From a virus: a DNA stretch of 64,000 nt. The notes under the pieces were generated by a model that worked only from the letters and a program-made list of their open reading frames with translations, had not been told where the DNA came from and made no database searches. Of this stretch, positions 1 to 64,000 are shown in pieces. The translations under genes were made by a program, and so were the position numbers. How positions within the stretch are numbered: position 1 is the stretch's first letter; the number at the start of each line of letters is the position of its first letter. Location of the stretch: positions 132,878 to 196,877 of the IMG/VR virus record IMGVR_UViG_3300030419_007641; one strand, written 5' to 3'.

Positions 1-197
1 ATTACCTTCTTAACTAGATCCTTTTTAAGCTTTCGCTTTTCAGTAATAAGATCGTTTCTTTTAATTTTGGCCTCTACTAGTCTCCCTACCCAAAAATGCT
101 TACGAGCCGGGAGTCTTTGCTGTTGTTGTTTAAGGTTTAAATCATTGAGTACTAGATCTTCTCCGATCTCTTCCATGTACTTTTTTAGCAATTTCAC
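1..197 (-). CDS. uvsY: UvsY-like recombination mediator, 3'-truncated by the window edge (not in the ORF track)
   Basis: Manual translation from GTG at 197: MKLLKKYMEEIGEDLVLNDLNLKQQQQRLPARKHFWVGRLVEAKIKRNDLITEKRKLKK, resembling the T4 UvsY N-terminal helix pattern; sigma70-like promoter upstream. Confidence 0.6.
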   Translation of the reverse strand, partial: MKLLKKYMEEIGEDLVLNDLNLKQQQQRLPARKHFWVGRLVEAKIKRNDLITEKRKLKKDLVKKV

Positions 198-203
198 AAT
201 ATT

Positions 204-231
204 ATTATAAATATTATTGTAATGGAATCAA
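204..231 (-). promoter_or_regulatory. sigma70-like early promoter TTGATT-N16-TATAAT for the uvsY-like gene
   Basis: Plus-strand ATTATA at 204-209 and AATCAA at 226-231; start codon 6 nt beyond the -10 element. Confidence 0.6.
206..213 (+). promoter_or_regulatory. T4-type late promoter TATAAATA
   Basis: Exact T4 gp55 consensus 8 nt before the ATG at 222; TAAATA recurs before most structural genes. Confidence 0.7.
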
Positions 232-614
232 GAGGCAGATTTGAACAGTTATTCTTTAAAGTGTTAAAAGAGAACAATACCGCGGGGGCAGGTGGGTCTT
301 TAGGTGAACCTGACGTACCGTATGCTAATGATGATGCGAGAATACCTAAATTATTAGGACAAGGTAAGGTTCAAACACGTAAAGGATCCACTGGTGGTAA
401 AAAGAATAAAAAGAAAAAAACTGATGGTTTAGATGAGGTGTATCTAACAGGGAAAGAAAATGAAGAAGGTGTCCCCGAGGAAGATGCTGAAAAAAAGAAA
501 GCTGATAGATGTAAGCGTAAAGCAGACTCCGTTTATGGTAAAAAGACGTCTGCTTATAAGTCTGGTGCTATTGTAAGGTGTAGGCAAGGTAAAATCTGGA
601 AGAAAAAGAAGTGA
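222..614 (+). CDS. Small Lys-rich basic protein, probable internal head/DNA-condensing protein
   Basis: Highly basic; C-terminal CKRKADSVYGKKTSAYKSGAIVRCRQG motif resembling small basic proteins of T4-like aquatic phages; late promoter. Confidence 0.55.
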   Translation: MESRGRFEQLFFKVLKENNTAGAGGSLGEPDVPYANDDARIPKLLGQGKVQTRKGSTGGKKNKKKKTDGLDEVYLTGKENEEGVPEEDAEKKKADRCKRKADSVYGKKTSAYKSGAIVRCRQGKIWKKKK

Positions 615-1042
615 GCATGTCCCAAAGAGAAGTTCTTGAAGCTAGTGATTCGTTACGTCAGTGGTTTGATAGAGGTGGTACCGATCCTAAGACTGGTAAG
701 AAGTTTAAAGGGTGGATAAATTGCAAGACAGGGGGCCCTTGTGGTCGTAAATCTAAAAAATCTGGTGGTAGTTACCCGGCTTGTCGACCGACTAAAGCAG
801 CTTGCAAGAGTATTAAGGGTAAGATGTATAAGAAGAAGGGACCGAAGCGGGTTGACTGGAAGAAAAAAAAGAAAAAGAGCGAAAACGCTGAAGATGTACA
901 CAAGCCTGTTAAGCCTGGTATCTTAAAAAAGAGATTAGGTAAGTTATCTTGCAGTAAAGTGAGGGGCGCAAAGGGTAAGTTAAAGGATAAAGGCACTCAT
1001 TACGCAAAAGCACTACAGCGCTATTTAAATTATCACTGTTAA
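611..1042 (+). CDS. Small basic Cys-containing protein, probable internal head protein
   Basis: LRQWFDRGG..GWINCKTGGPCGR..YPACRPT motif; very Lys-rich. Confidence 0.55.
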   Translation: MSMSQREVLEASDSLRQWFDRGGTDPKTGKKFKGWINCKTGGPCGRKSKKSGGSYPACRPTKAACKSIKGKMYKKKGPKRVDWKKKKKKSENAEDVHKPVKPGILKKRLGKLSCSKVRGAKGKLKDKGTHYAKALQRYLNYHC

Positions 1043-1055
1043 CATAAATATTGTT

Positions 1056-1520
1056 ATGCAATTCGACGAATTAGTACAACGGCTTTTAAAAGAAAATTGG
1101 AAAAAGGGTACATCAAAAGCTCCGAAGGGTGATTCATATGATATGGCTAGAGGAGGCGCGCCTAGTCGAGTAGATGCAGCTAGTGACGGTAGCGGTGGTA
1201 GATATAGACGTACACGCCCGCCAAGCGCACCGTCAAAGAAGACTCATGGGGAGATGGAAGAGATTCCTGCTGAAGATGCTGAAAAAGTCGATAAAGATCG
1301 CATGAAATGTAACAGTCCTCGTCGTACTTCAGGTGGTTCTAAGAAGTTTGTTGTTAAGGCTTGTAAAGACGGTAAAGAAAAGATTGTTCGCTTCGGTGAT
1401 CCAAACATGAGAATCAAGAAGAGTAATCCTAAGCGTCGTAAGTCTTTCCGCGCTCGTCATAAGTGTGATCAAAAGAAGGATAAGTTCTCTGCTGGTTATT
1501 GGTCTTGTAAGAAGTGGTAG
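1056..1520 (+). CDS. DUF6321-like small basic protein
   Basis: KIVRFGDPNMRIKKSNPKRRKSFRARHKCD..SAGYWSCKKW motif; CATAAATA at 1043-1050. Confidence 0.65.
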   Translation: MQFDELVQRLLKENWKKGTSKAPKGDSYDMARGGAPSRVDAASDGSGGRYRRTRPPSAPSKKTHGEMEEIPAEDAEKVDKDRMKCNSPRRTSGGSKKFVVKACKDGKEKIVRFGDPNMRIKKSNPKRRKSFRARHKCDQKKDKFSAGYWSCKKW

Positions 1521-1915
1521 ATTTAGGTCATTGGAAGGGAGTCCTCGAAGAGAGCGTAGACTTACCTTACGGATTCATTTATAAGATAACAAATCTTACT
1601 AATGACAAGAAGTATATCGGTAAAAAGCAGTGCCAGACTGTTAAAAAACGACCACCATTAAAGGGTCGAAAGAATAAGCGACACGAAACCGTAGAAACTG
1701 ACTGGAAAACCTACACTTCTTCTTCAAACGAACTCAATGAACATATAAGAGTACACGGAAAAAATAATTTTAAGTTTGAAATCTTGAGATGGTGTGATTC
1801 AAAATGGGAGTTGAGTTATTATGAAGCTAAGCTACAATTTGAAGAAGAAGTATTGTTAAAAGATGACTACTATAATGGAATCATCAACCTTAGAATCGGT
1901 AAACGACGAAACTAG
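1514..1915 (+). CDS. GIY-YIG family endonuclease (stand-alone, Seg-like)
   Basis: GFIYKITN..KKYIGKK, Y(T)SSS, FKFEIL and YYEAKLQF motifs. Confidence 0.8.
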   Translation: MVDLGHWKGVLEESVDLPYGFIYKITNLTNDKKYIGKKQCQTVKKRPPLKGRKNKRHETVETDWKTYTSSSNELNEHIRVHGKNNFKFEILRWCDSKWELSYYEAKLQFEEEVLLKDDYYNGIINLRIGKRRN

Positions 1916-2375
1916 TCATATATATGTGCCGAATATTCACAAAACTATCATTAATCTTAATTATTTCTTAGCTAAATCTTTCAAAGAGTATAATTATCAT
2001 CTTGTCGAAAATGATTTAAAGTTAAAACGCCATGATAAAAATAAGCTTGGTATACATTTTATCTTAAAACAAGTAATTGAGGCAGTTAATACTGATAAAG
2101 AGCATAAAAAGCTGTTTTATTATAGAATGGATAAAAAATATCTGGAATATCAGCTTGTAAAGCGCATCTTTAACGTGTTACCAAGTATAATTAAGTATGG
2201 AAAAGTAGCATTTAGACAGTTTATTAAGGAACAAGACTATGAAGTATGGAAAAGTCCTTCTACTGCTAAGTTATCCTTCCAAAACTTCCGAAATTTTCTT
2301 AAGAGGTATGATTTAAAGCATTTAGAAAAAGAGTTTCTTGCAGATGTAAATATAAAACTTTCATTACTTCCATAA
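1863..2375 (+). CDS. Hypothetical protein
   Basis: 170-aa ORF in a co-directional cluster; start uncertain. Confidence 0.5.
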   Translation: MTTIMESSTLESVNDETSHIYVPNIHKTIINLNYFLAKSFKEYNYHLVENDLKLKRHDKNKLGIHFILKQVIEAVNTDKEHKKLFYYRMDKKYLEYQLVKRIFNVLPSIIKYGKVAFRQFIKEQDYEVWKSPSTAKLSFQNFRNFLKRYDLKHLEKEFLADVNIKLSLLP

Positions 2376-2383
2376 ATATATAC

Positions 2384-2839
2384 ATGAGTAAGTTTCTTGA
2401 ATTGGTAGAAGAAAACAATCCCGAAAAAGATATTGACGCCCTTACAGATGCTAAAAGATCTTTACAGCGACTTTTATTAAAGAGTAAAATTGAAGCACAC
2501 GGAAAGGCTTTTGAAGATATAATACGTGTAAGGCTAGATGACGGTCGAGTTGTTGAGCTAGAGGTTAAAGATGTTCAACACCCAGTTGAAGATCAGGAAG
2601 TGACAATAGATAAAGGAAATACTGAATTTAATGTAGATGATGCTGTTGAGGGTCTTGGAGCTAAGGCAGCAACGGGACTAAAGGGGTTTGGCGCCAAAAT
2701 ACTTGGTACTGCAGCGCAAAACGCAAAGGCTGCTGTAGAGGAGCGTGAAAAGTTGGGTAAAGATGCCACAGGATTATATAAAGCTAAAAATAGACAGTTT
2801 AAGAAAGCTATACAGGACGAAAAAAAGGGTGGATATTAA
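2384..2839 (+). CDS. Hypothetical late protein, probable internal head protein
   Basis: CATAAATA at 2371-2378; N-terminus MSKFLELVEE. Confidence 0.55.
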   Translation: MSKFLELVEENNPEKDIDALTDAKRSLQRLLLKSKIEAHGKAFEDIIRVRLDDGRVVELEVKDVQHPVEDQEVTIDKGNTEFNVDDAVEGLGAKAATGLKGFGAKILGTAAQNAKAAVEEREKLGKDATGLYKAKNRQFKKAIQDEKKGGY

Positions 2840-2843
2840 CAGT

Positions 2844-3419
2844 ATGAAGACCTTAAGATTAATAGAGCGTTACATGAGACTGCTCGAGCAAGATGATGCT
2901 GAAGTAGAAAAAGTTGATGTTGTAGAAACTGAGCCAGAGCCAGTTGATCCAGGTCAGCAGGCAATTGCTGAGTTGATAGCTGCTGCGTTTGCGTATCCTC
3001 CGACAAATGATGATTCGGCTACAATTGAAGAGATAGAGGAATTAATAGTGGGTACACATAATCAAGCGCCGAATACATCAGATACAAATCCAAGAGAATT
3101 AATTATTAGTATAATAGGCAAATTACCGGAAAAATTACAAAAAATATATACTGTAGGCCCTGCAGAAGGAGCAAACCCTTATATTACACCTGAGTCGGAG
3201 ATACCGTTATCCCAATTATTAGCTAATGCATTTAAATACAGGCCAACTACACATGAAGGTCTTATAGCTACAGCTGTTGTTAACCAGTATCTCGGACCTG
3301 GTATTGAGGATGAGGATCGAGATCCTCAAAAAGTTATCGAGACAATACAAAGACTTCTAGAATTTACAGACGAGCCTCTGGAAGATGAACTCCTAGCTAT
3401 GAATTTAGACGAAAAATAA
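2844..3419 (+). CDS. Hypothetical acidic protein with an internal duplication
   Basis: ATG at 2844 follows the upstream stop; ELIAAAFAYPPT / QLLANAFKYRPT and NPRELI / DPQKVI repeats. Confidence 0.55.
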   Translation: MKTLRLIERYMRLLEQDDAEVEKVDVVETEPEPVDPGQQAIAELIAAAFAYPPTNDDSATIEEIEELIVGTHNQAPNTSDTNPRELIISIIGKLPEKLQKIYTVGPAEGANPYITPESEIPLSQLLANAFKYRPTTHEGLIATAVVNQYLGPGIEDEDRDPQKVIETIQRLLEFTDEPLEDELLAMNLDEK

Positions 3420-3423
3420 TATT

Positions 3424-4770
3424 ATGGACTGGTCATTAGAAAAGATATATAGCCAACAAGTACGTGGTAATATTCCACCGCGTAGACATCTCCATGTGTT
3501 GAGTGAGCAAGACGGGGACGAAAATACTCCGCAAGAGCAGAGGCAAGTAGAGCATACTGTCGATAAGATAAAGGATTTAATTGATGATATCGATATAGAT
3601 CAGAGCGACCCTGATCAAATGAAAAAGCTTTTTAATATTATTTCTGGGTTTGAAGGTTATAGGCCCATTAAACGTACATTAGAGGGTAAGGGGTTTAATC
3701 CTAAAGTATTAAAGAAATATTCTAATGAAATACTATCTTTAATAGTAGATTTACCTAGAGAGGAAAAACAACAATTTTTTGAATTTTTAGAAAGAGGGAG
3801 TGATGTTCAGTTCCCGGAAGCTGAAGATGGTAATTTATATGATTTATTAACTGATGTGGCAGGGGTATCACGTGGTGTTGCTGAAGAGATTATGAAACAC
3901 ACCGGACAAGATGCTGCTAAGCGGGGTGTTGGAATGGGTGAGTTGGCATTAGCTTTATTATTTTCGAATATAGATTCTGCTGGCGGAGTTAAGAGTAAAG
4001 AAGTCGCTGCAGCGGAAGGTGAAAGAGTTAATTATAGCGCTTCAACTATGAGGACGGGATCTAAAAATTATGATCAACGCGCGGTCGATGCATGGAAGCA
4101 AAGTAAAGCGAGACTAGAAGCAGCAAAAAAATTAGGTATAAAGGGTGATCTTGAATTAAATGGAAAAGAATTTGAAATTAAAGGAGAAAATGCATCTCTC
4201 GGACCAACATCTGATGCTATACAGCCGGCAAAAACCAAACCAGCTGCTTTACAGTTCTTAACAGATAGAATGGGTATAACTGTCACAGGTAACGGTTATG
4301 AGGTTGGTGGAAAGCCTGCTGGTAGTCAATTAGGTCATTTTCCAATAGCAGTATCTGAAGCTTATAAGTTAGCTTCAAATGAAGGAAAGGCTCGAGAGTT
4401 TGAACAGTCTTTTAAAGACTATTTAAAACAATTTGGCAAGTTTGATGATGATGTATTGAATAGTAGTGTATATAATACAATCAATTTATCTAATCCAGGT
4501 ACTATTCAGAGAGGTATTGCTGTTTTAAATTTATATAGATACACTAAAGAAGAGGGATTTCCATATTTTATGGCTCATGATGTGGGAGCCGGGGGTGCAG
4601 GTACAGGTAACTATGTATTTGCTGCTGGTGAAACTCCGGAAGAAATAGCTCGTAAAATATATAATAACAGAAAAGTAAAATTCGAAAAAGTAGCCTATAA
4701 CGGATTGAGACCGAGAATCGGATTTTTACCTACATTTGTTGAGGATAATGAAATTGTTGAAAAGTTATGA
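3424..4770 (+). CDS. Hypothetical protein with a putative PD-(D/E)xK nuclease-like motif
   Basis: GVGMGE..; GDLELNGKEFEIKG fits the D-x(n)-E-x-K pattern. Confidence 0.45.
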   Translation: MDWSLEKIYSQQVRGNIPPRRHLHVLSEQDGDENTPQEQRQVEHTVDKIKDLIDDIDIDQSDPDQMKKLFNIISGFEGYRPIKRTLEGKGFNPKVLKKYSNEILSLIVDLPREEKQQFFEFLERGSDVQFPEAEDGNLYDLLTDVAGVSRGVAEEIMKHTGQDAAKRGVGMGELALALLFSNIDSAGGVKSKEVAAAEGERVNYSASTMRTGSKNYDQRAVDAWKQSKARLEAAKKLGIKGDLELNGKEFEIKGENASLGPTSDAIQPAKTKPAALQFLTDRMGITVTGNGYEVGGKPAGSQLGHFPIAVSEAYKLASNEGKAREFEQSFKDYLKQFGKFDDDVLNSSVYNTINLSNPGTIQRGIAVLNLYRYTKEEGFPYFMAHDVGAGGAGTGNYVFAAGETPEEIARKIYNNRKVKFEKVAYNGLRPRIGFLPTFVEDNEIVEKL

Positions 4771-5975
4771 AGAGCTTTAAACTATATTTCGAACATTACT
4801 TAGAGCTTCTAGAAGAAGGTAAGGCTAATACGCACCTTACACACTTAGAGGAACTGATTCTTACAAGAGGTAAGGGTGGTTACGACCAGGCTAAGGGCTT
4901 TTTAACCAATTTACTTGGTCATTTACAAGGAAAGAGCAAGAGAAAGATCGGTACTACGGTAAAATGGGATGGGGCCCCTGCTATTTTTGTTGGAAAACAC
5001 CCCGATAACGGTAAATTCTTTGTTGGTACCAAGTCTATCTTTAATAAAGAGCCTAAAATTAACTATACTGAACAAGATATAGAGGTTAATCACGGACATG
5101 CACCTGGTTTAGCGGACAAGCTTAAAAAAGCTTTAAAAAATTTACGTAAGCTAGGTATTAAGAACATAATGCAGGGTGATTTTATGTTTGATTCATCTTC
5201 GGTTAAGAAAGAGAACATAGACGACGAGGAACATTATACATTTCAGCCTAATACGATCAAATATGCTGTAGAAGCTGACTCGGATCTTGGAAGACAAATA
5301 GCTAACTCTGTATTTGGTATCATATTTCATACAGAATATGATGGTTTAGATAGCCCCGCATCATTTGGTGCTAAAGTTAACCGATTAAACAAGGTTCCAG
5401 GTGTTTGGTTTGACGATGCTTACTTTAAAGATGATACTGGTGTTGTAAATTTAACAGATGACGAGGGAAAGCAGGTTAAAGACTTAATAAAAACTGCTGA
5501 TTCCATTAAAATAGATTACAAGGACTTACCTTCTGATCTTCTCAACCCTTATATTAATACGGAGATTCGAGAAGGTAAGTTCTTAAACGATCCAGAAGAG
5601 TCTTATAGGAACTTTATTGAGTGGTATAACACTCGCATCAATAAAGAGATAGATAAGAGAAAATCTGTAGCTGGAAAGCAAAGATTAGAAGAAACTCTTA
5701 AGCAGAAGACGGCGCAGTTTGAAGCTCAGAAGGATGACATAGTTAATTTGTTTAAGGTTAGTAGCTTATTGTCACAAGCTAAGCAGATCTTTATTAACAA
5801 GTATAATAATGCTGTATATAACACTAAGCACTTCATCGATGAAGGTGAGGGAGTGTTAAGAGTAACTGCTCCTGAGGGATATGTTGCAGTTGATAGGGAT
5901 GGTAATGCTGTTAAACTGGTTAACAGATTAGATTTTAGTTCAGCTAACTTTCAAAAAGATAAACCCGGGTCATGA
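4767..5975 (+). CDS. DUF6267-family protein (ATP-grasp/ligase-like nucleotidyltransferase)
   Basis: NTHLTHLEE, TVKWDGAPAIFVG, FFVGTKSIFN, PEGYVA and KLVNRLDFS motifs typical of this T4-like phage family; KxDG resembles the ligase adenylation motif. Confidence 0.75.
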   Translation: MKSFKLYFEHYLELLEEGKANTHLTHLEELILTRGKGGYDQAKGFLTNLLGHLQGKSKRKIGTTVKWDGAPAIFVGKHPDNGKFFVGTKSIFNKEPKINYTEQDIEVNHGHAPGLADKLKKALKNLRKLGIKNIMQGDFMFDSSSVKKENIDDEEHYTFQPNTIKYAVEADSDLGRQIANSVFGIIFHTEYDGLDSPASFGAKVNRLNKVPGVWFDDAYFKDDTGVVNLTDDEGKQVKDLIKTADSIKIDYKDLPSDLLNPYINTEIREGKFLNDPEESYRNFIEWYNTRINKEIDKRKSVAGKQRLEETLKQKTAQFEAQKDDIVNLFKVSSLLSQAKQIFINKYNNAVYNTKHFIDEGEGVLRVTAPEGYVAVDRDGNAVKLVNRLDFSSANFQKDKPGS

Positions 5976-6544
5976 GAACATTTAGAGAGTATTTTGAAGA
6001 TATGGAGACAAGAGTTGAGCGAATCGCTCTTCTCCCCGGTGGCTTTAAACCACCTACAAAGGGTCACTTTAATGCTTTAAGGTATTTGCTTGATGACGCA
6101 GATAAGGGTATTGTTTTTATTGGTGGTAAGGTACGTGACGGTATTACACCTGAACAATCAGAAAAAATATGGAACATATATGCAAAGTATTTTGATAAGC
6201 CTGTTAAGGTTGTAAGTGTACCAAACCCGGTAAAGGCAGTTTATGACTTTGCTGATGAGCATTTAGACACTACATTGAAGGTTGGTGCTGGCGGCCCTCG
6301 TGAAAATGAAGACGGTACAGTTGACGAAGGTGACATTAAACGTTACAAGTACTTTGAAGATAATGTTGAAAAATATCCATATGTTAATGTAGTTCAAATA
6401 CCAAGTCAAGAGAAAGGCATGCGTGGATCTACAGTTCGAAAAGAGATTGAGAAAGATATTGAGCAGGGCTTGGATTATTTTGTACCAGAAGAGGTTTCTA
6501 TTGAAGATAAGGAATCTATAGAAGAAATATTAACAGGCAATTAA
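5972..6544 (+). CDS. HxGH-superfamily nucleotidyltransferase (cytidylyltransferase/NMNAT-like)
   Basis: PGGFKPPTKGH motif and C-terminal RGSTVR. Confidence 0.8.
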   Translation: MRTFREYFEDMETRVERIALLPGGFKPPTKGHFNALRYLLDDADKGIVFIGGKVRDGITPEQSEKIWNIYAKYFDKPVKVVSVPNPVKAVYDFADEHLDTTLKVGAGGPRENEDGTVDEGDIKRYKYFEDNVEKYPYVNVVQIPSQEKGMRGSTVRKEIEKDIEQGLDYFVPEEVSIEDKESIEEILTGN

Positions 6545-6552
6545 ATAATAAT

Positions 6553-6960
6553 ATGAGAGATCAGAAGCGTAGAGAACAAGCTTTAATGGAGGAGGCTTAT
6601 CAACAGGTAAATGAAAACTGTATGGGGCCTGGTGTAATGGTTACACAAGAGCCGATACAGGCAGTTGATATAGATACAGAAAAATGTGGTGAATATGATC
6701 AATCAGAAATTGATATGGCAGGTAGAGACTTACTAAAAGCACAAGAATATGCTGCTAAGTTAAGCGAAATCGTTCAACAACTACCTGGTCTAGATGGATG
6801 GGTTGCTTCTAAAATTACAAAAGCAGCAGATTATCTCTCTTCTGTGTTTCATTACTTGGATTATGAAGAAAATGAAAAAGAAGTTGCGGTAGATGTACAA
6901 GAAATTGAATTACCGATAGGTCAATTTAACACGGGATACGAAAACGTAGAGGAGACTTGA
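6553..6960 (+). CDS. Conserved hypothetical phage protein
   Basis: WVASKITKAADYLSSV motif familiar from T4-like phage head-associated proteins; TTAAATA promoter. Confidence 0.55.
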   Translation: MRDQKRREQALMEEAYQQVNENCMGPGVMVTQEPIQAVDIDTEKCGEYDQSEIDMAGRDLLKAQEYAAKLSEIVQQLPGLDGWVASKITKAADYLSSVFHYLDYEENEKEVAVDVQEIELPIGQFNTGYENVEET

Positions 6961-6984
6961 CCTTTCTCTTAAATAGCAGTTGCT

Positions 6985-7425
6985 ATGAAGAAATTTAAAC
7001 AGTTTTTTGTTGAAAAGCAGGTATTAGGCCTCATTGAGTTCTTTGACTTAGATGAGGTAGGTAAGATACCTGCTAAACTTGATTCAGGTAACGGTGCTTA
7101 CAATGTCATAAACGGTCAAGACATACAAATTCAAGGAAATAAGGTGTTTTTTAGGACGGAAAACGGTAAAACTCTCTTAAAGGACAAAAAAGGCGACATT
7201 GATATTAACTATGGTGAGGGTAAAATAACGACGAGACCTGTTGTAGAGTTTGATTTTAAAATTGGTAAAAAGGAATTTAAAGGAATTCCATTTAGTATCG
7301 CTGATAGATCAACAAATCTGTATAAAATACTTGTCGGTAAGGACTTTATTGAGAATCATCTTGATGCTCTTATAGATGTCAGCCAAGAAAACATTGCTGA
7401 CGAGGATTATGAAGCAGAATACTAA
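6985..7425 (+). CDS. Retropepsin-like aspartic protease (RimK-associated 'ATP-dependent Zn protease' family)
   Basis: AKLDSGNG catalytic D(S/T)G, RPVVEFD, DRS and ILVGKDF motifs. Confidence 0.75.
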   Translation: MKKFKQFFVEKQVLGLIEFFDLDEVGKIPAKLDSGNGAYNVINGQDIQIQGNKVFFRTENGKTLLKDKKGDIDINYGEGKITTRPVVEFDFKIGKKEFKGIPFSIADRSTNLYKILVGKDFIENHLDALIDVSQENIADEDYEAEY

Positions 7426-7952
7426 TACCAGGTAGGTTTCCAGCGCAATGTCCACGTAGCAAAGTCCTTATCATGCCGAATATACTCTCTATATTTGTCG
7501 ATAGTTGAAAGATTATCAAAACCTTCTACTTTTCTACAATCACAATCATCACTAATAGCTATAGCAAATGGAGTTAGCCCTATTTTTGATGTTAGAATGT
7601 TATGACTATTGTCTTTACACCATAAAATAAACTTTTCGGTAAAATGGTCGTTAGAATCAGGCCATCTATACATCCTTTCCCTAAACATTTCTAAAGTATG
7701 GTCGACTAACCACATAAAGTTATCTTTAGTTTCACGTGCCCATATAGAGCATTGATGTTTAAAGTAACCTTTGCCCCTTTTTCGTGGTTTTCCTGTAGAA
7801 GTCCTAGGTGTTGACGGGTGATTTAACGTTTCTTGATCAAAAGCATGCGCTAACATAATAGCGCCTTCGATTTGCATCTTAGATCTCACATGTTGATCAC
7901 ATAAATTATGTGTAGACTTAATAGGATCCTCGTCAGTTACAAAAATATTCAC
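7422..7952 (-). CDS. Pyrimidine-dimer DNA glycosylase (DenV/Pyr_excise)-like protein
   Basis: MNIFVTD.DP...CDQHV.KM..E..ML, H.CSIWARE and YREY motifs. Confidence 0.7.
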   Translation of the reverse strand: MNIFVTDEDPIKSTHNLCDQHVRSKMQIEGAIMLAHAFDQETLNHPSTPRTSTGKPRKRGKGYFKHQCSIWARETKDNFMWLVDHTLEMFRERMYRWPDSNDHFTEKFILWCKDNSHNILTSKIGLTPFAIAISDDCDCRKVEGFDNLSTIDKYREYIRHDKDFATWTLRWKPTWY

Positions 7953-7974
7953 ACTTTATTGTGGTAATGTTCCT

Positions 7975-8622
7975 TTATTTTTGCCAATCATTTACGAATT
8001 GATAAAATTCACCTCTTGTAGCTACATCACCTAAGAAGTCTTCACTCAATCTACTTGTCTTCATTTCACAACCGTCATGTTTAATACCTCTAAGACAAGC
8101 GCAAGTGTGAGTAGCAGATATCATAACAGCAACTCCTTTGTTACCTTCACAGATTTCGTCAATAGCTTTATGAATTTGCATTGTAAGACCTTCTTGAATT
8201 TGTGGCCTTCTACCATAATGCTCAACAATGCGGTTAAGCTTACTTAATCCAATAACTTTACCTTCCTTAGATGGAATATAAGCTACATGAGCTCTACCGG
8301 TAAATGGTAAGTGATGATGTGAGCAAAAAGACTTAACAGGAATACCACCTTGAAAGACCATTCCATCGTAACCGTCAGAAGGAAAAGCAGTTACATTAGG
8401 TAAATCATTATAACACCCAGCAGCTAAGTCATTTACAAAGGCTTTAGCTACACGTTTAGGGGTATTACTGCTATTAGGATCATTTCGCCAATCGATTCGT
8501 AGAGCATCGAGATATTTCTCATAAGCTGTAGCTGCATCTTCAATTACTTTAAGTTTTTCTTCTTCTGTTAAAGGCATGTTACCATTTGCGGTGGGTAATT
8601 TTGTAATTATAGTACGATCCAT
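7975..8622 (-). CDS. folE: GTP cyclohydrolase I
   Basis: TPKRVAK, SFCSHHHLPFTG, GLSKLNRIV, RPQIQEGLT and HTCACLRG motifs. Confidence 0.95.
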   Translation of the reverse strand: MDRTIITKLPTANGNMPLTEEEKLKVIEDAATAYEKYLDALRIDWRNDPNSSNTPKRVAKAFVNDLAAGCYNDLPNVTAFPSDGYDGMVFQGGIPVKSFCSHHHLPFTGRAHVAYIPSKEGKVIGLSKLNRIVEHYGRRPQIQEGLTMQIHKAIDEICEGNKGVAVMISATHTCACLRGIKHDGCEMKTSRLSEDFLGDVATRGEFYQFVNDWQK

Positions 8623-8672
8623 ATAATATAATTATATATTCAAATATTAATGTTCAAGACTAAATATTATAT

Positions 8673-9245
8673 ATGTCAAGGCTATCCCAAAAAAAATTAT
8701 TAGAAGAGGGTATAGGGTCTGTACTTAAGGGTGTAGGGCGCGGTGCACTTGCTGGTGCTGGTGCTGCTTTCGATTATTTAGCTCCTCAAGAAGTTAAAAC
8801 AGAGCTAGGTAGATTAAAAGATATAGGCAGTAAAATCGCGAGAGGTTATACGAAGGGAGCTGGTTCTACTCTTAAAAATCTAGATAAAGCTTTAGCGAAT
8901 GTGGGGTTAATACGTACCGGTAAGCCTCGTGGTGACATTAAAAAACAAGCTGATGTATCTGTTGCTAGGTTGATCCATGATCCCAATACTAAAAAAGCAA
9001 TACCTGGGCAAGCTTTAAAAGACCCGGCTATATTCAAATTTGAAAACGGTGAATACCGGATAATAAAAGCGCCAGGTGTAAGGGTTGATCAAAGACAGCA
9101 AAGACAGCAAAAACAGCAAAAACAACAACCAGCATCAACTCCAGCTCCAACCCCAGCTCCAACCCCGACACCGGCACCTGGTGTTGTTACATCTAGCTTC
9201 TCTCAAAAAGATCTGCTAAGACAGTTGCAAATAGTCAGAGGCTAA
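8673..9245 (+). CDS. Hypothetical late protein with a Gln-rich/PAPTP linker
   Basis: TAAATA at 8661-8666; SQKKLLEE at the N-terminus and SQKDLLRQL at the C-terminus. Confidence 0.55.
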   Translation: MSRLSQKKLLEEGIGSVLKGVGRGALAGAGAAFDYLAPQEVKTELGRLKDIGSKIARGYTKGAGSTLKNLDKALANVGLIRTGKPRGDIKKQADVSVARLIHDPNTKKAIPGQALKDPAIFKFENGEYRIIKAPGVRVDQRQQRQQKQQKQQPASTPAPTPAPTPTPAPGVVTSSFSQKDLLRQLQIVRG

Positions 9246-9334
9246 TTAACTATCCGAGAGAGGGACGAGGGAATCATTTTAAAATCTTCATACTAGTTGA
9301 TTTTTTTGCAAAACCTATTAATATATAATTACGT

Positions 9335-9979
9335 ATGAGCGCTTACACTTCATCAAAACAATTCGAATTAGGATCAACAGCATTTCGTCAATGGAAAGCG
9401 GATCATAGTCACTGCAAATATATTCATGGATATCAACTCAAAACACAACTAACATTTGGTTGCCACAGTCTAGACGATAAAAATTGGTGTGTTGATTTTG
9501 GTGGTTTAGATACACTTAAAAAAACTCTAAGAAATCAATTTGATCATACTGTCGTTGTTGCTGGAGATGATCCTGCTTTAGAGGCATTTGAGGAATTAAG
9601 TGAAAAGGGTATTATACAACTTCGAATAATGGTTGAAGGAGTAGGTGTTGAAAAATTTGCAGAATTCGTATTTAAGACAGCTGATGCATTTGTTGATGAA
9701 GCTTCAGAAGGTAGGTGTTTTGTTGTAAAGGCCAAAGTGACGGAGCATGAAGATAATTGGGCTGAATATACAAAAGAGGACAAAGAGGCAGCTAGTAACC
9801 ATGAATGTTGCCAAGATACTACAGATACTACAAAACAAGAAACAGATCCAGCACCAGTACCCGAAAATCAGTCTAAGCCGAATAATCCACATCCACAGGC
9901 AGGTCGTCAAGGAGCTAATGTAGGTCCAAATGTAACGCCTGGTAAAGGTAACTGGTTTGCTGGTACATCCTGGGGTTAA
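9335..9979 (+). CDS. queD: 6-carboxy-5,6,7,8-tetrahydropterin synthase with a C-terminal extension
   Basis: HCKYIHGY, VDFGGL, FDHT and EHEDN motifs of the PTPS/QueD family. Confidence 0.9.
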   Translation: MSAYTSSKQFELGSTAFRQWKADHSHCKYIHGYQLKTQLTFGCHSLDDKNWCVDFGGLDTLKKTLRNQFDHTVVVAGDDPALEAFEELSEKGIIQLRIMVEGVGVEKFAEFVFKTADAFVDEASEGRCFVVKAKVTEHEDNWAEYTKEDKEAASNHECCQDTTDTTKQETDPAPVPENQSKPNNPHPQAGRQGANVGPNVTPGKGNWFAGTSWG

Positions 9980-10708
9980 TTAAGTCCCAAGTACTTTACA
10001 TATAAATCTTAATATTTTACTTCGAGCAATTTCGGAAGTACCGAAGTCAAAAGTGTGTATATTTACCTCTTCACACTTTTTATCATTAAACTTGTTAAAG
10101 ATATTTCTATAACCTGATAACTTAATATCAACCTGGTTACAGTCTCCGCAAACAATATATTTGGAATCTCTACCAAATCTAGTTAAAATTGTTGTTAGCT
10201 CACCAGCTGATAAATTTTGTGCTTCATCAACTATTACTAAGGTTTTATTAAAAGTTAAACCTCTAACGAAATTAACCGGTATGGCATCAATCATTCCTTT
10301 ATGCTTGAGCATCATTGTTGTACCTTGGTTAGTAATTTCTGTAACTTTTTCAAGCAGGGGTATAGCATAAGGAGAGAATTTATCGTCTACCTCACCAGGT
10401 AAGGACCCCAAACTTTTCTCTGCAGATTCCACTATAGATCTTATATAAACTAGTCTATCATATTGTTCATCCTTTAAGAGCTCTAGACCAGCATATACGG
10501 CTATATATGTTTTCATACTTCCTGCAGGACCATCAACAAAAGCTATTTTTGTATCTTTATGTTTTATACATCGATAAAACTCCTTATGTTTAGGATTAAA
10601 ATAAAAGGGCTTTTTAATATGAAAGTCTAAAAGCCAATTATCCTGAAATGTTTCATCGAGGTTATCTACAGTAACCTCCCGACGCCTTCGGGCCGTTTTA
10701 GTACTCAT
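9980..10708 (-). CDS. phoH: PhoH-like ATPase
   Basis: GPAGSMKT Walker A, RGLTF, DEAQN, TRFG and GDCNQVD motifs. Confidence 0.92.
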   Translation of the reverse strand: MSTKTARRRREVTVDNLDETFQDNWLLDFHIKKPFYFNPKHKEFYRCIKHKDTKIAFVDGPAGSMKTYIAVYAGLELLKDEQYDRLVYIRSIVESAEKSLGSLPGEVDDKFSPYAIPLLEKVTEITNQGTTMMLKHKGMIDAIPVNFVRGLTFNKTLVIVDEAQNLSAGELTTILTRFGRDSKYIVCGDCNQVDIKLSGYRNIFNKFNDKKCEEVNIHTFDFGTSEIARSKILRFICKVLGT

Positions 10709-10749
10709 GTATTATTATTTAGTTGAAAAACACCATTATTAGCTATAAT

Positions 10750-11511
10750 ATGTTAATGGATTGTGATAAAGAAACTTTAATAGTATCTGATGATAAGGCA
10801 TTTTATACACTAGAAGGTGAAGGTGAATATGTAGGTGAACCTTCTGTGTTTTTTAGATTGTCTATGTGTAATCTAACATGTCAAGGGTTTGCTTCAGAAG
10901 ATTCGCCTTATGGATGTGATTCATATATTTCTTGGTCTGTTAAAAACAAAATGACTTTTAACGAAATATTTGAATTCATGAAAGAAAACAAATTTATTGA
11001 AAAACTTAAAGCTAATGCAATTCTAAAAATAACAGGTGGCGAGCCACTAATTCAACAAAAACAATTACTAAAATTTATAGAAGTATTTATCGATAAATAT
11101 TGTTTTATTCCACGAATTGATTTTGAAACTAATGCTACATTAATGCCGGATAAGAGGTGGAAAGAAGAATATAGAGCTACATTTACTACATCACCAAAAT
11201 TAACTACCAATGGAGATCCTGAAGAAAGATCTTATAAGCCTGAAGTATTAAAGTGGCATTCTGATAATGGATCCGGATTTAAGTTTGTTATTGCTACATC
11301 TGAAGACATAGAGGAAATTTGGCGCAAATATGTCGAAGATGATAAGGGTATTAATGTACCTTTAGATCGTATTTGGTTTATGCCATGTTGTGGTAGCAGG
11401 AAAGAACATGTAGAGAAGGCAGTTGCAGTAGCAGAGTATGCTAAAGCTATGAATGTAAAATTCTCACCCAGATTGCATCTGTTAATTTGGGATATGGCAT
11501 TAAAAGTTTAA
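10750..11511 (+). CDS. queE: 7-carboxy-7-deazaguanine synthase (radical SAM)
   Basis: FYTLEGEG, CNLTC..(insertion)..CDS, ITGGEP, ETN, SPK and SPRLH motifs. Confidence 0.9.
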   Translation: MLMDCDKETLIVSDDKAFYTLEGEGEYVGEPSVFFRLSMCNLTCQGFASEDSPYGCDSYISWSVKNKMTFNEIFEFMKENKFIEKLKANAILKITGGEPLIQQKQLLKFIEVFIDKYCFIPRIDFETNATLMPDKRWKEEYRATFTTSPKLTTNGDPEERSYKPEVLKWHSDNGSGFKFVIATSEDIEEIWRKYVEDDKGINVPLDRIWFMPCCGSRKEHVEKAVAVAEYAKAMNVKFSPRLHLLIWDMALKV

Positions 11512-11512
11512 A

Positions 11513-12316
11513 ATGAATGAGTTTGATATAGTTATTGCAGTTGGTCCAAATGATGTTGATTATGTACACAATCAAATTAAGTGTACCAAAAAAAATATTG
11601 TTGGTTATAGGAATATTTACCTTATTCCCTATGATCCTACTTTTAAAATAGAGGGCTGCACTACTATTGCAGAGATAGAATTTCCATTTTCTAAGCAAAC
11701 AGTAGCTCAATATCACGGTAAATTAGAACGTAATGGTTGGTACTTGCAGCAATTGCTAAAGCTTTATGCAGGTATTATAATTCCAGGTATACTAGATAGG
11801 TATTTAGTTATTGATAGCGATACATACTTTGTAAAACCAACTTCATTTATTACTAGTGATAATAAATGTTTATATTCACATGGTAGTGATATTCATGGTC
11901 CATATTTTGATCATATGAAGCGGTTACATCCCTCTCTAAAGAGAGTAAATTACTCTGGTATATGTCATCATATGATGTTTGAAACAAAATATGTAGAGGA
12001 AATGTTCAGCTTAATTGAGGGTAATAAATCATCAGTACCATTTTATAAAATATTTTTAGAATGTGTAGATAAGGATGATTTTACATTATCCGGAGCCTCT
12101 GAATATGAAATATATCTTAACTATATGTTATTATATCACCCGGAATCTATTGAGATACGCTTTTTACCGAACGTGGAAGCTCGATTTAATAGAAACGGTA
12201 ATCAAGATCCGGATTGGAAAAAAAAGGCTCGCTTAACGTTAGGTGAAGATCTTGCAAATAGCCCCCCTAAAGAATGTGAAGGTCATAATTTTATCTCTTG
12301 CCATTGGTATAACTAA
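11513..12316 (+). CDS. DUF6492-like GT-A fold glycosyltransferase
   Basis: GWYLQQLLKLYA, YLVIDSD and SEYEIY motifs. Confidence 0.65.
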   Translation: MNEFDIVIAVGPNDVDYVHNQIKCTKKNIVGYRNIYLIPYDPTFKIEGCTTIAEIEFPFSKQTVAQYHGKLERNGWYLQQLLKLYAGIIIPGILDRYLVIDSDTYFVKPTSFITSDNKCLYSHGSDIHGPYFDHMKRLHPSLKRVNYSGICHHMMFETKYVEEMFSLIEGNKSSVPFYKIFLECVDKDDFTLSGASEYEIYLNYMLLYHPESIEIRFLPNVEARFNRNGNQDPDWKKKARLTLGEDLANSPPKECEGHNFISCHWYN

Positions 12317-12332
12317 CACATATATATATATT

Positions 12333-13091
12333 ATGAGAATTGCATTTTCAGGGACTGGTAATAGTGGTAAATCAACTCTTTTAAAGAGCTTTATGTATAC
12401 TTGGGATAATTATACCACTCCTAAAGAAACATATAGAGACGTTATTACTGAGGAAAATTTACAGCATTCATCTAACACTACAACAGATACCCAAGAAAAA
12501 ATCCTAAATTTTATGATTGATCAGCTTCAATTAAATGATAAGGATGATAAAATAGCTTATGATAGATGCCCATTAGATAATATTGCTTATTCAATGTGGT
12601 GTCATGATAAAGGCATTAAAGGATTTACAAAACAATTTGTAACTAAACAAATTGCTCTTATGAGAGAGTCAATGAGACATCTAGATATTGTTTTTTTATG
12701 TAGATTTGATGAAAAGCAAGCCGTTGAAGATGATGGATTTAGAGACACTGATATTAACTTTATTAAAGAGGTAGATAATATTTTTTATTCTTTATATAAT
12801 CAATATATTCAAAATCCAGAAGCAGATATATTTTTCCCTGCTGGTGATACCCCTTGTATATTACCGTTGCCAAATGATCAGCAACAACGTATTGATTTAA
12901 TTGCAGAGTATATTGCACCGGGTGGTGACTTAATTAGTGATGAAGAATCAATTCTAAATCCTAATAATTTAAACGAATTGGAGGCATTAGTTAGGGAGCA
13001 AAAGGCTGCACTCGAACAAGAAGAACGTGAAAAGGAATTGCAAAGAAAGTTTGGACTACCTGATGGAGGTTATCCACCAATAACGTTATGA
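12333..13091 (+). CDS. P-loop nucleotide (dNMP-type) kinase, AAA_28-like
   Basis: GTGNSGKST Walker A and DRCPLDNIAY motifs. Confidence 0.75.
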   Translation: MRIAFSGTGNSGKSTLLKSFMYTWDNYTTPKETYRDVITEENLQHSSNTTTDTQEKILNFMIDQLQLNDKDDKIAYDRCPLDNIAYSMWCHDKGIKGFTKQFVTKQIALMRESMRHLDIVFLCRFDEKQAVEDDGFRDTDINFIKEVDNIFYSLYNQYIQNPEADIFFPAGDTPCILPLPNDQQQRIDLIAEYIAPGGDLISDEESILNPNNLNELEALVREQKAALEQEEREKELQRKFGLPDGGYPPITL

Positions 13092-13921
13092 GTGAGAGTA
13101 TAGGTATAGGAATTATTACCTGTGATCGGCCTGATTTTTTTACAAAATGTAGGGATTCTATAGATGATAATTCCTATAATCATATTGTTGTCGTAAATGA
13201 TGGTAATGATGATGTGGTTAATCCTAGAGCACCAGTTATTAAAACCGGGGGTAGAGAAGGAGTAGGTAAGGGTAAAAATAAAATTTTAAAGTATCTATAT
13301 GAAAAGGGGTGCGATTATATGTTCTTATTAGAGGATGATATGATAATGCTAGATAATTCTGTTTTTACAAAATACATACAAGCACATAAGGCATCCGGAA
13401 TACATCATTTTAACTATGGGCCCGGCTCCCCGTTTAATAGAAAGCAAACTATTGAAAATTTTGACCTACACAACAGACACGAGTTAGATCAACATTCAGA
13501 ACCAAATCCTCGTTTAATTGTAGATTATAAAGATATAAAAATTTCTTTATTTACACATACTGTGGCTATGTTTTCCTTTTTTACAAGAGAAGTAATAGAT
13601 AAAGCAGGTTATATTGACGAAGAATTTTATAATGCCTGGGAACATGTAGATCATACATACAGAATAATTAAAGAGCAAATGCATCCACCTTTTTGGTATT
13701 TTGCTGATATATATGACAGTCATAAGTATATGACTGAAGCTCCAGATGCTATTGATAAGTCTTCTATTGCTGGTGACTCTGAACAATGGAAAAAGAATGT
13801 ATATGGGGGTAGAGAAATTTATAAACGAAAACATGGACACTATCCTAATATGCCCCCGCATACAACTAAAGAAGAAGTTTTACAAACCTTAAAACAGATT
13901 AAAAATGATTATTCCAAATAG
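13088..13921 (+). CDS. GT2-family glycosyltransferase
   Basis: IITCDRP, VVVNDG, FLLEDD and EHVDHTYR motifs. Confidence 0.8.
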   Translation: MSESIGIGIITCDRPDFFTKCRDSIDDNSYNHIVVVNDGNDDVVNPRAPVIKTGGREGVGKGKNKILKYLYEKGCDYMFLLEDDMIMLDNSVFTKYIQAHKASGIHHFNYGPGSPFNRKQTIENFDLHNRHELDQHSEPNPRLIVDYKDIKISLFTHTVAMFSFFTREVIDKAGYIDEEFYNAWEHVDHTYRIIKEQMHPPFWYFADIYDSHKYMTEAPDAIDKSSIAGDSEQWKKNVYGGREIYKRKHGHYPNMPPHTTKEEVLQTLKQIKNDYSK

Positions 13922-14675
13922 CTGTATATTTTATTTAGTAAATGACCAAGAAATACATATTAAAAGGCTAGAAGATAGCCTAAGATGTCTTAAGAACAAT
14001 TTTTTAAGACAGTATCCATATCCTGTTGTATTTGGTCATGAAGGTATTTCCAGCCCAACTAAGGCTAGAATTCGAAACGCTGCTCCGGAAAATTGTTATT
14101 TTCATAAAGTAAACTTTTCCTTACCATCTTATAGTCAAGATATAAAAGATAAAATTCCAGAAAAGTTTAAAGGTCATTGGGATGATAATGCATTTTTCTC
14201 AATGGGATATAGGCATATGTGTAGATTATTTTCCGGAGGACTCTACGAGGATAAATTTTTTAATAACGTTAAATACCTAATGCGTCTAGATTGTGATTCA
14301 TATATTACCAGTGAAGTTTCAGTAGACCCATTTAAAGTTATGGCAGATAAGCAAGGTATTTATGGTTATGTTGGGGAAGAGGAAGATATGGATTATGTTA
14401 TTGAAGGACTATTTGACTTTGTAGAAAAAGTTTTACCAACAGATAAAAATCTTCAATATAATAAAATGTATCAAACACATTTTTTTATTGAAGACTGTGA
14501 ATGGTTTCGATCAGATCCATATATGAGCTATTTTAAAGAAATAGACAAAACAGGTAACATTTATATTAAAAGATGGGGTGATGCACCTATAAAATATCAA
14601 GGTGTTATGAGACTAGTACCAAAAGAAAAGCGCATCAAATTTCATTTACCATATAGACACGGAGGTGATTTATGA
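13905..14675 (+). CDS. GT15 (Kre2/Mnt1-like alpha-1,2-mannosyltransferase)
   Basis: YRHMCRLFSG, YLMRLDCDS and IYIKRWGDAPI signature motifs. Confidence 0.8.
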   Translation: MIIPNSCIFYLVNDQEIHIKRLEDSLRCLKNNFLRQYPYPVVFGHEGISSPTKARIRNAAPENCYFHKVNFSLPSYSQDIKDKIPEKFKGHWDDNAFFSMGYRHMCRLFSGGLYEDKFFNNVKYLMRLDCDSYITSEVSVDPFKVMADKQGIYGYVGEEEDMDYVIEGLFDFVEKVLPTDKNLQYNKMYQTHFFIEDCEWFRSDPYMSYFKEIDKTGNIYIKRWGDAPIKYQGVMRLVPKEKRIKFHLPYRHGGDL

Positions 14676-15415
14676 AAATAGCTGTGTTGGTTCCTACAAG
14701 AGAGAGAATGAATAACAGACTTACTCTGTTATTTTCTATATTAACTACTGTCAACAATATTGATAATGTTAATATATATTATGGTGTAGATAAGGATGAT
14801 CCTACGTTAGATACTATTAAAAGAGTTGCATCAGCTATACCAGCTCTTAAAATTGTAGAAATTGATAATAAAAATAAGTTTTTGGGCCTGGGTATATTAT
14901 GGAATAAGTTAGTAAAGGCTTCTAATGAGGAAATTATATCTATGATAGGTGATGATATGGTATTTAAAACGCCTGGATGGGATACAATGCTACTTGAAGA
15001 ATTTAATAACATGCCCAAAGATAAAATTCAAGCTATACATTGCAATGATGACTACCATGGTGCAAAATTAGCTGTTAATTTATTCTGTCATAGAAAATAT
15101 GTTGATGTGCTGGGTTATTTTATGAGAGAGGAATTTTTAATCAATTGGGTTGATCAATGGCTACATCAAACGTTTTCTGCATTTGGCAGATTAAAATATA
15201 GAGATGATATTATGATCGAGCACAGACACTGGGTATTTGGTAAAACCCCTAGAGATAATACAGCTGAAAGAATGAATAATGCTAATGGTGGGAGCGAGGT
15301 AATAAGTGATAAATTATGGCACGAATTAGTAGATGAGAGAATTAGCGATGTTAAAAAACTTAGTAAATATTTAAACATGGAACCCGACTGGGGTAAGGTT
15401 GATACTGGGACGTAA
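14672..15415 (+). CDS. GT2-like glycosyltransferase
   Basis: LVPTRER, DKDD, MIGDD and WVDQW motifs. Confidence 0.75.
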   Translation: MKIAVLVPTRERMNNRLTLLFSILTTVNNIDNVNIYYGVDKDDPTLDTIKRVASAIPALKIVEIDNKNKFLGLGILWNKLVKASNEEIISMIGDDMVFKTPGWDTMLLEEFNNMPKDKIQAIHCNDDYHGAKLAVNLFCHRKYVDVLGYFMREEFLINWVDQWLHQTFSAFGRLKYRDDIMIEHRHWVFGKTPRDNTAERMNNANGGSEVISDKLWHELVDERISDVKKLSKYLNMEPDWGKVDTGT

Positions 15416-15417
15416 AA

Positions 15418-16158
15418 ATGGGTGAAATAACCACACAAGATAAGCTAGGTGCATCTATTTCACATTTAGTAAAGGAACTTAAGTTAAAGGTAAATCTCGA
15501 AATAGGGTCTTGGGATGGTACTGGCGCTACTAGATGTTTTATAGATGCTATGAAAGATTTTTCTAGAAAATCTCTAACATGTTTAGAAATAGACAAGAAA
15601 AAATTTAACAGTTTAGTTAAAAATGTAGGAGATTATTCATGGGTTAAGTGCTATAATAGATCGTCCATAAATTGTAATAAACTAATTGATTTCGGGTTTG
15701 ATAGAATTTGGAACTCGCTTTTTAATCCACTAGTACATTTTACAGATACTAAAAAAGAAACTGTGGAGGAGTGGTACACCGGTGATGTAAATTTAATGAA
15801 AAAATATCCGCAGGGATTTTTAGAGGAAGATCATACAATATACGATGCAGTTTTAATTGACGGTGGTGAATTTACAGGTTATTTTGAATTTGAACTTTTA
15901 AAAAATCGAACAAACGTGTTCTTTTTAGACGATTCTTTTAGATCATACAAAACAAATAAAGCAGCTATTTTATTATCAGAAGATTTAGAGTGGGATTGCT
16001 TGGCGTATGAAAAGAGTGTTGAAGGGCTAGATTGGGGATTAAGTTCTTATGTAGAAAAGGAAGAAGAGGTACCACAGCATATCTTAGAGGCAATGATGGA
16101 ACATCGAAAAAAGGTAAGAAACGGATTTGCTATCTTTAAAAGAAAAAAATTTATATAA
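15418..16158 (+). CDS. Class I SAM-dependent methyltransferase-like protein
   Basis: LEIGSWDGTG, LEID, VLIDGGEF and LDD motifs. Confidence 0.7.
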   Translation: MGEITTQDKLGASISHLVKELKLKVNLEIGSWDGTGATRCFIDAMKDFSRKSLTCLEIDKKKFNSLVKNVGDYSWVKCYNRSSINCNKLIDFGFDRIWNSLFNPLVHFTDTKKETVEEWYTGDVNLMKKYPQGFLEEDHTIYDAVLIDGGEFTGYFEFELLKNRTNVFFLDDSFRSYKTNKAAILLSEDLEWDCLAYEKSVEGLDWGLSSYVEKEEEVPQHILEAMMEHRKKVRNGFAIFKRKKFI

Positions 16159-16159
16159 T

Positions 16160-16870
16160 ATGGATAGTAATTCCTTAGGTATAATTCAGCCTGGTAAATT
16201 AGGAGATTTAATTATAGTATTACCTGCTGCAAAATATTTGTATGATAAGGGCTATACAATATATTGGCCCGTATACGAGCAATTTGCTAATATGTTCAAC
16301 GAAGTTGTTGATTATGTTAATTTTATTCCTGTAACCGATAATGTTTATAAATGTGTTGAAGAATCTTATAAAAAATTACATGATCTAAACGTAACTAATA
16401 TTAAAGATATTGCAGCAACTTTTCCAGGTAGTACATCGACAGACGAATATGTAGAGTTAGGTGACGGTAAGATACAGCCTTTTGATGTTTTTAAATATGA
16501 TAAGCTAGGAGTACCTATAGAAGAAAAATGGAATATAACAGTTAACAGAAATTACCAAGAAGAAGAAAAACTCTATAAAAAATTGGTAAACAACGAAAAA
16601 TATGCAGTAGTATGTTTACGGCATTCTAGAGGGGAATTAAATGTTAAATTTAATGAATCCGACGGGCAAATTATTCACATAACAGATGATTATAATATTT
16701 TTTATTGGCTAAAAATTTTAGAAAACGCACATACAATAGCATTAGTTGAAAGCAGTATGTCTAACTTGGTAGAACAATTTAGCTTCGATTGTAAAAAGAT
16801 ATTGTTTCGAAAGATTGATAATTATTTTATGAAATTACCGGTCATGAAAAATAAGTGGAAAATAGTATGA
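16160..16870 (+). CDS. GT9-like (heptosyltransferase-type GT-B) glycosyltransferase
   Basis: N-terminal QPGKLGDLII..P..KYL pattern and ESSMSNL motif. Confidence 0.55.
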   Translation: MDSNSLGIIQPGKLGDLIIVLPAAKYLYDKGYTIYWPVYEQFANMFNEVVDYVNFIPVTDNVYKCVEESYKKLHDLNVTNIKDIAATFPGSTSTDEYVELGDGKIQPFDVFKYDKLGVPIEEKWNITVNRNYQEEEKLYKKLVNNEKYAVVCLRHSRGELNVKFNESDGQIIHITDDYNIFYWLKILENAHTIALVESSMSNLVEQFSFDCKKILFRKIDNYFMKLPVMKNKWKIV

Positions 16871-17652
16871 CAAGAGTAGCATTTACAATAATATTAAACG
16901 GCTATAAACACTTAGTTCATAACAATTACTATGAAACGATGTGTAAAAATTTTGATTTATGGGTAATAGTCGAAGGGGTAGCTAATCCTGGTGGATCAAC
17001 AGAGTGGTGCAATAAGCTTAGTGATACCTTTCATAATAATTTTATATCAAACGACGGTACTTCTGAATTTTTAGATAAAAATAAAAAAGAAAACGTTATT
17101 ATTGTTCGACCTAATGACAGACCATGGCATAGTAAAGATGAGCAAGTTAATGCTGCTATTAAACATATTAAACAAAGAGTTAAAGAATGTTTTTTATGGC
17201 AAATAGATATAGACGAACAATGGGAATTAGAGCAGCTAAAAACAGCAGAGACAAAGCTTATTGAAAATAATGGAAAAACTGGTTGCTTTTTTTGTAATTA
17301 TTTTGTAGGTCCTAATCAACAGGTATTTGGAGAATGGGGCGAGGGTAGAAATGAACCATATAGAAGACTATGGCACTGGTGCGGTGAAAATTTTAAAACA
17401 CACGAGCCACCACAATTAGATGGCAAAAATGGTCCCGGTCTATTTTTACCAGTTAGATTTAATCATTACGCATATTATTTTAAGGAAGATGTAAAATTTA
17501 AAGAACAGTATTACGGTAACTATGATGGGTTATATGATAGGTGGAAAGCTGTACAAACAAATAGAGACATTATTCCAATTAGTCAGTTATTAGGTCCAAA
17601 CTTAAGGTGGAGTTATACAAATACTATTATAAAATATACTAATGATTATTGA
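16867..17652 (+). CDS. GT2-like glycosyltransferase
   Basis: SNDGT, KDEQVN and WQIDIDEQW (DxD) motifs. Confidence 0.65.
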   Translation: MTRVAFTIILNGYKHLVHNNYYETMCKNFDLWVIVEGVANPGGSTEWCNKLSDTFHNNFISNDGTSEFLDKNKKENVIIVRPNDRPWHSKDEQVNAAIKHIKQRVKECFLWQIDIDEQWELEQLKTAETKLIENNGKTGCFFCNYFVGPNQQVFGEWGEGRNEPYRRLWHWCGENFKTHEPPQLDGKNGPGLFLPVRFNHYAYYFKEDVKFKEQYYGNYDGLYDRWKAVQTNRDIIPISQLLGPNLRWSYTNTIIKYTNDY

Positions 17653-18466
17653 CGGAAATAATTTAATAGGTCATTATCTTAAAAAAAATAAGCCGTTTGC
17701 TGCTGGTAAGATAGGAGGTAACGAACTTCAAATTCTATATTACTCAATAGTTAAGGCTAATCCTTGGGGACCTCAATTTATAAAAGAGGTTGAAGATGTA
17801 GCAGGGATGTATCCAATGAATGAAGAAACTGCGGACTGGTTTACAGAAACTCTCTTAAATGATATTAAGGACTTAGATCTAATACCCAAGTGGAATAGAG
17901 TAATACCAGATTTTGAAAAATATATATTCGAGAGATACTGCCCGGGCACACATGTTACAAAATTACAGCATTTAGAACCTTATTTTTTTGATAAGCCATG
18001 GACACGTTATTTGGAGGGGAAGCGTGTAGCAGTCTTTTCACCTTTTGCTAGCTCTATAAAGAAAAATTTTAAAAATTTAGACAAAATTTGGAATAATAAA
18101 ATTCAGCCTAATTTTGATTTAATTCCTATAAAATACCCGACCTCTATTCCTATTACTGAAAATTCATCATATAAATTATCACGAGAAATTTACAATGAAT
18201 TTTTACAAAAAGTTAGAGAAGTAGAATTTGATGTAGGTATTTTCGGTACTGGTCACACGGGATTACTATTTGCATTAGAATGTAAAAGGCTAGGTAAAGC
18301 AGGAATTCACCTAGGCGGGCCAACGCAAATACTATTTGGAATAAAAGGTAATAGGTGGCAAGAAATAGAAGAATTTTCACCATTTTTTAATGATTATTGG
18401 ACCAAACCTCTACAGAGCGAAACACCTAAAAAAGTAGATTTAGTAGAGGGGGCATGCTATTGGTAA
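17642..18466 (+). CDS. Polysaccharide-cluster protein (GT-D-like)
   Basis: GKIGGNE, FDVGIFGTG..G and IHLGG..QILFGIKG.RW motifs. Confidence 0.5.
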   Translation: MIIDGNNLIGHYLKKNKPFAAGKIGGNELQILYYSIVKANPWGPQFIKEVEDVAGMYPMNEETADWFTETLLNDIKDLDLIPKWNRVIPDFEKYIFERYCPGTHVTKLQHLEPYFFDKPWTRYLEGKRVAVFSPFASSIKKNFKNLDKIWNNKIQPNFDLIPIKYPTSIPITENSSYKLSREIYNEFLQKVREVEFDVGIFGTGHTGLLFALECKRLGKAGIHLGGPTQILFGIKGNRWQEIEEFSPFFNDYWTKPLQSETPKKVDLVEGACYW

Positions 18467-18467
18467 A

Positions 18468-19241
18468 ATGAGTGTTGTAGTTCAATTTAACCCAGCTGGT
18501 AGAATGGGTAACAGAATGTTTCAGTATGCCGCGGGGTATATTTTAGCTACTAAAGGAAACAAAACACTCTATCACGACGGGTTGCCAAATTTTGGCATTT
18601 CACCTCATCAAGATAAAGTTGTTGCTACTCCACCAGTCATTGACGTTTATAGAAAATGGGGGGAAAATGATGCAGACATGGACCTTTTAATTAACCACCC
18701 GGGTACAATTATTATTAATTCCTTTCTGCAAAAAAGTAGGCACTTTATAAATTATAGAGATATGTTAAGAGAGGCATTTAGTATAAAACCTCGTGAAATT
18801 TTAAATAAAGAACACCTGGTTGTACATGTCCGTGAAACGGATTATAAAGAAATTAAATGTTTTTTAGGTTATGATTTTTATAAATCAATGATTAATAATT
18901 CTGGATTTACTAAAATTAAAATAGTAACAGATAATTCAGATTGTGAAACGGTTAAAAAATTAATTAGTGATGGGTGCGAATTAGTTAGTGAAGGGTATGT
19001 AGACAAATTTGAATTTCATAGTAATGAGAGATCAATAAATGACTTTAAAACTCTACTTTATAGTGAAAATATAGCTCTATCTCAATCATCTTTTTCTTGG
19101 TGGACTGCCTTTTTAGGTTACCATAAAAAAATTATTTTTCCCTTTTCCTCAAAAGTCAAAATGTGGCCCGTAAATCCAGGTCGCGACGATGTAGATCTAT
19201 ATTTTGATTTTAATGGCGAATCAACTAAGTACGTACTATAG
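18468..19241 (+). CDS. GT11 alpha-1,2-fucosyltransferase-like protein
   Basis: GRMGNRMFQYA, VHVRETDY and SSFSWW motifs. Confidence 0.85.
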   Translation: MSVVVQFNPAGRMGNRMFQYAAGYILATKGNKTLYHDGLPNFGISPHQDKVVATPPVIDVYRKWGENDADMDLLINHPGTIIINSFLQKSRHFINYRDMLREAFSIKPREILNKEHLVVHVRETDYKEIKCFLGYDFYKSMINNSGFTKIKIVTDNSDCETVKKLISDGCELVSEGYVDKFEFHSNERSINDFKTLLYSENIALSQSSFSWWTAFLGYHKKIIFPFSSKVKMWPVNPGRDDVDLYFDFNGESTKYVL

Positions 19242-19244
19242 TAA

Positions 19245-20093
19245 ATGTCAGATAAAACTAATTTTATTTTATTTCATAAGGGAAATAATCTCCCGCAACA
19301 TATAAAAGTTTGCGTAGATCAAATTAGAAAAACGCAGACCAACTACAATATATTTTTTTTAACTAATTTAAACGTAGATAGTAATAACGTCAATATAATT
19401 GATATTAGTAAGTATAGTATACCTTTAAATGAGATTACATACTATAGGGAACATCAAGATCCGTTATGGCGAACTGCTTTTGAACGACTTTTTTATATTA
19501 ATGAATTTATTAAAGATAGTAAATTAACTAATATAGTTCACTTTGATAATGATGTTTTGATATATAAAAATATTGCAGATATTTCTATACTGTTAAATGA
19601 TAATATACCTAATATAGGTTTAACACCACATAAAAAAGACGAATTAGTATGCGGATTTATGTTCATAAAAAATAGTAACTCACTAGAACAAGTGTGTGAA
19701 GAATTGTTAAATCTTGCTATACTCGGGGAAACCAAATTAGAAGAAATGCTTCAAAGTATGCCCCATGAAATGAGACTGCTAGGCCACTTGCAAAATAATA
19801 TACTAAAAGATAAAGTAATTACCTCTTTGCCTGTTTCCCCTATCGAACCAGGCAATAACTTGTTTAATATATTTCAAGGTGTTTTTGATCCTAGCTCATA
19901 TGGTCAATTTTTTGGTTTAGATAATACAATTCATCCTGATGGCGCCAATCGATTTATTGATAGGTATATTAATAAGGAGCTAGCTCCTGTATTTGATAAA
20001 TACGACCCCTATGTACTGTGGGATAATAAAAGAATACCTATTTTTAATTTACACATACACAATAAACATCTTGATCGGTATGCTAGCAGGTGA
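19245..20093 (+). CDS. Putative GT-A glycosyltransferase
   Basis: ERLFY, HFDNDV (DxD), FDPSSYGQ and NLHIH motifs. Confidence 0.55.
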   Translation: MSDKTNFILFHKGNNLPQHIKVCVDQIRKTQTNYNIFFLTNLNVDSNNVNIIDISKYSIPLNEITYYREHQDPLWRTAFERLFYINEFIKDSKLTNIVHFDNDVLIYKNIADISILLNDNIPNIGLTPHKKDELVCGFMFIKNSNSLEQVCEELLNLAILGETKLEEMLQSMPHEMRLLGHLQNNILKDKVITSLPVSPIEPGNNLFNIFQGVFDPSSYGQFFGLDNTIHPDGANRFIDRYINKELAPVFDKYDPYVLWDNKRIPIFNLHIHNKHLDRYASR

Positions 20094-20901
20094 ACAATTT
20101 CAGACATTATGCGATATAGGATTTTATACAGAAACTAATTGTATTATTGAAGATCAAAATAACGCGTTAAAGCAGAACATACATAAAATATCTAATGTAA
20201 GTACTGAAGATATTAAAAAATATAAAACAATTTTTATTTATACACATTTTGTGCATGACTTTATGCACAAGTTTTTAGACCATTTAGATAACGCTACTAT
20301 AGTAACGCACAACTCAGATCACAGTATAACTCATGAATATTTACAGTATCTTAACCACAGCAACATAAACAAATGGTTCTGTCAAAATAGGGAGACATCA
20401 CATCCAAAATTATTTTCAATACCTATTGGGATAGCTAACAGTCAATGGCCACATGGTAACCAATACATTCTTAAAAGTATACAAGAAAATAATACTACAA
20501 AAGCAAATTTAGTATATAAAAATTTTCAAGTAGATACTAATCATGGAGAGCGCACTATATGTAACCATATTACTACCAATAATGGTATATTAATGTGTAG
20601 TAATACATCGCAAGAAGAATATTGGAATAATATTAAAAAAAGTTTGTTTGTTATATCCCCGCCGGGTAATGGTATTGATTGCCATCGTATTTGGGAGTGT
20701 TTATATTTGCAGTCTGTACCGGTAGTAAAATACCACGAGTCATTTTCCCAATTTACACACCTACCTATTTTGTTTATTGATGATTGGAATAAAGTAACAG
20801 TAGAGTTCTTAAAGTCTAAAATTGAAGATTTTACAAATACTGACTTTAATATTCCCGATCTCACTTTAAAATATTGGAAAGATAAAATAATAAATGGTTA
20901 A
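20080..20901 (+). CDS. Exostosin (GT47)-like glycosyltransferase
   Basis: FVISPPGNGIDCHRIWECLY..VPVV motif. Confidence 0.75.
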   Translation: MLAGEQFQTLCDIGFYTETNCIIEDQNNALKQNIHKISNVSTEDIKKYKTIFIYTHFVHDFMHKFLDHLDNATIVTHNSDHSITHEYLQYLNHSNINKWFCQNRETSHPKLFSIPIGIANSQWPHGNQYILKSIQENNTTKANLVYKNFQVDTNHGERTICNHITTNNGILMCSNTSQEEYWNNIKKSLFVISPPGNGIDCHRIWECLYLQSVPVVKYHESFSQFTHLPILFIDDWNKVTVEFLKSKIEDFTNTDFNIPDLTLKYWKDKIING

Positions 20902-21925
20902 GAACATTCCTAGAGTTAGAAAAAAATTTAAAGCTGGTTATACATACCTTAATAGGAATATGATAATGGATTGTCACCCAGATCATATTTACCATAAGTT
21001 AATAAACACGTTTAAAGTTGAGGACCTACATCAATACCCAGATATGTTTCCGCCGTATGAGATTTTAAGCAAATATTTAAATGTTAGTGAAGATCAATTA
21101 TTATTAACCCGGGGGGTTGAAGGTTCAATTAAAACAATTTTTGAATCGTTAAATTTAAGTGGTGAATGTGTTGGGGTATTTGTACCCACATGTGCTATGT
21201 TTAAAGTATATGCTGATGTTTTTAATGTAAACTTTATACCTATTAAAGGACAAGCACCGGAATACAATATTAGTGTGCAGCAAGTTAAAAATGTAATACC
21301 AAAAATTAAAGTACTTTTTTTGACAAACCCAATGTCTCATTTAGAAAATTGTTTTTCTAATGAAGAGTTACAAGATCTAATTTATTTTTGTGAGAAGCAC
21401 AATGTTTTAGTTTTTTTAGATGAGGTATATACCGGGTGGGAAAATAAAAGTTATTTACCATTTTTAGAAAAACACGATAATCTTATTATATCCTCAAGCT
21501 TTTCTAAAATTGGATTTCCTTCAATAAAAACTGGCTGGCTAGCTTGTAATAAAAAATTAAAATGTCAACTTGAAGCTACGAGAGGAGCTTACGAACTAGA
21601 TTATTTCTCAAATAAAACTCTAGAATTTATTATTAATAACAAGGACTATTTTAAAGAACTAAAGAAAAATCTTTTAATCACAAAGAAAAAGTGGATTGAG
21701 TACTTCTCTGCTAATAGTAATTTTACTGTATATAATTCATCATTATATACTATAAGATTATACTCCGAAAATAAAGAGTTGGTCAAACATATATACGATA
21801 ATTTATATTCAAAAAAAATTGTAGTAAATGTACTCGATGAAACTAATTTACAATTCTCAGTATCTACAAATCAAGAAATAGAGAAATTGATTTTTAATGA
21901 AATTAAGGTAAATACTGACAAGTAA
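20894..21925 (+). CDS. PLP-dependent class I/II aminotransferase (HisC-like)
   Basis: TRGVEGSI, TNP, DEVY and SSFSKIG (PLP Lys) motifs. Confidence 0.85.
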   Translation: MVKNIPRVRKKFKAGYTYLNRNMIMDCHPDHIYHKLINTFKVEDLHQYPDMFPPYEILSKYLNVSEDQLLLTRGVEGSIKTIFESLNLSGECVGVFVPTCAMFKVYADVFNVNFIPIKGQAPEYNISVQQVKNVIPKIKVLFLTNPMSHLENCFSNEELQDLIYFCEKHNVLVFLDEVYTGWENKSYLPFLEKHDNLIISSSFSKIGFPSIKTGWLACNKKLKCQLEATRGAYELDYFSNKTLEFIINNKDYFKELKKNLLITKKKWIEYFSANSNFTVYNSSLYTIRLYSENKELVKHIYDNLYSKKIVVNVLDETNLQFSVSTNQEIEKLIFNEIKVNTDK

Positions 21926-22278
21926 TGAAGGCTGGAAAAATATGGGGGGAGACAGAATTACTCCACGCTAATGGTGTTTTAGAGTTTCATAGAATCCAAT
22001 TTAAAGAAAGGGCCCAATGCTCAAAGCATAAACATCAATTTAAATGGAATGGATTTTTTGTAGAATCTGGAGAACTATTAGTTCGTGTATGGTCAAGAGA
22101 GGATGAAATTGATGTTGATGTTGTAGATACTATTTTAAAGCCAGGAGACTTTATGCAAGTTAAGCCTGGACTGTATCATCAATTCGAAGGTATAAAAGCA
22201 GGTGTTGCCTTTGAATTATATTGGGCAGAGTTTAACCATGGTGATATAATAAGAGAAACTTTTGGAAAGGAAATTTAA
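21925..22278 (+). CDS. Cupin protein (mannose-6-phosphate isomerase type II-like)
   Basis: CSKHKH..KWNGF..ESG and PGLYHQF motifs. Confidence 0.75.
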   Translation: MKAGKIWGETELLHANGVLEFHRIQFKERAQCSKHKHQFKWNGFFVESGELLVRVWSREDEIDVDVVDTILKPGDFMQVKPGLYHQFEGIKAGVAFELYWAEFNHGDIIRETFGKEI

Positions 22279-22280
22279 AG

Positions 22281-23258
22281 ATGACTAATTATAATTGTGT
22301 TTTATGTGGCAGTAAAGAACTAGAGCTTATTAGCTCAGTACGGGATAATGCTAAAAAGAAAATATATAAATGTAGTAAGTGTGGTATGATTCAACTGCAT
22401 CCGCGAATTACCACAAACCCAGATAAAGATCAGCCAAGCATTGATAATCAGGATGCTAATAGAATAACAGCTCCAATAGATTTAGAGAATAATAAAAAAA
22501 TATACAAAGGTAAGCTAGTAGGACACCCGGACATCCTACAATTAGCACACGTTCTAGAAAATGATTATGATAGATTTTTAGATCATGTAGCTAAATATAT
22601 TACTAAGGACCAGCCTTTAAACCTGCTAGATGTGGGGACAGGGTACGGTCATTTTCCGCACCTAGTACGGCACGATTACCCTAACATTGAAACATATGGA
22701 CTAGATTGCAACTACAGCAAACTAATGTATGGTAAAGAAACCTGTAACTTAGATTTTAATTTTATTTTTGATAAAATCGAAAATAATAAGTTTATAGAAT
22801 CTTATAGGGGCACATTTGATATCATAACATCGTGGCACGTGCTAGAGCATGTATACTATCCTGTTCTATGGATAGAAAATATTATGCAATTACTAAAAGA
22901 TGGCGGTGTTTTATTATTAGAATTCCCTAATGAAGATGATGAATTACTACAACAATCACCGGAATATTCAAAACTTATTCATTTTGAGGATCATGTAAAT
23001 TACTTTAATAAAGATACTGTAACAAAATTACTCATTGACTGTGGTATATCAAATTCTAATTTTACTGTGACTGGTGTTCAAAGATATGGTTTTTACAATT
23101 ATATTGACTGGATAAGATATGGTACAAAGGATAAGGTTAATGGTGATGATTATAGAAATATAAATAACCTCCCTAGGAGTAAATATGAAAAATCGTGGAT
23201 AGAGGAAAGAGAAAAAAACCTAACTAGCGACACATTGCTAGTTACTATTAAAAAATAA
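22281..23258 (+). CDS. SAM-dependent methyltransferase with N-terminal Zn ribbon
   Basis: CVLC..CSKC, LLDVGTGYG, WHVLEH, EFPN and HVNYF motifs. Confidence 0.85.
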   Translation: MTNYNCVLCGSKELELISSVRDNAKKKIYKCSKCGMIQLHPRITTNPDKDQPSIDNQDANRITAPIDLENNKKIYKGKLVGHPDILQLAHVLENDYDRFLDHVAKYITKDQPLNLLDVGTGYGHFPHLVRHDYPNIETYGLDCNYSKLMYGKETCNLDFNFIFDKIENNKFIESYRGTFDIITSWHVLEHVYYPVLWIENIMQLLKDGGVLLLEFPNEDDELLQQSPEYSKLIHFEDHVNYFNKDTVTKLLIDCGISNSNFTVTGVQRYGFYNYIDWIRYGTKDKVNGDDYRNINNLPRSKYEKSWIEEREKNLTSDTLLVTIKK

Positions 23259-23262
23259 ACGT

Positions 23263-24210
23263 GTGGCAGAGCAAGAACATAAAAATAGTGGGTTTTTCTA
23301 TAAACCATCAGGGGTAGCTAATGAAGAAACTCGTAAATGGTTGCCTAGAGATTTTGACTCAAAACTAATTACACATAGTGTAAAAAGAAATATAGATAGA
23401 AAGCGAACTTCAATTGATCACGTACATATGGTCAACAATGTACCGTTGTTTAGCTGGGTGGAGCTAAATCTAAATGAGCTATGCAATCGTAAATGTGCAT
23501 TTTGTCCCCGGAGTGGAGATTACCCTAATCAAAATATTCATATGGACCCGGGTCTAGCTGCAGCTATCGCACTGCAATTAGACGAGTTAGATTTTTCCGG
23601 GACAGTTAACATTAGCGGTACCGGTGAACCTCTCTTAACAAGAAACCTTCTTGAGATTGTAAAGTGTTTCTGTGATAGGCAAATAAGCATTGAGATTGTA
23701 ACAAATGGAGATAAGTTAAAACCAGCACTTATAAAAGATTTATATTCAATAGGTCTTTCACAACTAGTTGTGAGTATGTATGATGGGCCGGAACAGATAG
23801 ATTATTTTAATAACCTGTTTAAAGAGTGTAAAATTGATAAGTCTAAATACACGCTTCGAGATCGCTGGTACAGTGAAGATGAAGACTTTGGTTTAATTTA
23901 TACCAACCGTACTGGCGCGCAAAAAGAACTTAAAAAGGCTGCAACTAGGCCTTGTTATTACCCGCACTATGCTTTGTATATAGATTGGAATGGAGATGTT
24001 TTACTTTGTTGTCAAGATATGTATAATCGAACAGTTAAGTTTGGAAATGTAGCAGAAAAACCTATCTTTGATATATGGAGGGATAAGCGGTTAAGTGATT
24101 TTAGAAATAAGCTTAAAAATGGTCAACGTTGTCTATCTCCTTGTACAAATTGTGACGCAAATGGAATGTTATTTGGAAAAAATCACGCAGCAAAATGGCA
24201 AACTATATAA
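23263..24210 (+). CDS. Radical SAM/SPASM enzyme
   Basis: CNRKCAFC, GTGEP and TNG motifs; SPASM CYYP..GDVLLCC..CTNC. Confidence 0.9.
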   Translation: MAEQEHKNSGFFYKPSGVANEETRKWLPRDFDSKLITHSVKRNIDRKRTSIDHVHMVNNVPLFSWVELNLNELCNRKCAFCPRSGDYPNQNIHMDPGLAAAIALQLDELDFSGTVNISGTGEPLLTRNLLEIVKCFCDRQISIEIVTNGDKLKPALIKDLYSIGLSQLVVSMYDGPEQIDYFNNLFKECKIDKSKYTLRDRWYSEDEDFGLIYTNRTGAQKELKKAATRPCYYPHYALYIDWNGDVLLCCQDMYNRTVKFGNVAEKPIFDIWRDKRLSDFRNKLKNGQRCLSPCTNCDANGMLFGKNHAAKWQTI

Positions 24211-24950
24211 AAAAATATATTAATAGACATAGAGGTAAGCGGGCAATAGTGTGTGGTACGGGCCCTTCATTAAATGATATAAATTTTAATTTATTATCAG
24301 ATGATATAATTATTTTTGCATGTAACCAATCAGTAACTGCTTTGGATAAATGCGATTACTTTTGTATAGCTGATAACGCAATAATTTGTATGGACTTTTT
24401 TGAACATGGCGCTGAAATAGCTAATGAAGTTATAGTTATGGGCCCATTCAATAATGCAGAGGACCTTATGAGTAACAATCATGATTCTAAACAAAGAAGT
24501 AAATTTGTGGAATTAATTAAAAATAAATCAAAATTTTTTCCTAGAGGTAGCATGCTACCTTTTAATAAAACCGGACCTATTCTAAAAGGGCCTCCAGGAG
24601 AAGATGTCGTTCACATAACTTCTCATTTTGCTTACCTTTTGGGGTGTAGGGAGATAATTTTAGCAGGGGTTGATCTTACAATAGATAACGGTATATACTG
24701 CGAGTCTACTATATATAAAGAAGAGGTGAGATGGGATGGGATAGCTCATTATAATAATAATGACTTATTAAGTAACTCCTTTAACGTGTGGCAGCAGATT
24801 AAAGAAAGTAGTAATGATGTGAAATTTCTAAACGCGTCGCCCCGTGGTAGATTAAATGAAATATTTGATTCAATACCAATCGAATCATTGTATACAGTTA
24901 ATCTGGATCACCAAAAAAAAGCCAATCCGACATTCCTTTATCGTCAATAA
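24195..24950 (+). CDS. Maf/DUF115-like (sialyltransferase-fold) transferase
   Basis: IVCGTGPSL, IFACN, LGCREIILAGVD and NAS motifs. Confidence 0.65.
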   Translation: MANYIKKYINRHRGKRAIVCGTGPSLNDINFNLLSDDIIIFACNQSVTALDKCDYFCIADNAIICMDFFEHGAEIANEVIVMGPFNNAEDLMSNNHDSKQRSKFVELIKNKSKFFPRGSMLPFNKTGPILKGPPGEDVVHITSHFAYLLGCREIILAGVDLTIDNGIYCESTIYKEEVRWDGIAHYNNNDLLSNSFNVWQQIKESSNDVKFLNASPRGRLNEIFDSIPIESLYTVNLDHQKKANPTFLYRQ

Positions 24951-25236
24951 ATTTGTCGGCTCCTGGCTTACCTAGGAACAGTTGATGGTATTTTACATTC
25001 CAAGAATCTAATTGCTTTTTGGTAAAGTCATACATTTCCTCATGAGCTTTAGCCTGATCATTATTAGTTCTACCCATGCCTCTAGCAGTCATAAAGAAAA
25101 TAGTATGACCCTGGTCATATAGCTCATTAACCTTTTCTATCCTTTTTGTATGCGGTGTACTTTTATCGTAAGGTCCTCCGTCGGGGCTATGACAAATAGT
25201 ATTGTCAATATCAAAGCAATAAGTTAATTTATCCAT
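24898..25236 (-). CDS. HAD-superfamily phosphatase (capsule-cluster type)
   Basis: FDIDNT, TAR, GKP and IDDK motifs. Confidence 0.85.
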   Translation of the reverse strand: MDKLTYCFDIDNTICHSPDGGPYDKSTPHTKRIEKVNELYDQGHTIFFMTARGMGRTNNDQAKAHEEMYDFTKKQLDSWNVKYHQLFLGKPGADKFIDDKGMSDWLFFGDPD

Positions 25237-25892
25237 TCTTTAAAGTCTGTTAAAAATTGATCTACTGATGACTGGGTACCAGGATGTGCTGTACCTTCCT
25301 TTATTACATTATAACCAGCAGTTACAATATCTGCCCCGCTAGCCCATGCATCCGTAATATCTTTAGGTGTGCGAATACTACCTGCGATAATTTTGCAATT
25401 TAGGTTATTACTCTTAATAAATTTAGAAGCATCATCCAGTGTACGAAATTCATCTTCACCACTGTCTTTTGCTCTATTATAAAAAAATGAGACATATCGG
25501 GCGCCAGCCGCAGCAGCTAAAGTTAATTGTGAGGTAGTAAAACAACATGTACAATTAACGCGCGCCCCGACCGCAGCAAGTTTATTAATAGTCTCTAATT
25601 CATTAAATCCAACAGGTATTTTTATGTTTAAATTGTGGTAACCTATATCCTCCTCTAAACGCAAAGCCTGTTGATAAATTTCATTTTGATCAGTGGCAAA
25701 CACCTCAACACTAAGCGGAATGTTATTATATTTTTGACAAATTTCTGCAATTTTTATCATATGATTTACGTAACTACCCCGGGGTTCCTTAGACATTAAG
25801 GATGGGTTTGTAGTTACACCAGAAATAACTCCACGCTTACAAGCTGAGGAAATTTCATCAAGATTAGCAGTATCAATAAAGAGTTGTCGCAT
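25224..25892 (-). CDS. talC: Transaldolase (TalC/FSA family)
   Basis: FIDTA, GVTTNPSL, IKIP, VNCT and IAGSIR motifs. Confidence 0.92.
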   Translation of the reverse strand: MRQLFIDTANLDEISSACKRGVISGVTTNPSLMSKEPRGSYVNHMIKIAEICQKYNNIPLSVEVFATDQNEIYQQALRLEEDIGYHNLNIKIPVGFNELETINKLAAVGARVNCTCCFTTSQLTLAAAAGARYVSFFYNRAKDSGEDEFRTLDDASKFIKSNNLNCKIIAGSIRTPKDITDAWASGADIVTAGYNVIKEGTAHPGTQSSVDQFLTDFKEWIN

Positions 25893-25922
25893 ATCTATAT
25901 AATAGATATTAACCGTAATTTA

Positions 25923-26336
25923 TCAACTATCTTCAGTAAACTTATAGGTTTTACCATCCTCTACAATGTGAGAATCACCGTCGTCATCTTTGTTAGACCA
26001 CTCAATAATAATAGTATCCTCGAGGGCTATTCTCATATGCATTAGTCCAGGAGGTATGTGGTATACGTCGTTTTCCTCTAGTGTAACAGATGTGTTTTCC
26101 GCGCGACCGATGCGATGACCGACTTTTAGCTTACCAGAAAAAATATAATAAAATTCATCTTTATTGCAGTGGTACTCCATGCTACTTTGACTGCCCTTTT
26201 TCATAAAAATCTTCTTAAGGGCGAAGTCATCATCAGCAAAAACAGAGGTAATATAACCCCAATACTTATCCTTATGTAAAACAGGCTTTTGTATAGGGGG
26301 GAGATGCTGGATTCCAAATTCGTTATCTTTTTTCAT
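25923..26336 (-). CDS. Cupin protein (sugar isomerase-like)
   Basis: KYWG, SMEYHCNKDE.Y and PPGLMH motifs. Confidence 0.75.
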   Translation of the reverse strand: MKKDNEFGIQHLPPIQKPVLHKDKYWGYITSVFADDDFALKKIFMKKGSQSSMEYHCNKDEFYYIFSGKLKVGHRIGRAENTSVTLEENDVYHIPPGLMHMRIALEDTIIIEWSNKDDDGDSHIVEDGKTYKFTEDS

Positions 26337-27219
26337 ATCGCTCTTTAAATAGATCAAAACTAGGTGGCGTAGCTCCTTTAGTTTCTGTAGCTAGGCCTGC
26401 CCATAAATTACATTTATATAATACTTTTTCTACATCATGACTCCAATCTTGTGTTGATAACATTGCAATAAAACTATCACCGGCGCCGCATGTATCGACA
26501 ACCTCGGTATCGATACCCTGAACATGTATATTGTTAAATTTGCTGCCCCTCTCACCCAGCGTTTCTACAACTTGAGACTCGAACCATAAGAAAGAATCTG
26601 ATAATACTTTTGCTTCATCTTCATTTAGTACGGTTAAGTCGCATCCATTAAATTTTGATAATTGTAGGGAATTTTTACTTTCCCAGTCTGAAAGTTGAGT
26701 GTTAGCAATACATGGAATTTGCTGCTTCTTACATATGTTTATGATACTTGTTGTAATATTTTTAGATAATACACCACATCTATAATCACTTAAAATAACA
26801 CACTCATATTCTGGCAGTATATTAGTTAATTGACTAATTACTTCTTGTTCTGTATCCGTAGAGAGGTTGCTATCATCTGTATAATTCATCTGCAAATACT
26901 TGTGTTGCACATGAGTTTTTTCAACATAGTATCGTTGTTTTGAAGAGGTTTGTTTGTTAGTGGAAATAGAATATACATTTACTTTTTGCGCTAAATCATT
27001 ATATACATCGATGTCGCTACATATAGTCATATAACCAACATCGCGCTGTAAAGCAACTAAGTTCATTACAACATTACCCGACCCACCAGGAGTTTTTTTA
27101 GTGCTTGTATGTTCGCATTTTATTGTGGGCGATTCTAGCGAAAGACCTACAGCTTGACCGGTAATATACTCGTCAATTATTAAGTCCCCTATTACAAATA
27201 TTTTTTTTCTGTTAAGCAT
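26323..27219 (-). CDS. hldE: PfkB-family kinase, HldE/RfaE heptose-7-phosphate kinase-like
   Basis: VIGDLIIDEY, PGGSGNV, LSDY, N..E and DTCGAGDSF motifs. Confidence 0.8.
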   Translation of the reverse strand: MLNRKKIFVIGDLIIDEYITGQAVGLSLESPTIKCEHTSTKKTPGGSGNVVMNLVALQRDVGYMTICSDIDVYNDLAQKVNVYSISTNKQTSSKQRYYVEKTHVQHKYLQMNYTDDSNLSTDTEQEVISQLTNILPEYECVILSDYRCGVLSKNITTSIINICKKQQIPCIANTQLSDWESKNSLQLSKFNGCDLTVLNEDEAKVLSDSFLWFESQVVETLGERGSKFNNIHVQGIDTEVVDTCGAGDSFIAMLSTQDWSHDVEKVLYKCNLWAGLATETKGATPPSFDLFKERYEKR

Positions 27220-28072
27220 ATTGTTTAATTTTTTCTACGACTCTTGTTGTAGAATAAATATCCTGATCAAGTAATGACGCAACTTTTACATCGATATGAT
27301 TAGGAATATTATCTCGTTTACGAATTTCTGCTGCAGTAAATTCACCACCCTTAACAACAATATCTGGGTTAATATTACTAATAATATTTGTCGTGTTAGG
27401 TTCGTCGAAGATCACAACTTCATCGACAAGAGATATGTATGATAGTATTTTTTTACGATCATGCTGATTGTTTATAGGTCTCTGCGGGCCTTTAATTTTT
27501 TTAGTTGACTCGTCGGAGTTAATACCGACTACTAGTTTATCCCCTAAACTTTTTGCAAACTTTAATGTTTCTAAATGACCCGCGTGTAGTATATCAAATA
27601 CACCGTTAGTAAATACTATTGATTGTGGCTTGTGCCCTGAAATTTTTTCTACTCTTTTTACATGGCGACCTTCACCAAATTGGGTGCCGAGCCATTCGTT
27701 TAAAATTAATTTTGATGCCTTGGGCGTAGTTATCCAACTACCTAGACATAATATATTTGAATCATTGTGCTCTCTACATTTAGGAGCACTATCCAAATTA
27801 TGAATTAAAGAAGCTCTTACATTTTTAAATCGATTAGCAGCAATACTCATTCCTACTCCAGTACCACAAATTAAAATACCTCGTTCTATATCACCCCTAT
27901 CGATAATGTTTCCCATTTGATAAGCATAGTCAACATAATCTACGGACTCTTTAGTATACGGGCCAAGATCAATAGCATTAATTTTTTTTTGCCTTAAACA
28001 ATTATAAATAAAGTCTTTAAGATCAATGCCATTATGATCTGAGGCTATAGCGATTGATGTATCTAAATGCAT
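27212..28072 (-). CDS. Fusion of RpiB/LacAB isomerase and HldE-type heptose-1-phosphate adenylyltransferase
   Basis: N-half ASDHNG, DY.D, CGTGVGMSIAANR, HNDSN, GRH..RV; C-half FTNGVFDILHAGH, VGINSD, KG..RPIN, VKGG, STT. Confidence 0.88.
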   Translation of the reverse strand: MHLDTSIAIASDHNGIDLKDFIYNCLRQKKINAIDLGPYTKESVDYVDYAYQMGNIIDRGDIERGILICGTGVGMSIAANRFKNVRASLIHNLDSAPKCREHNDSNILCLGSWITTPKASKLILNEWLGTQFGEGRHVKRVEKISGHKPQSIVFTNGVFDILHAGHLETLKFAKSLGDKLVVGINSDESTKKIKGPQRPINNQHDRKKILSYISLVDEVVIFDEPNTTNIISNINPDIVVKGGEFTAAEIRKRDNIPNHIDVKVASLLDQDIYSTTRVVEKIKQYA

Positions 28073-28144
28073 CGTTTATTAGTATACTGACTAACCTAAA
28101 AAAGTCAACTATTGACTTCAGCTCAACTGCATTTAAATACTATT

Positions 28145-29002
28145 ATGGTTGGAATTATATGCAAAGATAAAGTTGCAGCATTAAATCCTAGCTTGTTTTT
28201 AAATTTTAGACTGGGATTAACTAACTACTTTGACACTAAATTCCATGAAGTAGATAGTGCAGAAGATCTTGAATATATTAATACATTAATTATTGTGGAT
28301 GAGCATTTTGGTCCACATGTATCTATATGGAAAGAGGATAAATTTATTAATAAGCTTAATAAACTTAATATAAGAACACTGGTCTTTAATTTTGAAAAAA
28401 TATTTTCTAGTAAATTTCCATGGAATGTAGATCATCAACAAAAACTAGAAACGATTAATAATATGTATCAGTTTGTTAGTGATGTAGATGACGCGATAAA
28501 ACTCGAAAAGCATGTTATTAATAAGCAATTACTGTCTAAAGATACGGAACTGGAGTATGACTATGCAGAGAAAAAAAATAGAATATTGTTTATAGGTCAA
28601 TCAGACCCTGCTTATAATCCGACCTGGTCATATTCTAGAAGATTTAGTATACTCAACGATTTAAGAAATCGAGTTGAGCTTCCGTTAGATGTCTGTATAA
28701 CAGAGAGAAAACTTTCATATAAAGAATTTTTAACTAAATTAGGTAGTTATAAATTTATCCTTAATCCGTTAGGTACGGGTGATTTTATAAATGTACGATT
28801 TTACGAAGCACTACAACTTGGGTGTATTCCTATACAACAAGTAACCGATAGCATGGTTAAATCATATTCCGAATTAACATCAAATATTTGTCACACCTTT
28901 AAAACATCTAATGAAGTTGAACTCCCCACCGGTTCTTTTAATAAATTTAGCTATTACTTAGAGGATTACTTTAAAGAAATTAACTTGAAAAATTATATTT
29001 GA
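28145..29002 (+). CDS. GT-B/exostosin-like glycosyltransferase
   Basis: LFIGQ and FILNPLG...RFYEALQLGCIPI motifs; TTAAATA immediately upstream. Confidence 0.65.
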   Translation: MVGIICKDKVAALNPSLFLNFRLGLTNYFDTKFHEVDSAEDLEYINTLIIVDEHFGPHVSIWKEDKFINKLNKLNIRTLVFNFEKIFSSKFPWNVDHQQKLETINNMYQFVSDVDDAIKLEKHVINKQLLSKDTELEYDYAEKKNRILFIGQSDPAYNPTWSYSRRFSILNDLRNRVELPLDVCITERKLSYKEFLTKLGSYKFILNPLGTGDFINVRFYEALQLGCIPIQQVTDSMVKSYSELTSNICHTFKTSNEVELPTGSFNKFSYYLEDYFKEINLKNYI

Positions 29003-29016
29003 TACTATAATATAGT

Positions 29017-29598
29017 ATGTTAATTAAGCAGAGTGTTTATGATGGTAAACTAATTCATGAGAGATTTGCCTATAAGTTTTTCCGGAAAGATGTTTCTCCA
29101 TATGGTGATATAGTGGCGTTTAGATCGCCGATGTACGTAAAAGATGCGTTGATTGATTTAGAGGACTCTTTAAGTGATGACTTTATTCATAGCCAAGATG
29201 CAATTAATTTTTGCTGGGAAATTCCTGGAATGTGTCCAATGGGCGCTGTATCCTTTCAGAGACTTTTTAACACTGCGATTGCTAATATTTTATCCGGTAT
29301 TATACAAAAACCAATTAGTATAGATGGTGATGATATTTCTGTGCAGGATAAATTTGTAGGTGGTGATGATAAGGTTAGAAGCGCCGGTAAAGCGAGTGTT
29401 TCTATTACATACTCTAAAGATAATGTAACTATCGGTCATACTGGTATTAACATTACCGCAGGAGATAAAGCACCGCCATTTGCCTATTCTACTAATCTCA
29501 CCGATGATCAAATTGATTATTTTATTAATTCAGTAATTCAATATTTTAATACTGAAGTACAAGATCAATTTGTTGCTACAACAAAAGTAATTGTATGA
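29017..29598 (+). CDS. DUF366-like protein (lipoate/biotin ligase fold)
   Basis: YDG, GDIVAF, I.S.DAINF..E, DGDDI, GKASVSI and HTGIN motifs. Confidence 0.6.
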   Translation: MLIKQSVYDGKLIHERFAYKFFRKDVSPYGDIVAFRSPMYVKDALIDLEDSLSDDFIHSQDAINFCWEIPGMCPMGAVSFQRLFNTAIANILSGIIQKPISIDGDDISVQDKFVGGDDKVRSAGKASVSITYSKDNVTIGHTGINITAGDKAPPFAYSTNLTDDQIDYFINSVIQYFNTEVQDQFVATTKVIV

Positions 29599-29969
29599 AT
29601 TTTTTTCAGCTTCAAAATAAATTGTTTTACTCTAAAAAAAGTAAAACAGAAGATCTAGATACAGAAGGCGAACAAGCATTTGTACCATTTTTGTTTAATA
29701 GGTGGCTTTCTTTTTATAACAAAGACATGTCAGTGTTTGTTAATGAAACACTGAATAGATTTAGTGGTATTTTTGATGATAAACAACAGTCATATAGACT
29801 TTATTATTATCTTATTCCGCGACTAAAATGGCAAAAAATTAGCTATATTAAAAAGAAGAAAAAGGAAATCGAAGAACAAGAGCATCTAAGCTTATTAGCT
29901 AAAAATAAAAATATCTCAAAAAGAGAGCTACTGCAATACGTTGAATTAAGTAAAGTTTATTGTAAATAG
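29595..29969 (+). CDS. gp62: Clamp-loader small subunit (gp62)-like
   Basis: FVPFLFNRWLSF..N..Y...IP motif resembling gp62 homologues. Confidence 0.5.
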   Translation: MNFFQLQNKLFYSKKSKTEDLDTEGEQAFVPFLFNRWLSFYNKDMSVFVNETLNRFSGIFDDKQQSYRLYYYLIPRLKWQKISYIKKKKKEIEEQEHLSLLAKNKNISKRELLQYVELSKVYCK

Positions 29970-29973
29970 CCAT

Positions 29974-30393
29974 ATGGCCACAGCAAGTATTGATAATTTA
30001 GCACCTACAAGAAGTCTCATCGACTTAACACAAAAAGATAAAGGTGATTTTGGGCTCGATGATTATGATTTAAATTTTATTTTTGATGATATTCTTCTAG
30101 TTGAATATGTTGATGAAACAGATGAAGGAGATGAAGTAATTAGAAATGGAATTATCGTTCCAACAAATGCACTAACTAAGGCCTGGCGTAAAGGTAGAAT
30201 AATTTTAGCCGGTCCCGACACTAAGTATGCAAAAGAAGGTGATATTGTTATTTTTCCAAATAACATGGGAGTTTCTATCTCAAATATAAGTGTAGCGGGT
30301 AAGGGAAAAGTTGAAAAGGGCATTTTCTTAAACGAAGAAAGAATGTTTGGGATTTGCAAAAAGAAAAATGATAGTACAACGGTCAACCCTTGA
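29974..30393 (+). CDS. GroES-like co-chaperonin (gp31 analogue)
   Basis: DILLVE, GIIVP mobile loop, GRIILAGP and EGDIVIF motifs. Confidence 0.75.
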   Translation: MATASIDNLAPTRSLIDLTQKDKGDFGLDDYDLNFIFDDILLVEYVDETDEGDEVIRNGIIVPTNALTKAWRKGRIILAGPDTKYAKEGDIVIFPNNMGVSISNISVAGKGKVEKGIFLNEERMFGICKKKNDSTTVNP

Positions 30394-30745
30394 TTCACTT
30401 TTACTAAATAATGTATGTGATATAAGATTTCCTCGCAGGTCGGTAACGCCAGGTCAAGCACCTACCCGTAGAATGCTGTGCACAAAATCACAATCTTTAT
30501 TAAATTCTGTTAACGGTAGGATTTCTTTAAATTATTTTGCGCCAAAAGGACCACCACACTCTTATTTAGCTCCAGATAATTTAGTAGTTGCATGGGATAT
30601 ACTAATGCAAGATTATAGAAACATAAACATGAATCAATGTGATTTAATTAGCGAAATTCCAGCAAATGAAGAGTTTTGGATTTACTTTAATGAAAGTATA
30701 TATCCTATGTCAGCTCAGCAAAAATTTAATTTTATGAATTCATGA
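30368..30745 (+). CDS. SH3-like/DUF2693-type hypothetical protein
   Basis: VCDIRF..TRRMLCT and VAWD...YRNI motifs. Confidence 0.5.
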   Translation: MIVQRSTLDSLLLNNVCDIRFPRRSVTPGQAPTRRMLCTKSQSLLNSVNGRISLNYFAPKGPPHSYLAPDNLVVAWDILMQDYRNINMNQCDLISEIPANEEFWIYFNESIYPMSAQQKFNFMNS

Positions 30746-31086
30746 ATGTTAGTTTAGAAAAAGCTACAAACTTTTTAAAGCCGTTTTTATTAAGAGACAT
30801 CATTATAAAAACAGATAAAAAGATATTAAAGAGAGGTAAGTTGAAAATTTTTCAGGTTAAACAATATTATATTAATTTAACGTTAGAATATAATGATGCT
30901 GTAAAATCTTATGAGATCCCTTATCCTTTTAAGGTTCAGAGTACTGAAGAAGGAGCCATTTTAAATTATCAATTAAGTTCCTTTATACCTAAAAAGCAAA
31001 TGAATAGTATAAAGTTTTTAGATAGTTCTTCTAAATCCAAACTTTATAACAATCTTGTTTATGTCTTGACTTCTATAGAGAGTTAA
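30742..31086 (+). CDS. Hypothetical protein
   Basis: 114-aa ORF overlapping the upstream stop (ATGA). Confidence 0.5.
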   Translation: MNVSLEKATNFLKPFLLRDIIIKTDKKILKRGKLKIFQVKQYYINLTLEYNDAVKSYEIPYPFKVQSTEEGAILNYQLSSFIPKKQMNSIKFLDSSSKSKLYNNLVYVLTSIES

Positions 31087-31093
31087 TTATAAT
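31066..31093 (+). promoter_or_regulatory. sigma70-like early promoter TTGACT-N16-TATAAT
   Basis: Near-consensus hexamers; GTG start 5 nt downstream. Confidence 0.7.
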
Positions 31094-31098
31094 TAAGT

Positions 31099-32736
31099 GT
31101 GGTAGGTGGTTTATTAGATAATTTTCCGGATGGCTATACTCCAAATCCGGCTCAAATAAAATTACTAAAAAATATTGATCAGGCGTTCAGTGAAGGTTAT
31201 AAGTTTATTATTTGTAATGCGCCTACAGGTTCCGGCAAGAGTTTTATATCGAAAACTCTTGCCAATGCATCACGAGAGCCTTCACAAAATTTTAAAGACC
31301 TAATAACTTCTTATACGGCATTTAAAAAGGATCATACAGGTACATATACTCATGAAGAGGAATGTCAGAGTGAACTACCTGCAGGTACATCTGCTCTTAC
31401 AATAACTAAAGCTCTACAAGACCAGTATAAGAATTTATTTAATGATGTTAGCATATTAAAGGGTAAAAGTAATTATGTAAGTGAAATTGACTCAAATATT
31501 GATGTAGAGTTAGAGTCATTAATTATACCTAAAAATGTGTTAGAAGATCATAGGCGACGACATAAGTGTCCGTATCATAATAACCGCCGAGATGTATTAA
31601 CACGTAAATTTGCTGCTCTAAATTATAATATGTTTTTTTCTTTACCAGATCACGTGAAGAGGCGGCAATATTTAATTTGTGACGAGGCTGCAGAATTAGA
31701 AGATCAGTTAGTTAAAGAATTTTCCTGTAATATTAACTTTCAAATGTTAGGTAGGTTAGGTATACAGGTAAGACCGTTTTACTCAAAAAATAATATTAAC
31801 ATAATAAAATGGATTAATAATTTATTAATAGATTTAAACGATAAGGTAGATGACTTACACGATAAAATTAATAATACAAAATCTAATAATAAAAAATTTT
31901 TAATAGAGCTCAAGAAACAAATAGTCAGTGTACGTAATCTACACTCTAAGCTAGCATTAATTATTGAAACTTGGAATGATAGTGAGTATTTATTTGAAAC
32001 TAATAAAGAGGGTATTACTTTTATGCCATTAAAAGTAAACAACTTGTCGGGTCGACTATTCAGGCATGCTGATAAAGTGGTGTTAATGTCGGCTACAATT
32101 ATTGACCCCGCAAATTTTTGCAAAAGTCTAGGTATAGATAAATTTAAATATGTTGAAGCTGAATCTTCTTTCAATGCTGAGGACGCTCCTATTCGCTGCA
32201 CTACTAAGGTTAAATTAAACTATCATAACTTAAAACGGTCACTGCCTAAAATAATAAAACAAATACAAGAAATTTGCAAATTTCATAAAAATGATAAGGG
32301 TATTATACATACTCATAACAATACTATAACATCATTTTTGTCAAATAAGCTAGATGATGATAGATTTTTAATTAGGGAGCCTGGTGTCCGTAACGAAGTA
32401 TTATTAGAGCAGCATTTAAACAATAATGATCCAACAGTACTAGTATCACCTTCTATGTCACACGGTGTAGATTTAAAGGATGAATTGGCTAGATTTCAAA
32501 TTATTGTTAAAGCACCATATTTACCTACAAAAGATAAGAGAATTGCAAAATTAATGAAAGATGACTTTAATTGGTATACAAACAAGATGCTATGCTCATT
32601 AATTCAGTCGTGTGGACGTGGTGTTAGATCAAAAAAAGATCACTGCGTTACATATATTCTCGATGGTGCGATAGTAGAAAGCGTTGTAAATAACAAACAT
32701 AAACTACCGAAATATTTCATCGATAGGTTTTTGTAA
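31099..32736 (+). CDS. DinG/XPD-family SF2 helicase
   Basis: APTGSGKS, DEA, MSAT, GVDL and QSCGRGVRS motifs. Confidence 0.9.
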   Translation: MVGGLLDNFPDGYTPNPAQIKLLKNIDQAFSEGYKFIICNAPTGSGKSFISKTLANASREPSQNFKDLITSYTAFKKDHTGTYTHEEECQSELPAGTSALTITKALQDQYKNLFNDVSILKGKSNYVSEIDSNIDVELESLIIPKNVLEDHRRRHKCPYHNNRRDVLTRKFAALNYNMFFSLPDHVKRRQYLICDEAAELEDQLVKEFSCNINFQMLGRLGIQVRPFYSKNNINIIKWINNLLIDLNDKVDDLHDKINNTKSNNKKFLIELKKQIVSVRNLHSKLALIIETWNDSEYLFETNKEGITFMPLKVNNLSGRLFRHADKVVLMSATIIDPANFCKSLGIDKFKYVEAESSFNAEDAPIRCTTKVKLNYHNLKRSLPKIIKQIQEICKFHKNDKGIIHTHNNTITSFLSNKLDDDRFLIREPGVRNEVLLEQHLNNNDPTVLVSPSMSHGVDLKDELARFQIIVKAPYLPTKDKRIAKLMKDDFNWYTNKMLCSLIQSCGRGVRSKKDHCVTYILDGAIVESVVNNKHKLPKYFIDRFL

Positions 32737-32749
32737 TAAATATATATAA

Positions 32750-33427
32750 GTGAAGAAAGAAGCCTTCCATTTTGAAATAAAAGATCTTTTAACGCAATTT
32801 ATTGCAGCGTTTGATGACGTGGTTATTAAGCGGCATAATAAGCAAAGACAAGCTAAACAAGAGATAGAAGTTCGTTATGTATTTGCGCCAAAGCAAAGAG
32901 TAATGTTTGATATTATCAATAAAGCTCAAAATTTAACTCTCCCTGTGGTATCTGTTGATCTATCTTCTATAAGCAGAGATGAGTCTAGAGTTTTTAATAA
33001 GCTTACACCCTCTTCAATTCCTACACAGTCATCCTCTTATTCGAATGATACTTTTTCACAATTTTTAATGCCTGTACCTGTTAATCTAGAAGTCAATATG
33101 TCTATATTGGCTAGATATATGTCAGATGTCGATCAGATTATATCTAATTTTGTACCTTACACTAATCCCTATATAATACTATCTTGGAAAGTACCTGATG
33201 ACTTTGGAGCAGACTATATACAAGAAATAAGAAGTGAAGTCCTATGGTCCGGAGACCTTAATTATAATACTCCGACAGATACAACATATAGCGATCAATT
33301 TAGAATTACTGTTGATACGGCCTTTACAATTAAAGGGTGGCTGTTTGCCGAACAACAAGCCACTTCACCGGCAATATTTGAAGTTAATGATGATATAATT
33401 AATGTAGTTCAACCTAATATATTATGA
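32750..33427 (+). CDS. gp15: Tail terminator/sheath stabiliser, gp15-like
   Basis: QFIAAFDDVVI, V.YVFAPKQ, LPVVS, PVPVNL and FTIKGWLF motifs. Confidence 0.8.
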   Translation: MKKEAFHFEIKDLLTQFIAAFDDVVIKRHNKQRQAKQEIEVRYVFAPKQRVMFDIINKAQNLTLPVVSVDLSSISRDESRVFNKLTPSSIPTQSSSYSNDTFSQFLMPVPVNLEVNMSILARYMSDVDQIISNFVPYTNPYIILSWKVPDDFGADYIQEIRSEVLWSGDLNYNTPTDTTYSDQFRITVDTAFTIKGWLFAEQQATSPAIFEVNDDIINVVQPNIL

Positions 33428-33948
33428 GATTTACCTTCCAGCAACTAGGATATGGTACCCTGTCAGCAAATAACTCTAGAGTACCTACAAGCTATACAGA
33501 AAAAAACTCTTTATCAGCGATACCTTCTATTACTAATATCTTTTATTCCACTACTGGTTCTAAAAATATGATTAGAGGTCAGACCTCTATAACTATTGAT
33601 AATAATAACAATTTTATTCTATATGGAAAGAGGTTTAATTTAAATAATAGCTTCTATCTAAGTGCTAATACAACAGACTTTTTATCCGGCGGTGTTACAC
33701 TAGTTACAGATTACGAATTAATATCAACCACACAATCAGATTCAATTAGCGGATATAGACTTAATAGCAACTTTTATACTGTAGCGAGCGATAACATTGC
33801 AACTATCTATATACCGGCTTCTACCCTTAGCGGGGCTTCTACAACAGGATCAACCGGCACGAGTGGTAAATTTGTATTTATTACAGCAACTAAAGCCGGG
33901 TGGGATTCATCATATCAAGCTAGTAGCTCTATCATTAACATAGCATAA
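33424..33948 (+). CDS. Ser/Thr-rich virion-type protein (Ig-like?)
   Basis: Beta-rich and Ser/Thr-rich; lies between gp15 and the portal. Confidence 0.5.
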   Translation: MRFTFQQLGYGTLSANNSRVPTSYTEKNSLSAIPSITNIFYSTTGSKNMIRGQTSITIDNNNNFILYGKRFNLNNSFYLSANTTDFLSGGVTLVTDYELISTTQSDSISGYRLNSNFYTVASDNIATIYIPASTLSGASTTGSTGTSGKFVFITATKAGWDSSYQASSSIINIA

Positions 33949-33958
33949 ATATATAAAG

Positions 33959-35749
33959 ATGCCAGGACCAGGACCTTCAACTTCACCAGACCAAAATCGT
34001 TCATATGTAACTAATGATGGGCGCGCCTCTACCTTTGGTAGGAATCTAGTTCAATATATTCAAAATAGACTTCCGTATGCAAATAACGTCGAGGATCAGT
34101 CGTTAAATCCAAAATATAAATTTTTTGCGAAAGCAGGAATGAGGCGCGCTGAAGCACTAGCCCGTGCATCTGTATCTTCTTCGAACCCTTATAATAATTT
34201 ACCTATTGGTGATTTTGGAAAAGATACTACATTTCAAGATGTCATGTACGCAAATGTACAGGATGACAAGGGAGGTAGATTAAGAGACTATAGAATAATG
34301 GCTGCTTATTCCGAAGTAGCTGATGCTTTAGATGAAATATGTGATGAAACTATAAATCCGGACGAATCTGGATATGTTGCTAAGCTTCAATTAAAAAATA
34401 CAGATCTCACAATTGCAGAAAAAAAGGAACTAGACGATGAATTTGATAAGTATATAACCTATTACGACTTAAAAAATAGGGGCTGGGAATATTTTAGGCA
34501 ATTGCTTGTTGAGGGTGAAGTTTTCTTTGAGCTTATTATTCATGAAGGGTATGTTGATGATGGTGTTCTTGGAGTTATTAATTTACCAGCAGAAATAATA
34601 GATCCCGTCTATAATAACATACAAAATATGCTCGTAAAGGGGTTCATTTATAGAAAGCCTATATTTACCCCAAATAACCCTGCCAAGGTAGAGAAAGTGG
34701 AATTTATTCCTATGGATCAAAATCAGATTGTATATATTAACTCCGGCGTGTATAATGATACTAAAAATTTCGTGGTGCCATTCTTAGAAAATGCCCGTCG
34801 CCCCTATAGGCAGCTGTCTTTAATTGAAGATGCAATTGTAATATATAGATTAGTAAGGGCTCCAGAACGACTGGTATTTAATATTGATGTAGGTAACATG
34901 TCACCACCGAAAGCTGAAGCATACTTAAAGAAACTTATTCAAAATTACTGGTCTAGAAAAACATTTGACCTTGATCAAAATGATGTGGTTAAAAAGTTTA
35001 ATCCGCAATCCATGCTTGATGCATTTTGGTTTGCAAAACGAGCAGGTCAAGATGCTTCTACTGTTAATCAGCTCGACGGTGCACAGAATTTAGGTGAACT
35101 TTCCGATCTAATGTACTTTATTAAGAAGCTTTACAGGGCTCTTAAGGTACCATCAGCTCGACTTGACCCAGAGCAGTCTGTAGAAGCCGGCGGCACTTCT
35201 ATTCTTAGAGAAGAATTAAAATTTGCAAGATTTGTTATTAGGCAGCAGGAACGATTTGCAGCTGGTATTAAGAGGGGATTTATTACACATCTTAAATTAA
35301 AAAAATTATTTGAAAAATTCGATCTGATAGAAACTAATATAGAGGTTGTATTTAATGTACCTACTAACTTTTTTGAATTAAGAGAAAGCCAGAGACTAGA
35401 ATTAAAATCTGGTGCATATACATCTATAGCTGCAGATTCATTTATATCTGCAACCTATGCGCAGAAAAAATATTTAGGCTGGAAAGATAGAGACATTTTA
35501 GCTAACCGAGAGTTTTTGAGAAAAGATGCTGAACTAGGATGGGAGCTAGCTCAAATAGGAGCAGCTGGCCCAGCATGGAAAGAACAAGCAATCGCCGGTG
35601 AGCTAGCAGCTGGAGAAGAAGGAGCCGTTGACATGGGCGGTGAAGGAGGAGGAGGGGGTATACCAGACTTTGGTGGTGGTCCCGCTGATGTAGGTGGTGA
35701 AGAAGTAGAAGTAGAAGCCGAGACAGAAGTAGAAGCTCCTGTAGAATAA
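33959..35749 (+). CDS. gp20: Portal vertex protein
   Basis: QLSLIEDAIVIYRLVRAPERLVF.IDVGNM...KAE, W...R and ILREELKF motifs. Confidence 0.95.
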   Translation: MPGPGPSTSPDQNRSYVTNDGRASTFGRNLVQYIQNRLPYANNVEDQSLNPKYKFFAKAGMRRAEALARASVSSSNPYNNLPIGDFGKDTTFQDVMYANVQDDKGGRLRDYRIMAAYSEVADALDEICDETINPDESGYVAKLQLKNTDLTIAEKKELDDEFDKYITYYDLKNRGWEYFRQLLVEGEVFFELIIHEGYVDDGVLGVINLPAEIIDPVYNNIQNMLVKGFIYRKPIFTPNNPAKVEKVEFIPMDQNQIVYINSGVYNDTKNFVVPFLENARRPYRQLSLIEDAIVIYRLVRAPERLVFNIDVGNMSPPKAEAYLKKLIQNYWSRKTFDLDQNDVVKKFNPQSMLDAFWFAKRAGQDASTVNQLDGAQNLGELSDLMYFIKKLYRALKVPSARLDPEQSVEAGGTSILREELKFARFVIRQQERFAAGIKRGFITHLKLKKLFEKFDLIETNIEVVFNVPTNFFELRESQRLELKSGAYTSIAADSFISATYAQKKYLGWKDRDILANREFLRKDAELGWELAQIGAAGPAWKEQAIAGELAAGEEGAVDMGGEGGGGGIPDFGGGPADVGGEEVEVEAETEVEAPVE

Positions 35750-36097
35750 CTACCTCGAAGGATTCATACTAAAGAATTGAGTTCTAAAGTAAACTACCCC
35801 AGCAGCAGAGCCGATAACAGATAGCTGATCCGAATTTGTTAATCCTCTAAAAGTAAAGCTTTCATCATTTTTAACAGACATTGCAAATGCGCTTACTGTT
35901 TTATTATCTGTACCTATGTAATTCTGATCAAATGCACTTAAAGTAGCACCTGTTCTGTTAACTAAAATAACTTCTGAGCAGGGTTGTGCAGTTAGCTGTG
36001 TTACTGCAGTAGTTACAATAGTCTGAGCAAAAGATCTGCATTGATTAATATTAAAATATTTACTATAAGCATTACTAGTAGGTATCTGATCCGCCAT
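35750..36097 (-). CDS. Hypothetical late (virion) protein
   Basis: TAAATA directly upstream on the minus strand; beta-rich. Confidence 0.55.
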   Translation of the reverse strand: MADQIPTSNAYSKYFNINQCRSFAQTIVTTAVTQLTAQPCSEVILVNRTGATLSAFDQNYIGTDNKTVSAFAMSVKNDESFTFRGLTNSDQLSVIGSAAGVVYFRTQFFSMNPSR

Positions 36098-36126
36098 ATA
36101 TTTATTTAGTCTGAATAAATAATTTT

Positions 36127-37374
36127 ATGGCACTTGCATGCACAATAAAACCGCTTTCTGCATTTCTATCTACAAATCTTAATAATAAAATACAAACATT
36201 TGATAATTTAGGTGATAGAATAAAAAGATCACTTGGCTATCCTCTTGTATCTTTAGAAATACATACAGATCAACTAAGAGAAAATATTCAAATAGCCATA
36301 GAGTATTTTACTAAATACGCTGGTTATACAAGAGAGTATCTAATTTTTGATTCTAACATGTATGAACAAGATAAGGGTATTAGATTAGATTTACTATATA
36401 CTTTAAGTAATACTAATTTAGATACTTGTGCTAGAAAGATCGGAGGAAACAATCCTCAAGGCCCGGGCCCTGAATGGTATGGTAGCTCACCATCAAGTAT
36501 TTACGTTACAACGTCTACCCTAAGTTCATCAGTTTTTCAATACGGTATAGCTAATCCTACTTCACCTACATTATCCGCTTCTTTATCTTCTTGCTTTACA
36601 GATAATTTAGATAAATTTGAATTATTAGACGCTTCTCTATATACTGCGATTACCTCATTAAGTTCGCACACCGGCGCATTTGGTGGTAATGCTGCTATAC
36701 ATGGTGTAGGTCATCATAATTTTGGTCAGGTGTTAAGCGCATATTTTGCAAAAAGCTATAGACAAACCTTTACTCTAGAAGGATCTGCTACAGACTCTAT
36801 CTTTTTTCAGAATGTATTTGATTATGATGTAATGGATTATAGAAAAGTTGTTGAGGTAACTGACTTTGAAGAAGGCTCAACAACCGGAATTAACACCTTA
36901 TTTACATTAGAGCAGACCTTAGCTCAGCAAACATATTTTAGTTATGCACTCGGAAACTATGGATTTGATCTTGTTTCATGGTATACATTAAAAGAATGGA
37001 TTGATACAAGAGAAAAAATGTTAGCTATACGACGAGATGTTAAATTTGATCCTCGAACGCAATATATGCAAATGTATCCTCAACCTGGGTCTGAAAGATT
37101 TTATGGTGTTATTTCATGTTACTTGGAAAGACCAATTAGAGATGTAATAAAAGAACAATGGGTATATGAATATGCTTTAGCTCTAACTATGATTGTTATA
37201 GGTAGAGTAAGAGGTAAATTTGGCGATGTTTCATTATTAGGCGGGGGTTCCCTTAATTATGCTGATATGTTAAATGAGGGCTTAGAGCGAAAAAAAGAAT
37301 TGGAAGCTAAATTAATGGAAGGACCATCTCCTGGATTCGGCGATGCTGATCCATCAATGTTCTTTGTAGGATGA
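36127..37374 (+). CDS. gp13: Neck protein gp13-like, with a Ser/Thr-rich insertion
   Basis: RIKRSLGYPLV.LE...DQL, YALAL..GRVRGKF and LLGGG.LN motifs. Confidence 0.85.
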   Translation: MALACTIKPLSAFLSTNLNNKIQTFDNLGDRIKRSLGYPLVSLEIHTDQLRENIQIAIEYFTKYAGYTREYLIFDSNMYEQDKGIRLDLLYTLSNTNLDTCARKIGGNNPQGPGPEWYGSSPSSIYVTTSTLSSSVFQYGIANPTSPTLSASLSSCFTDNLDKFELLDASLYTAITSLSSHTGAFGGNAAIHGVGHHNFGQVLSAYFAKSYRQTFTLEGSATDSIFFQNVFDYDVMDYRKVVEVTDFEEGSTTGINTLFTLEQTLAQQTYFSYALGNYGFDLVSWYTLKEWIDTREKMLAIRRDVKFDPRTQYMQMYPQPGSERFYGVISCYLERPIRDVIKEQWVYEYALALTMIVIGRVRGKFGDVSLLGGGSLNYADMLNEGLERKKELEAKLMEGPSPGFGDADPSMFFVG

Positions 37375-37811
37375 GGAAAAAATGGCGGCAAGGTATTTTT
37401 GTACCTAAAAATCAAGACAAATTTATTGGTAATAAAGCGACCTATAGATCAGGGTTGGAGTTAAAGTTTTTTAGATTTTGTGATGATAGTCCAAATGTAC
37501 TGAAATGGGGTAGCGAAAACGTAGTAGTTCCATATAAAAGCCCCCTTGATAATAGAATGCACAAATATTATGTTGATAATTTGGTCATTATAAAAGAGGG
37601 TGAAGAGATTAAAAAATATCTTGTTGAAATTAAACCATATAAACAGACAAAAAAACCTCAAACCAAGTATAGAAAAAAATCCCACTTGCTTTACGAGCAA
37701 AGAGCTTTTGTTACTAATCAAGCTAAATGGCAGGCAGCTCGAGAATATTGTAAAAAATGCGGATATAGCTTTATTATTATTACAGAAAAGGAGCTTTATT
37801 TAAAGAAGTGA
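37371..37811 (+). CDS. gp4: Head completion protein gp4 (TnsA-like nuclease fold)
   Basis: YRSGLE..F..CD, WGSE, HKYYVD, VEIKP and NQAKW motifs. Confidence 0.9.
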   Translation: MRKKWRQGIFVPKNQDKFIGNKATYRSGLELKFFRFCDDSPNVLKWGSENVVVPYKSPLDNRMHKYYVDNLVIIKEGEEIKKYLVEIKPYKQTKKPQTKYRKKSHLLYEQRAFVTNQAKWQAAREYCKKCGYSFIIITEKELYLKK

Positions 37812-37823
37812 ATAAATAATTGT

Positions 37824-38489
37824 ATGGCATTAAAACTTAACTTGGTTGTTGAAAAACCTGACATAGATGATCAGTTCGAATACATTGAGGAAGAAGTAGA
37901 TAGAAATTCACCTACTAATTTATATATAAAAGGTCCTTACATGATGGCGGAAGGTGTTAATAGGAACAAACGATTATATCCCCTAGGAGAGTTAGAAAGA
38001 GAAGTTAGAAGATATAACGAAGAAATGATTGTACCGGGACGTGCAATGGGTGAGCTAAATCATCCAACTTCAGCAGATGTAGATCTAGAAAGGGCATGCC
38101 ATATGGTAACAGAGCTCACACAAGACGGAAATGTATTTTATGGTAAATCAAAAGTATTATCAACTCCATGTGGGCAAATAGTAAGGTCACTAATTAATGA
38201 TGGCGTTAAAGTTGGAATGTCATCTAGAGCTTTAGGTACGTTAGAAGAAAGCCAAGAGCACAACACAGTTAAAAATATGAAGCTTGTTGCTATCGACTGT
38301 GTTGCAGATCCATCATATCCTAGTGCGTTTGTTAATGGTATTTTAGAATCAAAGCAGTGGGTTATTGCTGGTGATGGAAAATACGAAGAAGTGTATGAAA
38401 ATTTTGAAAAATCATTACAAAGACTCCCTAAAAAGGATGTAGATTTCTTTTTACGTGATAGAATTTTAAACTTTATTAAGTCAATATAA
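37824..38489 (+). CDS. gp21: Prohead core protease
   Basis: N.NKRLY, GELNHP, TPCG, GMSSRALG and DCVADPS motifs. Confidence 0.95.
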   Translation: MALKLNLVVEKPDIDDQFEYIEEEVDRNSPTNLYIKGPYMMAEGVNRNKRLYPLGELEREVRRYNEEMIVPGRAMGELNHPTSADVDLERACHMVTELTQDGNVFYGKSKVLSTPCGQIVRSLINDGVKVGMSSRALGTLEESQEHNTVKNMKLVAIDCVADPSYPSAFVNGILESKQWVIAGDGKYEEVYENFEKSLQRLPKKDVDFFLRDRILNFIKSI

Positions 38490-38500
38490 TAAATAATATT

Positions 38501-38647
38501 ATGGCCAAGGAAAAAAACAAAATTATTAAATTTATAGAAGAGGTTTCTAATAAAAATTATGCCCAGGCTAATAAATATTTAAAGAGCCTCATCGAGGATA
38601 AAATAACAAAAAAAATCGATAAGGCTACAGACAAACCACTCTTTTAA
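38501..38647 (+). CDS. Small prohead core protein (gp67/gp68 position), 48 aa, not in the ORF track
   Basis: MAKEKNKIIKFIEEVSNKNYAQANKYLKSLIEDKITKKIDKATDKPLF; TAAATA upstream; lies between gp21 and gp22. Confidence 0.6.
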   Translation: MAKEKNKIIKFIEEVSNKNYAQANKYLKSLIEDKITKKIDKATDKPLF

Positions 38648-38649
38648 TC

Positions 38650-39504
38650 ATGGCAGCAAAAAAACAAGTATTACCTAAACAAGCAACAGATGTACTTACT
38701 GAAGAATCAGTAAGTGCTATAGAAGATGCTATTAAAGATAAAGTAGAGTTACAAGTAGAAGCAGCTCTTACTCAGCAAGATGATATATATGCTGAAAAGC
38801 TTCAAGAGCTTGTAACGGCAATCGACAAAGACCATACATCTAAATTAAATAGAGTGGTTGAAGCTGTTGACAGTAACAACGCCAATAAATTACTTAAAGT
38901 TGTTAATCGATATGAAAAAGAGCTCAATTCTAAAGCTAGTGGTTTTAAAGAAACATTAGTAGAATCTATTTCTGATTATCTTGAAGAGTACGTTGACGAG
39001 GTAATTCCCCAACAAGCTATTTTAGAAGCAACTCAAAACAGAACTGCTATAGAGGTTCTTGCTAATTTAAGAAAGGTTCTTGCTGTCGATTCAACACTAA
39101 TGAGCGAATCCGTTAAAGAAGCTGTTGTTGATGGTAAAGCACAAATTGACGAATTACGCAATGATCTGAAAAAGCTACAAAAAGAGAATAAGCTCCTTAA
39201 AGAAGCTTATACTACTACCAAAGCAGACTTAATATTAGAATCTAAAACAGCACATCTCACCGGTAAGAAAAAAGAATATATGATGAGAATTCTCGGTGAT
39301 AAGTCTCCAAAGTTTATTGAAGAGAATTTTGATTATACTGAGCGACTTTTTGATAAAAAGGAGAAAGAGAGACTTAGTGTTATTAAAGAAGAGGCATTTA
39401 CACAGCGTAAGGTCAAAGCTGATGCCCCTCGTCCAAAAATTTCAGAGAAGAAAAAGGATCCCCGTAACCCATATTTAGAGGAGTTGCAGAGACATCACAA
39501 ATAA
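38650..39504 (+). CDS. gp22: Prohead scaffold protein
   Basis: Coiled-coil acidic protein with SDYLEEYV and C-terminal NPYL; synteny gp21-gp22-gp23. Confidence 0.85.
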   Translation: MAAKKQVLPKQATDVLTEESVSAIEDAIKDKVELQVEAALTQQDDIYAEKLQELVTAIDKDHTSKLNRVVEAVDSNNANKLLKVVNRYEKELNSKASGFKETLVESISDYLEEYVDEVIPQQAILEATQNRTAIEVLANLRKVLAVDSTLMSESVKEAVVDGKAQIDELRNDLKKLQKENKLLKEAYTTTKADLILESKTAHLTGKKKEYMMRILGDKSPKFIEENFDYTERLFDKKEKERLSVIKEEAFTQRKVKADAPRPKISEKKKDPRNPYLEELQRHHK

Positions 39505-39587
39505 TTTCAACCCTGAACAATGAGGTGCTTGTCACCTGAGTATCTTGGGACTAGATCCCATGAGGTAAAAATGAAAGGAAACGTCTA

Positions 39588-41114
39588 ATGAATAACAAAC
39601 CACAATCATTTATCGATAGAGATAGAGCAGACTTACTTCTTGAGAAGTGGGCACCTGTTCTTGACTATTCTTCTGATAGTGTTAAGCCCATTGAGGACGA
39701 TCATACCCGTTTAAATACTGCCATGCTTCTTGAGAACCAAGAAAAATGGTGTATTGAGGAAGGATCAACTGCAGGAGCAACTCCTGGAGGTTCTTTCGGT
39801 AACGGTGCTACTGTTGGTGGTGTATATAACCCCATTACCAACGATGTAAACTCCAGTGACTCTTATGCCACTGGTGATGCCCGTCTTCCAAAAGTGCTTA
39901 TTCCGATGATTCGTCGTACGTTCCCTGAGCTTATCACCAATGAAATCGTTGGTGTCCAGCCTATGTCAGGTCCTGTTGGACTTGCATTTGCCCTTCGTTA
40001 TGCTTATCAGTCCGAAAACTTAGGTACCGGTACTGATGGCACTACAACTCGCGATAGCAATACCGGTGCAGGAAATATTCCTAACACCCAAGCTACGTTA
40101 GATGAGTATAACGGAGCAGAAGGACTTCCCGCTGATGAACTTGGTTATCAATTGCTTGATACCCGGTTCACCGGTTCATCCTCTACGAGGTTGTCCGGTG
40201 CTGCAGACTGGTACTTTGCAGCACAAGATCAAGGTGTAGCTCAGATTCTTTCCGCTTTTGAGATTACTGGTAACATTCCTCAGGTTGAGGTTAAGTTCGA
40301 GAAAACAGCAGTTGAGGCCGGCACACGCCGTCTTGGCGCACGCTGGTCTGTCGAGCTTGAGCAAGACCTTAAGAACATGAATGGTATTGATATTGACGCC
40401 GAGATCACAAACGCTATGTCGTATGAGATTCAAGCTGAGATCGACCGTGAAATGCTCATGAGAATGATCCAGGCAGCTCTTGGTCAGGAAGGAACCGCCG
40501 GCTATTCTACATGGTCACCTGCTTCTGCAGATGGTCGTTGGATGGTTGAGCGTAATAGGGACTTTTATCAGCGTCTTATCATTGAAGCCAATCGCATTGC
40601 CGTACGTAACAGACGTGGAGCTGCTAACTTTGTTGTTGCTACTCCTCGTGTTTGCGCCATCCTTGAGATGCTCCCTGAATTCCAGTGGGTACCTGTACAA
40701 GGTGACGTAAATACTCAGCCTGTGGGTATTGCAAAGGTTGGTTCGCTTGGTGGAAGATTTAACGTTTACCGTGATACCAGAACTGAAGTACAGGGGAGTC
40801 CTAGTTATAACTCGCCAAGTTCAGAGGCATATTCTAGAGGAAGTGGAGGTGCACTCACCACTACTGGAATCGAGTATGCACTTCTTGGCTACAAGGGCCC
40901 TGAGTTCTACGATACTGGTATCATTTATTGTCCTTACATTCCTGTCATGGTACAGAGAACCATCGGTCCAAACGATTTTGCGCCACGCGTTGGCTTGCTT
41001 ACTCGTTATGGTGTTGTTGACAACATCTTTGGAGCGCATCTCTACTACCATGTCATTATTGTTCAGGGACTCGGTATCGCGTTCACTCCAGCTTCTCAGT
41101 CGGTGTACTTCTAA
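39588..41114 (+). CDS. gp23: Major capsid protein
   Basis: EKWAPVL, LENQE, RRTFPEL..VGVQPMSGP.GLAF, EIQAEIDRE, YCPYIP and TRYG motifs. Confidence 0.97.
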   Translation: MNNKPQSFIDRDRADLLLEKWAPVLDYSSDSVKPIEDDHTRLNTAMLLENQEKWCIEEGSTAGATPGGSFGNGATVGGVYNPITNDVNSSDSYATGDARLPKVLIPMIRRTFPELITNEIVGVQPMSGPVGLAFALRYAYQSENLGTGTDGTTTRDSNTGAGNIPNTQATLDEYNGAEGLPADELGYQLLDTRFTGSSSTRLSGAADWYFAAQDQGVAQILSAFEITGNIPQVEVKFEKTAVEAGTRRLGARWSVELEQDLKNMNGIDIDAEITNAMSYEIQAEIDREMLMRMIQAALGQEGTAGYSTWSPASADGRWMVERNRDFYQRLIIEANRIAVRNRRGAANFVVATPRVCAILEMLPEFQWVPVQGDVNTQPVGIAKVGSLGGRFNVYRDTRTEVQGSPSYNSPSSEAYSRGSGGALTTTGIEYALLGYKGPEFYDTGIIYCPYIPVMVQRTIGPNDFAPRVGLLTRYGVVDNIFGAHLYYHVIIVQGLGIAFTPASQSVYF

Positions 41115-41158
41115 TATTAGAACGTCGCTGATTAAGCAGCAGTCGAGAGACAACTTGA

Positions 41159-41192
41159 GAAACGGTGGGATGAAAGTCCCACCGTTTTTTTT
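41159..41192 (+). terminator. Rho-independent terminator after gp23
   Basis: AAACGGTGGGAT-GAAA-GTCCCACCGTTT hairpin with a GNRA loop, followed by a T run. Confidence 0.9.
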
Positions 41193-41236
41193 GTATAAGT
41201 TTAAGTAAATAGGTACTAATTACCATAAATATTCAT

Positions 41237-41782
41237 ATGGCAGACTTTATATCTTTTGACCAAGGCGTTTATACATTTCAGGATGTGGATGAACGGTTCG
41301 CAAAACCAAATATTATCCCAACAAATGCAGCGCAATCATATGGAATGACCATATCTGCAGTTGATACTAAAACAAGCAAAACCATACTTAGTATTATATC
41401 ACCAGGAAGTAAAGGAAATGTTGGTCTTACTACCGGTAATAAAGCAATTTCAGCTGTCGGTGTATTATTTAATTACACAGGTGGTCAGACTAGTATGAAC
41501 AGTGTATCTACTCGCTGCATTTCTCTAAGTGCACCACACCATGGTGGAGGTGTTAATACAGTTATAGCTACATCTATTTCATCAGCTTTTGACTGTGCTG
41601 TTATTTATGGTGATCATACAACCATACGATATGCACCATCTGCATATACAGACGGTAAAGTACAAGAAGGAGGCGGAATTGCACCTACACAGCCATGTGA
41701 CATGTCCGAACCAGGAGTTACTACTAGTACAGATGCTGTTGGCCCAAATATTAGACGTCTTGTAAATTCAGGCTACCTATAG
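41237..41782 (+). CDS. Hypothetical late protein, possible capsid decoration
   Basis: CATAAATA upstream; Ser/Thr-rich; directly follows gp23. Confidence 0.5.
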   Translation: MADFISFDQGVYTFQDVDERFAKPNIIPTNAAQSYGMTISAVDTKTSKTILSIISPGSKGNVGLTTGNKAISAVGVLFNYTGGQTSMNSVSTRCISLSAPHHGGGVNTVIATSISSAFDCAVIYGDHTTIRYAPSAYTDGKVQEGGGIAPTQPCDMSEPGVTTSTDAVGPNIRRLVNSGYL

Positions 41783-41784
41783 GA

Positions 41785-42057
41785 TTAATCGTCAGTAGTC
41801 TGAATCCAATCATCTGGAAGCTCTTCTAGCAATGCGCTAGTCTCTGCACCTGTCAAGAGATTTCTATAATCTCTATCCGGGTCATCTGTAAAGATATGTA
41901 AAGCAGCACGTGGATTAGTATCCGTTTCCTCTACTATAACACCCCATATATATCTGGAACCATTTGGATCTCCTTTGTGATATGCGAGACCCTCATCAAT
42001 TCCAGCTTGTTCACTGCGAGCTAACGCATCAGCTTCGTTGTTATATAATAAGTACAT
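41785..42057 (-). CDS. Small hypothetical partner of the lectin-fold protein
   Basis: 90-aa ORF coupled to the upstream gene by a TAATG-type overlap. Confidence 0.55.
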   Translation of the reverse strand: MYLLYNNEADALARSEQAGIDEGLAYHKGDPNGSRYIWGVIVEETDTNPRAALHIFTDDPDRDYRNLLTGAETSALLEELPDDWIQTTDD

Positions 42058-43013
42058 TAGAATCGATTATAAAATTGGTTTAGAGCATCGGAGGATGCAC
42101 CAGATACAGGTCTTTGATCCGTGGGCCACCATACTACTTCATTAACATAGCCCGACATAGAATTTGATGAACCTGAATATCTTGCAAATAGCCGAGCTCC
42201 ATATTGATCATTATCACCTACAGTACCAGCAGCTTCTTCATTATTTAAAAGAAATACAGATCTGGTGCCATTCCAAACTGCAAACCAAATTTTACTGCCT
42301 GCTGTTTTATTAGAGTCTACAATAAGAGTGTAATCACTACCCCCCGCATATATTCCTGAATCATCATTATTAAAGAAACTACCAAGAATATTACGTGTAC
42401 TAGAAGATGTACCTTCCCACCAATATTTGTTACCTCCTGATCCAGCGGAAGTATCTGCACCTACAACTGAAATGCTGTTCGGATGGGCTATTGTACCCCA
42501 TTGAGCAACATCCATTGGGTCTTGAGATAAATAAAGAGCCGGGGTGCCTTGATCCTTCCCCTCACTGGCAGCTGCACCATAACTTAATTTCCCGTTATAT
42601 ATTGCTCGAGGCTGATAAGAAGTTACAGATTGTTCAGCATTACGACCATTACCACTCTGATCATACCATATCTTCATGTACGCACTTGAAGTTGAGATGC
42701 TATCGGGATCATCATAACCGCTACTGTCGCAAAACTCACCTAAGTTTGTTGCATTAGAGCCGCTAGAAAAGTTATCAACCGGTGAATCTAAGGAATACCC
42801 CATCCTGGCATCAAAATGTACATCTGCTTCTTCATTATCTGCCGATCGACGCAGTCTAAGTATGGGTCCGCTATATCCTGTGCGTAATCTACGTAAAGAG
42901 AAGGCTACATCAGCTCCAGGAAATTGATCAAGTAAAAACCCGGCTGCACCTGGAGTTTTATTTGCAGATGTGACACTCATCCCCGTGGTCATATTTGTTG
43001 GAGATAAAAACAT
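42057..43013 (-). CDS. Arabinofuranosidase-B-catalytic/LamG (concanavalin A-like) virion protein
   Basis: AFSLRRLRTGYSGP..RLRRSADN.E.D and WYDQSGNGRN motifs. Confidence 0.7.
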   Translation of the reverse strand: MFLSPTNMTTGMSVTSANKTPGAAGFLLDQFPGADVAFSLRRLRTGYSGPILRLRRSADNEEADVHFDARMGYSLDSPVDNFSSGSNATNLGEFCDSSGYDDPDSISTSSAYMKIWYDQSGNGRNAEQSVTSYQPRAIYNGKLSYGAAASEGKDQGTPALYLSQDPMDVAQWGTIAHPNSISVVGADTSAGSGGNKYWWEGTSSSTRNILGSFFNNDDSGIYAGGSDYTLIVDSNKTAGSKIWFAVWNGTRSVFLLNNEEAAGTVGDNDQYGARLFARYSGSSNSMSGYVNEVVWWPTDQRPVSGASSDALNQFYNRF

Positions 43014-46000
43014 TAGCTAGGTAGTGAGAAGTTATACTGCACCCCGCCATATAAATTAGTACCATCACTCCAGAAAGTTAATATATCCACGGCATTAGCA
43101 CCTGTTGTTAATGTAGGTGCAACACCACCTGGCCAATGATATGCATATCCTGTTGACAAAGTTCTTGACCCGGTACCATCTTGTACTACTTTAAGGATAT
43201 AAGACCCTTGTGCCAAATTAGATGGGTTATGTAAACACCTATTACCGCCTAATGTTACGGTAGCGGCATGCCCTTTGCATGCGTCCCATGTCATTTCCGC
43301 TTCATCTGTTATAGTGGTGTAATTAGTCTGTGCAGTTTGAATAAGATTTTTAGAGCTTATAGTACCAGCAACAGAAAATGTTGCCCTAGTAGTATCACAT
43401 GTCCTAATACCCACACAATTATTAGTCCCGATACTAATTGCAGCGTAATTATTTTGTGTAATAGCTACAGGGTAATCATTACCGGTCCCCATTACCATGG
43501 CGTTAGCTGGAATTCTCAATGAAGTAGCAGCATTACCATTCAAGAATACATTACCACATACACCACCACCGTCTTGTATTAACTTAATTTTTGGGTTATC
43601 ACTCTCACCTGAGTTATCTGTATCAGCTTCTAATACAAGAGCTACATCGCCCTTGCTCTTAATATGTAAACCAGCTTCGTTATCTCCAGCTGTAGGAAGT
43701 AAGAAATGATTTGAATCATTAGAAATACCGACTTTGGATCCTAAGTAACTCCATTCACTACCAGGCGCGCCTACAACACCAGCGCTGAGCGTACCAAGTG
43801 CGCTTATATTACCAGCTACAGTAAGTGCTTCTAATGGTGCATTTGTACCAATACCAACACTACCACCAAAGTAACTTGTACCTGCTACCGCAGCTGCACT
43901 AAGGCCTCCTGTAGCGCTTACGTCCCCTACAATCGATAATTTAGCATCGGGAGTTGTATCACCAAGCCCCAAATTACCACTCCCCATTATTACTGTCGGG
44001 TTTGTACCATAGTTAGTAACACATACAAGTTTAGTTGTGTCAGCAACTGCACTACCAGCCGCGTGACCACCTATCTTACCTTGAATATTAATAGCAGGTG
44101 ATGATGTGGTATCGGCTCTTAAACCACCTAGTAAATTTAAACCTATACAATTTGAGCAGTAATTATAACCAATTACAGTAGGGTCTAGCTTATTATTACC
44201 ACTATTATTATTACCAATACCTACGTAACTTGAAGCATCGTCAGAAACTTGAAATTGTGCGATTAGTTCTGAAGTTGATGCTGTTGCAGGTGCAATAATA
44301 TGAAGAGGGTAACCTGGTCTATGTGTACCAATACCAACACTGCCGCCAAAGTAACTAGTACCTGCTACCGCAGCTGCACTCAGACCTTTTGTAGCGCTTA
44401 TATCACCTACAATGGATAATTTAGCCCCGGGTCTATTAATACCTACGCCGACGTTACCATTAAAGTAGTTACTTTCTACATTACATGTGGAACTTAGCCC
44501 TCCATTAAGGACACACACACCCTTATCCTGTATTATTGTACAATTGGAATCACTGGTAATAAATTTAGGCGAGCAAGTGCAACTCGAAAAGCATCCACAT
44601 GCACCTTTAACATTATAAGTTGCGCATACATTACCACTTCCATCCATGCAAGAATATCCGGTCTTAACCACTGCCCCGCAAACGCAGGTACTACCGCATA
44701 TACACGGACTGGCAACCTGTGTACTAAAACAACCATAAGAACCGCAGACATTACCACTTCCATCAAAGCAAGAATACCCATCAGTAACACATGCACCGCA
44801 GACGCAGCTACCGCCATATACTATACCACTACCTGCGCAAATATTACCAGAACTGCAGAACAACCCACCACATACAGAAGTTTTACCGCATACATCAATT
44901 CCACATAATTTGTCCGCACTCGCGGTGCCTGCTACAGTAAGTGCTTGACTAGGCCTAATAGTCCCAATACCAACATTACCACCGAAATAGCTATTACCTG
45001 CTACTGCAGCTGCACTAAGACCTTTTGTAGCACTTATACTACCAACTACTGATAAGTCACCACCAATATCATGCCCATCAGAAGTAATAGTTCCTGTAAC
45101 ATCAACCCCGGTGCTTTGTGTTTTAAGCTTCTCGCTACCGTCATAATATAACTGAACACATGAGTTGGCGCGAATTGCGACCCCGCCCTCCCCGCTCTTT
45201 CCTTGCAAGTAAATGTTACCATCTGGTTCTCTAATAATTAAATTACCACCCGTTCCACCTTGTATATATGATGCACCGTCTGCATTACATTTCCACATTG
45301 ATAAATCCGAGTCGTTTCCCAATGCTAAAACACAATCATCTCCTAAATGAAGTGATTCTGTTGGTCTATTAATACCGATACCAACATTATCAGAAAAATA
45401 AATATTACCTCCTGTTGCGCTTAGACCATCATTAGCGCTAAGCTTTCCAGAGATAGTAAAATCACCATTGATATCAAACCCAGTTAATTCATATTGCGTA
45501 ACATCAATAACTTTAACAAATGCAGAGGTTGCATCTATTGTTGTAGCGCATAATGTACCAAAAATAGTTGCATCTTGTGCTGTTAATCCCTGAGTAGAAA
45601 CAGAAGTGGTGGTAGTTCCTCCACCCCCTCCACTACTAGTCCCAAATATATCAAGTAAATTTGTACCACCTGATAAAATATTACCTACAACATTCAGCTC
45701 CCCGTTCATCGTACCCCCTGCAGCAAACTGCGTCGCTACCGAACCACCCCCGCCCATCATTTCTACAGATTTTTTAAGAGATAATATTTGCTGATTAAAA
45801 GATTGATTAAGATTGGTTTGTATATCTCTTTGAATTTTTTTAGGATCGATTTTTATATTCTTTTCGCCATATTTTTCTATAACAATACCAGGTGTATCAT
45901 TTTTAATCTGAGAAATTGTATGTAAAAGATCTGTTTTGCTTTCCTCAATAAGGTCATATACAGCTTTTTTATTTTCCTCTGATCGGTATAGCACCTCAGA

Positions 46001-47053
46001 TTCAAAACTTTCTTTAACTAAAGATATTTTTTCATCATAGTAATCCTTAACTTTTTGTTCAGCATTTATAAATTTAGTATCAATAGACTCCTTTAAAATA
46101 GATATGTCGCTATCGATATCCTTTTTAACATTTCCTATTCTACTTAAGGCTCTATTAACACCTTTAATGATACTATCATTAATTTCTGTGTTTACTTTTT
46201 CTAAAGTAACAATATCGCTTTTAATCTCTGTAATTTTTTTGTTTTGAGATTCTTGCTTTTTATCTACTTTTGATTGAAGATAATTCTCAATTGATTCAGC
46301 ACTAGACGTGGAACGCTCTTCTATTAAATCTGTTATCTTTGTAACGTATATATCTTTGGTTAAAGATTCAACCTTTTCTTGTAATGCTTCTGTGGATTTT
46401 TTATAATTGCTTTCAATATTTAAAGTAAAATCAGAAGTGTATTTTTCAATACTATTATTAATATAGTCTGATAATTTTTCTTCTGTTTCTTCATTATAAT
46501 TAAATATTTGAGCTTTTGTATCTTCTGTAATATTTAAAAATTCTTCTATTAGAGATTTATGAGCTTCTTTTAACAGTGTGTTAAATTTTTCTTCTCTAAG
46601 CTTTAGTTCACTATCAGCTTCTTGAAGTTTAAGCTCTTTAATTTTTTCTGCATACTCCTTGGCAGCGAGTCTAGCATTTTTTATATCTTTAAGAATATCG
46701 TCTTTTTTCTCTAAAACTATATCCTCAACTACCTCTTCTTGCTCAAATATACTAAGATCATGCTCAGGTATATCTGTCGACCCTACAAAAGTAGTATTAT
46801 TTTCATTAAATAATACCTCAAATTTACCCTCTCTAAGGACAAATGGTGCAGAATATTCCTTACTACCTTTTACTACTGGTATATTTACAACAGGCGCGCC
46901 TTTATATTGGCTCCTTTTTTCTGCAATAAACTTACTACCATTTATCTCAAATTCATAAACATCGAAGAAAACTTCTTCTAAACTTTCAACGGTTAAGATG
47001 TTAAGATCTGAGCTAGTAAAGGTAGGTTCTACCTTTTCGCTAAACAGTCTCAT
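43013..47053 (-). CDS. Large fibre/adhesin-like virion protein (coiled-coil N-terminus, GIGT repeats, Cys-rich segment)
   Basis: Repeated NVGIG(T/I)..P motifs; C-terminal QDGTGSRT..WPGG.AP.LT...DI..F phage-fibre domain; TTAAATA upstream. Confidence 0.75.
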   Translation of the reverse strand: MRLFSEKVEPTFTSSDLNILTVESLEEVFFDVYEFEINGSKFIAEKRSQYKGAPVVNIPVVKGSKEYSAPFVLREGKFEVLFNENNTTFVGSTDIPEHDLSIFEQEEVVEDIVLEKKDDILKDIKNARLAAKEYAEKIKELKLQEADSELKLREEKFNTLLKEAHKSLIEEFLNITEDTKAQIFNYNEETEEKLSDYINNSIEKYTSDFTLNIESNYKKSTEALQEKVESLTKDIYVTKITDLIEERSTSSAESIENYLQSKVDKKQESQNKKITEIKSDIVTLEKVNTEINDSIIKGVNRALSRIGNVKKDIDSDISILKESIDTKFINAEQKVKDYYDEKISLVKESFESEVLYRSEENKKAVYDLIEESKTDLLHTISQIKNDTPGIVIEKYGEKNIKIDPKKIQRDIQTNLNQSFNQQILSLKKSVEMMGGGGSVATQFAAGGTMNGELNVVGNILSGGTNLLDIFGTSSGGGGGTTTTSVSTQGLTAQDATIFGTLCATTIDATSAFVKVIDVTQYELTGFDINGDFTISGKLSANDGLSATGGNIYFSDNVGIGINRPTESLHLGDDCVLALGNDSDLSMWKCNADGASYIQGGTGGNLIIREPDGNIYLQGKSGEGGVAIRANSCVQLYYDGSEKLKTQSTGVDVTGTITSDGHDIGGDLSVVGSISATKGLSAAAVAGNSYFGGNVGIGTIRPSQALTVAGTASADKLCGIDVCGKTSVCGGLFCSSGNICAGSGIVYGGSCVCGACVTDGYSCFDGSGNVCGSYGCFSTQVASPCICGSTCVCGAVVKTGYSCMDGSGNVCATYNVKGACGCFSSCTCSPKFITSDSNCTIIQDKGVCVLNGGLSSTCNVESNYFNGNVGVGINRPGAKLSIVGDISATKGLSAAAVAGTSYFGGSVGIGTHRPGYPLHIIAPATASTSELIAQFQVSDDASSYVGIGNNNSGNNKLDPTVIGYNYCSNCIGLNLLGGLRADTTSSPAINIQGKIGGHAAGSAVADTTKLVCVTNYGTNPTVIMGSGNLGLGDTTPDAKLSIVGDVSATGGLSAAAVAGTSYFGGSVGIGTNAPLEALTVAGNISALGTLSAGVVGAPGSEWSYLGSKVGISNDSNHFLLPTAGDNEAGLHIKSKGDVALVLEADTDNSGESDNPKIKLIQDGGGVCGNVFLNGNAATSLRIPANAMVMGTGNDYPVAITQNNYAAISIGTNNCVGIRTCDTTRATFSVAGTISSKNLIQTAQTNYTTITDEAEMTWDACKGHAATVTLGGNRCLHNPSNLAQGSYILKVVQDGTGSRTLSTGYAYHWPGGVAPTLTTGANAVDILTFWSDGTNLYGGVQYNFSLPS
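43846..45050 (-). repeat. Three imperfect ~70-bp direct repeats encoding (S)IVGDISATKGLSAAAVAGTSYFGG.VGIGT
   Basis: CCTGCTAC(C/T)GCAGCTGCACT..G.CCT..TGTAGC.CTTA near 43861, 44341 and 44981. Confidence 0.85.
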
Positions 47054-47091
47054 TATGTACTAGTATTTAATACATATAGTATAAATTTAAA

Positions 47092-48027
47092 TCACTGTTT
47101 TGGAGTTTTTATATGTGGTACATCAACTTCACTTAAAGTATGATGTAGCAACTTTTTATGAGATGCGCGCTCTGGATTAATGTCAATACCACCTCTACGA
47201 GCGTATAGACAACGTACATTTAGTTCTTCCGGATTAATTGTATCCTTTATACGCTTATAGATAGCTTCACAAATTTCTTCATGAAAGTGACACTCATCTC
47301 TGAAAGAAACAATATATTGCAACAGTGAAATAGGGTCTACAGTATTTTTACCTTTTATATAAATATAAACATCTCCCCAATCAGGTTGCGAAGTAACACG
47401 GCAATTAGACTTAAGTAAAGCGCTATGATAATAAACTTTATCTGAAGGAGCATCCTCTATCTCTTGAAGCAAGTTTGGATCTTCTGAATATACAGAAAAT
47501 TTCACCTCATCGACAGGGTATTCATCTTCTAATGTAATATAATTAGGAGTACAATCTACACTATGCATCCACTCCAGTTTTGCGTTAAACATATTAACAT
47601 CACCTAAAACTCGAGCATTACTATGCACTTTAACTAGTACTTTAGTTTCAAGGAGCGCACTTAAATCAGATGCTGCCATTTTGCTAATTTGATCTAAAAC
47701 CTCTTCTGCACTATCACCCAGTTTAGTCATGTTAAATGAGTTAAAATACAACTTAATAGACTTAGATTCAACAATATACTTACTATCACAAGAATATACA
47801 ATCTTAGCTACACCAACTACCGGTAGTCCATTATTAGTAAGAGCTGATATTTCATATCCATTCCATGTATCATTACCGACAAAAGGTAGGTTATTATCTT
47901 CTAATCCTAGATGTGTCCTATTTGATTGACGAGGCTCTCGTACAAGAAGACCCGGATCATATGATGATTTATACTCAGACGTTTGTCCTAAATGTTTACT
48001 AACATTACTATTATCAAGTTTAGCCAT
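47092..48027 (-). CDS. queF: NADPH-dependent preQ0 reductase (bimodular QueF)
   Basis: VESKSIKLYFNSFN, LKSNCRVTSQPDWG, FHEEICE and YARRGGIDINP motifs. Confidence 0.95.
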   Translation of the reverse strand: MAKLDNSNVSKHLGQTSEYKSSYDPGLLVREPRQSNRTHLGLEDNNLPFVGNDTWNGYEISALTNNGLPVVGVAKIVYSCDSKYIVESKSIKLYFNSFNMTKLGDSAEEVLDQISKMAASDLSALLETKVLVKVHSNARVLGDVNMFNAKLEWMHSVDCTPNYITLEDEYPVDEVKFSVYSEDPNLLQEIEDAPSDKVYYHSALLKSNCRVTSQPDWGDVYIYIKGKNTVDPISLLQYIVSFRDECHFHEEICEAIYKRIKDTINPEELNVRCLYARRGGIDINPERASHKKLLHHTLSEVDVPHIKTPKQ

Positions 48028-48029
48028 AA

Positions 48030-48617
48030 TTAAATTTTAATATCGATATCACGTTTAGCAAGAGTTGACTTAATAGTCTCTAATCTTTCCTCTACACTAC
48101 CCTCAAGCATTACAACTTCACTATCTATATCCCCTCTTTCGAAATATATATTAAATATATTAATAATTTGATTTCGAAATCCCTTATCTACACTTCTCTC
48201 TCCATCATCTATTAACTTTACATCTTTAGGAGATGTATAAAAAATAATGTCATATTTATCTTTTAAATTTTGCCAAATTAGTTCACAGGCATCATAACAA
48301 CGCCTACTGATTTTATTGTTATCGAGCAACCATAGAGAATATACAATACCGTCTAATCCACACCTATCAAAGATCTGATGCACACCTCTAATTAGATGAT
48401 CAGCTTTATTTTTATAAACATTTCGAACATGCTCTGTCATAATAAGCATTTGAGTTAGATCACCGCCGCTCTCATTAATAGGCATGTTATACTCACGACT
48501 TACCAGTCTTGTAACTTCAGGTACAAATTCGAATGGGTAGCTACCATTTTTTTCATATAATGCTTTGAGTAAGGTAGTTTTACCAGTACTCTGAGCTCCA
48601 GTAAACGAACAAATCAT
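48030..48617 (-). CDS. P-loop nucleotide kinase (AAA_28-like)
   Basis: GAQSTGKTT, DRCGLDGIVY and DDGER motifs. Confidence 0.75.
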   Translation of the reverse strand: MICSFTGAQSTGKTTLLKALYEKNGSYPFEFVPEVTRLVSREYNMPINESGGDLTQMLIMTEHVRNVYKNKADHLIRGVHQIFDRCGLDGIVYSLWLLDNNKISRRCYDACELIWQNLKDKYDIIFYTSPKDVKLIDDGERSVDKGFRNQIINIFNIYFERGDIDSEVVMLEGSVEERLETIKSTLAKRDIDIKI

Positions 48618-48625
48618 ACTATATA

Positions 48626-49162
48626 TTATAAGTGTTCCTTAAGAAATTCCATCCAAGCATCAAAAGACGTCTTTCTTAATGTATCATAAGTTTTATCTAT
48701 ATTGAGGACATCACGCGTTCTTGCAGATTTTTCTACTATAATCTCACCTGCATCAACCTCTGCTACTACTTTATGAACCACACTACCAATTTTAGCGTAT
48801 GAAGCTATATTTTTCCATGCACGTTTTTGCGGATCTTTACCTTTTAACTCAGGATATTTTGTTATAAGTCCCGGGTGCCCATTGTATATATTATACATCT
48901 TGCACTTATCCGGGGGCACTATTCTTAACCACCCATTTAAGGTAATGAGAGTATCTTTTTTATCGAATTGTATATCCTCTAAGATATCCAATGTTTTTGC
49001 TTCATCATTATTAACCCTAAAATCTACTTCTATATTCGGATTAACCTTGTCCAAATTAGCATTGGTAATAACAAAATCCGGTTTTCTATTTAACTTTGTA
49101 GATAGGTCAACTATCTCAGATCCTGTTTGTGAAAACAAAGCTACCCAATTTTTATATCTCAT
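48626..49162 (-). CDS. PurN-like formyltransferase, probable preQ1 formyltransferase (DpdN-like)
   Basis: LFSQTGS, L.GWLRIVP, YNGHPG and H.V..EVDAG motifs; in the same gene run as queF. Confidence 0.8.
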   Translation of the reverse strand: MRYKNWVALFSQTGSEIVDLSTKLNRKPDFVITNANLDKVNPNIEVDFRVNNDEAKTLDILEDIQFDKKDTLITLNGWLRIVPPDKCKMYNIYNGHPGLITKYPELKGKDPQKRAWKNIASYAKIGSVVHKVVAEVDAGEIIVEKSARTRDVLNIDKTYDTLRKTSFDAWMEFLKEHL

Positions 49163-49542
49163 TATAGATATGTTAATGCCAACCAGTTAATAATCAAGTG
49201 TATGGTATTGTCGCATGCGATTAAAAGCCATGCAGACAAATATTCCGGTACTTCTTTATGATACCCGGTATCTTTGCAATCTTCCCATTTATGCCAATAG
49301 CGCTTAGGCCCTAGCCTACTTTTAGCAAATACAACATATCTTGCAAGCCGGTACCGATCAATAAAAAAATGAGTTATACAAATAACTAACAACGCCCATA
49401 CAGAGGGGCATAAAATTAAAAACGGGAGCGAATATGTAAGAGCGTGCGCGGCTGCAGCCTTATTACACTTGGTCTTATTTAGCGCCATCCAATCACTCTG
49501 GAAAAGGTAGTCACCAATCAAATGTAGAATTAATTGGAGCAT
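49162..49542 (-). CDS. DUF3307-family membrane protein
   Basis: HLIGDYLFQSDWMA.NK, H..TY, THF.ID and DNTIH motifs. Confidence 0.8.
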   Translation of the reverse strand: MLQLILHLIGDYLFQSDWMALNKTKCNKAAAAHALTYSLPFLILCPSVWALLVICITHFFIDRYRLARYVVFAKSRLGPKRYWHKWEDCKDTGYHKEVPEYLSAWLLIACDNTIHLIINWLALTYL

Positions 49543-49603
49543 ATTTATTATTATTATTTTATAGTGGGAAGCCGCTTTTTCAAGGTCTATTATAAATAAT
49601 ATT

Positions 49604-49885
49604 GTGGAAGATTTTTTAAAGGTGGTAACTGACGTTGGATTTCCGATTGCAGGCGCACTAGGGTGCGGTGCTTTTGTTTTTATTATTCTAAAATTTATAC
49701 TTAATGAAATTACTAGTGGGGTGAAAGGTATAGGAGGGATGATTAAATCCTTAGAAAATAGAGTACAGACAATGAATAATGATATTGTAAAGATAGATAC
49801 ATTAGTGTCTTATGCGTTTAACAAACAACCTAATTTGGATAGATTAGCTGCAAATGAAGGAAAGGAGGATGCCAGAAAGGACTAA
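49604..49885 (+). CDS. Small single-TM + coiled-coil protein (holin-like?)
   Basis: GFPIAGALGCGAFVFIILKFIL followed by a heptad region; TATAAATA upstream. Confidence 0.6.
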   Translation: MEDFLKVVTDVGFPIAGALGCGAFVFIILKFILNEITSGVKGIGGMIKSLENRVQTMNNDIVKIDTLVSYAFNKQPNLDRLAANEGKEDARKD

Positions 49886-50181
49886 TGAGCGAGGAAATAG
49901 TACAAGCTATTAATGATTTTGGATTTCCGGTGATTGCCGCTGCAGGACTTGGTTATTTTGTTTATTATACTTGGAATTGGGTAGTTAAAGATATTAAGCC
50001 GGTTTTAGATGAATCTACCGGTACGTTAATAGGATTAATAGATAGAATTAGAATGTTAGACAATGATATGATTAGGCTCAACACAAAGATACAGATGATC
50101 TTACAAGAACAAGAGCAACTATTGCGCACAGAAAGAAGACAGAATAGACGGAAAGAAAATGTTCTATCTGATGAGCTGTAG
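49885..50181 (+). CDS. Paralogous small TM + coiled-coil protein
   Basis: GFPVIAAAGLGYFVYY.W and RIRMLDNDMIRL, matching the upstream gene's pattern. Confidence 0.6.
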   Translation: MSEEIVQAINDFGFPVIAAAGLGYFVYYTWNWVVKDIKPVLDESTGTLIGLIDRIRMLDNDMIRLNTKIQMILQEQEQLLRTERRQNRRKENVLSDEL

Positions 50182-50211
50182 ATTATATATTAATAGGAGA
50201 TAAATACGGAC

Positions 50212-50673
50212 ATGAAATATATTTGGTTATTATTATTAATGAGTGGTAGTACCATGGCAAATGAATTAAAATTTAGGTTTAAGTCACCTTCGTTTAATGG
50301 TATTGGTTATAGCGCTCATAAAATAAATCTAGAAAATATTTCCGCCGCTAGGAAAAAGACTATAAAAGATGAACTAAAGTCTTTATCAATCCAAGCTAAT
50401 TTAGCTAACAGTAGGAAGCCGTTAAATGTATTCTTAACAAATCTCCAATCTAGAATTTATTCTGAACTCTCAAAACAAGTTACTGAGCAGCTTTTTGCTG
50501 AAACTGGTAATGATTCGGGTTCATTTGATTTAGATGGTAATATCATATCCTGGTATAAATTAGCTGATAAAATTAATTTAACAGTTACAGATACTGATGG
50601 AGATCTTACAACTATACTAATACCTGTAGGATCTCTTTTATTACCGGAACCTAATGAAGCCACTACTGAATAG
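50212..50673 (+). CDS. csgF: Curli assembly protein CsgF-like
   Basis: Signal peptide; ELKFRFKSPSF.G, LQSRIYSELS..LF and GSF.LDG motifs. Confidence 0.85.
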   Translation: MKYIWLLLLMSGSTMANELKFRFKSPSFNGIGYSAHKINLENISAARKKTIKDELKSLSIQANLANSRKPLNVFLTNLQSRIYSELSKQVTEQLFAETGNDSGSFDLDGNIISWYKLADKINLTVTDTDGDLTTILIPVGSLLLPEPNEATTE

Positions 50674-51466
50674 CCTTTTAGCCTCGACGTTACTATTTTC
50701 CGGTTGCACAGCCTTTCAAGGTGCAAAACAACCGCCATTTATCGCACCGGCACCATTAACGGAACGACTAAATAGTCTACCGGAACTAGATGGTGAACCA
50801 ATTTATTTAGGTGTTTCTAATTTTAAAGATTTAACTGGTCAAAGAAAACAGTCTGATAATTATGCTAGCTTTTCTGCTGCTGTAACTCAAGGAGCTGAAG
50901 CATGGTTAATTGAATCACTGTTAGAATCAAACGGGTGGTTTAAGGTACTAGAAAGAGGCCAACTTGATAGTATTATGCGTGAGCGCGCAGTAGTACAACA
51001 AACGCGACAAGATTTTACAGATGACGATGACACAGGGTTAAAGCCTATGCTATTTGCAGGGCTTCTGGTACATGGAGGTATTATTTCATATGATACTAAT
51101 ACTGTATCCGGGGGTATAGGTGCCGCGTATCTGGGTATTGGTGCACATGAGCAACATAGAAAGGACGTTGTAACAGTTTCTATAAGACTGGTAAGTACAT
51201 TAACTAGTGAAATTCTTTTATCATCTACAGTCTCAAAAACTATATATTCCACAGCGCTGGGCAGTGACATGTTTAAGTATGTCAAAGATGCATTAAACCC
51301 ACTAGAAATAGAAATAGGGTTTGCTAAAAATGAATTAGTTTCAGTAGCTACCAGAGCAGCCATCGATTTAGCAATATTAAATTTAATTAATAAGGGCGAA
51401 GAAAAGAAGATGTGGAAATTTAAGGAGCCTGAAATTACCGAAGAGCCTATAGAGGAAACAGAATAA
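50654..51466 (+). CDS. csgG: Curli secretion channel CsgG lipoprotein
   Basis: Lipobox LFSG-C; FKDLTGQRK, AVTQGA, WF.VLER and GGIISYDTN motifs. Confidence 0.92.
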   Translation: MKPLLNSLLASTLLFSGCTAFQGAKQPPFIAPAPLTERLNSLPELDGEPIYLGVSNFKDLTGQRKQSDNYASFSAAVTQGAEAWLIESLLESNGWFKVLERGQLDSIMRERAVVQQTRQDFTDDDDTGLKPMLFAGLLVHGGIISYDTNTVSGGIGAAYLGIGAHEQHRKDVVTVSIRLVSTLTSEILLSSTVSKTIYSTALGSDMFKYVKDALNPLEIEIGFAKNELVSVATRAAIDLAILNLINKGEEKKMWKFKEPEITEEPIEETE

Positions 51467-51493
51467 AGAGTATTTTTTTGACTAAATACTTGT

Positions 51494-52285
51494 ATGAAAT
51501 TTAAATCTCTTTTAACTGCTTTATGTTTATATGCTGGCAGTGCGCTCTTTGCTAGTAACGAAATTTACTTAGATCAAATTGGTAGTTCGGGTATTTTTAA
51601 CATATCTCAAATTGGTTCATCAAATAAATTAGGCGAAGGTACAAATCGATCAAGAATTGAAGGTGAAGAAGTTGTATTTAATGTAGCTACAATTGGTAAT
51701 GAAAATCTTATCGATATCGATTCAATTGGTAATGAGGAACTAGTAAATTTAAATCTTGAAGGTGACGCAAATGAGTTAATTCTCGCGATAGAGGGTGATA
51801 AAAATGAAGTAAACGCATTCATTGCTGGTGACTCTAACAATGTATTAATCGCAGGCAATGAAGATGATACACACAAAGCTACAGTTCATAATGGTTTAAT
51901 TAACCTAAACATCGAAGGAGCGTCTAATGATGTTGATTTATTATTATTTGATACATCATATACCTTTACCGATTATCATATTGCCGGATCATTAAATGAT
52001 GTTAGTAGTTATCAAGAAGGTCACGGAGGTCTAATTGGACATTCACAGCTAGTTGATATTTTTGGTAGTAGTAATAACTTATTGGTATCACAAGTAGGCT
52101 CTGAAAGTCAGTTTATTGAGCTCTCTATTCTAGGAAATGAAAATAACTACCAAATATTCCAAACAGATGGTGCGTTTGATCCGACATTTATGCCCGAGCA
52201 AACTGACAATAATGTCATTCCGTTTAATGAATTTAGCAACCCAGATGGTCCTCCGCAAGCCGGTGGTCAAGGCGGTAACGAGTAG
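51494..52285 (+). CDS. Curlin-like secreted beta-solenoid repeat protein
   Basis: Signal peptide; ~11-aa repeats x-h-x-h-x-(Q/I)-x-G-x-x-N (IYLDQIGSSG, FNISQIGSSN, VNLNLEGDAN and others). Confidence 0.75.
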   Translation: MKFKSLLTALCLYAGSALFASNEIYLDQIGSSGIFNISQIGSSNKLGEGTNRSRIEGEEVVFNVATIGNENLIDIDSIGNEELVNLNLEGDANELILAIEGDKNEVNAFIAGDSNNVLIAGNEDDTHKATVHNGLINLNIEGASNDVDLLLFDTSYTFTDYHIAGSLNDVSSYQEGHGGLIGHSQLVDIFGSSNNLLVSQVGSESQFIELSILGNENNYQIFQTDGAFDPTFMPEQTDNNVIPFNEFSNPDGPPQAGGQGGNE

Positions 52286-53174
52286 TTTATTATTCTTACT
52301 ATTTCTAACACCTGCTTTTGGTGAAATAGGTAATATCACCTCTCAAACTAGAGCTGCGCAAATCACTAGAAAGGGCGATAAAATATTAACTGAAGTTAAT
52401 ACGCCTGTGGAGATGCGCGACTTAATTCAAACTCTTAAAGGTAGGGCTAATATTAAATTTGTTGATGATACTAAAGTAAGTGTCACAGAATACTCAAAGT
52501 TATTAATAGATGAATTTGTTTATAATCCGGAAAAGAAGACCGGTAAACTTTCCCTTAAAGCCGCTTTAGGTACTATTAGATATTCTTCTGGTAAGATCGC
52601 AAAAAATTCTAGACAAAATGTAAAAATTAAATCGCCTACTGCTTCTGTATCTGTCAGAGGCACAGATTTTACTATGAATGTGCAAGAAGATGGTGCTACT
52701 AGTTTTTTACTTCTCCCTTCTACAGATACAGATGGAAGCTCATACGTCGGGTCTATAGATGTTTCTACACTGGGTGGTACAGTTACTTTAGATCAAGCAT
52801 ATGAAGCAACTACAGTAACAACAGCAATTGCACCGCCATCGCCTCCGCAGGTTATACAGGAAGATGGAGCAGTAAATGGTAAAAAACAAGACGTGAAAAA
52901 GGATAATAACGAAGATAAAAAGCCTACAGATGAAAAAGAGGAGGATAAATTCGACGAAATTAAAATAAAGAAAAAAGAAACACAGATTATGAACACATTT
53001 TTAAAAATGAATGATGGTCGATATGTTTTCTTTTCTAAAGATAAAGACAATATGATTTCTCTCATAGTTGAGGATGGGAGCAATGTAACAGTAAATTATG
53101 ATAACAGGGGCAGCATTATTAACGCAAAATTTAACTCAGGTAATAATGTTTTATTTAACATTAAGCAACAATGA
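52245..53174 (+). CDS. FecR-domain secreted protein
   Basis: Signal peptide from the ATG at 52245; I.F.DDT.V.V.E.S.L.IDEFVY and PTASVSVRGTDF motifs. Confidence 0.8.
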   Translation: MVLRKPVVKAVTSSLLFLLFLTPAFGEIGNITSQTRAAQITRKGDKILTEVNTPVEMRDLIQTLKGRANIKFVDDTKVSVTEYSKLLIDEFVYNPEKKTGKLSLKAALGTIRYSSGKIAKNSRQNVKIKSPTASVSVRGTDFTMNVQEDGATSFLLLPSTDTDGSSYVGSIDVSTLGGTVTLDQAYEATTVTTAIAPPSPPQVIQEDGAVNGKKQDVKKDNNEDKKPTDEKEEDKFDEIKIKKKETQIMNTFLKMNDGRYVFFSKDKDNMISLIVEDGSNVTVNYDNRGSIINAKFNSGNNVLFNIKQQ

Positions 53175-55210
53175 AAACGTTTAATATTAAAAACTATATT
53201 ATATGCATATTTTTTACTATGCTATTGGTTACATTAAGAATGGTTGACCCTTTCTTTATCGAAACATTAAGATTAAAAGGTATAGATTATTATCAAACAA
53301 AACAAGAAAAGGTATTATCAGAAAATATTTCTATTATAGAAATAGATGAAGCAAGTCTAGATAAAAATGGGCAATGGCCATGGAGTAGAGAAATAATAGC
53401 TAAAGGTGTTGAAAAGGCCTTTGCTAATGAAGCGCAATTAGTAGTTATTCCAATACTATTTGCTGAAAAAGATCGTTTGGGTGGCGATGAATATTTTACT
53501 AATGTACTAAGTGAGGCACCGGTTATTATAGGGCAGTCAGCTAGTATAAAGGGTAAGGGAAAGCCTGTCCCTAGGGGACTTGCTAATATAGGAGAAAGTT
53601 TAGATGGGTGGCTATATGATTATCCGGAGGCAATTGGACCTGTAAAAGAACTAGGGGAGCATGCTGCCGGTGTTGGTATGATATTAACGGCGCCGGAATT
53701 AGATGGTGTTGTAAGAAGACTGCCTCTAATAGTACATGTACAAGGAGAAGCCTACCCAACAATACCTTTAGAAGTAATAAGGCTATTTGCTGGCGAGCAA
53801 TCCTATCAGGCTAAAGTTGGTCTGGGTGGTGTAGAGGCTGTTAGAGTGCCTGGATTTGATCCTATTATTACAGATGCAAACTCTAGAGTGTGGTTAAACT
53901 ACAAATACGAATTTGATAAAGTATCATTTGCAGATGAAGATTGGTCAGCTGTAAGAGGTAAAATTGCCGTAATAGCATTAACAGGTGAAGGGCTTGCTAA
54001 TACAATTGCTACTTCAACTGGTGTAAAATATGGGCACGAAGTAACTAGTTCAGCGTTGCAAATGTTAATTGACGAATCTAGATTACAAAGACCTGTTGAA
54101 TCAACAGTATATGAAATATTAATAACAGCAGCATTTTGCTCTTTGCTTATTATAGGAGCTTTATGGTTATCGTACATAGCCAGCTTAGCTATAATCTCTG
54201 TTTCATTGTTTGCTGGGCCTTATATTGGTAACTGGTTGTTTAATAGTAATGGGTGGTTAATTGATTATACTTGGCCAGCTGCTTGTATTTTTATAACCTG
54301 GTCTGTGGCTACATTTATAAGATTTGTAACTGAAAGTAAATCAAAGCAACAAATTAAGAAACAATTTGAACATTATCTTGCTCCGCCTATAGTTAAGCTA
54401 TTGCAAAAAGATCCATCGTTGCTCAGACTAGGTGGAGAAACAAGAGAGCTATCTATACTGTTTAGCGATCTAAGAGGGTTTACAACAATAAGCGAACACT
54501 TTAAAGCAAACCCTCAAGGGCTTACAGAATTAGTTAACAAGTACCTAACTCCTATGACAGGATGTGTAATACAGCATAATGGTACAGTAGATAAATTTAT
54601 TGGTGACGCATTAATGGCATTCTGGAATGCTCCTCTTGATGTTGAGGATCACAAAGTACATTGTATTAATTGCGGGTTAGAAATGTTTGATTTATTAAAA
54701 AAGCTTAATAAAGAGATAAAGGATCAAGAACTACCAGAGCTGAAAATTGGAGTAGGTATTAATTCCGGAGATGTAGTTGTAGGTAACATGGGATCAGAGC
54801 AAAGATTTGACTATACATGTTTAGGTGATGCAGTAAATCTTTCCTCGAGGCTAGAGGGCCAGACTAAGGAATATGGAGTAGGTCTTATCGCAGGCCAAGG
54901 AACAGTACAAGGAATAGAAGATAAATTTAATTTTATTGAATTAGATATGATAGCAGTTAAAGGTAAAAAGGAAGGCGTGAGGATATTTACTGTACTAGAA
55001 GATGGTATAGACGTAGCACATCATAATAAATTTTTGGAGTTTTATCGGACCCGTAATTGGTCAGGCGCATTAAACTTATTGGAATTAAACATTATGACAT
55101 ATCCTAATCTCGAAACATATTATAGTATGATGAGAGAAAGGATATATCTCCTAGAAAAGTCTAATTTAGATAGCGACTGGGATACAATTTATAGAGCTAC
55201 TTCGAAGTAA
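53171..55210 (+). CDS. CHASE2-domain membrane adenylate cyclase (class III)
   Basis: IDEASL...GQWPWSR (CHASE2); TM helices; FSDLRGFT, DKFIGDA and GNMGSEQRFDYT.LGD.VN.SSRLEG; the Lys/Asp pair implies ATP specificity. Confidence 0.92.
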   Translation: MKTFNIKNYIICIFFTMLLVTLRMVDPFFIETLRLKGIDYYQTKQEKVLSENISIIEIDEASLDKNGQWPWSREIIAKGVEKAFANEAQLVVIPILFAEKDRLGGDEYFTNVLSEAPVIIGQSASIKGKGKPVPRGLANIGESLDGWLYDYPEAIGPVKELGEHAAGVGMILTAPELDGVVRRLPLIVHVQGEAYPTIPLEVIRLFAGEQSYQAKVGLGGVEAVRVPGFDPIITDANSRVWLNYKYEFDKVSFADEDWSAVRGKIAVIALTGEGLANTIATSTGVKYGHEVTSSALQMLIDESRLQRPVESTVYEILITAAFCSLLIIGALWLSYIASLAIISVSLFAGPYIGNWLFNSNGWLIDYTWPAACIFITWSVATFIRFVTESKSKQQIKKQFEHYLAPPIVKLLQKDPSLLRLGGETRELSILFSDLRGFTTISEHFKANPQGLTELVNKYLTPMTGCVIQHNGTVDKFIGDALMAFWNAPLDVEDHKVHCINCGLEMFDLLKKLNKEIKDQELPELKIGVGINSGDVVVGNMGSEQRFDYTCLGDAVNLSSRLEGQTKEYGVGLIAGQGTVQGIEDKFNFIELDMIAVKGKKEGVRIFTVLEDGIDVAHHNKFLEFYRTRNWSGALNLLELNIMTYPNLETYYSMMRERIYLLEKSNLDSDWDTIYRATSK

Positions 55211-55367
55211 AAAAGCTTACTGCTGCCCAAGCAGGTGCAACTGCTACACCTATACCTAGTAACCATACTAGCATATAGAGTAAAAATCTTAAAATAAAGT
55301 TACTAACTAAAGGAAAAAATTCTTTATCATTAGCGCGAATAATTATTTCCTGGTGTTCGCTGTTCAC
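55197..55367 (-). CDS. Small single-TM late protein, 56 aa, not in the ORF track
   Basis: GTG start; MNSEHQEIIIRANDKEFFPLVSNFILRFLLYMLVWLLGIGVAVAPAWAAVSFFTSK; TAAATA 5-6 nt upstream. Confidence 0.55.
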   Translation of the reverse strand: MNSEHQEIIIRANDKEFFPLVSNFILRFLLYMLVWLLGIGVAVAPAWAAVSFFTSK

Positions 55368-55379
55368 TTAATATATTTA

Positions 55380-56186
55380 TTAAGAAATAAGATTTTTGAA
55401 CTCTTTTACATTATGAACAATGTCCGTTACTTGATCAGCTGTTACGGAATGATCAATTAAGTCAGCTAACATAATATCTGGCTTTTCCAATAGCCCAATA
55501 TTTTTATAGTACCTCAACCCTTTAATACCGGCAACAATAGGATTTGAAGTATCTAAAGATCTAATATTTTTTATATCTTTATAATTTTTAAATTCTTTAG
55601 CTAGAGAACATCCTAATAAGTGGTGCGGCTTATTGTGATTCCAATGACCATCACTAATTAATTTTCTAATAAAAAATTCTCTACCGTTACACATTCTTTC
55701 TAAAGTAGCTCTTCGAAGACCTTTACCTGGATTTTTCGAATAACCTACTGTCTGATACCATGAATAATCAAATGAAATAGCTATATAATCTGCGAAATCG
55801 CTCATATATTTGTAACAATCTACTAATTGTTGATACGTACCACCCTGTACAACCCCAATTCTCAGACCAGGTAATTTCATATAGTCCCTTTTAAAATTAT
55901 TAAAAGCGCCTATTGTTCGTAGAGACTGCTCTAATACGTCTGGTACAACATAATAAGTTGGTTTAAGTTCTTCTATATACTTAGCAAATTTTTCAGAATC
56001 AAACGCTGTTTTTAATTCAAAGATAGAATTATCTAAAAGTACCTCTCTTCCCATACCTAAAGAACACTTAAAAAATGAATAATACTCTGGATGTGTTTCG
56101 AATAAATGAACTAGTGCATAATCATAGTCATTATATTCTCGTGATTCTTCTAAAAAACTAATAGGCGTTTCATGACTTACTAACAT
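55380..56186 (-). CDS. TGT-fold transglycosylase, DpdA-like (7-deazaguanine insertion)
   Basis: LLDNS (TGT DSG equivalent), VVPDV, GVVQG, HHLLG and SLDTS (nucleophile Asp equivalent); no C-terminal Zn site. Confidence 0.6.
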   Translation of the reverse strand: MLVSHETPISFLEESREYNDYDYALVHLFETHPEYYSFFKCSLGMGREVLLDNSIFELKTAFDSEKFAKYIEELKPTYYVVPDVLEQSLRTIGAFNNFKRDYMKLPGLRIGVVQGGTYQQLVDCYKYMSDFADYIAISFDYSWYQTVGYSKNPGKGLRRATLERMCNGREFFIRKLISDGHWNHNKPHHLLGCSLAKEFKNYKDIKNIRSLDTSNPIVAGIKGLRYYKNIGLLEKPDIMLADLIDHSVTADQVTDIVHNVKEFKNLIS

Positions 56187-56192
56187 ACATGT

Positions 56193-56220
56193 ATTATAAG
56201 GTCTTGAGTTAAAGATTCAA
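56193..56220 (-). promoter_or_regulatory. sigma70-like early promoter TTGAAT-N16-TATAAT
   Basis: ATTATA at 56193-56198 and ATTCAA at 56215-56220; ATG 6 nt downstream. Confidence 0.65.
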
Positions 56221-56236
56221 TGATTAAATAATAGTA

Positions 56237-57055
56237 GTGTTCGTAAGAGGTGCAGATACGGGAATTGAATATAAGAGGAGTGATCATTCCTTTTTTAGGG
56301 GAATAGTAGTTAAAAACTGGGACCCTAGAAAACTCTATAGAATTAAAATTTATATTCCGGAAGTATCTAACCAGCCACTAGAAGATTGGTTACAAGCTTA
56401 CAAAAACCTAGATTTCCGTTTTCCTGGGACCAACAATAAACAAGATGTTTGGAGCGATGTAGATATTTTTGAAAAAATTGCTGAATTTTTACCCTATGCG
56501 GAGCCCTGTTTTCCATTAATTGGTGAAAATTCCCCGGGAAGATATCAATGCCCCACAGGTACAGCTGTTATTACTGATAGTGACTATCAAGATGGATTTA
56601 CTACCAACGATGAAGACCCACCGTCCATAGAAAAAGGTTCTTTTGGCCCATCTTTTTGGTATGAAAATTTTTCTACCAATATGGGTGACTCATTTCAGTC
56701 TCCAACGGGCGGTGCAGGGAGCAGTGGTAATTATACAGCAAAAAACAATCCATATAGTTTTCAATTTAGACCATCTAATCAAGTAAATAAACCTAAAGGC
56801 GTTTTTTCTGTCCCTTCTGTAGGAAGCCAGGTATGGGTATTTCACTATAGGGGTGATCTTAACTTTCCTGTCTATATTGGAGGTAGACATGATTTTAGAG
56901 GTAACTGTCTTATTACTGATTCTGACGCATCACAAACACAAGAGGCCGGTGGAGAAGGAGTCCAAGCGCCCTTCGGCCCTGAAGGACCGCAAAGCTTGGA
57001 TTACCCCGGAGTTTTCGAAAACTTTAAAACTGAGACTAGCCCAGGGTACGAGTAA
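56237..57055 (+). CDS. Baseplate hub gp5/VgrG N-terminal OB-fold protein
   Basis: RGIVVKNWDP...RIKIYIP and VPSVGSQVWVF..GD.NFPVYIG motifs. Confidence 0.75.
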   Translation: MFVRGADTGIEYKRSDHSFFRGIVVKNWDPRKLYRIKIYIPEVSNQPLEDWLQAYKNLDFRFPGTNNKQDVWSDVDIFEKIAEFLPYAEPCFPLIGENSPGRYQCPTGTAVITDSDYQDGFTTNDEDPPSIEKGSFGPSFWYENFSTNMGDSFQSPTGGAGSSGNYTAKNNPYSFQFRPSNQVNKPKGVFSVPSVGSQVWVFHYRGDLNFPVYIGGRHDFRGNCLITDSDASQTQEAGGEGVQAPFGPEGPQSLDYPGVFENFKTETSPGYE

Positions 57056-57092
57056 CGTAGCAACCTAATACTTAACAAATAAATATTTAAAA

Positions 57093-59870
57093 ATGGCCAA
57101 CGGGTATCAACAAAACCAGCCCTCCCCGGGACGCGCTCCACGTAGAGCAGTCGGCTCAGAACCGCAGCCTGTAGGAAGCGATAAATCTTCAGAAGCAAAC
57201 GAGCATCACGAATATAGAAATAAAGCTGTAATAAATCAAAGAGGAGCTACTTTAGAAATAAATAATTCAACTGACCGCGAAGAGCTTAAGTTATCTCAGT
57301 ACTCGGGCTCTAACATAGCATTAAACAATTTAGTTAATAGTGAATTAGCAAGTAACAATAAGCAAACTAAGGTTGTTAATGATAAATTTGAGTCTGTAGG
57401 TAATGATAGAAATGTATACGTAGGTAAAGATAAAGTAGAGCGAGTAGTAGAAAATACTTATATCTTAAGGGGATTCGAAAATGATGATCAACTTATAGCT
57501 GCTGAAAACTGGAAGGGTACTTATACTGGAATAGCTAGAGATAACTCTCAATTTAGAATACAGAGAGGGGGATCTAGTTTTCCTAACGGCGTGGTTACAC
57601 CACTAATATATGAACAAAATCCAGATTTTATTAATAACCCCGCGCCGTGGGCCGGTCCTAATGACCAACAACAACAGCAACTACCTCAGGAAGTTATAGG
57701 TCGTGCTCCAAATCCAACCCTTAATCAATATAGATGGAGTGTAAATAATATATTTGGAGGGTTCGGAAAACCAGCTCAGCCGAATGCTGATCCACCAGAA
57801 AATCAACGATGCGCACCTGCAGTTAAAAAGGGTGTTGACGAAGTTAAAGATTTTGAATTTGTTCGACCCGGGTTAAGAGTGGGCCCCCGTAGAAATCGGG
57901 TAGACGAATTATCTGTCCTAGGCGGCTCCGGAGGAGTTGGTGGTGATGCAAATTTCGAAAATCCTTATGGTTCTAGAAATAGAGGGGTAATGACATTTGG
58001 TCCTAATTGGTCAGCTTCTACGGAAGGCGGTAGATGGAATCCTACGCCTAATTTTACATTAATTCCTGGTGATCCAAATGGATTTACCCAACAGCAACAA
58101 GCTATTGTTAATATACAAAATACTTTAAACAACTATGAATTAGACATGGGGAATGGTGGCGATGAAATTGATTTTGTAAAGCGTCATAAAATAGAAACAA
58201 TCGGAGCCGCTACTAATGACTACCCTTCTATTCGTGTAGATGAATTCGGTAGATCGCAACCAGTAGGAGTAGATGTTGGAAGATATACAACATATGTCAA
58301 CATGGACACAATTCCTCATGTCGAGCAAGTGAATAATGACATGACGTTTCCTGTTGGTAATTATACATTAAATGTTGGCAACAGGTACAACATGCTAGTA
58401 GGATCCGGTGGTGTGCAATTAAAAACCTCGGGGGCTGTTGAAATAGGAGGCACAACTGCTAATCTTGCCGCTAATAAAGTAACAGTACAGGGGTGCTCAG
58501 GTGTACATATAGGTAGTGAAAGCGTTGTAGAAATTCAATCTAAGAAAAGTATCTCTTTAAGATCTGACAGGCAAGTATTAATTTCACCGAGCTTGGGAAT
58601 ACAAAATGATTTAAAGGTGGGTGGTGCGTCGTATGTAGAGGGAGAAGCATATGTTCAGCATGTAACTGCGCCTATAGAGGTACAAGAAACGCATGCTACA
58701 GAATTATTTGGAAAGTTTAATACTGATTGTCCGCGGGAACTTCAAATAGGAGAAGCCGCAATTGATATGGTTAAGTTTGCTAATCAGCTGAACTTTATAC
58801 TTGATGAACCGTTGCAGGTAAATCAAAGTCACGGTGAAGGAGAGGTTATATGCTATTATCCTGTATTTGCACTTAAAGAGGATGATTTAATTAAAACATA
58901 TCCCCATTCTCATAACTTTAACAACCTACCGTTAAGATTATGTCAAGGAAATGAAGATGTTAGGAAATTTGCAATGTGTGAAGGTATAAATGTAGATGCC
59001 TCACAAACAAGAGCTTTACCAATTGTTGATGAGAAAAAGGACCCGTGGCGTACAACGGGACCGACAGGAGAAATAGGTGAAAATAACGAAATTATTTATC
59101 CATGTAAACCCACTCGTGTACCGTCGCTCTCTTGCGAGCCTCCTGAGCCGCCTACGTGTCCAGATATTCCTGATTGTTCAGGTGAAACGCAATCAGAGCC
59201 TACGGTACCTATTACATCCTCTGTAGAAGCATTAAATAAGCAAGAGGAACAAATACGGCGACAAGAAAGCGCAAGGATGAAATTAAATCCTGGTAACCCA
59301 GACTTTATAAATTTTGATGATGTACTGGAAGCACGTAAAGAGCGCGCATGTGCTCGGGCTTGTAGAAAGCCCCCTGTAGAACTTTTTGACGGGGATGCTC
59401 AACAGTTTCCGGACATCGCAAATGCTCTCATTGCACGTGACGGTGGTGATTGTGGTCAACAATTACAGCAGGTTTGTGGTTGTGGTGGTGGTAATGGTCC
59501 GGATGGTAACCCATGTCCTATTGAACCTGGACGTGTACCGGATCAAAATTTTCCAAACGAGGCATTCAAGAATAAAGAAGGTGGCTGGGAACCCGGTAAT
59601 GCAAAAGAGATTGACAATGACTTAGGATTGCTTGAAGATGGTGACTTTGAATTTGTCGATGCAGATGGAAACACGCAAACCGGAATGGAAGGTCTTAGAT
59701 TGAAATGGGACTCAATTAACAGGCAGCGTCAAGCAGATAATAAGCCTCTAATTAATTTCCCAGAAATTTCTAATCCGGACGCAGGCGGTGAAAATATAGC
59801 TGCAGGGCCGTGGGGACCAAATGCTCCAGAGAACCCGTTAGTTGATGCTGGTATTGGGCCGGTTAATTAA
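57093..59870 (+). CDS. gp5 C-terminal-like spike/beta-helix protein with long Pro/Gly/Cys-rich extensions
   Basis: INQRGATLEINN, SGSNI, VG.D...YVG.D, YTLNVGNRY...VGSGG repeats; follows the OB-fold gene. Confidence 0.6.
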   Translation: MANGYQQNQPSPGRAPRRAVGSEPQPVGSDKSSEANEHHEYRNKAVINQRGATLEINNSTDREELKLSQYSGSNIALNNLVNSELASNNKQTKVVNDKFESVGNDRNVYVGKDKVERVVENTYILRGFENDDQLIAAENWKGTYTGIARDNSQFRIQRGGSSFPNGVVTPLIYEQNPDFINNPAPWAGPNDQQQQQLPQEVIGRAPNPTLNQYRWSVNNIFGGFGKPAQPNADPPENQRCAPAVKKGVDEVKDFEFVRPGLRVGPRRNRVDELSVLGGSGGVGGDANFENPYGSRNRGVMTFGPNWSASTEGGRWNPTPNFTLIPGDPNGFTQQQQAIVNIQNTLNNYELDMGNGGDEIDFVKRHKIETIGAATNDYPSIRVDEFGRSQPVGVDVGRYTTYVNMDTIPHVEQVNNDMTFPVGNYTLNVGNRYNMLVGSGGVQLKTSGAVEIGGTTANLAANKVTVQGCSGVHIGSESVVEIQSKKSISLRSDRQVLISPSLGIQNDLKVGGASYVEGEAYVQHVTAPIEVQETHATELFGKFNTDCPRELQIGEAAIDMVKFANQLNFILDEPLQVNQSHGEGEVICYYPVFALKEDDLIKTYPHSHNFNNLPLRLCQGNEDVRKFAMCEGINVDASQTRALPIVDEKKDPWRTTGPTGEIGENNEIIYPCKPTRVPSLSCEPPEPPTCPDIPDCSGETQSEPTVPITSSVEALNKQEEQIRRQESARMKLNPGNPDFINFDDVLEARKERACARACRKPPVELFDGDAQQFPDIANALIARDGGDCGQQLQQVCGCGGGNGPDGNPCPIEPGRVPDQNFPNEAFKNKEGGWEPGNAKEIDNDLGLLEDGDFEFVDADGNTQTGMEGLRLKWDSINRQRQADNKPLINFPEISNPDAGGENIAAGPWGPNAPENPLVDAGIGPVN

Positions 59871-60480
59871 TTTCATCAACCAGCCCTAATTCTAAACAAG
59901 TATTGCTATCAAACCAGAGATCATGCTTCAAAATCTCATTAAGCTTCTTCATAGGCACTTTTGTATATTCTTTATACACGGCTTTGATTGTATCCATTAA
60001 ATGCTTATTATTTTCCATGTCATCTTCTAGTTCAGTATATTTACCATAACTAGTTGCTGAAAGCTGGTGGATAAGCATCTTAGAGTATTTTCCAATATAC
60101 CTCTTGCTACATGCTACTGAAATTAGTGTAGCAGCAGAAGCAGCTGCACCCTCAATATATGAATGAACTTCACTATTAAGATTTCTTATTGCATCAACTG
60201 TAGCCAGCCCAGCAAAAAGAGACCCACCATAAGAATTAATATGCAGATTAATATGAGGTTTAACATCAAGAAACAGATTTGTGACAGAAAGCTTTTTATC
60301 CATTTCATATAACGCTGCATTTAATTCTAAAGCATTTGATTCAGTAATATCACCATAGAAATATAGATTGTTTTCAACTATTTTAGTAACACCGCCGCTA
60401 CCAGCCGGGCTAGCATTAATAGTAACTATTTGTTGCGTTTCTTGCTCTCGTTCTTCTTCGTTTAAGTATTTCCATTTCAT
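59863..60480 (-). CDS. clpP: ClpP-like serine protease
   Basis: INSYGGS, AASAA (catalytic Ser), LIHQ (His) and LGLVDEI motifs. Confidence 0.85.
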   Translation of the reverse strand: MKWKYLNEEEREQETQQIVTINASPAGSGGVTKIVENNLYFYGDITESNALELNAALYEMDKKLSVTNLFLDVKPHINLHINSYGGSLFAGLATVDAIRNLNSEVHSYIEGAAASAATLISVACSKRYIGKYSKMLIHQLSATSYGKYTELEDDMENNKHLMDTIKAVYKEYTKVPMKKLNEILKHDLWFDSNTCLELGLVDEIN

Positions 60481-60484
60481 AATA

Positions 60485-62131
60485 TCAGCCTTGACACGAA
60501 GCACAATTAAGAATATTTCTTGCCAGCTCTTGTGCTGGATTGGCGCTTCTCTGATAGTATAGTGACTTAATTCCACTTTGCCAGGCATAAATTAAAAGTT
60601 CATTAACTTCTCTTGGTTTTGTTTCCGGCGGGATCATTAAGTTTAGGGACTGGCCTTGATCGATATATTTTTGTCGCATTGCAGCTTGAATAATAATTTC
60701 CTTTTGTGAAATTTCACCGAAAGTCTTAAACACGTCTTTTTCTTCTTCTGTTAAAAATTTTAGATGTTGTACACTGCCCCCGTGGTTCAAGATACTCTTC
60801 CAAGTAGTTGCATTATCCTTATCTCTTTCTTTTAAAAGTTTTACAAGGTACGGGTTACGATATGTAAATTTACCTTTAGCTAAATCCTTAGTAAAATAGT
60901 TTGAATTAAGAGGTTCGATAGAAGGGGAGACCTGACCTAAAATAAATGAGCTGCTAGTAGTAGGAGCTATAGCCATCGTTGTGGCATTTCGTATACCATA
61001 TCCTTTACATAGCTCTGGCTCACCAAATAACTCTGCTAATTCTCTTGTAGCATTATCACATCTCTCTTTAATTAAGACAAACACTTCTTGATTTATACCT
61101 TTAGCCATTAACGACTCAAATGCAATCATTTTAGACTGGAGGTACGTGTGCCATCCTAATACTCCAACTCCTAATGCTCTCTGTCTTACAGCAAAGTTAT
61201 GTGGAGCTTCCATATACTTTACACCTTCAGTCTTCTTAATAAAATCAGACATTACAGCATCCAAGAAGTAAACTAAAGTCTCAATAGCATCTGTTTCCTT
61301 AATTTCGTCCCACATTGCTAAATTAAGAGAAGATAAATCACAAACAAATGATTCATCTTCATCAGAAGATAAAAATATCTCAGTACATAAATTGCTAGCG
61401 TTTATTCGCTTGCCTTGGTCTTTATAAACTTGCGGTGCATTATTGTTAGCAGTATCAGTCCAAAAAATATAAGGGTATCCTGTTTCATATCTCTTTTTAA
61501 TTATTTTTGCCCACAATTTACGCTTCTCTTTATTACCATCAACAACAGCTTGCATCCATTCATCTGTTATACATACACCGAAAGATAGATCTTGTACCGG
61601 ATCGCCTTCCGATCTAATTCTCATAAACTCCTCGATATCGGGATGTTCAACAGGTAAATAAGCTGCAAAAGAACCTCTGCGTACGTTACTCTGTGAAACA
61701 TAATTTATAAGAGCATCAAATACAGTAAGTTGATGATGTACACCTGTTGCAGCTCCTCCAGATGATATTGGAGCTCCGCGGTGTCTTACTGCACCAAAGT
61801 AGCCAGATGTACCGCCACCTACCTTTGACATTGTTCCAACTTCAGCGACCTTAGTAAGAATTTTTTCCATATCGTCGGGAATATAACTACCAAAACAAGA
61901 AATTGGTAATCCTCTTTCTTTACCAAAATTTGACCAAATAGGAGAAGACAAAGAATAAAAGCCCCGAGCCATATAGTCGGTAAACTTGTCTGCAAATCCT
62001 TTTATTTTAAGATATTTTTCAGCGGTTTTAGCAATAGTTTCAATTCTATCTTCTGGGGACTCACCCTCTTCTAAATAACCCCTTTTTAGAAATTTCTTCG
62101 AATCTGCATTTAACCAACTATAATTTTTCAT
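60485..62131 (-). CDS. nrdA: Class Ia ribonucleotide reductase alpha subunit, no ATP cone
   Basis: PISC, GGGTS, SNLCTE, VCDLSS, APTTSSS and LYYQRS motifs; C-terminal CASC. Confidence 0.95.
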   Translation of the reverse strand: MKNYSWLNADSKKFLKRGYLEEGESPEDRIETIAKTAEKYLKIKGFADKFTDYMARGFYSLSSPIWSNFGKERGLPISCFGSYIPDDMEKILTKVAEVGTMSKVGGGTSGYFGAVRHRGAPISSGGAATGVHHQLTVFDALINYVSQSNVRRGSFAAYLPVEHPDIEEFMRIRSEGDPVQDLSFGVCITDEWMQAVVDGNKEKRKLWAKIIKKRYETGYPYIFWTDTANNNAPQVYKDQGKRINASNLCTEIFLSSDEDESFVCDLSSLNLAMWDEIKETDAIETLVYFLDAVMSDFIKKTEGVKYMEAPHNFAVRQRALGVGVLGWHTYLQSKMIAFESLMAKGINQEVFVLIKERCDNATRELAELFGEPELCKGYGIRNATTMAIAPTTSSSFILGQVSPSIEPLNSNYFTKDLAKGKFTYRNPYLVKLLKERDKDNATTWKSILNHGGSVQHLKFLTEEEKDVFKTFGEISQKEIIIQAAMRQKYIDQGQSLNLMIPPETKPREVNELLIYAWQSGIKSLYYQRSANPAQELARNILNCASCQG

Positions 62132-62133
62132 AC

Positions 62134-63117
62134 TTAAAATAAGTCCTCTTCATCAAAGGATTGATTTTTCTTAGAATATTCTGTAGGCCGTGTATGGAAA
62201 AAGTCTGCCATATTATTACCCATTAATTCTTCTTCAAACCACATTGTAGCCTCAAGTGCATCATTATCAACTTCAAATGGTGCTTTAAAGCCAATCTGAT
62301 CTAGTGAAGAAATAATTCTATTTTTAATAAATCCTTTTAATAAGTCAGCATTTAAACCATCTTCTTTATAGCCGTTAACCATCCAATCAACAATTTTACT
62401 TTCTGCTTTTAATGCTTCTTCTGCTTCGTGTAAAATTCTTTCTTCTAATTCTTCATCAAACAGCTCTGGATATTCTTCTCTAATTGTGTTTATAATTTTT
62501 ATACCAACAAGTGCGTGAATGTTTTCTTCATTTCGAGTATATTTTACTTGTTGATCTGTATCCTTAAGAACATTTTTATTTCTCGCGAACCAATTAATAA
62601 TATAAAATTGTGAAAACAGCGAAACATTTTCAACAAAAAGAGTAAACAGTATTAGTGCGTACAAATATTGTTTTTTACTATCTTTATAAAACTTATGTGT
62701 ATATTTGCGTAAATATTTTACTCTACCTTCTATCCATTCTAATTTTAAATTTTCTTCAAATATTTCTTCAAGTCCTAGTATTTGCAGCAATCTCTCGTAT
62801 GCATTGTTATGTATAACTTCGACATTTGCCATAACATAACCTAAATCACATAAAGAAGGGTGAGGTAAATTCTCACCCAATTTAGCCCAAAACGTCTTTA
62901 CTGCTACTTCAATTTGTCCAATAGCAGAAAGGGTTCGGACAATAATCTCTCTTTCTTGATCTGTTAGCTCAACCTTAAATTGTTGAATATCTGACTTAAA
63001 AGAAAATTCCTTATCAGTCCAAAACCCATTATGCATAGCTTCAATAAACTGATCAGTCCATGGGTATCTATTAGGCTTTCTAGATACTTGCTCTGTGAAT
63101 ATAGTGCTCCCGTCCAT
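62134..63117 (-). CDS. nrdB: Ribonucleotide reductase beta subunit
   Basis: W...E, EVIHNNAY, EN.SLF and NEENIH diiron motifs. Confidence 0.95.
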   Translation of the reverse strand: MDGSTIFTEQVSRKPNRYPWTDQFIEAMHNGFWTDKEFSFKSDIQQFKVELTDQEREIIVRTLSAIGQIEVAVKTFWAKLGENLPHPSLCDLGYVMANVEVIHNNAYERLLQILGLEEIFEENLKLEWIEGRVKYLRKYTHKFYKDSKKQYLYALILFTLFVENVSLFSQFYIINWFARNKNVLKDTDQQVKYTRNEENIHALVGIKIINTIREEYPELFDEELEERILHEAEEALKAESKIVDWMVNGYKEDGLNADLLKGFIKNRIISSLDQIGFKAPFEVDNDALEATMWFEEELMGNNMADFFHTRPTEYSKKNQSFDEEDLF

Positions 63118-63138
63118 TATCGCTTTACCTAGTGTGAG

Positions 63139-63369
63139 CTATACGGGTATGACAGCTTTTAAACCACCGTGAGGTAGTGAAAATGTTTTAACAAAACGTT
63201 TTCCTGAAGACTCAACAGTCACAGTCATTATGTGTCCGCTAGCGTAAGGCTGCGACACAATGTTACCACCAACGGTAATTACTCTATATAATTGTCCTGT
63301 TCCCGCTTCAAATATTTTTACCGTGGTGGGAGAACCCTGCTGTGCTATAAATTGTTTAGTCTTGCTCAT
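63139..63369 (-). CDS. Hypothetical protein
   Basis: 76-aa ORF in the co-directional run. Confidence 0.5.
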   Translation of the reverse strand: MSKTKQFIAQQGSPTTVKIFEAGTGQLYRVITVGGNIVSQPYASGHIMTVTVESSGKRFVKTFSLPHGGLKAVIPV

Positions 63370-63724
63370 AATCTCTGATATTATTTATGAAATGTACTAC
63401 TTCTGGATCAGATTTATGTGTAGCAAAGTTTAAAGTATTTGATACTTTTTTTGCTGTTTGTGATGCTTGAATCTTATGAAATTCAATGAGTTCTACTAGT
63501 TGTTGTGAATCGCATTCCGGAAGACTATCTTCATTGACATTTAATATGTTTCTGATTTCTTGTATTGAGTATCCCTTATTAAGATACGTCTTAGCCTTTT
63601 GCGTGATAAAATATTTTTTAAGATTATTTTCGTCTACATAATCCTTAACTTTCTTATCATAGTAATCTTGACTATATGTATAGCTTTTTCCGGTAATAGA
63701 ACATGTGATCCTTCGACTTGACAT
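63356..63724 (-). CDS. Hypothetical protein
   Basis: Start reassigned to the ATG at 63724, 6 nt after TATAAT (TTGTTT-N16-TATAAT). Confidence 0.55.
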   Translation of the reverse strand: MSSRRITCSITGKSYTYSQDYYDKKVKDYVDENNLKKYFITQKAKTYLNKGYSIQEIRNILNVNEDSLPECDSQQLVELIEFHKIQASQTAKKVSNTLNFATHKSDPEVVHFINNIRDYEQD

Positions 63725-63738
63725 TGCTATATTATAAT

Positions 63739-64000
63739 CTACTCCCACGGAAAAACAATCCATTTATTATCAGGCACCACTACACCGTAGTGATCTAACC
63801 ACTTTGTATGTTTTTCCTTTGTACAAATACATGCTGTAGTATAAGGTATGTTACCTAGAGCTAGCTTGGTAGTAAGGTGTTCCATAGTATCACCCGTATC
63901 ACATATATCATCTACAACTAAAACATGTAAATTGTTATTAGTTTCATATAGTTCATAAAAATTTACTGTTTGACCGACGCGTAAATTTTCTGTCTTTTTT
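63739..64000 (-). CDS. Type I phosphoribosyltransferase (Gpt/Hpt-like), 5'-truncated, not in the ORF track
   Basis: VLVVDDICDTGDT PRPP-binding loop and C-terminal WIVFPWE*. Confidence 0.85.
   Translation of the reverse strand, partial: KKTENLRVGQTVNFYELYETNNNLHVLVVDDICDTGDTMEHLTTKLALGNIPYTTACICTKEKHTKWLDHYGVVVPDNKWIVFPWE

Follow-up and report, generated by a model that had tools for sequence, protein, structure and literature searches.

A complete immuto-type 7-deazaguanine pathway, most likely for formyl-preQ1, is probably encoded by an uncultured marine T4-like phage

The 64,000-nucleotide stretch of phage DNA analysed here (the window) raises the question of whether its dispersed 7-deazaguanine genes amount to a complete route to a modified DNA base and, if so, to which base. 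It comes from an uncultured marine T4-like phage of ~190 kb, and a first-pass annotation had assigned FolE, QueD, QueE, QueF, a formyltransferase, and a TGT-fold protein within it. Each of the six genes lies where it had been placed, and all seven pathway genes (folE, queD, queE, queC, queF, dpdN, and dpdA3) were recovered with strong scores from the one genome. The phage probably encodes a complete pathway of the type found in Flavobacterium phage immuto, by which DNA guanine is replaced with a 7-deazaguanine, most likely formyl-preQ1 (fdPreQ1), and it is a further member of this already published system rather than a new system. FolE, QueD, QueE, and QueC would convert GTP to preQ0, which QueF would convert to preQ1; DpdN would formylate the aminomethyl group, before or after insertion, with a formyl-folate as the likely donor, as for PurN; and DpdA3, a minimal TGT-fold enzyme, would swap guanine for the modified base. 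Homology with immuto points to fdPreQ1 as the product, and analogy with the other DpdA3 phages leads one to expect near-complete replacement and protection of the DNA from restriction enzymes; the proposed anti-restriction role likewise follows the immuto homology. The identities and family membership of the genes, their intact catalytic motifs, and a conserved dpdA3–dpdN–kinase–queF cassette are established directly.

FolE (GTP cyclohydrolase I, 215 aa; 7975..8622, minus strand) matches Pfam PF01227 (GTP_cyclohydroI; E 8.8e-46), contains the CSHH zinc motif, and is 61% identical to immuto FolE across 196 aa. The QueD-type CPH4 synthase (214 aa; 9335..9979, plus strand) matches Pfam PTPS (6.9e-16) and the QueD-like PHROG (3.5e-33), ends in a low-complexity C-terminal tail of 65 aa, and is 38% identical to its immuto counterpart. 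In place of the canonical QueD signature CxxxHGH it carries C27-KYI-H31-G-Y33 (CxxxHGY), a variant also present in the QueD of immuto, a phage with proven fdPreQ1, and it retains the catalytic cysteine, in contrast to DpdL (LxxxHRH). The QueE-type radical SAM CDG synthase (253 aa; 10750..11511, plus strand, with alternative starts at TTG 10723 and a second ATG at 10756) matches TIGR03963 (1.6e-14) and the QueE-like PHROG (8.7e-43), and aligns with immuto QueE at just ~20% identity. Its cluster cysteines are spaced C39-x3-C43-x12-C56, followed by DS, instead of the canonical CxxxCxxC or Cx14CxxC, and those of immuto QueE are arranged analogously (Cx3Cx7C-DS). As the earlier annotation had noted, queC is missing from the window; the gene was found on the same contig (C1:120816-121583, minus strand), 11.3 kb before the window start. 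Its product scores 153.7 bits against the NCBI QueC model TIGR00364, above the cut-off of 150.3, and matches the QueC model of PADLOC, and the preQ0 pathway is complete in the same genome.

QueF is a bimodular NADPH-dependent preQ0 reductase (311 aa; 47092..48027, minus strand) that matches QueF_N (8e-34), QueF (1.7e-23), and TIGR03138 (4.8e-76), keeps the ESKSIKLY motif and the catalytic cysteine (C209-RVTSQPD), and is 46% identical to immuto QueF. The formyltransferase DpdN (178 aa; 48626..49162, minus strand), a predicted preQ1/dPreQ1 formylase, belongs to the PurN superfamily (Formyl_trans_N, 7.6e-9). Its sole match among phage records is immuto gp67 (YP_010114479; 44% identity, E 9e-38, 142 bits), and PurNs of solved structure reach ~21–25 bits. 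In an HMM of the DpdN family, the window protein scores 236.5 bits, immuto 231.8, and E. coli PurN 57.9; the comparison of DpdN with PurN that the earlier annotation had proposed thus groups the protein with immuto DpdN. PurN (GAR transformylase) has the same fold superfamily and the same N-x-H...D catalytic triad, N94/H96/D137 of DpdN aligning with N106/H108/D144, and both proteins have the "GS" of an aligned N-terminal loop; PurN is longer, at 212 aa, and has a C-terminal segment missing from DpdN, and an ELKGKDPQ insertion is specific to the DpdN family. Of 131 sequences, at least 90% keep the triad. DpdN forms a discrete family: clustering at 90% identity gives 2654 clusters and clustering at 50% gives 433, the latter being its representatives among 1.84 billion. 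The protein is a Group-1 DpdN, encoded together with DpdA and FolE–QueF. The activity of DpdN is predicted even in immuto (PMC10516641), and the formyl transfer to preQ1 or dPreQ1 is likewise a prediction for the protein described here.

Could the formyltransferase nevertheless be an ordinary purine-synthesis PurN, acquired as an auxiliary metabolic gene, with the que genes serving tRNA queuosine rather than DNA? The Formyl_trans_N match would allow it, and JGI calls some homologues PurN. However, the PurN equivalog model TIGR00639 gives 43.7 bits against a cut-off of 150.1, a miss of more than 100 bits, true PurNs stay short of E 0.001 in the whole-library search, and a formyltransferase of this family is fused to DpdA3 in protein P0344. 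The partner enzyme, moreover, is DpdA3 and not a tRNA TGT, as judged from the lack of a Pfam TGT match and of a zinc-site cysteine cluster, and this explanation is very improbable.

DpdA3 (268 aa; 55380..56186, minus strand) is a minimal TGT-fold transglycosylase recognised by homology with immuto, CP220, and phiST proteins and by its AlphaFold model. It is 46.8% identical to immuto DpdA (gp65), ~46% identical to the proteins of CP220-type phages (CP220 gp056), and related to phiST CGPG_00065 by hhalign (probability 97.3%, E 2.7e-11). The model (pLDDT 89.9) retrieves only tRNA-guanine transglycosylases among its top 50 PDB matches in Foldseek (E ~3e-8, TMq 0.50–0.68), and a phiST protein in BFVD (TMq 0.84). 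Homology and fold thus assign the TGT-fold gene to DpdA3 among the DpdA families, the comparison that had been called for. The (beta/alpha)8 TGT barrel is common to bacterial TGT, bacterial DpdA, and this protein, which is ~100 residues shorter than the matched TGT chains and, unlike tRNA TGT, has one invariant cysteine and lacks the C-terminal zinc-site cluster. DpdA3 is the subfamily tied to complete guanine replacement (PMC10516641), and by analogy replacement would be complete here as well. PADLOC, which should include models for the bacterial Dpd system, matched neither DpdA3 nor DpdN. The DpdA3 family comprises 3965 clusters. A cut-off second dpdA3 copy at the contig end (C1:3-359, 74% aa identity) was considered as a paralogue and rejected, as the contig ends are colinear: the first 7.5 kb run parallel to the last 8.2 kb at 50–87% aa identity, as if two related strains had been assembled into a circular wrap-around. 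A related contig of 190,081 bp is probably circular.

The genes do not form a single operon in this genome, and identity between the shared pathway proteins and their immuto counterparts is just about 32–61%, with QueE at ~20%; both points count against the preferred reading. The earlier description of the genes as scattered holds in that they are spread out, but part of the dispersal is a secondary split of a compact cassette. The order dpdA3–dpdN–kinase–queF recurs in immuto and in loci L012, L014, L016, and L017, the order dpdN–kinase–queF of immuto is that found here, and the DpdA3::DpdN fusion P0344 joins the first two members. In this genome, dpdA3 and dpdN are kept apart by a 5.8-kb curli-like CsgF/CsgG–FecR–cyclase module, inserted into the cassette, and by a gene for a small DUF3307 membrane protein (49162..49542, minus strand; PF11750, 6e-8; phrog_6676, 3.2e-43). 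The stop of the latter overlaps the dpdN start; the gene is kept upstream of dpdN in L003–L006 and missing from immuto. A run of ORFs at 11513–24950 was considered as tandem paralogues and rejected, because they have no mutual BLAST matches; it is a glycan-synthesis cluster. No tRNA genes were found within the window, and nucleotide megablast of positions 47000–56200 against phage records gave no match.

Early-type promoters had been claimed for folE, queD, queE, and the TGT-fold gene. A generic sigma-70 scan was no better than chance (93 sites against 85 expected from shuffles). The stricter motif TTGAnn-N15-18-TAnAAT has 18 matches, and in seven cases the match ends no more than 40 nt before a start on the same strand (P ~2e-7). 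They include putative sigma-70-like motifs before folE (8631..8657, minus strand; TTGAAC-N15-TATAAT, 9 nt upstream), queE (10723..10749, plus strand; TTGAAA-N15-TATAAT, ending 1 nt before ATG 10750), the DUF3307–dpdN–kinase–queF unit (49556..49583, minus strand; TTGAAA-N16-TAAAAT, 14 nt upstream), and dpdA3 (56193..56220, minus strand; TTGAAT-N16-TATAAT, consensus at 10 of 12 positions, 7 nt upstream of the ATG). The stricter motif agrees with the claim for folE, queE, and dpdA3 but not for queD, and "early" timing is suggested by analogy with T4.

Between dpdN and queF lies a gene overlooked in the earlier annotation (48030..48617, minus strand), encoding a small P-loop protein of 195 aa with a (deoxy)nucleoside/nucleotide kinase fold (AAA_28, 8.1e-15). 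The protein is 32% identical to immuto gp68 and 33–35% identical to Campylobacter phage kinases encoded directly after DpdA3; its model (pLDDT 85.8) is closest to deoxyadenosine kinase, dTMP kinase, dCK, and NadR RNK. Such a kinase lies within or beside the DpdA3 cassette in immuto, CP220-type phages, this lineage, and the four loci named above, and in phiST, DpdA3 has beside it a small P-loop kinase-like gene of another kind (AAA_18). The kinase is fused to DpdN in P0322, and both DpdN::kinase and kinase::DpdN orders occur in metagenomic genes. The idea that it acts like DpdB, as an ATPase that drives base exchange in DNA, was rejected, as its fold is that of small-molecule deoxynucleoside and dNMP kinases. 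PADLOC gave it sub-threshold P-loop matches only, PDB sequence searches with it and with DpdA3 returned nothing useful, and it is unmentioned in the main text of the 2023 NAR paper. Its constancy and its fusion to DpdN hint at a nucleotide-level step so far undescribed.

These observations bear on an alternative in which genes and product are the same and the route is different. The published model is post-replicative editing of finished DNA; in the alternative, free (deoxy)nucleosides or nucleotides would be the substrate on which the base is exchanged or assembled, the kinase would phosphorylate the product, and the phage polymerase would incorporate it during replication, with a Gpt-like purine phosphoribosyltransferase recycling guanine or activating the base. 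The C-terminal part of such a phosphoribosyltransferase (63739..63999, minus strand), identified by tblastn with immuto gp60, adjoins RNR genes, and a full-length diverged copy lies at C1:7258-7695 (Pribosyltran, 3.2e-18; xanthine PRT model NF006613, 107 bits, under the cut-off of 138); guanine salvage is a possible role. Homologues occur in every DpdA3 phage group examined (immuto, phiST, and CP220-type phages), but also in phages without DpdA3, and no link between this enzyme and DpdA was found in the literature searched. The conserved S11/G14 segment of DpdN (FSQTGSE) aligns with the N-terminal SGNGSN loop of PurN, which contacts the GAR phosphate, and this too would suit a nucleotide substrate, as would the recurrent kinases and their DpdN fusions. 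The ADG nucleoside has been seen in CP220-infected cells (PMC10516641). Against this, TGT-family enzymes are known for polynucleotide substrates, no MazG, HD, or dUTPase_2 protein that could clear dGTP is recognisable in this genome, dNMP kinases are frequent in large phages for general reasons, and co-location is not mechanism. The route is a tentative possibility, less likely than not to be correct, and the same doubtful standing is given to a broader proposal. In it, the kinase travelling with DpdA3, perhaps with the Gpt-like enzyme as well, would be a core component so far undescribed, and DpdA3 systems would achieve full replacement by way of the nucleotide pool, in a step that precedes or accompanies replication.

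The end product could instead be another 7-deazaguanine, either archaeosine (dG+), made by a split glutamine amidotransferase (GATase) and QueC, or else dPreQ1 itself; the formyltransferase would then act on another substrate. A stand-alone class II GATase without an immuto homologue is encoded 1.75 kb from queC (C1:118403-119065) and weakly resembles the Gat domain of phage Gat-QueC archaeosine synthases (E ~1e-5), so that a product other than fdPreQ1 is conceivable. GATase and QueC are, however, separate proteins with an antisense gene between their genes, the GATase gene overlaps a glycosyltransferase gene, and its product scores best against GlmS/PurF N-terminal domains. A GATase-like ORF also directly follows queC in Vibrio phages of 253 kb, which have a QueC similar to that of VH7D-type phages, and measured VH7D relatives contain dPreQ1/mdPreQ1 and no dG+ (PMC10516641), which fits a supply of ammonia to QueC. 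In many phages, moreover, queF, dpdN, and dpdA3 form one conserved unit. Such a product is improbable, and fdPreQ1 is retained as the preferred reading.

One cultured Flavobacterium phage and three that are uncultured were the previously known carriers of the fdPreQ1 system, which is part of a large, mostly marine family. Ocean metagenomes, those of Tara included, account for many of the DpdN and DpdA3 clusters. Large marine T4-like phages may therefore often have guanine-free DNA, and this would have consequences for how host defence is modelled, for sequencing, and for methods that depend on restriction enzymes. The cassette kinase and the gene fusions offer a testable handle on how complete replacement comes about.

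Among known systems, immuto is the closest: its DNA contains ~345,000 fdPreQ1 per 10^6 nucleotides and no dG (PMC10516641). All seven of its pathway proteins have homologues here, and the QueD CxxxHGY and QueE cysteine variants and the Gpt-like phosphoribosyltransferase are common to both phages. The two differ in that immuto is an immutovirus and the present phage a ~190-kb marine T4-like phage, whose pathway genes span about 68 kb of the genome, in which no MazG homologue was found, and which has the additional stand-alone GATase close to queC. Campylobacter phage CP220 (dADG) and Cellulophaga phage phiST (dDG) share DpdA3 with this phage and, as here, have a small P-loop kinase adjoining DpdA3 and a Gpt-like phosphoribosyltransferase in the genome; without QueF and DpdN, they end at ADG or DG and hence at a different final base.

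The six genes that the first-pass annotation had assigned to a dispersed pathway for formylated preQ1 (fdPreQ1) are all real and lie where they had been placed. In the window, FolE (7975-8622, minus strand; 8.8e-46), QueD (9335-9979, plus strand; PTPS, 6.9e-16; PHROG QueD-like, 3.5e-33) and QueE (10750-11511, plus strand; TIGR03963, 1.6e-14; PHROG QueE-like, 8.7e-43) are encoded together with a bimodular QueF (47092-48027, minus strand; TIGR03138, 4.8e-76), which has both the ESKSIKLY motif and the cysteine of C209-RVTSQPD. The queC gene, which was to be sought elsewhere in the genome, resides outside the window on the same contig (C1:120816-121583, minus strand; PF06508, 5.9e-53), where it adjoins a RecA/UvsX-like gene and scores above the TIGR00364 cut-off (153.7 versus 150.3 bits). 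QueD contains CxxxHGY instead of CxxxHGH, and the cysteines of QueE are spaced as Cx3Cx12C instead of CxxxCxxC. QueD and QueE of the cultured Flavobacterium phage immuto carry the same variants, and immuto DNA has been measured to be fully fdPreQ1-substituted (PMC10516641); the deviant motifs are therefore no argument against function. The window QueD also keeps the catalytic cysteine, whereas the decarboxylase paralogue DpdL does not, and its 65-aa C-terminal tail (9785-9979), rich in Glu, Thr, Pro, Asn and Gly, is absent from immuto QueD.

Directly after queE lie about 17 kb of glycan-type genes (11513-28072), encoding a DUF6492 protein, GT11- and GT47-like transferases, an aminotransferase, a methyltransferase, a radical SAM/SPASM protein and an MptE-like protein, followed by a heptose-type operon on the minus strand (RpiB::nucleotidyltransferase, PfkB kinase, cupin, transaldolase and HAD). 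The target of these genes may be the virion, the host surface or DNA. Outside the window, 1.75 kb from queC, a stand-alone class II glutamine amidotransferase (GATase) is encoded (G000:C1:117753-119065, with a GT-A glycosyltransferase gene that it overlaps). It is conceivable that this enzyme leads to a Gat-QueC-like end product other than fdPreQ1, as it shows a weak likeness to the Gat domain of Gat-QueC (E ~1e-5) and has no counterpart in immuto. However, it is not fused to QueC, its gene overlaps that of a glycosyltransferase, and in preQ1-type Vibrio phages queC is likewise followed by a GATase-like ORF; the simpler reading is that the GATase would supply ammonia to QueC.

The TGT-fold protein (268 aa; 55380-56186, minus strand) is DpdA3. 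It has no strong Pfam match, and neither Pfam TGT nor any PADLOC model matches it, but it is 46.8% identical to immuto DpdA and about 46% identical to proteins of CP220-type Campylobacter phages, and its family profile matches the founding DpdA3, phiST CGPG_00065, with a probability of 97.3% (E 2.7e-11). The best 50 PDB matches of its AlphaFold model (pLDDT 89.9) are all tRNA-guanine transglycosylases (E ~3e-8, TMq 0.50-0.68), and in BFVD the model matches a phiST protein with a TMq of 0.84. DpdA3 is the subfamily present in the three groups of phages whose G is completely replaced (PMC10516641).

The Formyl_trans_N domain protein (48626-49162, minus strand), whose kinship to DpdN or to PurN had been left to an HMM comparison, falls on the DpdN side. 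It scores 43.7 bits with the NCBIfam PurN model, against a cut-off of 150.1, and among 50,697 phage records it matches only those of immuto, in which the matching protein (44% identity) is the one called DpdN (NAR 2023, PMC10516641). A search of 1.84 billion representatives returned only 433 matches at E <= 0.001, none of them a true PurN. Scored with an HMM of 131 family members, the window protein reaches 236.5 bits, immuto DpdN 231.8 and E. coli PurN 57.9. Residues N94, H96 and D137, which align with PurN N106, H108 and D144, are shared by at least 90% of family members. By every feature testable in silico, the formyltransferase is DpdN.

Between dpdN and queF, the first-pass annotation had overlooked a gene for an AAA_28 P-loop protein (48030-48617, minus strand), the model of which (pLDDT 85.8) matches deoxyadenosine kinase, dTMP kinase, dCK and the NadR ribosylnicotinamide kinase. 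A homologue occupies the same cassette position in immuto, and another directly follows DpdA3 in CP220-type phages, which are without DpdN and QueF. Among metagenomic proteins, P0322 (L017:8001-9044) is a DpdN::kinase fusion with an AAA_28 kinase and P0333 has the opposite order, P-loop kinase::DpdN. Beside DpdA3 in phiST, CGPG_00066 (L019:8382-8861), annotated as a hypothetical protein, is kinase-like and matches the AAA_18 family of small P-loop kinases (29.8 bits versus a cut-off of 29.4). Next to the ribonucleotide reductase genes lies a gene for a Gpt-like phosphoribosyltransferase, homologues of which occur in immuto, phiST and CP220-type phages, and also in other phages. The position, fold and fusions of the kinase and these homologues fit a nucleotide-level step in DpdA3-type systems. 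Such a step is nevertheless rather unlikely, as TGT-family enzymes normally act on polynucleotides, and MazG, HD and dUTPase_2 enzymes were looked for in the genome and none was found. No kinase is mentioned in the main text of the NAR paper (PMC10516641).

The scattering of the genes, noted previously, is genuine, with folE, queD and queE 36-38 kb from the core and queC 19 kb further out, but in the core it reflects a secondary insertion into an otherwise compact cassette. Two more distant relatives (L012 and L014) have a compact dpdA3-dpdN-kinase-queF cassette beside baseplate and RNR genes, in the same order as immuto, whereas the lineage to which the window belongs (L003-L006) has dpdA3 and dpdN separated by a DUF3307 gene together with a CsgF-CsgG-unknown-FecR-CHASE2 cyclase module. 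The module (49604-55367), which encodes CsgF (1.7e-16), CsgG (4.6e-48), a 263-aa unknown protein, FecR and a CHASE2 plus class III cyclase protein, is kept in related marine contigs. In the metagenomic locus L016, QueC is followed by a single uncharacterised gene and then by a DpdA3::DpdN fusion (P0344, L016:2262-3605), the kinase and QueF; in L017 the order is QueD, QueE, PolB, QueC, dUTPase, a 268-aa DpdA3-sized protein, the DpdN::kinase fusion, QueF and GCHY-1. A further protein, P0312, joins DpdN to DUF1599 ('nucleotide modification associated domain 1').

Of the genes proposed to have early-type promoters, folE, queE and the TGT-fold gene, but not queD, have a putative promoter motif. This sigma-70-like motif, TTGAnn-N15-18-TAnAAT, 7 of whose 18 matches lie just upstream of gene starts (a strong enrichment, P ~2e-7), precedes folE (8631-8657), queE (10723-10749), the DUF3307-dpdN-kinase-queF unit (49556-49583) and dpdA3 (56193-56220); early timing of these genes would follow only by analogy with T4. 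The -10 hexamers end just 1-14 nt ahead of the start codons, which suggests leaderless or very short-leader mRNAs.

The window is the final 64 kb of a 196,877-bp IMG/VR virus contig with an estimated completeness of 93%, has a GC content of 30-43%, and encodes, among others, a portal protein, a major head protein, a helicase, ribonucleotide reductase and ClpP, but no tRNA genes. Its highest G+C (0.43) is in the 40-44 kb block that covers the 3' end of a 1346-aa ORF (43013-47053, minus strand) with no PHROG match. The contig ends are colinear (window 55830-63972 versus G000:C1:1-7500) at a protein identity of only 50-87%. The stretch that they share takes in ClpP, RNR, the phosphoribosyltransferase and dpdA3, the second copy of which is truncated and has 74% amino-acid identity to the first. 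Most likely, the genome is circular and its overlapping ends were assembled from two related strains, which would make the true genome about 189-190 kb long.

No deposited phage matches window positions 47000-56200 at the nucleotide level; a T4 Gp23-type capsid gene is present in the relative L012. The window genes add a new and divergent member to the published DpdA3/DpdN fdPreQ1 system, from a lineage of marine phages that is abundant, and their predicted product is fdPreQ1, as in immuto.

Follow-up and report, generated by a model that had tools for sequence, protein, structure and literature searches.

A probable phage-borne cassette for a nucleotide-activated higher-carbon aldose, with an RpiB–nucleotidyltransferase fusion and a transaldolase but no GmhA

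Which activated sugar would a phage make with a heptose-type kinase and nucleotidyltransferase, a transaldolase and a phosphatase, and which protein would isomerize the ketose phosphate when GmhA is missing? The question is raised by a minus-strand gene run in the 64,000-nt stretch of DNA analysed here (the window; positions 132,878 to 196,877 of the IMG/VR record IMGVR_UViG_3300030419_007641), which belongs to a large, marine, T4-like phage (record of 196,877 bp, 93% complete). An ORF check located five tightly packed ORFs at 24898–28072, all at the coordinates given in an earlier note on this DNA, and the profile matches agreed with the domains named there. In the 5′ to 3′ direction, the genes encode an RpiB domain fused to an HldE-domain-II-like nucleotidyltransferase, an HldE-domain-I-like PfkB kinase, a cupin, a transaldolase and a small HAD phosphatase. 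The genes and two promoter-like sites are as follows:

28081–28108, minus strand: sigma-70-like match TTGACT-16-TATACT, ending 8 nt before the fusion-gene ATG; consensus match only
27212–28072, minus strand: RpiB–nucleotidyltransferase fusion, 286 aa (PF02502 and PF01467)
26323–27219, minus strand: PfkB-family sugar kinase, 298 aa (PF00294, TIGR02198)
25923–26336, minus strand: single-domain metal cupin "cupA", 137 aa (PF01050)
25899–25926, minus strand: sigma-70-like match TTGATA-16-TATTAT, in the sole intergenic gap, ending 6 nt before the ATG of the transaldolase gene; consensus match only
25224–25892, minus strand: short-form transaldolase, 222 aa (PF00923, TAL_FSA)
24898–25236, minus strand: minimal HAD phosphatase, 112 aa (DxDxT motif, TIGR01689)

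Neighbouring genes overlap by 8–14 nt, the only gap is 30 nt long, and the catalytic motifs are intact in all five proteins. For the cupin, the ATG at 26336 (137 aa) is a likelier start than the listed TTG at 26357 (ORF 25923–26357). The promoter-like sites, each matching 10 of 12 consensus positions, lie exactly where the earlier note had placed early promoters. Both are kept in the close relative L088, where the 25899–25926 site is identical and the 28081–28108 site retains both hexamers and their spacing. The word "early" fared less well, as it reflects consensus matches only, and the region holds 19 such sites vs. 16.7 ± 3.8 in shuffled sequences, i.e., no excess.

Judging from domain content and gene order, the five genes probably form one self-contained, horizontally mobile cassette for the synthesis of a nucleotide-activated higher-carbon aldose, most likely ADP-linked. 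A literature search returned no published description of this cassette, which would use two isomerase types foreign to the textbook heptose pathway. The full cassette was present in 20 non-redundant loci, with gene order preserved in almost every one. Sixteen belong to phages (the window and 15 others), and the remaining four to a Pacearchaeote, a deltaproteobacterium, an acidobacterium and a SAR11 cell (Pelagibacteraceae single-cell genome). The recurrence of the same gene set in 20 non-redundant loci puts the arrangement far beyond chance. An AraD-type 4-epimerase (275.8 bits vs. a cut-off of 257) was added in 15 of the 20 cassettes. In each of the four cellular loci, GT9 heptosyltransferase-family genes are direct neighbours of the cassette; a GT9 gene was also looked for in the phage, and none was found, which speaks against our reading. 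Two isomerase-type proteins are invariably part of the cassette, while a simple heptose route needs one, which counts against such a route.

The N-terminal half of the fusion protein (aa 7–144, ~nt 27641–28054) is a LacAB_rpiB domain, scoring 163 bits against PF02502 (cut-off 24.7) and 150.1 bits against TIGR01120 rpiB (NCBIfam cut-off 138.65). It keeps D12, H13, C69, T71, H102, N103, R136, H137 and R140 and shares with the RpiB/LacAB family both the full catalytic set and scores above the family cut-offs. The difference lies in the phosphate clamp, where Trp113 (M. tuberculosis numbering) takes the place of Arg113. In RpiB, Arg113 binds phosphate and partly covers the substrate tunnel; LacAB, whose ketose phosphates are longer and of the 3S,4S form, does not use this residue (PMC3755991). 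Position 113 was Trp in 100% of 115 fused sequences, vs. Arg in 84% of 110 stand-alone RpiBs. Moreover, three bacteria possess a separate housekeeping RpiB with Arg113 next to their own fused copy with Trp113. Further residues specific to the fused clade are Asn14, Gln52 and Gly133-Glu134. By its sequence, the fused RpiB is a specialised, dedicated paralogue with an altered phosphate site. The C-terminal half (aa 154–280, ~nt 27233–27613) is a CTP_transf_like domain (PF01467, 69.7 bits) that carries the HxGH and STT motifs; its best NCBIfam match was TIGR02199 rfaE_dom_II, at 145.4 bits, below the cut-off of 181.5. The fusion had been described as unusual. A domain-architecture search revealed the opposite, as all of the best 120 database clusters shared this widespread and conserved RpiB–nucleotidyltransferase architecture.

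The second isomerase-type protein, the cupin, passed the threshold of PF01050 MannoseP_isomer, the catalytic domain of type II phosphomannose isomerase (PMI), only marginally (24.2 bits vs. 23.6), and 15 of 17 members of its family matched the same profile (best E 1.1e-7). The invariant motifs were KYWG and E-x-H...E...H. A fold search with the AF2 model (pLDDT 94) returned the CapF epimerase cupin (Z 15.3), Thermococcus PMI (14.4), D-lyxose isomerase (13.8) and cupin PGI (12.6), all of which fall within a broad plateau of cupins, so that this search does not single out PMI. The top rank of the nucleotide-sugar epimerase domain of CapF counts against a PMI-type role; the sequence matches were to PMI and lyxose isomerases, not to epimerases. 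We regard the cupin as a candidate PMI-type ketose/aldose phosphate isomerase.

The kinase matched PF00294 at 62 bits, and its best NCBIfam match was TIGR02198 rfaE_dom_I at 130.7 bits, far below the cut-off of 345. The only PDB relative was the heptose-7-phosphate kinase HldA (4e84, E 1.7e-8), and the GAGD and NxxE motifs are present. The protein is closest to the heptose-7-phosphate 1-kinase domain of HldE/HldA, and we propose that it acts as an anomeric (O1) kinase. That the kinase and the nucleotidyltransferase both stay below the HldE cut-offs counts against our reading. The phosphatase has the motifs FDIDNT (DxDxT), TAR and GKP...DD, which 17 cassette HADs have in common. Among named subfamilies, the EcbF-BcbF capsule phosphatase (TIGR01689, E 6e-8) comes nearest, and PDB 9iqw, a "capsule biosynthesis protein", was matched with E 6e-12. 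The proposed role of this protein is the GmhB-like one, i.e., removal of the terminal phosphate from a sugar bisphosphate.

The transaldolase scored 138 bits against PF00923 and 151.7 bits against TIGR00875, below the cut-off of 245.95. The best PDB relatives were the true transaldolases 3r8r, 1vpx and 3s0c, with which D7, E63, K91 (the Schiff-base Lys) and F135 align as expected for the TAL type. A Phe preceding the conserved Arg marks TAL, whereas FSA has a Tyr there; the Lys, Asp and Glu are catalytic. In 18 cassette transaldolases, S-x-F-Y-N-R replaces the canonical SPFVGR, with F and R invariant and Y and N conserved in at least 80%. On this signature, the enzyme is a cassette-specific subfamily and not the cyanophage TalC, to which it is 35% identical. 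No second transaldolase was found in the phage genome, the cassette copy being the only one. The synteny across domains of life, the single copy and the divergence from TalC bear out the earlier proposal that this transaldolase serves sugar building instead of its usual cyanophage role.

According to the same note, every step of nucleotide-heptose synthesis is encoded except GmhA. The gene content matches, and a profile search of the whole 196,877-bp record detected no SIS or SIS_2 domain (PF01380, PF13580). Neither domain was found in five other cassette-bearing phage records, and no SIS_2/GmhA in the 1.0-Mb Pacearchaeota genome that bears the cassette. The suggestion that either RpiB or the cupin substitutes for GmhA is credible for both proteins, given the altered phosphate site of the former and the PMI-threshold score of the latter. 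GmhA or other missing steps could also be provided by the host. Among the cellular loci, a GmhA-like gene lies two genes upstream of the SAR11 cassette, and a canonical HldE and a GmhB-like HAD adjoin the acidobacterial one. The SAR11 GmhA-like gene and the acidobacterial HldE suggest that the cassette product is not simply ADP-D,D-manno-heptose; the cassette might yield something other than ADP-D,D-heptose, or cells that have GmhA might still use it.

From the domains, motifs, synteny, GmhA absence and clade-specific active-site changes that were observed, we infer the following substrates, products and order of steps. The transaldolase would move a dihydroxyacetone unit from fructose-6-phosphate (F6P) to an aldose phosphate, giving sedoheptulose-7-phosphate (S7P) if the acceptor is erythrose-4-phosphate, or octulose-8-phosphate if it is ribose-5-phosphate (R5P). 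A non-SIS isomerase, for which the PMI-like cupin is our first choice, would convert the ketose phosphate to an aldose phosphate in place of GmhA. The RpiB-like domain might catalyse a second ketose/aldose conversion or supply the acceptor. The HldE-like PfkB kinase would then phosphorylate O1, the small HAD would remove the distal phosphate, and the HldE-domain-II-like domain would join the sugar-1-phosphate to a nucleotide. The activated sugar would be used by the glycosyltransferases of the surrounding island. As to the product, roughly half of our expectation, based on these sequences, goes to a heptose, a quarter or slightly more to an octose, and the remainder to something else.

It is conceivable, though we hold it doubtful, that this widespread cassette makes a nucleotide-activated octose or non-manno heptose, with its dedicated transaldolase acting on R5P and F6P. 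If so, two new sugar-phosphate isomerase specificities would reside in the Trp113 RpiB and in the PMI-like cupin, and marine phages, SAR11 and DPANN archaea would have eight-carbon neutral sugars in their glycans. The octose version, which we put forward tentatively, has RpiB making R5P from ribulose-5-phosphate, the transaldolase adding the C3 unit of F6P to yield octulose-8-phosphate, and the cupin producing octose-8-phosphate, which would be processed to NDP-octose. Each of the six activities, including both isomerases, would be used exactly once, and such an LmbR-like route would suit the cassette parts at least as neatly as a heptose route. The RpiB domain retains every catalytic residue and exceeds the rpiB equivalog cut-off, yet the loss of Arg113 in all fused copies would be odd for a plain R5P isomerase, and the cassette-bearing bacteria already own a housekeeping RpiB. 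In the Pacearchaeota genome, we saw no transketolase, Rpe, RpiA or GmhA, hence no evident source of erythrose-4-phosphate, and the fused RpiB was the only Rpi, which favours the octose; nevertheless, these absences may reflect genome incompleteness. Furthermore, heptose enzymes are the nearest match for the kinase, the nucleotidyltransferase and the adjoining GT9 genes alike, and octoses are rare in known glycans. A precedent for an R5P acceptor exists in LmbR (PMC5854111).

Alternatively, the Trp113 RpiB could be an S7P isomerase with C2 stereochemistry opposite to that of GmhA, and the cupin a later epimerase acting on a sugar phosphate or a nucleotide sugar. The heptose would be of the gluco type, or of the galacto type after the optional AraD-like 4-epimerase. 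We consider this unlikely. In its favour, the RpiB of the fusion is dedicated to the cassette and has a remodelled phosphate site, and the related LacAB does not need Arg113 for its longer 3S,4S ketose phosphates; the 4-epimerase of the 15 cassettes would turn a 3S,4R ketose into a tagatose-like 3S,4S one. However, we found no documented RpiB activity on heptulose phosphates in the literature consulted. The CapF epimerase domain is the best fold match of the cupin, but the sequence points to PMI/lyxose isomerases, and CapF-type epimerization needs a 4-keto sugar, for which the cassette has no dehydrogenase. Ordinary auxiliary genes would be another explanation, with RpiB and transaldolase boosting the host pentose-phosphate pathway for nucleotides beside an rfaE-like LPS module that uses the host GmhA. 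Indeed, talC is common in cyanophages, where such a boost has been proposed, and lists of LPS-related auxiliary genes from pelagimyophages and cyanophages already include rfaE-like genes. We disfavour this as highly improbable, since RpiB and the nucleotidyltransferase form one polypeptide, synteny of the six activities extends over archaea, bacteria and several phage lineages, RpiB and the transaldolase both bear cassette-specific signatures, the latter is divergent from TalC, and bacteria keep separate housekeeping RpiBs. A dedicated higher-carbon sugar cassette remains our preferred reading.

One of the closest known systems is the pathway to ADP-D-glycero-β-D-manno-heptose (GmhA, HldE or HldA + HldC, GmhB), which follows the same kinase/phosphatase/nucleotidyltransferase logic. 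By similarity, the kinase and the nucleotidyltransferase of the cassette come nearest to HldE domains I/II and to the HldA/HldC structures, and the GT9 neighbours in cellular genomes are of the heptosyltransferase family. In contrast to that pathway, the cassette lacks a SIS-fold GmhA and has an RpiB-type domain and a PMI-like cupin in its place, its operon includes a dedicated transaldolase, its phosphatase is a 112-aa EcbF/BcbF-type HAD and not GmhB, and its nucleotidyltransferase is fused to RpiB and not to the kinase.

The route to GDP-octose in lincomycin biosynthesis employs the transaldolase LmbR, the isomerase LmbN, the kinase LmbP, the phosphatase LmbK and the nucleotidyltransferase LmbO (PMC12945683), with F6P or S7P as the donor and R5P as the acceptor for LmbR (PMC5854111). 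The cassette has these five activities too, among them a transaldolase dedicated to making the ketose phosphate, the likeness being at the level of function. LmbN is a SIS-type isomerase. The settings also differ: the Lmb enzymes are encoded in an antibiotic gene cluster, whereas phages, DPANN archaea and bacteria carry the cassette in glycan islands. Among phages, the split rfaE-like modules of cyanomyophages (S-SSM7 gp126-131, S-T4) and the pelagimyophage "rfaE" combine a PfkB kinase and the small HAD known from the cassette with an HldE-II-like nucleotidyltransferase that stands alone, and lie, like the cassette, where T4-like marine phages have their hypervariable glycosylation region. No RpiB, cupin or in-module transaldolase was present in the annotated cyanophage stretches examined, and the module kinase is only 21% identical to that of the cassette. 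The S-SSM7 HAD gene, whose product is 51% identical to ours, is mislabelled "phosphoheptose isomerase". Taken together, the cassette appears to be a variation on the known nucleotide-heptose logic, with non-SIS isomerases and a ketose supplied by transaldolase.

The cassette lies within the final 64 kb of a 196,877-bp IMG/VR virus record with an estimated completeness of 93%. The source virus is a T4-like myophage, whose major head protein (39588-41114) matched phrog_138, with an identity to cyanophage gp23 of only ~34%. The five cassette genes occupy minus-strand positions 28072 to 24898, embedded in an island of plus-strand genes, many of them glycosyltransferase-like. ORF positions and domain matches bore out the composition proposed in the earlier note:

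27212-28072, minus strand: RpiB::NT fusion, 286 aa, joining a sugar-phosphate isomerase domain (LacAB_rpiB, aa 7-144, 163 bits) to an HldE-domain-II-like nucleotidyltransferase (NT; CTP_transf_like, aa 154-280)
26323-27219, minus strand: PfkB kinase, best family rfaE_dom_I (130.7 bits; cut-off 345)
25923-26357, minus strand: cupin ORF, start placed at ATG 26336 (137 aa) from the homologue alignment and the DNA itself
25224-25892, minus strand: short-form transaldolase
24898-25236, minus strand: HAD phosphatase, 112 aa, with a DxDxT motif and, as its nearest relatives, EcbF/BcbF capsule phosphatases and PDB 9iqw

Adjacent genes overlap by 8-14 nt, with a single gap of 30 nt. The GAGD and NxxE motifs of the kinase and the HxGH and STT motifs of the nucleotidyltransferase are intact, as are those of the HAD phosphatase and the transaldolase. 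The sole PDB relative of the kinase was the Burkholderia heptose-7-P kinase HldA. A blastn search of the 3.2-kb cassette region against phage records gave no match. Of the two early-type promoters suggested earlier, sigma-70-like sites do occur at exactly the positions claimed and are kept in L088, a close phage relative; they remain consensus matches, because such matches were no more frequent across the region as a whole than in shuffled sequence. Each -10 hexamer ends 6-8 nt ahead of an ATG (28073-28111 and 25893-25922), so the sites, if real, would yield near-leaderless transcripts without room for a Shine-Dalgarno sequence.

The fusion had been considered unusual, a view that the domain-architecture search overturned: among 5.8 billion clustered proteins, all of the best 120 clusters (57%-100% identity to the window protein) shared the RpiB+CTP_transf_like architecture, and their named members came from Pacearchaeota, Woesearchaeota, Nanoarchaeota and a deltaproteobacterium. 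The gene run is shared as well, in the form RpiB::NT, PfkB, an optional class II aldolase-family gene, cupin, transaldolase and small HAD. Neighbourhood comparison showed it in the Pacearchaeote L003, the deltaproteobacterial MAG L004 and the marine phage-like contigs L005-L007. When genome and viral collections were scanned, further copies came to light in an Acidobacteriaceae MAG (L008), in the single-cell genome of a Pelagibacteraceae member (L009) and on 15 IMG/VR contigs (≤ 200 kb). After removal of duplicates, 20 loci formed the non-redundant set. The fusion, kinase and cupin were found in every one of them and the transaldolase in 18, the other two loci ending early. The optional gene (15 of the 20 loci) is a homologue of AraD-type L-ribulose-5-P 4-epimerase (275.8 bits, cut-off 257). 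It is missing from L003, L008, the phage loci L088 and L099, and the window phage, in which neither phmmer nor PF00596 detected it. In some versions the nucleotidyltransferase domain is doubled or an NT::HAD fusion occurs; the fusion homologues P0005, P0006 and P0025 (441-469 aa) are arranged as RpiB-NT-NT or NT-RpiB-NT, and cyanophage S-SSM7 similarly carries a pair of NT genes in its module.

In the tree of fusion proteins, the window copy grouped with L088 and then, with weak support, with DPANN and deltaproteobacterial sequences. Since the window copy and L088 stand apart from the main marine phage set, the phage copies do not appear to form one clade. Within the class of the Pacearchaeote, the fusion occurred in one of 301 sampled genomes, the starting genome itself, so that the cassette cannot be correlated with transketolase loss among its DPANN relatives. 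The overall pattern fits an accessory, mobile glycan module.

The absence of GmhA, also claimed in the earlier note, held when the rest of the phage genome was searched: no SIS_2 or SIS domain was detected anywhere in the 196,877-bp record, with controls positive as expected. The result was equally negative for five more phage records that carry the cassette, of which two are ≥ 90% complete, and for the 1.0-Mb cassette-bearing Pacearchaeota genome. Judged from their motifs, the cyanophage 'phosphoheptose isomerase' genes (phrog_1238) are small HAD phosphatases carrying an erroneous annotation: gp130 of S-SSM7 (L001:10052-10387) is 51% identical to the window HAD and has the same DxDxT motif. 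The 'phosphoheptose isomerase 1' of cyanophage S-T4 (L002:8921-9268) is the same type of mislabelled gene. The label conceals the lack of GmhA in those phages, a recurrent error that is corrected here.

Two isomerase candidates are invariant in the cassette, one of which is the RpiB domain. The first half of the fusion scored above the NCBIfam rpiB equivalog cut-off (150.1 vs 138.65), whereas the second half, with rfaE_dom_II (heptose-1-P adenylyltransferase) as its best match, stayed below its own (145.4 vs 181.5 bits). Alignment to E. coli RpiB (1nn4) showed that the catalytic residues D12, H13, C69, T71, H102, N103, R136, H137 and R140 are all kept. Position 113, however, is Trp in 100% of 115 fused copies and Arg in 84% of 110 stand-alone RpiBs, and the same comparison revealed Asn14, Gln52 and Gly133-Glu134 as further clade-specific residues. 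Three cassette-bearing bacteria have an additional separate RpiB, without RpiA, and in each genome position 113 is Arg in the stand-alone protein and Trp in the fused one. In M. tuberculosis RpiB, Arg113 binds phosphate and partly covers a tunnel-shaped pocket, whereas the hexose-phosphate enzyme LacAB leaves Arg113 unused and has a longer, open pocket (PMC3755991). Loss of this clamp would be expected if the substrate of the fused domain is another sugar phosphate, probably a longer one. On sequence grounds, the fused RpiB clearly appears to be a re-tooled paralogue. In the Pacearchaeote (GCA_038740375.1; genome G006, ~ 1.0 Mb) it is the only Rpi, and searches of that genome found no transketolase, ribulose-P 3-epimerase (Rpe), RpiA or SIS_2.

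The other candidate, the cupin, corresponds to the C-terminal domain of cellular bicupins of ~ 260 aa. Its identity across archaea, bacteria and phages is 42-64%, with invariant KYWG and E-x-H...E...H motifs. It scored marginally above the Pfam threshold for the type II phosphomannose isomerase (PMI) catalytic domain; 15 of 17 family members matched the type II PMI family and three D-lyxose isomerase, labels that recurred among its atlas neighbours. Against PDB sequences, the cupin profile gave no more than marginal matches. The AF2 model (pLDDT 94) had dozens of cupin matches at Z 12-15, in which epimerases, isomerases and dioxygenases were mixed; the CapF epimerase domain, Thermococcus PMI, D-lyxose isomerase and cupin PGI fitted about equally well. 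Because so many cupin types match equally, the fold speaks neither for nor against an isomerase. By our own stereochemical reasoning, a PMI-type enzyme acting on sedoheptulose-7-P (S7P) would give the same manno configuration as GmhA. We also observed a second small cupin in the window (21925-22278, plus strand; 117 aa), 28-33% identical to 'cupB', the cupin located directly 3′ of HAD in phage cassettes L005, L090, L092, L093 and L097; it possibly belongs to the extended cassette, in a displaced position.

The transaldolase aligned best to true transaldolases and has Glu and Phe at two sites where fructose-6-P aldolase (FSA) has Gln and Tyr, residues that we take to be the marks of the respective enzymes; the aldolase reading was rejected on these grounds. 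In the 18 cassette transaldolases, S-x-F-Y-N-R replaces the family SPFVGR, with F and R invariant and Y and N in at least 80%. An identity of ~ 35% to cyanophage TalC, conserved synteny and its status as the sole transaldolase of the phage support the earlier proposal that this gene serves sugar building.

A GT9 (heptosyltransferase-family) gene adjoins the cassette in all four cellular loci. The acidobacterial locus also contains canonical bifunctional HldE and a GmhB-like HAD, and the SAR11 locus a GmhA-like SIS_2 gene two genes upstream of the cassette. These neighbours link the product with chemistry of the ADP-heptose type and at the same time argue against a plain second copy of the standard pathway. 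In the window phage, phmmer found no GT9 and PF01075 yielded nothing beyond a match of 11.6 bits that lies outside the window. The stretch upstream of the Pelagibacteraceae cassette (L009:1947-7255) encodes an SDR epimerase, an HpcH/HpaI aldolase, a CMP-sugar synthetase-type cytidylyltransferase, the GmhA-like SIS_2 protein and GT9, and looks like a second sugar pathway of the same island. Near the Pacearchaeote cassette, the same locus has an NT::HAD fusion, a GT9+GT2 fusion and STT3 genes. On the plus strand of the window, a radical SAM/SPASM gene (23263-24210), with homologues near the cassette in L003, L088 and L096, may encode a tailoring enzyme for the cassette sugar. The MptE-like/Maf-like (DUF115) product of 24195-24950 matched sialyltransferase CST-I weakly and may be a protein glycosyltransferase; its gene is convergent with the HAD gene (53-nt overlap). 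Divergent from the cassette (28112-29598) are a weakly GT47/exostosin-like gene (28112-29002) and DUF366 (29017-29598), and a P-loop AAA_28 NTPase/kinase-like gene (12243-13091) lies amid the glycosyltransferase run.

Because of the fusion, the synteny and the clade-specific signatures, we rejected a reading as ordinary auxiliary genes of the pentose phosphate pathway. We consider it probable that the cassette is a self-contained route to a nucleotide-activated higher-carbon sugar. The transaldolase would supply a ketose phosphate, non-SIS isomerases would supply the aldose phosphate, and the kinase, phosphatase and nucleotidyltransferase would mirror HldE plus GmhB. Within this model, a heptose would receive roughly half of the weight, an octose at least a quarter and other products the remainder. 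The heptose, with E4P as the transaldolase acceptor, is favoured: kinase, nucleotidyltransferase and adjoining GT9 genes all have heptose enzymes as homologues, and heptoses are common, but one of the two invariant isomerases is left without a job. An octose would employ every enzyme once, with RpiB forming R5P, the transaldolase octulose-8-P, and the cupin isomerising the latter. This route has a precedent in lincomycin LmbR/N/P/K/O (PMC5854111, PMC12945683) and suits a Pacearchaeote without evident transketolase, Rpe, RpiA or GmhA, yet it leaves the loss of the R5P phosphate clamp unexplained. A further option, for which the AraD-like gene of most cassettes speaks, is that the Trp113 RpiB isomerises a heptulose to a non-manno heptose, aided by the 4-epimerase, with the cupin acting later.

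In papers on pelagimyophages and cyanophages, 'rfaE' and heptose genes figure as LPS-related auxiliary genes. Our literature search (cyanophage, RpiB, cupin and transaldolase with heptose or sedoheptulose-7-P) yielded no paper on the cassette or its fusion, nor on any entry isomerase of non-SIS type. If the model is true, it would provide a non-orthologous entry into higher-sugar nucleotide synthesis and a function for a large family of database-mislabelled 'RpiB' and 'cupin' genes. A role for a phage transaldolase in glycan building, as opposed to NADPH or ribose supply, would also follow, together with a handle on the surface make-up of abundant marine myophages and ultra-small archaea. The cassette is widespread, and there is a real chance that it holds new enzyme specificities. 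The NDP-heptose pathway is textbook knowledge, with GmhA treated as its obligatory entry enzyme; the conserved cross-domain cassette dispenses with GmhA and brings its own transaldolase and two different isomerase folds.

Follow-up and report, generated by a model that had tools for sequence, protein, structure and literature searches.

The window analysed here, a 64,000-nucleotide stretch of an IMG/VR virus record of about 197 kb, carries seven genes on the (+) strand between positions 49604 and 55210, encoding two small membrane proteins (tm1 and tm2), CsgF, CsgG, a curlin-like repeat protein, a FecR-domain protein and a CHASE2-containing adenylate cyclase (Table 1). The initial annotation had described seven co-directional genes of phage origin. 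Both points were borne out, the latter by the virus record and by the T4-like head and baseplate genes flanking the module, and Pfam domain matches showed that its parts list (CsgF, CsgG, FecR, CHASE2-adenylate cyclase) was correct. The major head protein of the source genome shares just 31-33% identity with that of any cultured T4-like phage, and the carrier of the module is, judged by its sequence, a large, uncultured marine phage of a divergent T4-like lineage. All of the module ORFs are intact, and the dN/dS values of 0.03-0.13 for all seven genes, calculated against four relatives with saturated synonymous sites, indicate strong purifying selection, so that the module is not the degraded host fragment considered in the initial annotation. 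Flanking small transmembrane proteins had also been described. The upstream pair stands, but the downstream ORF was rejected as an operon member, since it lies on the (-) strand, converges with the cyclase gene and is restricted to close relatives. Within the module, the tm2 start overlaps the tm1 stop, csgG overlaps csgF by 20 nt, fecR overlaps the repeat gene, and the cyclase start overlaps the fecR stop (ATGA); the overlapping inner genes are therefore probably translationally coupled.

Table 1 Genes and promoter-like motifs of the module in the window
Feature	Position	Strand	Description	Match or support
TATAAATA late-promoter-like motif	49591-49598	+	TAAATA core at 49593; divergent intergenic gap, upstream of tm1	
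tm1	49604-49885	+	93 aa, single-pass membrane protein; GTG start	phrog_18771, E 6.5e-28
tm2	49885-50181	+	98 aa, tm1 paralogue	phrog_18771, E 3.4e-30
TAAATA	50201-50206	+	11 nt before csgF ATG	
csgF	50212-50673	+	153 aa; ATG start	PF10614, E 1.7e-16; phrog_35372
csgG	50654-51466	+	270-aa lipoprotein, lipobox LFSG-C	PF03783, E 4.6e-48
TAAATA	51483-51488	+	11 nt before repeat-gene ATG	
Curlin-like repeat gene	51494-52285	+	263 aa; ATG start	Family profile, AF2 model
FecR-domain gene	52245-53174	+	Secreted protein	PF04773, E 1.3e-9; phrog_37870
CHASE2 class III adenylate cyclase gene	53171-55210	+	679 aa	CHASE2, E 4.6e-34; Guanylate_cyc, E 9.9e-21
Downstream ORF	55197-55367	-	56 aa, single TM; own TAAATA at -12; convergent with cyclase gene	

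CsgF scored 61 bits against PF10614 (cut-off 25.8). Its N-terminus is signal-peptide-like, and the mature N-terminus carries the motif F-x-F-K-S-P-S-F-N-G, which is conserved across relatives and resembles the peptide by which E. coli CsgF binds CsgG. Residues 8-257 of CsgG matched the E. coli CsgG structures 3x2r and 6l7a (E 1.8e-38) with the lipobox Cys aligned. The score against the NCBIfam equivalog model was 141.6 bits (cut-off 505), and we therefore call the protein a homologue and not an orthologue; its constriction loop is altered relative to that of E. coli CsgG. The reported absence of CsgE was confirmed, as a PF10627 search of the whole 197-kb record gave no match, with a positive E. 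coli control.

In the repeat protein, a signal peptide precedes about nine turns of 22 residues each, and residues 234-263 form a disordered tail rich in Pro and Gly. The turns are built from 11-residue half-repeats of the G-x-x-N type (lag-11 autocorrelation, z 4.1), and the middle repeats are acidic, not Gln/Asn-rich. The family profile matched CsgA (8c50, E 6.4e-8), and 13 of 30 family members matched Pfam Curlin_rpt (PF07012), against which the window's own protein stayed sub-threshold (13 bits vs 20.7, E 0.03). The AF2 model (pLDDT 81) is an all-beta solenoid with two strands per turn. The closest solved structure, found as the best VIA match, was again CsgA 8c50 (Z 18.0, 22% identity, rmsd 8.6 Å), with generic beta-helices just 1 Z unit behind, and Foldseek returned nothing significant for this model. 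The profile, the model and the top VIA match support the assignment of the protein as a predicted curlin-like beta-solenoid, as the initial annotation had proposed. In common with the curli system of E. coli and Salmonella, the phage module has a CsgG lipoprotein channel, a CsgF cap whose N-terminal motif is conserved, and a putative secreted subunit, made of ~22-residue strand-turn-strand repeats, whose predicted fold best matches solved CsgA. In contrast to that system, none of CsgB, CsgC, CsgD or CsgE was found in the phage, CsgE by the PF10627 search; the module has only one curlin-like gene and no CsgB-type nucleator, the middle repeats of its subunit are acidic, and any amyloid would be a putative one.

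Although the fecR reading frame extends back to 52137, the ATG at 52245, which provides a signal peptide, is its most likely start. In the alignment and the AF2 model, the signal peptide is followed by a beta-domain (~27-205), which a disordered linker rich in K, E and D joins to a conserved beta domain of 60 aa at the C-terminus. The model matched the periplasmic signalling domain of PupR (6ovk) in Foldseek (E 4e-4, prob 1.0, rmsd 2.9 Å, 145 columns), and this periplasmic beta-domain fold is common to the FecR/PupR anti-sigma regulators. However, those regulators have a cytoplasmic anti-sigma domain and a TM anchor, in place of which the phage protein has a cleavable-looking signal peptide, and the phage fecR has beside it neither a gene for an ECF sigma factor nor one for a TonB-dependent transducer.

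In the cyclase, CHASE2 (PF05226) spans residues 17-327, and the hydropathy peaks (10-28, 316-334 and 335-353) correspond to the usual CHASE2 topology. The catalytic domain keeps all six canonical residues: the metal-binding Asp pair (D433 and D479), the adenine-specifying pair (Lys475 and the Thr of DYTCLGD), and the transition-state Asn and Arg in VNLSSR. In an alignment that included Cya2 (2w01), the Lys/Thr pair was as in CyaB (3r5g) and CyaC (1wc0). From these residues, the protein is most likely a Lys/Thr, IIIb-type class III adenylate cyclase with cAMP as its product, and the claim of an intact cyclase holds, in that the enzyme looks active. In a FastTree phylogeny, built among the module proteins for the cyclase only, the viral cyclases formed a single clade (support 100) apart from the cellular ones; the window cyclase falls inside this clade, and the nearest cellular cyclases include those of Alphaproteobacteria. 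No cNMP-binding protein is encoded in the source genome. In two relatives a membrane cNMP-binding protein is encoded beside csgF, suggesting that the module may have a functional cNMP output.

At 17 or more bacterial loci, a homologue of the CHASE2 cyclase gene has a FecR-domain gene as its immediate neighbour, and csgG, csgF and curlin genes are absent from the vicinity. By gene neighbourhood, the FecR protein and the CHASE2 cyclase are thus a pre-existing bacterial gene pair, which occurs without curli genes. Examples are cyaD1 with smc02177 in S. meliloti (PMC5498481) and the "BiofilmReg" pair of Burkholderia, a LysM/FecR protein with a CHASE2 histidine kinase (PMC5192318). As in the phage, both encode a periplasmic FecR-domain protein beside a CHASE2 receptor; unlike in the phage, they are unlinked to csgG, csgF and curlin genes. 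The S. meliloti pair has cAMP as its output and needs the outer-membrane beta-barrel NsrA for signal perception, and plasmid-borne CyaD1 lacking the CHASE2 domain produces cAMP constitutively (PMC5498481). The phage differs from the bacterial pairs in the additional linker and C-terminal beta domain of its FecR protein and in encoding no CRP-type receptor.

The products of tm1 and tm2 matched a single PHROG, phrog_18771, which is annotated as "unknown function". A hydropathy scan placed the TM segment of tm1 at residues 15-33, followed by a coiled-coil-like tail with a conserved EGKEDARKD motif at the C-terminus. In the surveyed loci, the two genes stay together beside the module even where the gene order is rearranged. 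Neither protein has named relatives, their atlas neighbours being unnamed viral clusters, and the initial description of a "holin-like pair" was therefore not upheld; the PHROG search gave no match to described holin families, which are too diverse for holins to be excluded in this way. The upstream small genes have been labelled histidine kinases (PMC9599517). We rejected this label, since the proteins are only 93 and 98 aa long and carry no Pfam kinase domain (HisKA or HATPase_c); a search for longer homologues turned up just four, of 164-238 aa, and these too lack a kinase domain.

The start codons of tm1 (the GTG at 49604), csgF and the curlin gene are each preceded by TAAATA at a distance of exactly 11 nt. 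By frequency alone, neither the hexamer (117 seen vs ~157 expected) nor TATAAATA (6 occurrences vs ~15 expected) is enriched in the sequence, and the non-random feature is the fixed -11 position. The same placement precedes 13 long ORFs of the genome, including those of the major head protein and the prohead protease, and TAAATA is also found at -13 before the portal gene and at -12 before a baseplate protein gene. With capsid, protease and portal genes carrying this arrangement, the three motifs seem to behave like the late-gene signal of this genome, consistent with the late promoters initially proposed. In distinct relatives, TAAATA occurs at -11/-12 before tm1 in 12 of 23 cases and upstream of csgF in 23 of 59, mostly at -11; for the curlin gene the figure is 12 of 51, and tm2, csgG and fecR hardly ever have it. 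The TAAATA-N5-start geometry is unusual in that it would leave almost no 5' leader and that one start is GTG. With the motif at the head of each, the module would be transcribed late as three units, namely tm1-tm2, csgF-csgG and curlin-fecR-cyclase.

CsgG relatives are encoded at 450 IMG/VR loci. In the window the genes follow the conserved phage order csgF-csgG-curlin-fecR-(curlin)-cyclase, all pointing the same way, and about 80 surveyed loci out of the 450 share it, as do Pelagibacter phage HTVC008M (KC465899) and Methylophilales phage Melnitz (MZ577097), in which the curlin-repeat, FecR and cyclase genes are annotated in this order. The substrate and the cAMP sensor had initially been regarded as additions to the known csgF/csgG pair. 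This was not borne out: CsgF, CsgG, CsgA/B, FecR and the cyclase have been described together, with aggregation, superinfection blocking and import as proposed roles (PMC9599517), and SAR11 and OM43 phages are known from the literature to carry the module. The pelagiphage region, known from HTVC008M, Melnitz, HTVC023P-type podophages and pelagimyophage MAGs (PMC7029224, PMC9004378, PMC9599517), contains these components, the two small membrane proteins included, in an identical order. However, the module proteins of HTVC008M and Melnitz are only 33-47% identical to those of the window, which has no second curlin gene, shows the fecR-stop/cyclase-start overlap of a clade with 40-kb contigs, and resides in the ~197-kb genome with the divergent head protein.

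We consider it probable that the locus is a member of this pelagiphage-type viral type VIII (curli-like) secretion module, combining late fibre export with cAMP sensing. Late in infection, Sec would export the two Csg proteins together with the curlin-like and FecR-domain proteins. The CsgG lipoprotein would form the outer-membrane channel, capped by CsgF, through which the single beta-solenoid subunit would cross to polymerise on the cell surface. In parallel, the FecR-domain protein and the CHASE2 domain of the inner-membrane cyclase may work together in the periplasm, as a two-gene sensor unit inherited from bacteria that would set cytoplasmic cAMP synthesis. Several observations speak against this reading: Melnitz-infected cells did not clump (PMC9004378), the repeat protein scores below the Curlin_rpt threshold and matches CsgA at an rmsd of 8.6 Å, neither CsgE nor a CsgB-type nucleator was found, the middle repeats are acidic, the genome encodes no cNMP-binding protein, and the TAAATA geometry is unusual.

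Alternatively, the CsgG/CsgF pore might have been repurposed as a gated, pinholin- or secretin-like envelope pore for lysis timing, possibly triggered by the cyclase, and the repeat protein would then not be a fibre. Lysis timing has been proposed for Melnitz, whose infected cells showed no clumping (PMC9004378, Buchholz et al. 2022), and the late-type motifs, the lack of a CsgE gate in the record and the conserved small membrane proteins that always accompany the module are compatible with it. We nevertheless consider it unlikely: CsgG is an outer-membrane protein and holins reside in the inner membrane, tm1 and tm2 match no holin family, the CsgG-binding motif of CsgF is conserved, and a secreted curlin-like protein is probably co-transcribed, is present in nearly all loci and is under purifying selection. 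The absence of CsgE would also fit an ungated CsgG channel that admits nutrients or cofactors to the periplasm of the infected cell, with FecR/CHASE2 sensing the import, and FecR domains are familiar from iron-citrate signalling. Although uptake has been suggested before (PMC7029224, PMC9599517), it appears quite unlikely here, as it leaves the conserved CsgF and curlin-like protein unexplained, the FecR protein has neither the anti-sigma and TM parts nor a transducer partner gene, and the bacterial FecR-CHASE2 pairs are not iron-linked (PMC5192318, PMC5498481).

A cyclase product other than cAMP, either cGMP or a Pycsar-like pyrimidine cyclic nucleotide, with the module acting in defence or counter-defence signalling, is very unlikely. 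The catalytic domain does match PADLOC PycC models (up to E 1.7e-26), and its closest PDB relative is Cya2, which we take to be a guanylate cyclase. However, the Lys475/Thr pair is the one seen in CyaB and other adenylate cyclases of class IIIb, Cya2 has Glu at the position equivalent to Lys475, the PycC matches reflect the common class III fold, and neither a Pycsar effector gene nor any other PADLOC match was found within the module. A decaying, functionless fragment captured from a host is hardly credible, even though curli genes are missing from the SAR11 and OM43 hosts known so far (PMC7029224, PMC9004378). Gene order is conserved among the viral loci, the viral cyclases form their own well-supported clade, and module transcripts have been reported in metatranscriptomes (PMC9599517); together with the intact ORFs and the low dN/dS, such sequence conservation effectively refutes decay already.

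To the published module, the present analysis adds the -11 placement of TAAATA, a solenoid model whose best match is solved CsgA, the recognition of FecR-CHASE2 as a bacterial pair, the finding that tm1 and tm2 are neither histidine kinases nor recognisable holins, and the cNMP-binding protein beside csgF in relatives. If the module does export a fibre and sense through cAMP late in infection, the benefit to the phage might lie in host aggregation or in the exclusion of other phages.

The domain matches and gene order of the seven co-directional genes, located in the final 64 kb of a 196,877-bp IMG/VR virus record (estimated completeness, 93%), uphold both the observation made in the initial annotation and its reading of the individual parts as a curli-like secretion and cAMP-sensing module. 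The fecR reading frame is open from 52137, and the ATG at 52245 is the start that yields a proper signal peptide. A phmmer search of CsgF against PDB sequences gave no match. Conservation of the short ORF at the 3′ side does not extend beyond the closest relatives, and the ORF is therefore counted as a neighbour, outside the module.

Features of the module, its neighbours and linked genes in relatives; the last column counts distinct relatives with TAAATA at −9 to −15 of the start codon
Feature	Position	Length	Strand	Match or basis	TAAATA in relatives
Major head protein	39723-41111				
Divergent gene set	47092-49542		-		
Module, seven genes	49604-55210		+	ORF calls	
tm1		93 aa	+	phrog_18771; paralogue of tm2	12/23
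tm2		98 aa	+	phrog_18771; paralogue of tm1	1/29
CsgF			+	PF10614, E 1.7e-16	23/59
CsgG			+	PF03783, E 4.6e-48; E. coli CsgG structures, E 1.8e-38, lipobox Cys aligned	0/64 (looser TAAATA-N4-8-start pattern scan near start)
Repeat protein (curlin-like)		263 aa	+	own sequence without Pfam or PHROG match	12/51
FecR-domain protein	52245-53174		+	PF04773, E 1.3e-9	1/51
CHASE2 + class III cyclase		679 aa	+	CHASE2, E 4.6e-34; cyclase domain, E 9.9e-21	
Small ORF	55197-55367	56 aa	-	convergent with cyclase	
cNMP-binding protein	L166:1378-2040 (record of L032)				
cNMP-binding protein	L058:513-1157		-	PF00027	

The module is flanked by QueF, a formyltransferase-like gene (7-deazaguanine-type) and a baseplate OB-domain protein, and the genes for the portal, the prohead protease and the major head protein lie further upstream. 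The divergent gene set directly upstream encodes a QueF-like nitrile reductase, a P-loop kinase-like protein, a formyltransferase-like protein and a DUF3307 membrane protein, and looks like a 7-deazaguanine-type pathway. The major head protein shares at most 31-33% identity with the nearest cultured T4-like phages, the cyanomyophages, and the Pelagibacter phage HTVC008M was absent from its best matches; this low identity makes the carrier (about 197 kb), as judged from sequence, a deeply divergent T4-like lineage. The dN/dS values of all seven genes ranged from 0.03 to 0.13 against four relatives (75-90% protein identity; synonymous sites saturated), contradicting a degraded host fragment and arguing that the module is functional DNA, not debris.

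A tblastn search and a distant blastn search both led to HTVC008M and the Methylophilales phage Melnitz. In their GenBank records, the annotated genes follow the order seen here: two for hypothetical proteins come first, then those for CsgF and CsgG, a curlin-associated repeat protein, a FecR-domain protein, a further curlin-repeat protein and, last, an adenylate cyclase. Zaragoza-Solas et al. (PMC7029224) reported the curli cluster from pelagimyophages and suggested ‘sibling capture’, and Buchholz et al. (PMC9004378) proposed a lysis-timing role and observed no clumping. Wittmers et al. (PMC9599517) listed CsgF, CsgG, CsgA/B, FecR, an optional second CsgA/B and the cyclase in podo- and myo-pelagiphages, found module transcripts in metatranscriptomes, and proposed roles in superinfection defence, aggregation or import. 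The substrate and the cAMP sensor, initially presented as this phage's additions to the known csgF/csgG pair, are thus not new, because the GenBank records and PMC9599517 already contain both. The module here is, by homology, a divergent new member of the published viral module and no new kind of system.

The CsgG profile retrieved 450 IMG/VR loci, and the curlin-like family comprises at least 972 protein clusters. The synteny survey across phage genomes that the initial annotation had proposed found the order csgF-csgG-curlin-fecR-(gap or second curlin)-cyclase to be near-universal in the 80 loci fetched of the 450. The variant in the window has no second curlin gene, and its fecR stop overlaps the cyclase start. 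In a FastTree cyclase tree, all the viral sequences formed one clade with support of 100, where the window's cyclase grouped with those of the related loci L004 and L006, in a subclade shared with contigs of about 40 kb and separate from the HTVC008M/Melnitz-type subclade; since the tree is unrooted, we claim no donor. Full-module contigs filed under bacterial MAGs (L085, L087, L089, L091, L093, L095, L097 and L116; labelled Bacteroidota, Legionellales, Luteolibacter, Rhodobacteraceae, Pirellulales and Pelagibacter) were placed within this viral clade, and PHROG annotation of L091 revealed a T4-type clamp, clamp loader, ligase and endolysin, indicating a T4-like phage contig. These ‘bacterial’ contigs look like phage contigs mis-binned into bacterial genomes.

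Behind its signal peptide, the repeat protein is built from G-x-x-N-type half-repeats of 11 residues (lag-11 autocorrelation, z 4.1), which form about nine 22-residue turns, and it ends in a Pro/Gly-rich tail. Pfam Curlin_rpt matched it weakly, at the first repeat (13 bits, E 0.03), and matched 13 of 30 family members individually; the alignment of the 30 members matched the solved curli subunit 8c50 with an E of 6.4e-8. In the AlphaFold2 model (pLDDT 81.2, pTM 0.75), paired strands of 7-9 residues are stacked into an all-beta fold, and the tail is disordered from residue 234 onwards. A Foldseek search of the PDB with this model produced no match at E <= 0.001. The top-ranking structure in the exhaustive VIA search was Pontibacter CsgA 8c50 (Z 18.0, 22% identity over 187 aligned residues), with an rmsd of 8.6 Å and a score only about 1 Z above those of generic beta-helices (4-12% identity). 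From the sequence and fold evidence combined, we read the protein as a credible CsgA-like, curlin-type solenoid with putative amyloid behaviour.

The model of the phage FecR-domain protein comprises a confident N-terminal beta domain, a disordered charged linker and a 60-aa beta C-terminal domain. The N-terminal domain matched the PupR periplasmic signalling domain 6ovk (E 4e-4, rmsd 2.9 Å), and the FecR family profile found nothing significant among PDB sequences. True FecR proteins have anti-sigma and TM parts, whereas the phage protein lacks both. Residues about 29-90 of the model also superimposed closely, with an rmsd of 1.0 Å across 62 columns, on 5ix9, a cell-surface anchoring domain of 76 residues (24% identity, E 6.6e-3). 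The C-terminal domain, which ends in G-x-x-N-x-x-x-x-I-x-Q, was considered as a curlin repeat and rejected, with a profile-profile probability of 4.7% against the curlin family.

Cellular homologues of the cyclase were found in Desulfovibrio, SAR116, several Alphaproteobacteria and others. A FecR-domain gene directly adjoins the cyclase gene in at least 17 cellular loci, all of which lack csgG, csgF and curlin genes; by gene neighbourhood, the FecR/CHASE2 cyclase pair is one borrowed intact from bacteria. The same FecR and CHASE2 pairing as in the phage module occurs in S. meliloti, where cyaD1 encodes a CHASE2 adenylate cyclase, with SMc02177 as the FecR-domain protein, and the plasmid pCyaD1-delta-CHASE2 gives constitutive cAMP production (PMC5498481), and in a Burkholderia biofilm operon, in which a LysM/FecR protein is paired with a CHASE2 histidine kinase (PMC5192318).

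The hydropathy profile of the phage cyclase fits a TM-CHASE2-TM bundle-cyclase arrangement. The alignment with its relatives shows no variation at the two metal Asp residues, at the Lys of DKFIGD or at the Arg of VNLSSR. The Lys/Thr pair agrees with that of class IIIb adenylate cyclases, CyaB of P. aeruginosa (3r5g) among them. Cya2, the nearest PDB relative, carries Glu in place of the Lys. A nucleotide other than cAMP as the product is a minor rival. In the Melnitz-type rows of the alignment (L001, L047 and L056), Asp replaces the Thr of DYTCLGD and Ser replaces the transition-state Asn of VNLSSR, so the activity or chemistry of those cyclases may differ from that of the window's enzyme. PADLOC returned PycC matches only; we rejected this identity and put the matches down to the shared cyclase fold.

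No cNMP-binding gene was found in the window's phage genome. In the related loci L032 and L058, a divergent gene directly beside csgF, in the usual place of tm1/tm2, encodes a cNMP-binding protein of about 220 aa (PF00027, E 2e-21) whose C-terminus includes a hydrophobic segment; in a third record, such a gene lies about 13 kb away. Since cNMP-binding genes are linked to the module in some relatives, this genomic association lends support to genuine cyclic-nucleotide output by the module family.

The tm1 and tm2 proteins are single-pass, shorter than 100 aa, and have a coiled-coil-like tail. The pair stays adjacent even where it is displaced or inverted among the 80 loci fetched, and this constant linkage suggests that both genes belong to the module. 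PMC9599517 labelled the small upstream proteins as histidine kinases, an identity that we rejected: they have no kinase domain, and their longer relatives have no kinase fusion. The ‘holin-like’ label given initially also found no support, as the pair matched only phrog_18771, a group that carries no functional annotation, and had no named relatives. The tm1 C-terminus (49604-49885 and relatives) bears a near-invariant charged motif, ...D-R-I/L-A-x-x-E/D-G-K-E/T-D-A-R-K/R-D, which matches nothing named.

TAAATA occurs exactly 11 nt before the start codons (some GTG) of 13 long ORFs in the window, among which are tm1, csgF, the curlin gene and the genes of the prohead protease and major head protein; several other ORFs have it 12-14 nt upstream, with −13 for the portal and −12 for the baseplate protein (positions, e.g., 1045, 2373, 6542, 28134, 29963, 36116, 37813, 39712, 41226, 49593, 50201 and 51483). 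The bare counts of TAAATA and TATAAATA in the window were below chance; thus, the hexamer itself is not enriched, and its position is striking. Together with the gene overlaps, the motif placement gives three predicted units, [tm1-tm2], [csgF-csgG] and [curlin-fecR-cyclase], which would be late by their likeness to T4-type late promoters. A T4-type late promoter so near the start would leave almost no 5′ leader, which suggests that the late mRNAs of this lineage are leaderless or nearly so. Sigma-70 promoter and terminator scans yielded background levels only, and the Melnitz late-transcription coactivator had no match in the phage record, with the 81-aa query being too short to inform.

The identities of the parts are near certain, and from them we infer the physiological steps. 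We favour, as the fairly probable account, a mechanism in which the curlin-like fibre subunit would be exported through CsgG/CsgF late in infection and, in parallel, FecR/CHASE2 would control a cAMP signal. It is unlikely, in our estimation, that these parts form a single trans-envelope relay, in which the periplasmic FecR-domain protein would register the condition of the CsgG/CsgF pore, or of the curlin subunit during its passage, and signal it to the CHASE2 cyclase. The late cAMP pulse that results would act through a receptor of the host or, for some lineages, through the phage membrane cNMP-binding protein, and would set the timing of a late event, for instance lysis or an envelope-state switch. 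Such a relay would parallel the outer-membrane-to-FecR signalling of iron uptake and the NsrA-to-CHASE2 signalling of S. meliloti, and, if true, would make the module one integrated relay, not two co-located functions.

The three putative late units, the CsgA-like fold, the borrowed FecR/CHASE2 pair and the cNMP receptor linked in some lineages may guide the choice of constructs and pairs for tests in the cultured phages HTVC008M and Melnitz. The module is abundant in ocean viromes and provides infected cells of marine bacteria that rank among the most numerous with an envelope machine absent from their own genomes, and the window shows it in a T4-like lineage that is deeply divergent.
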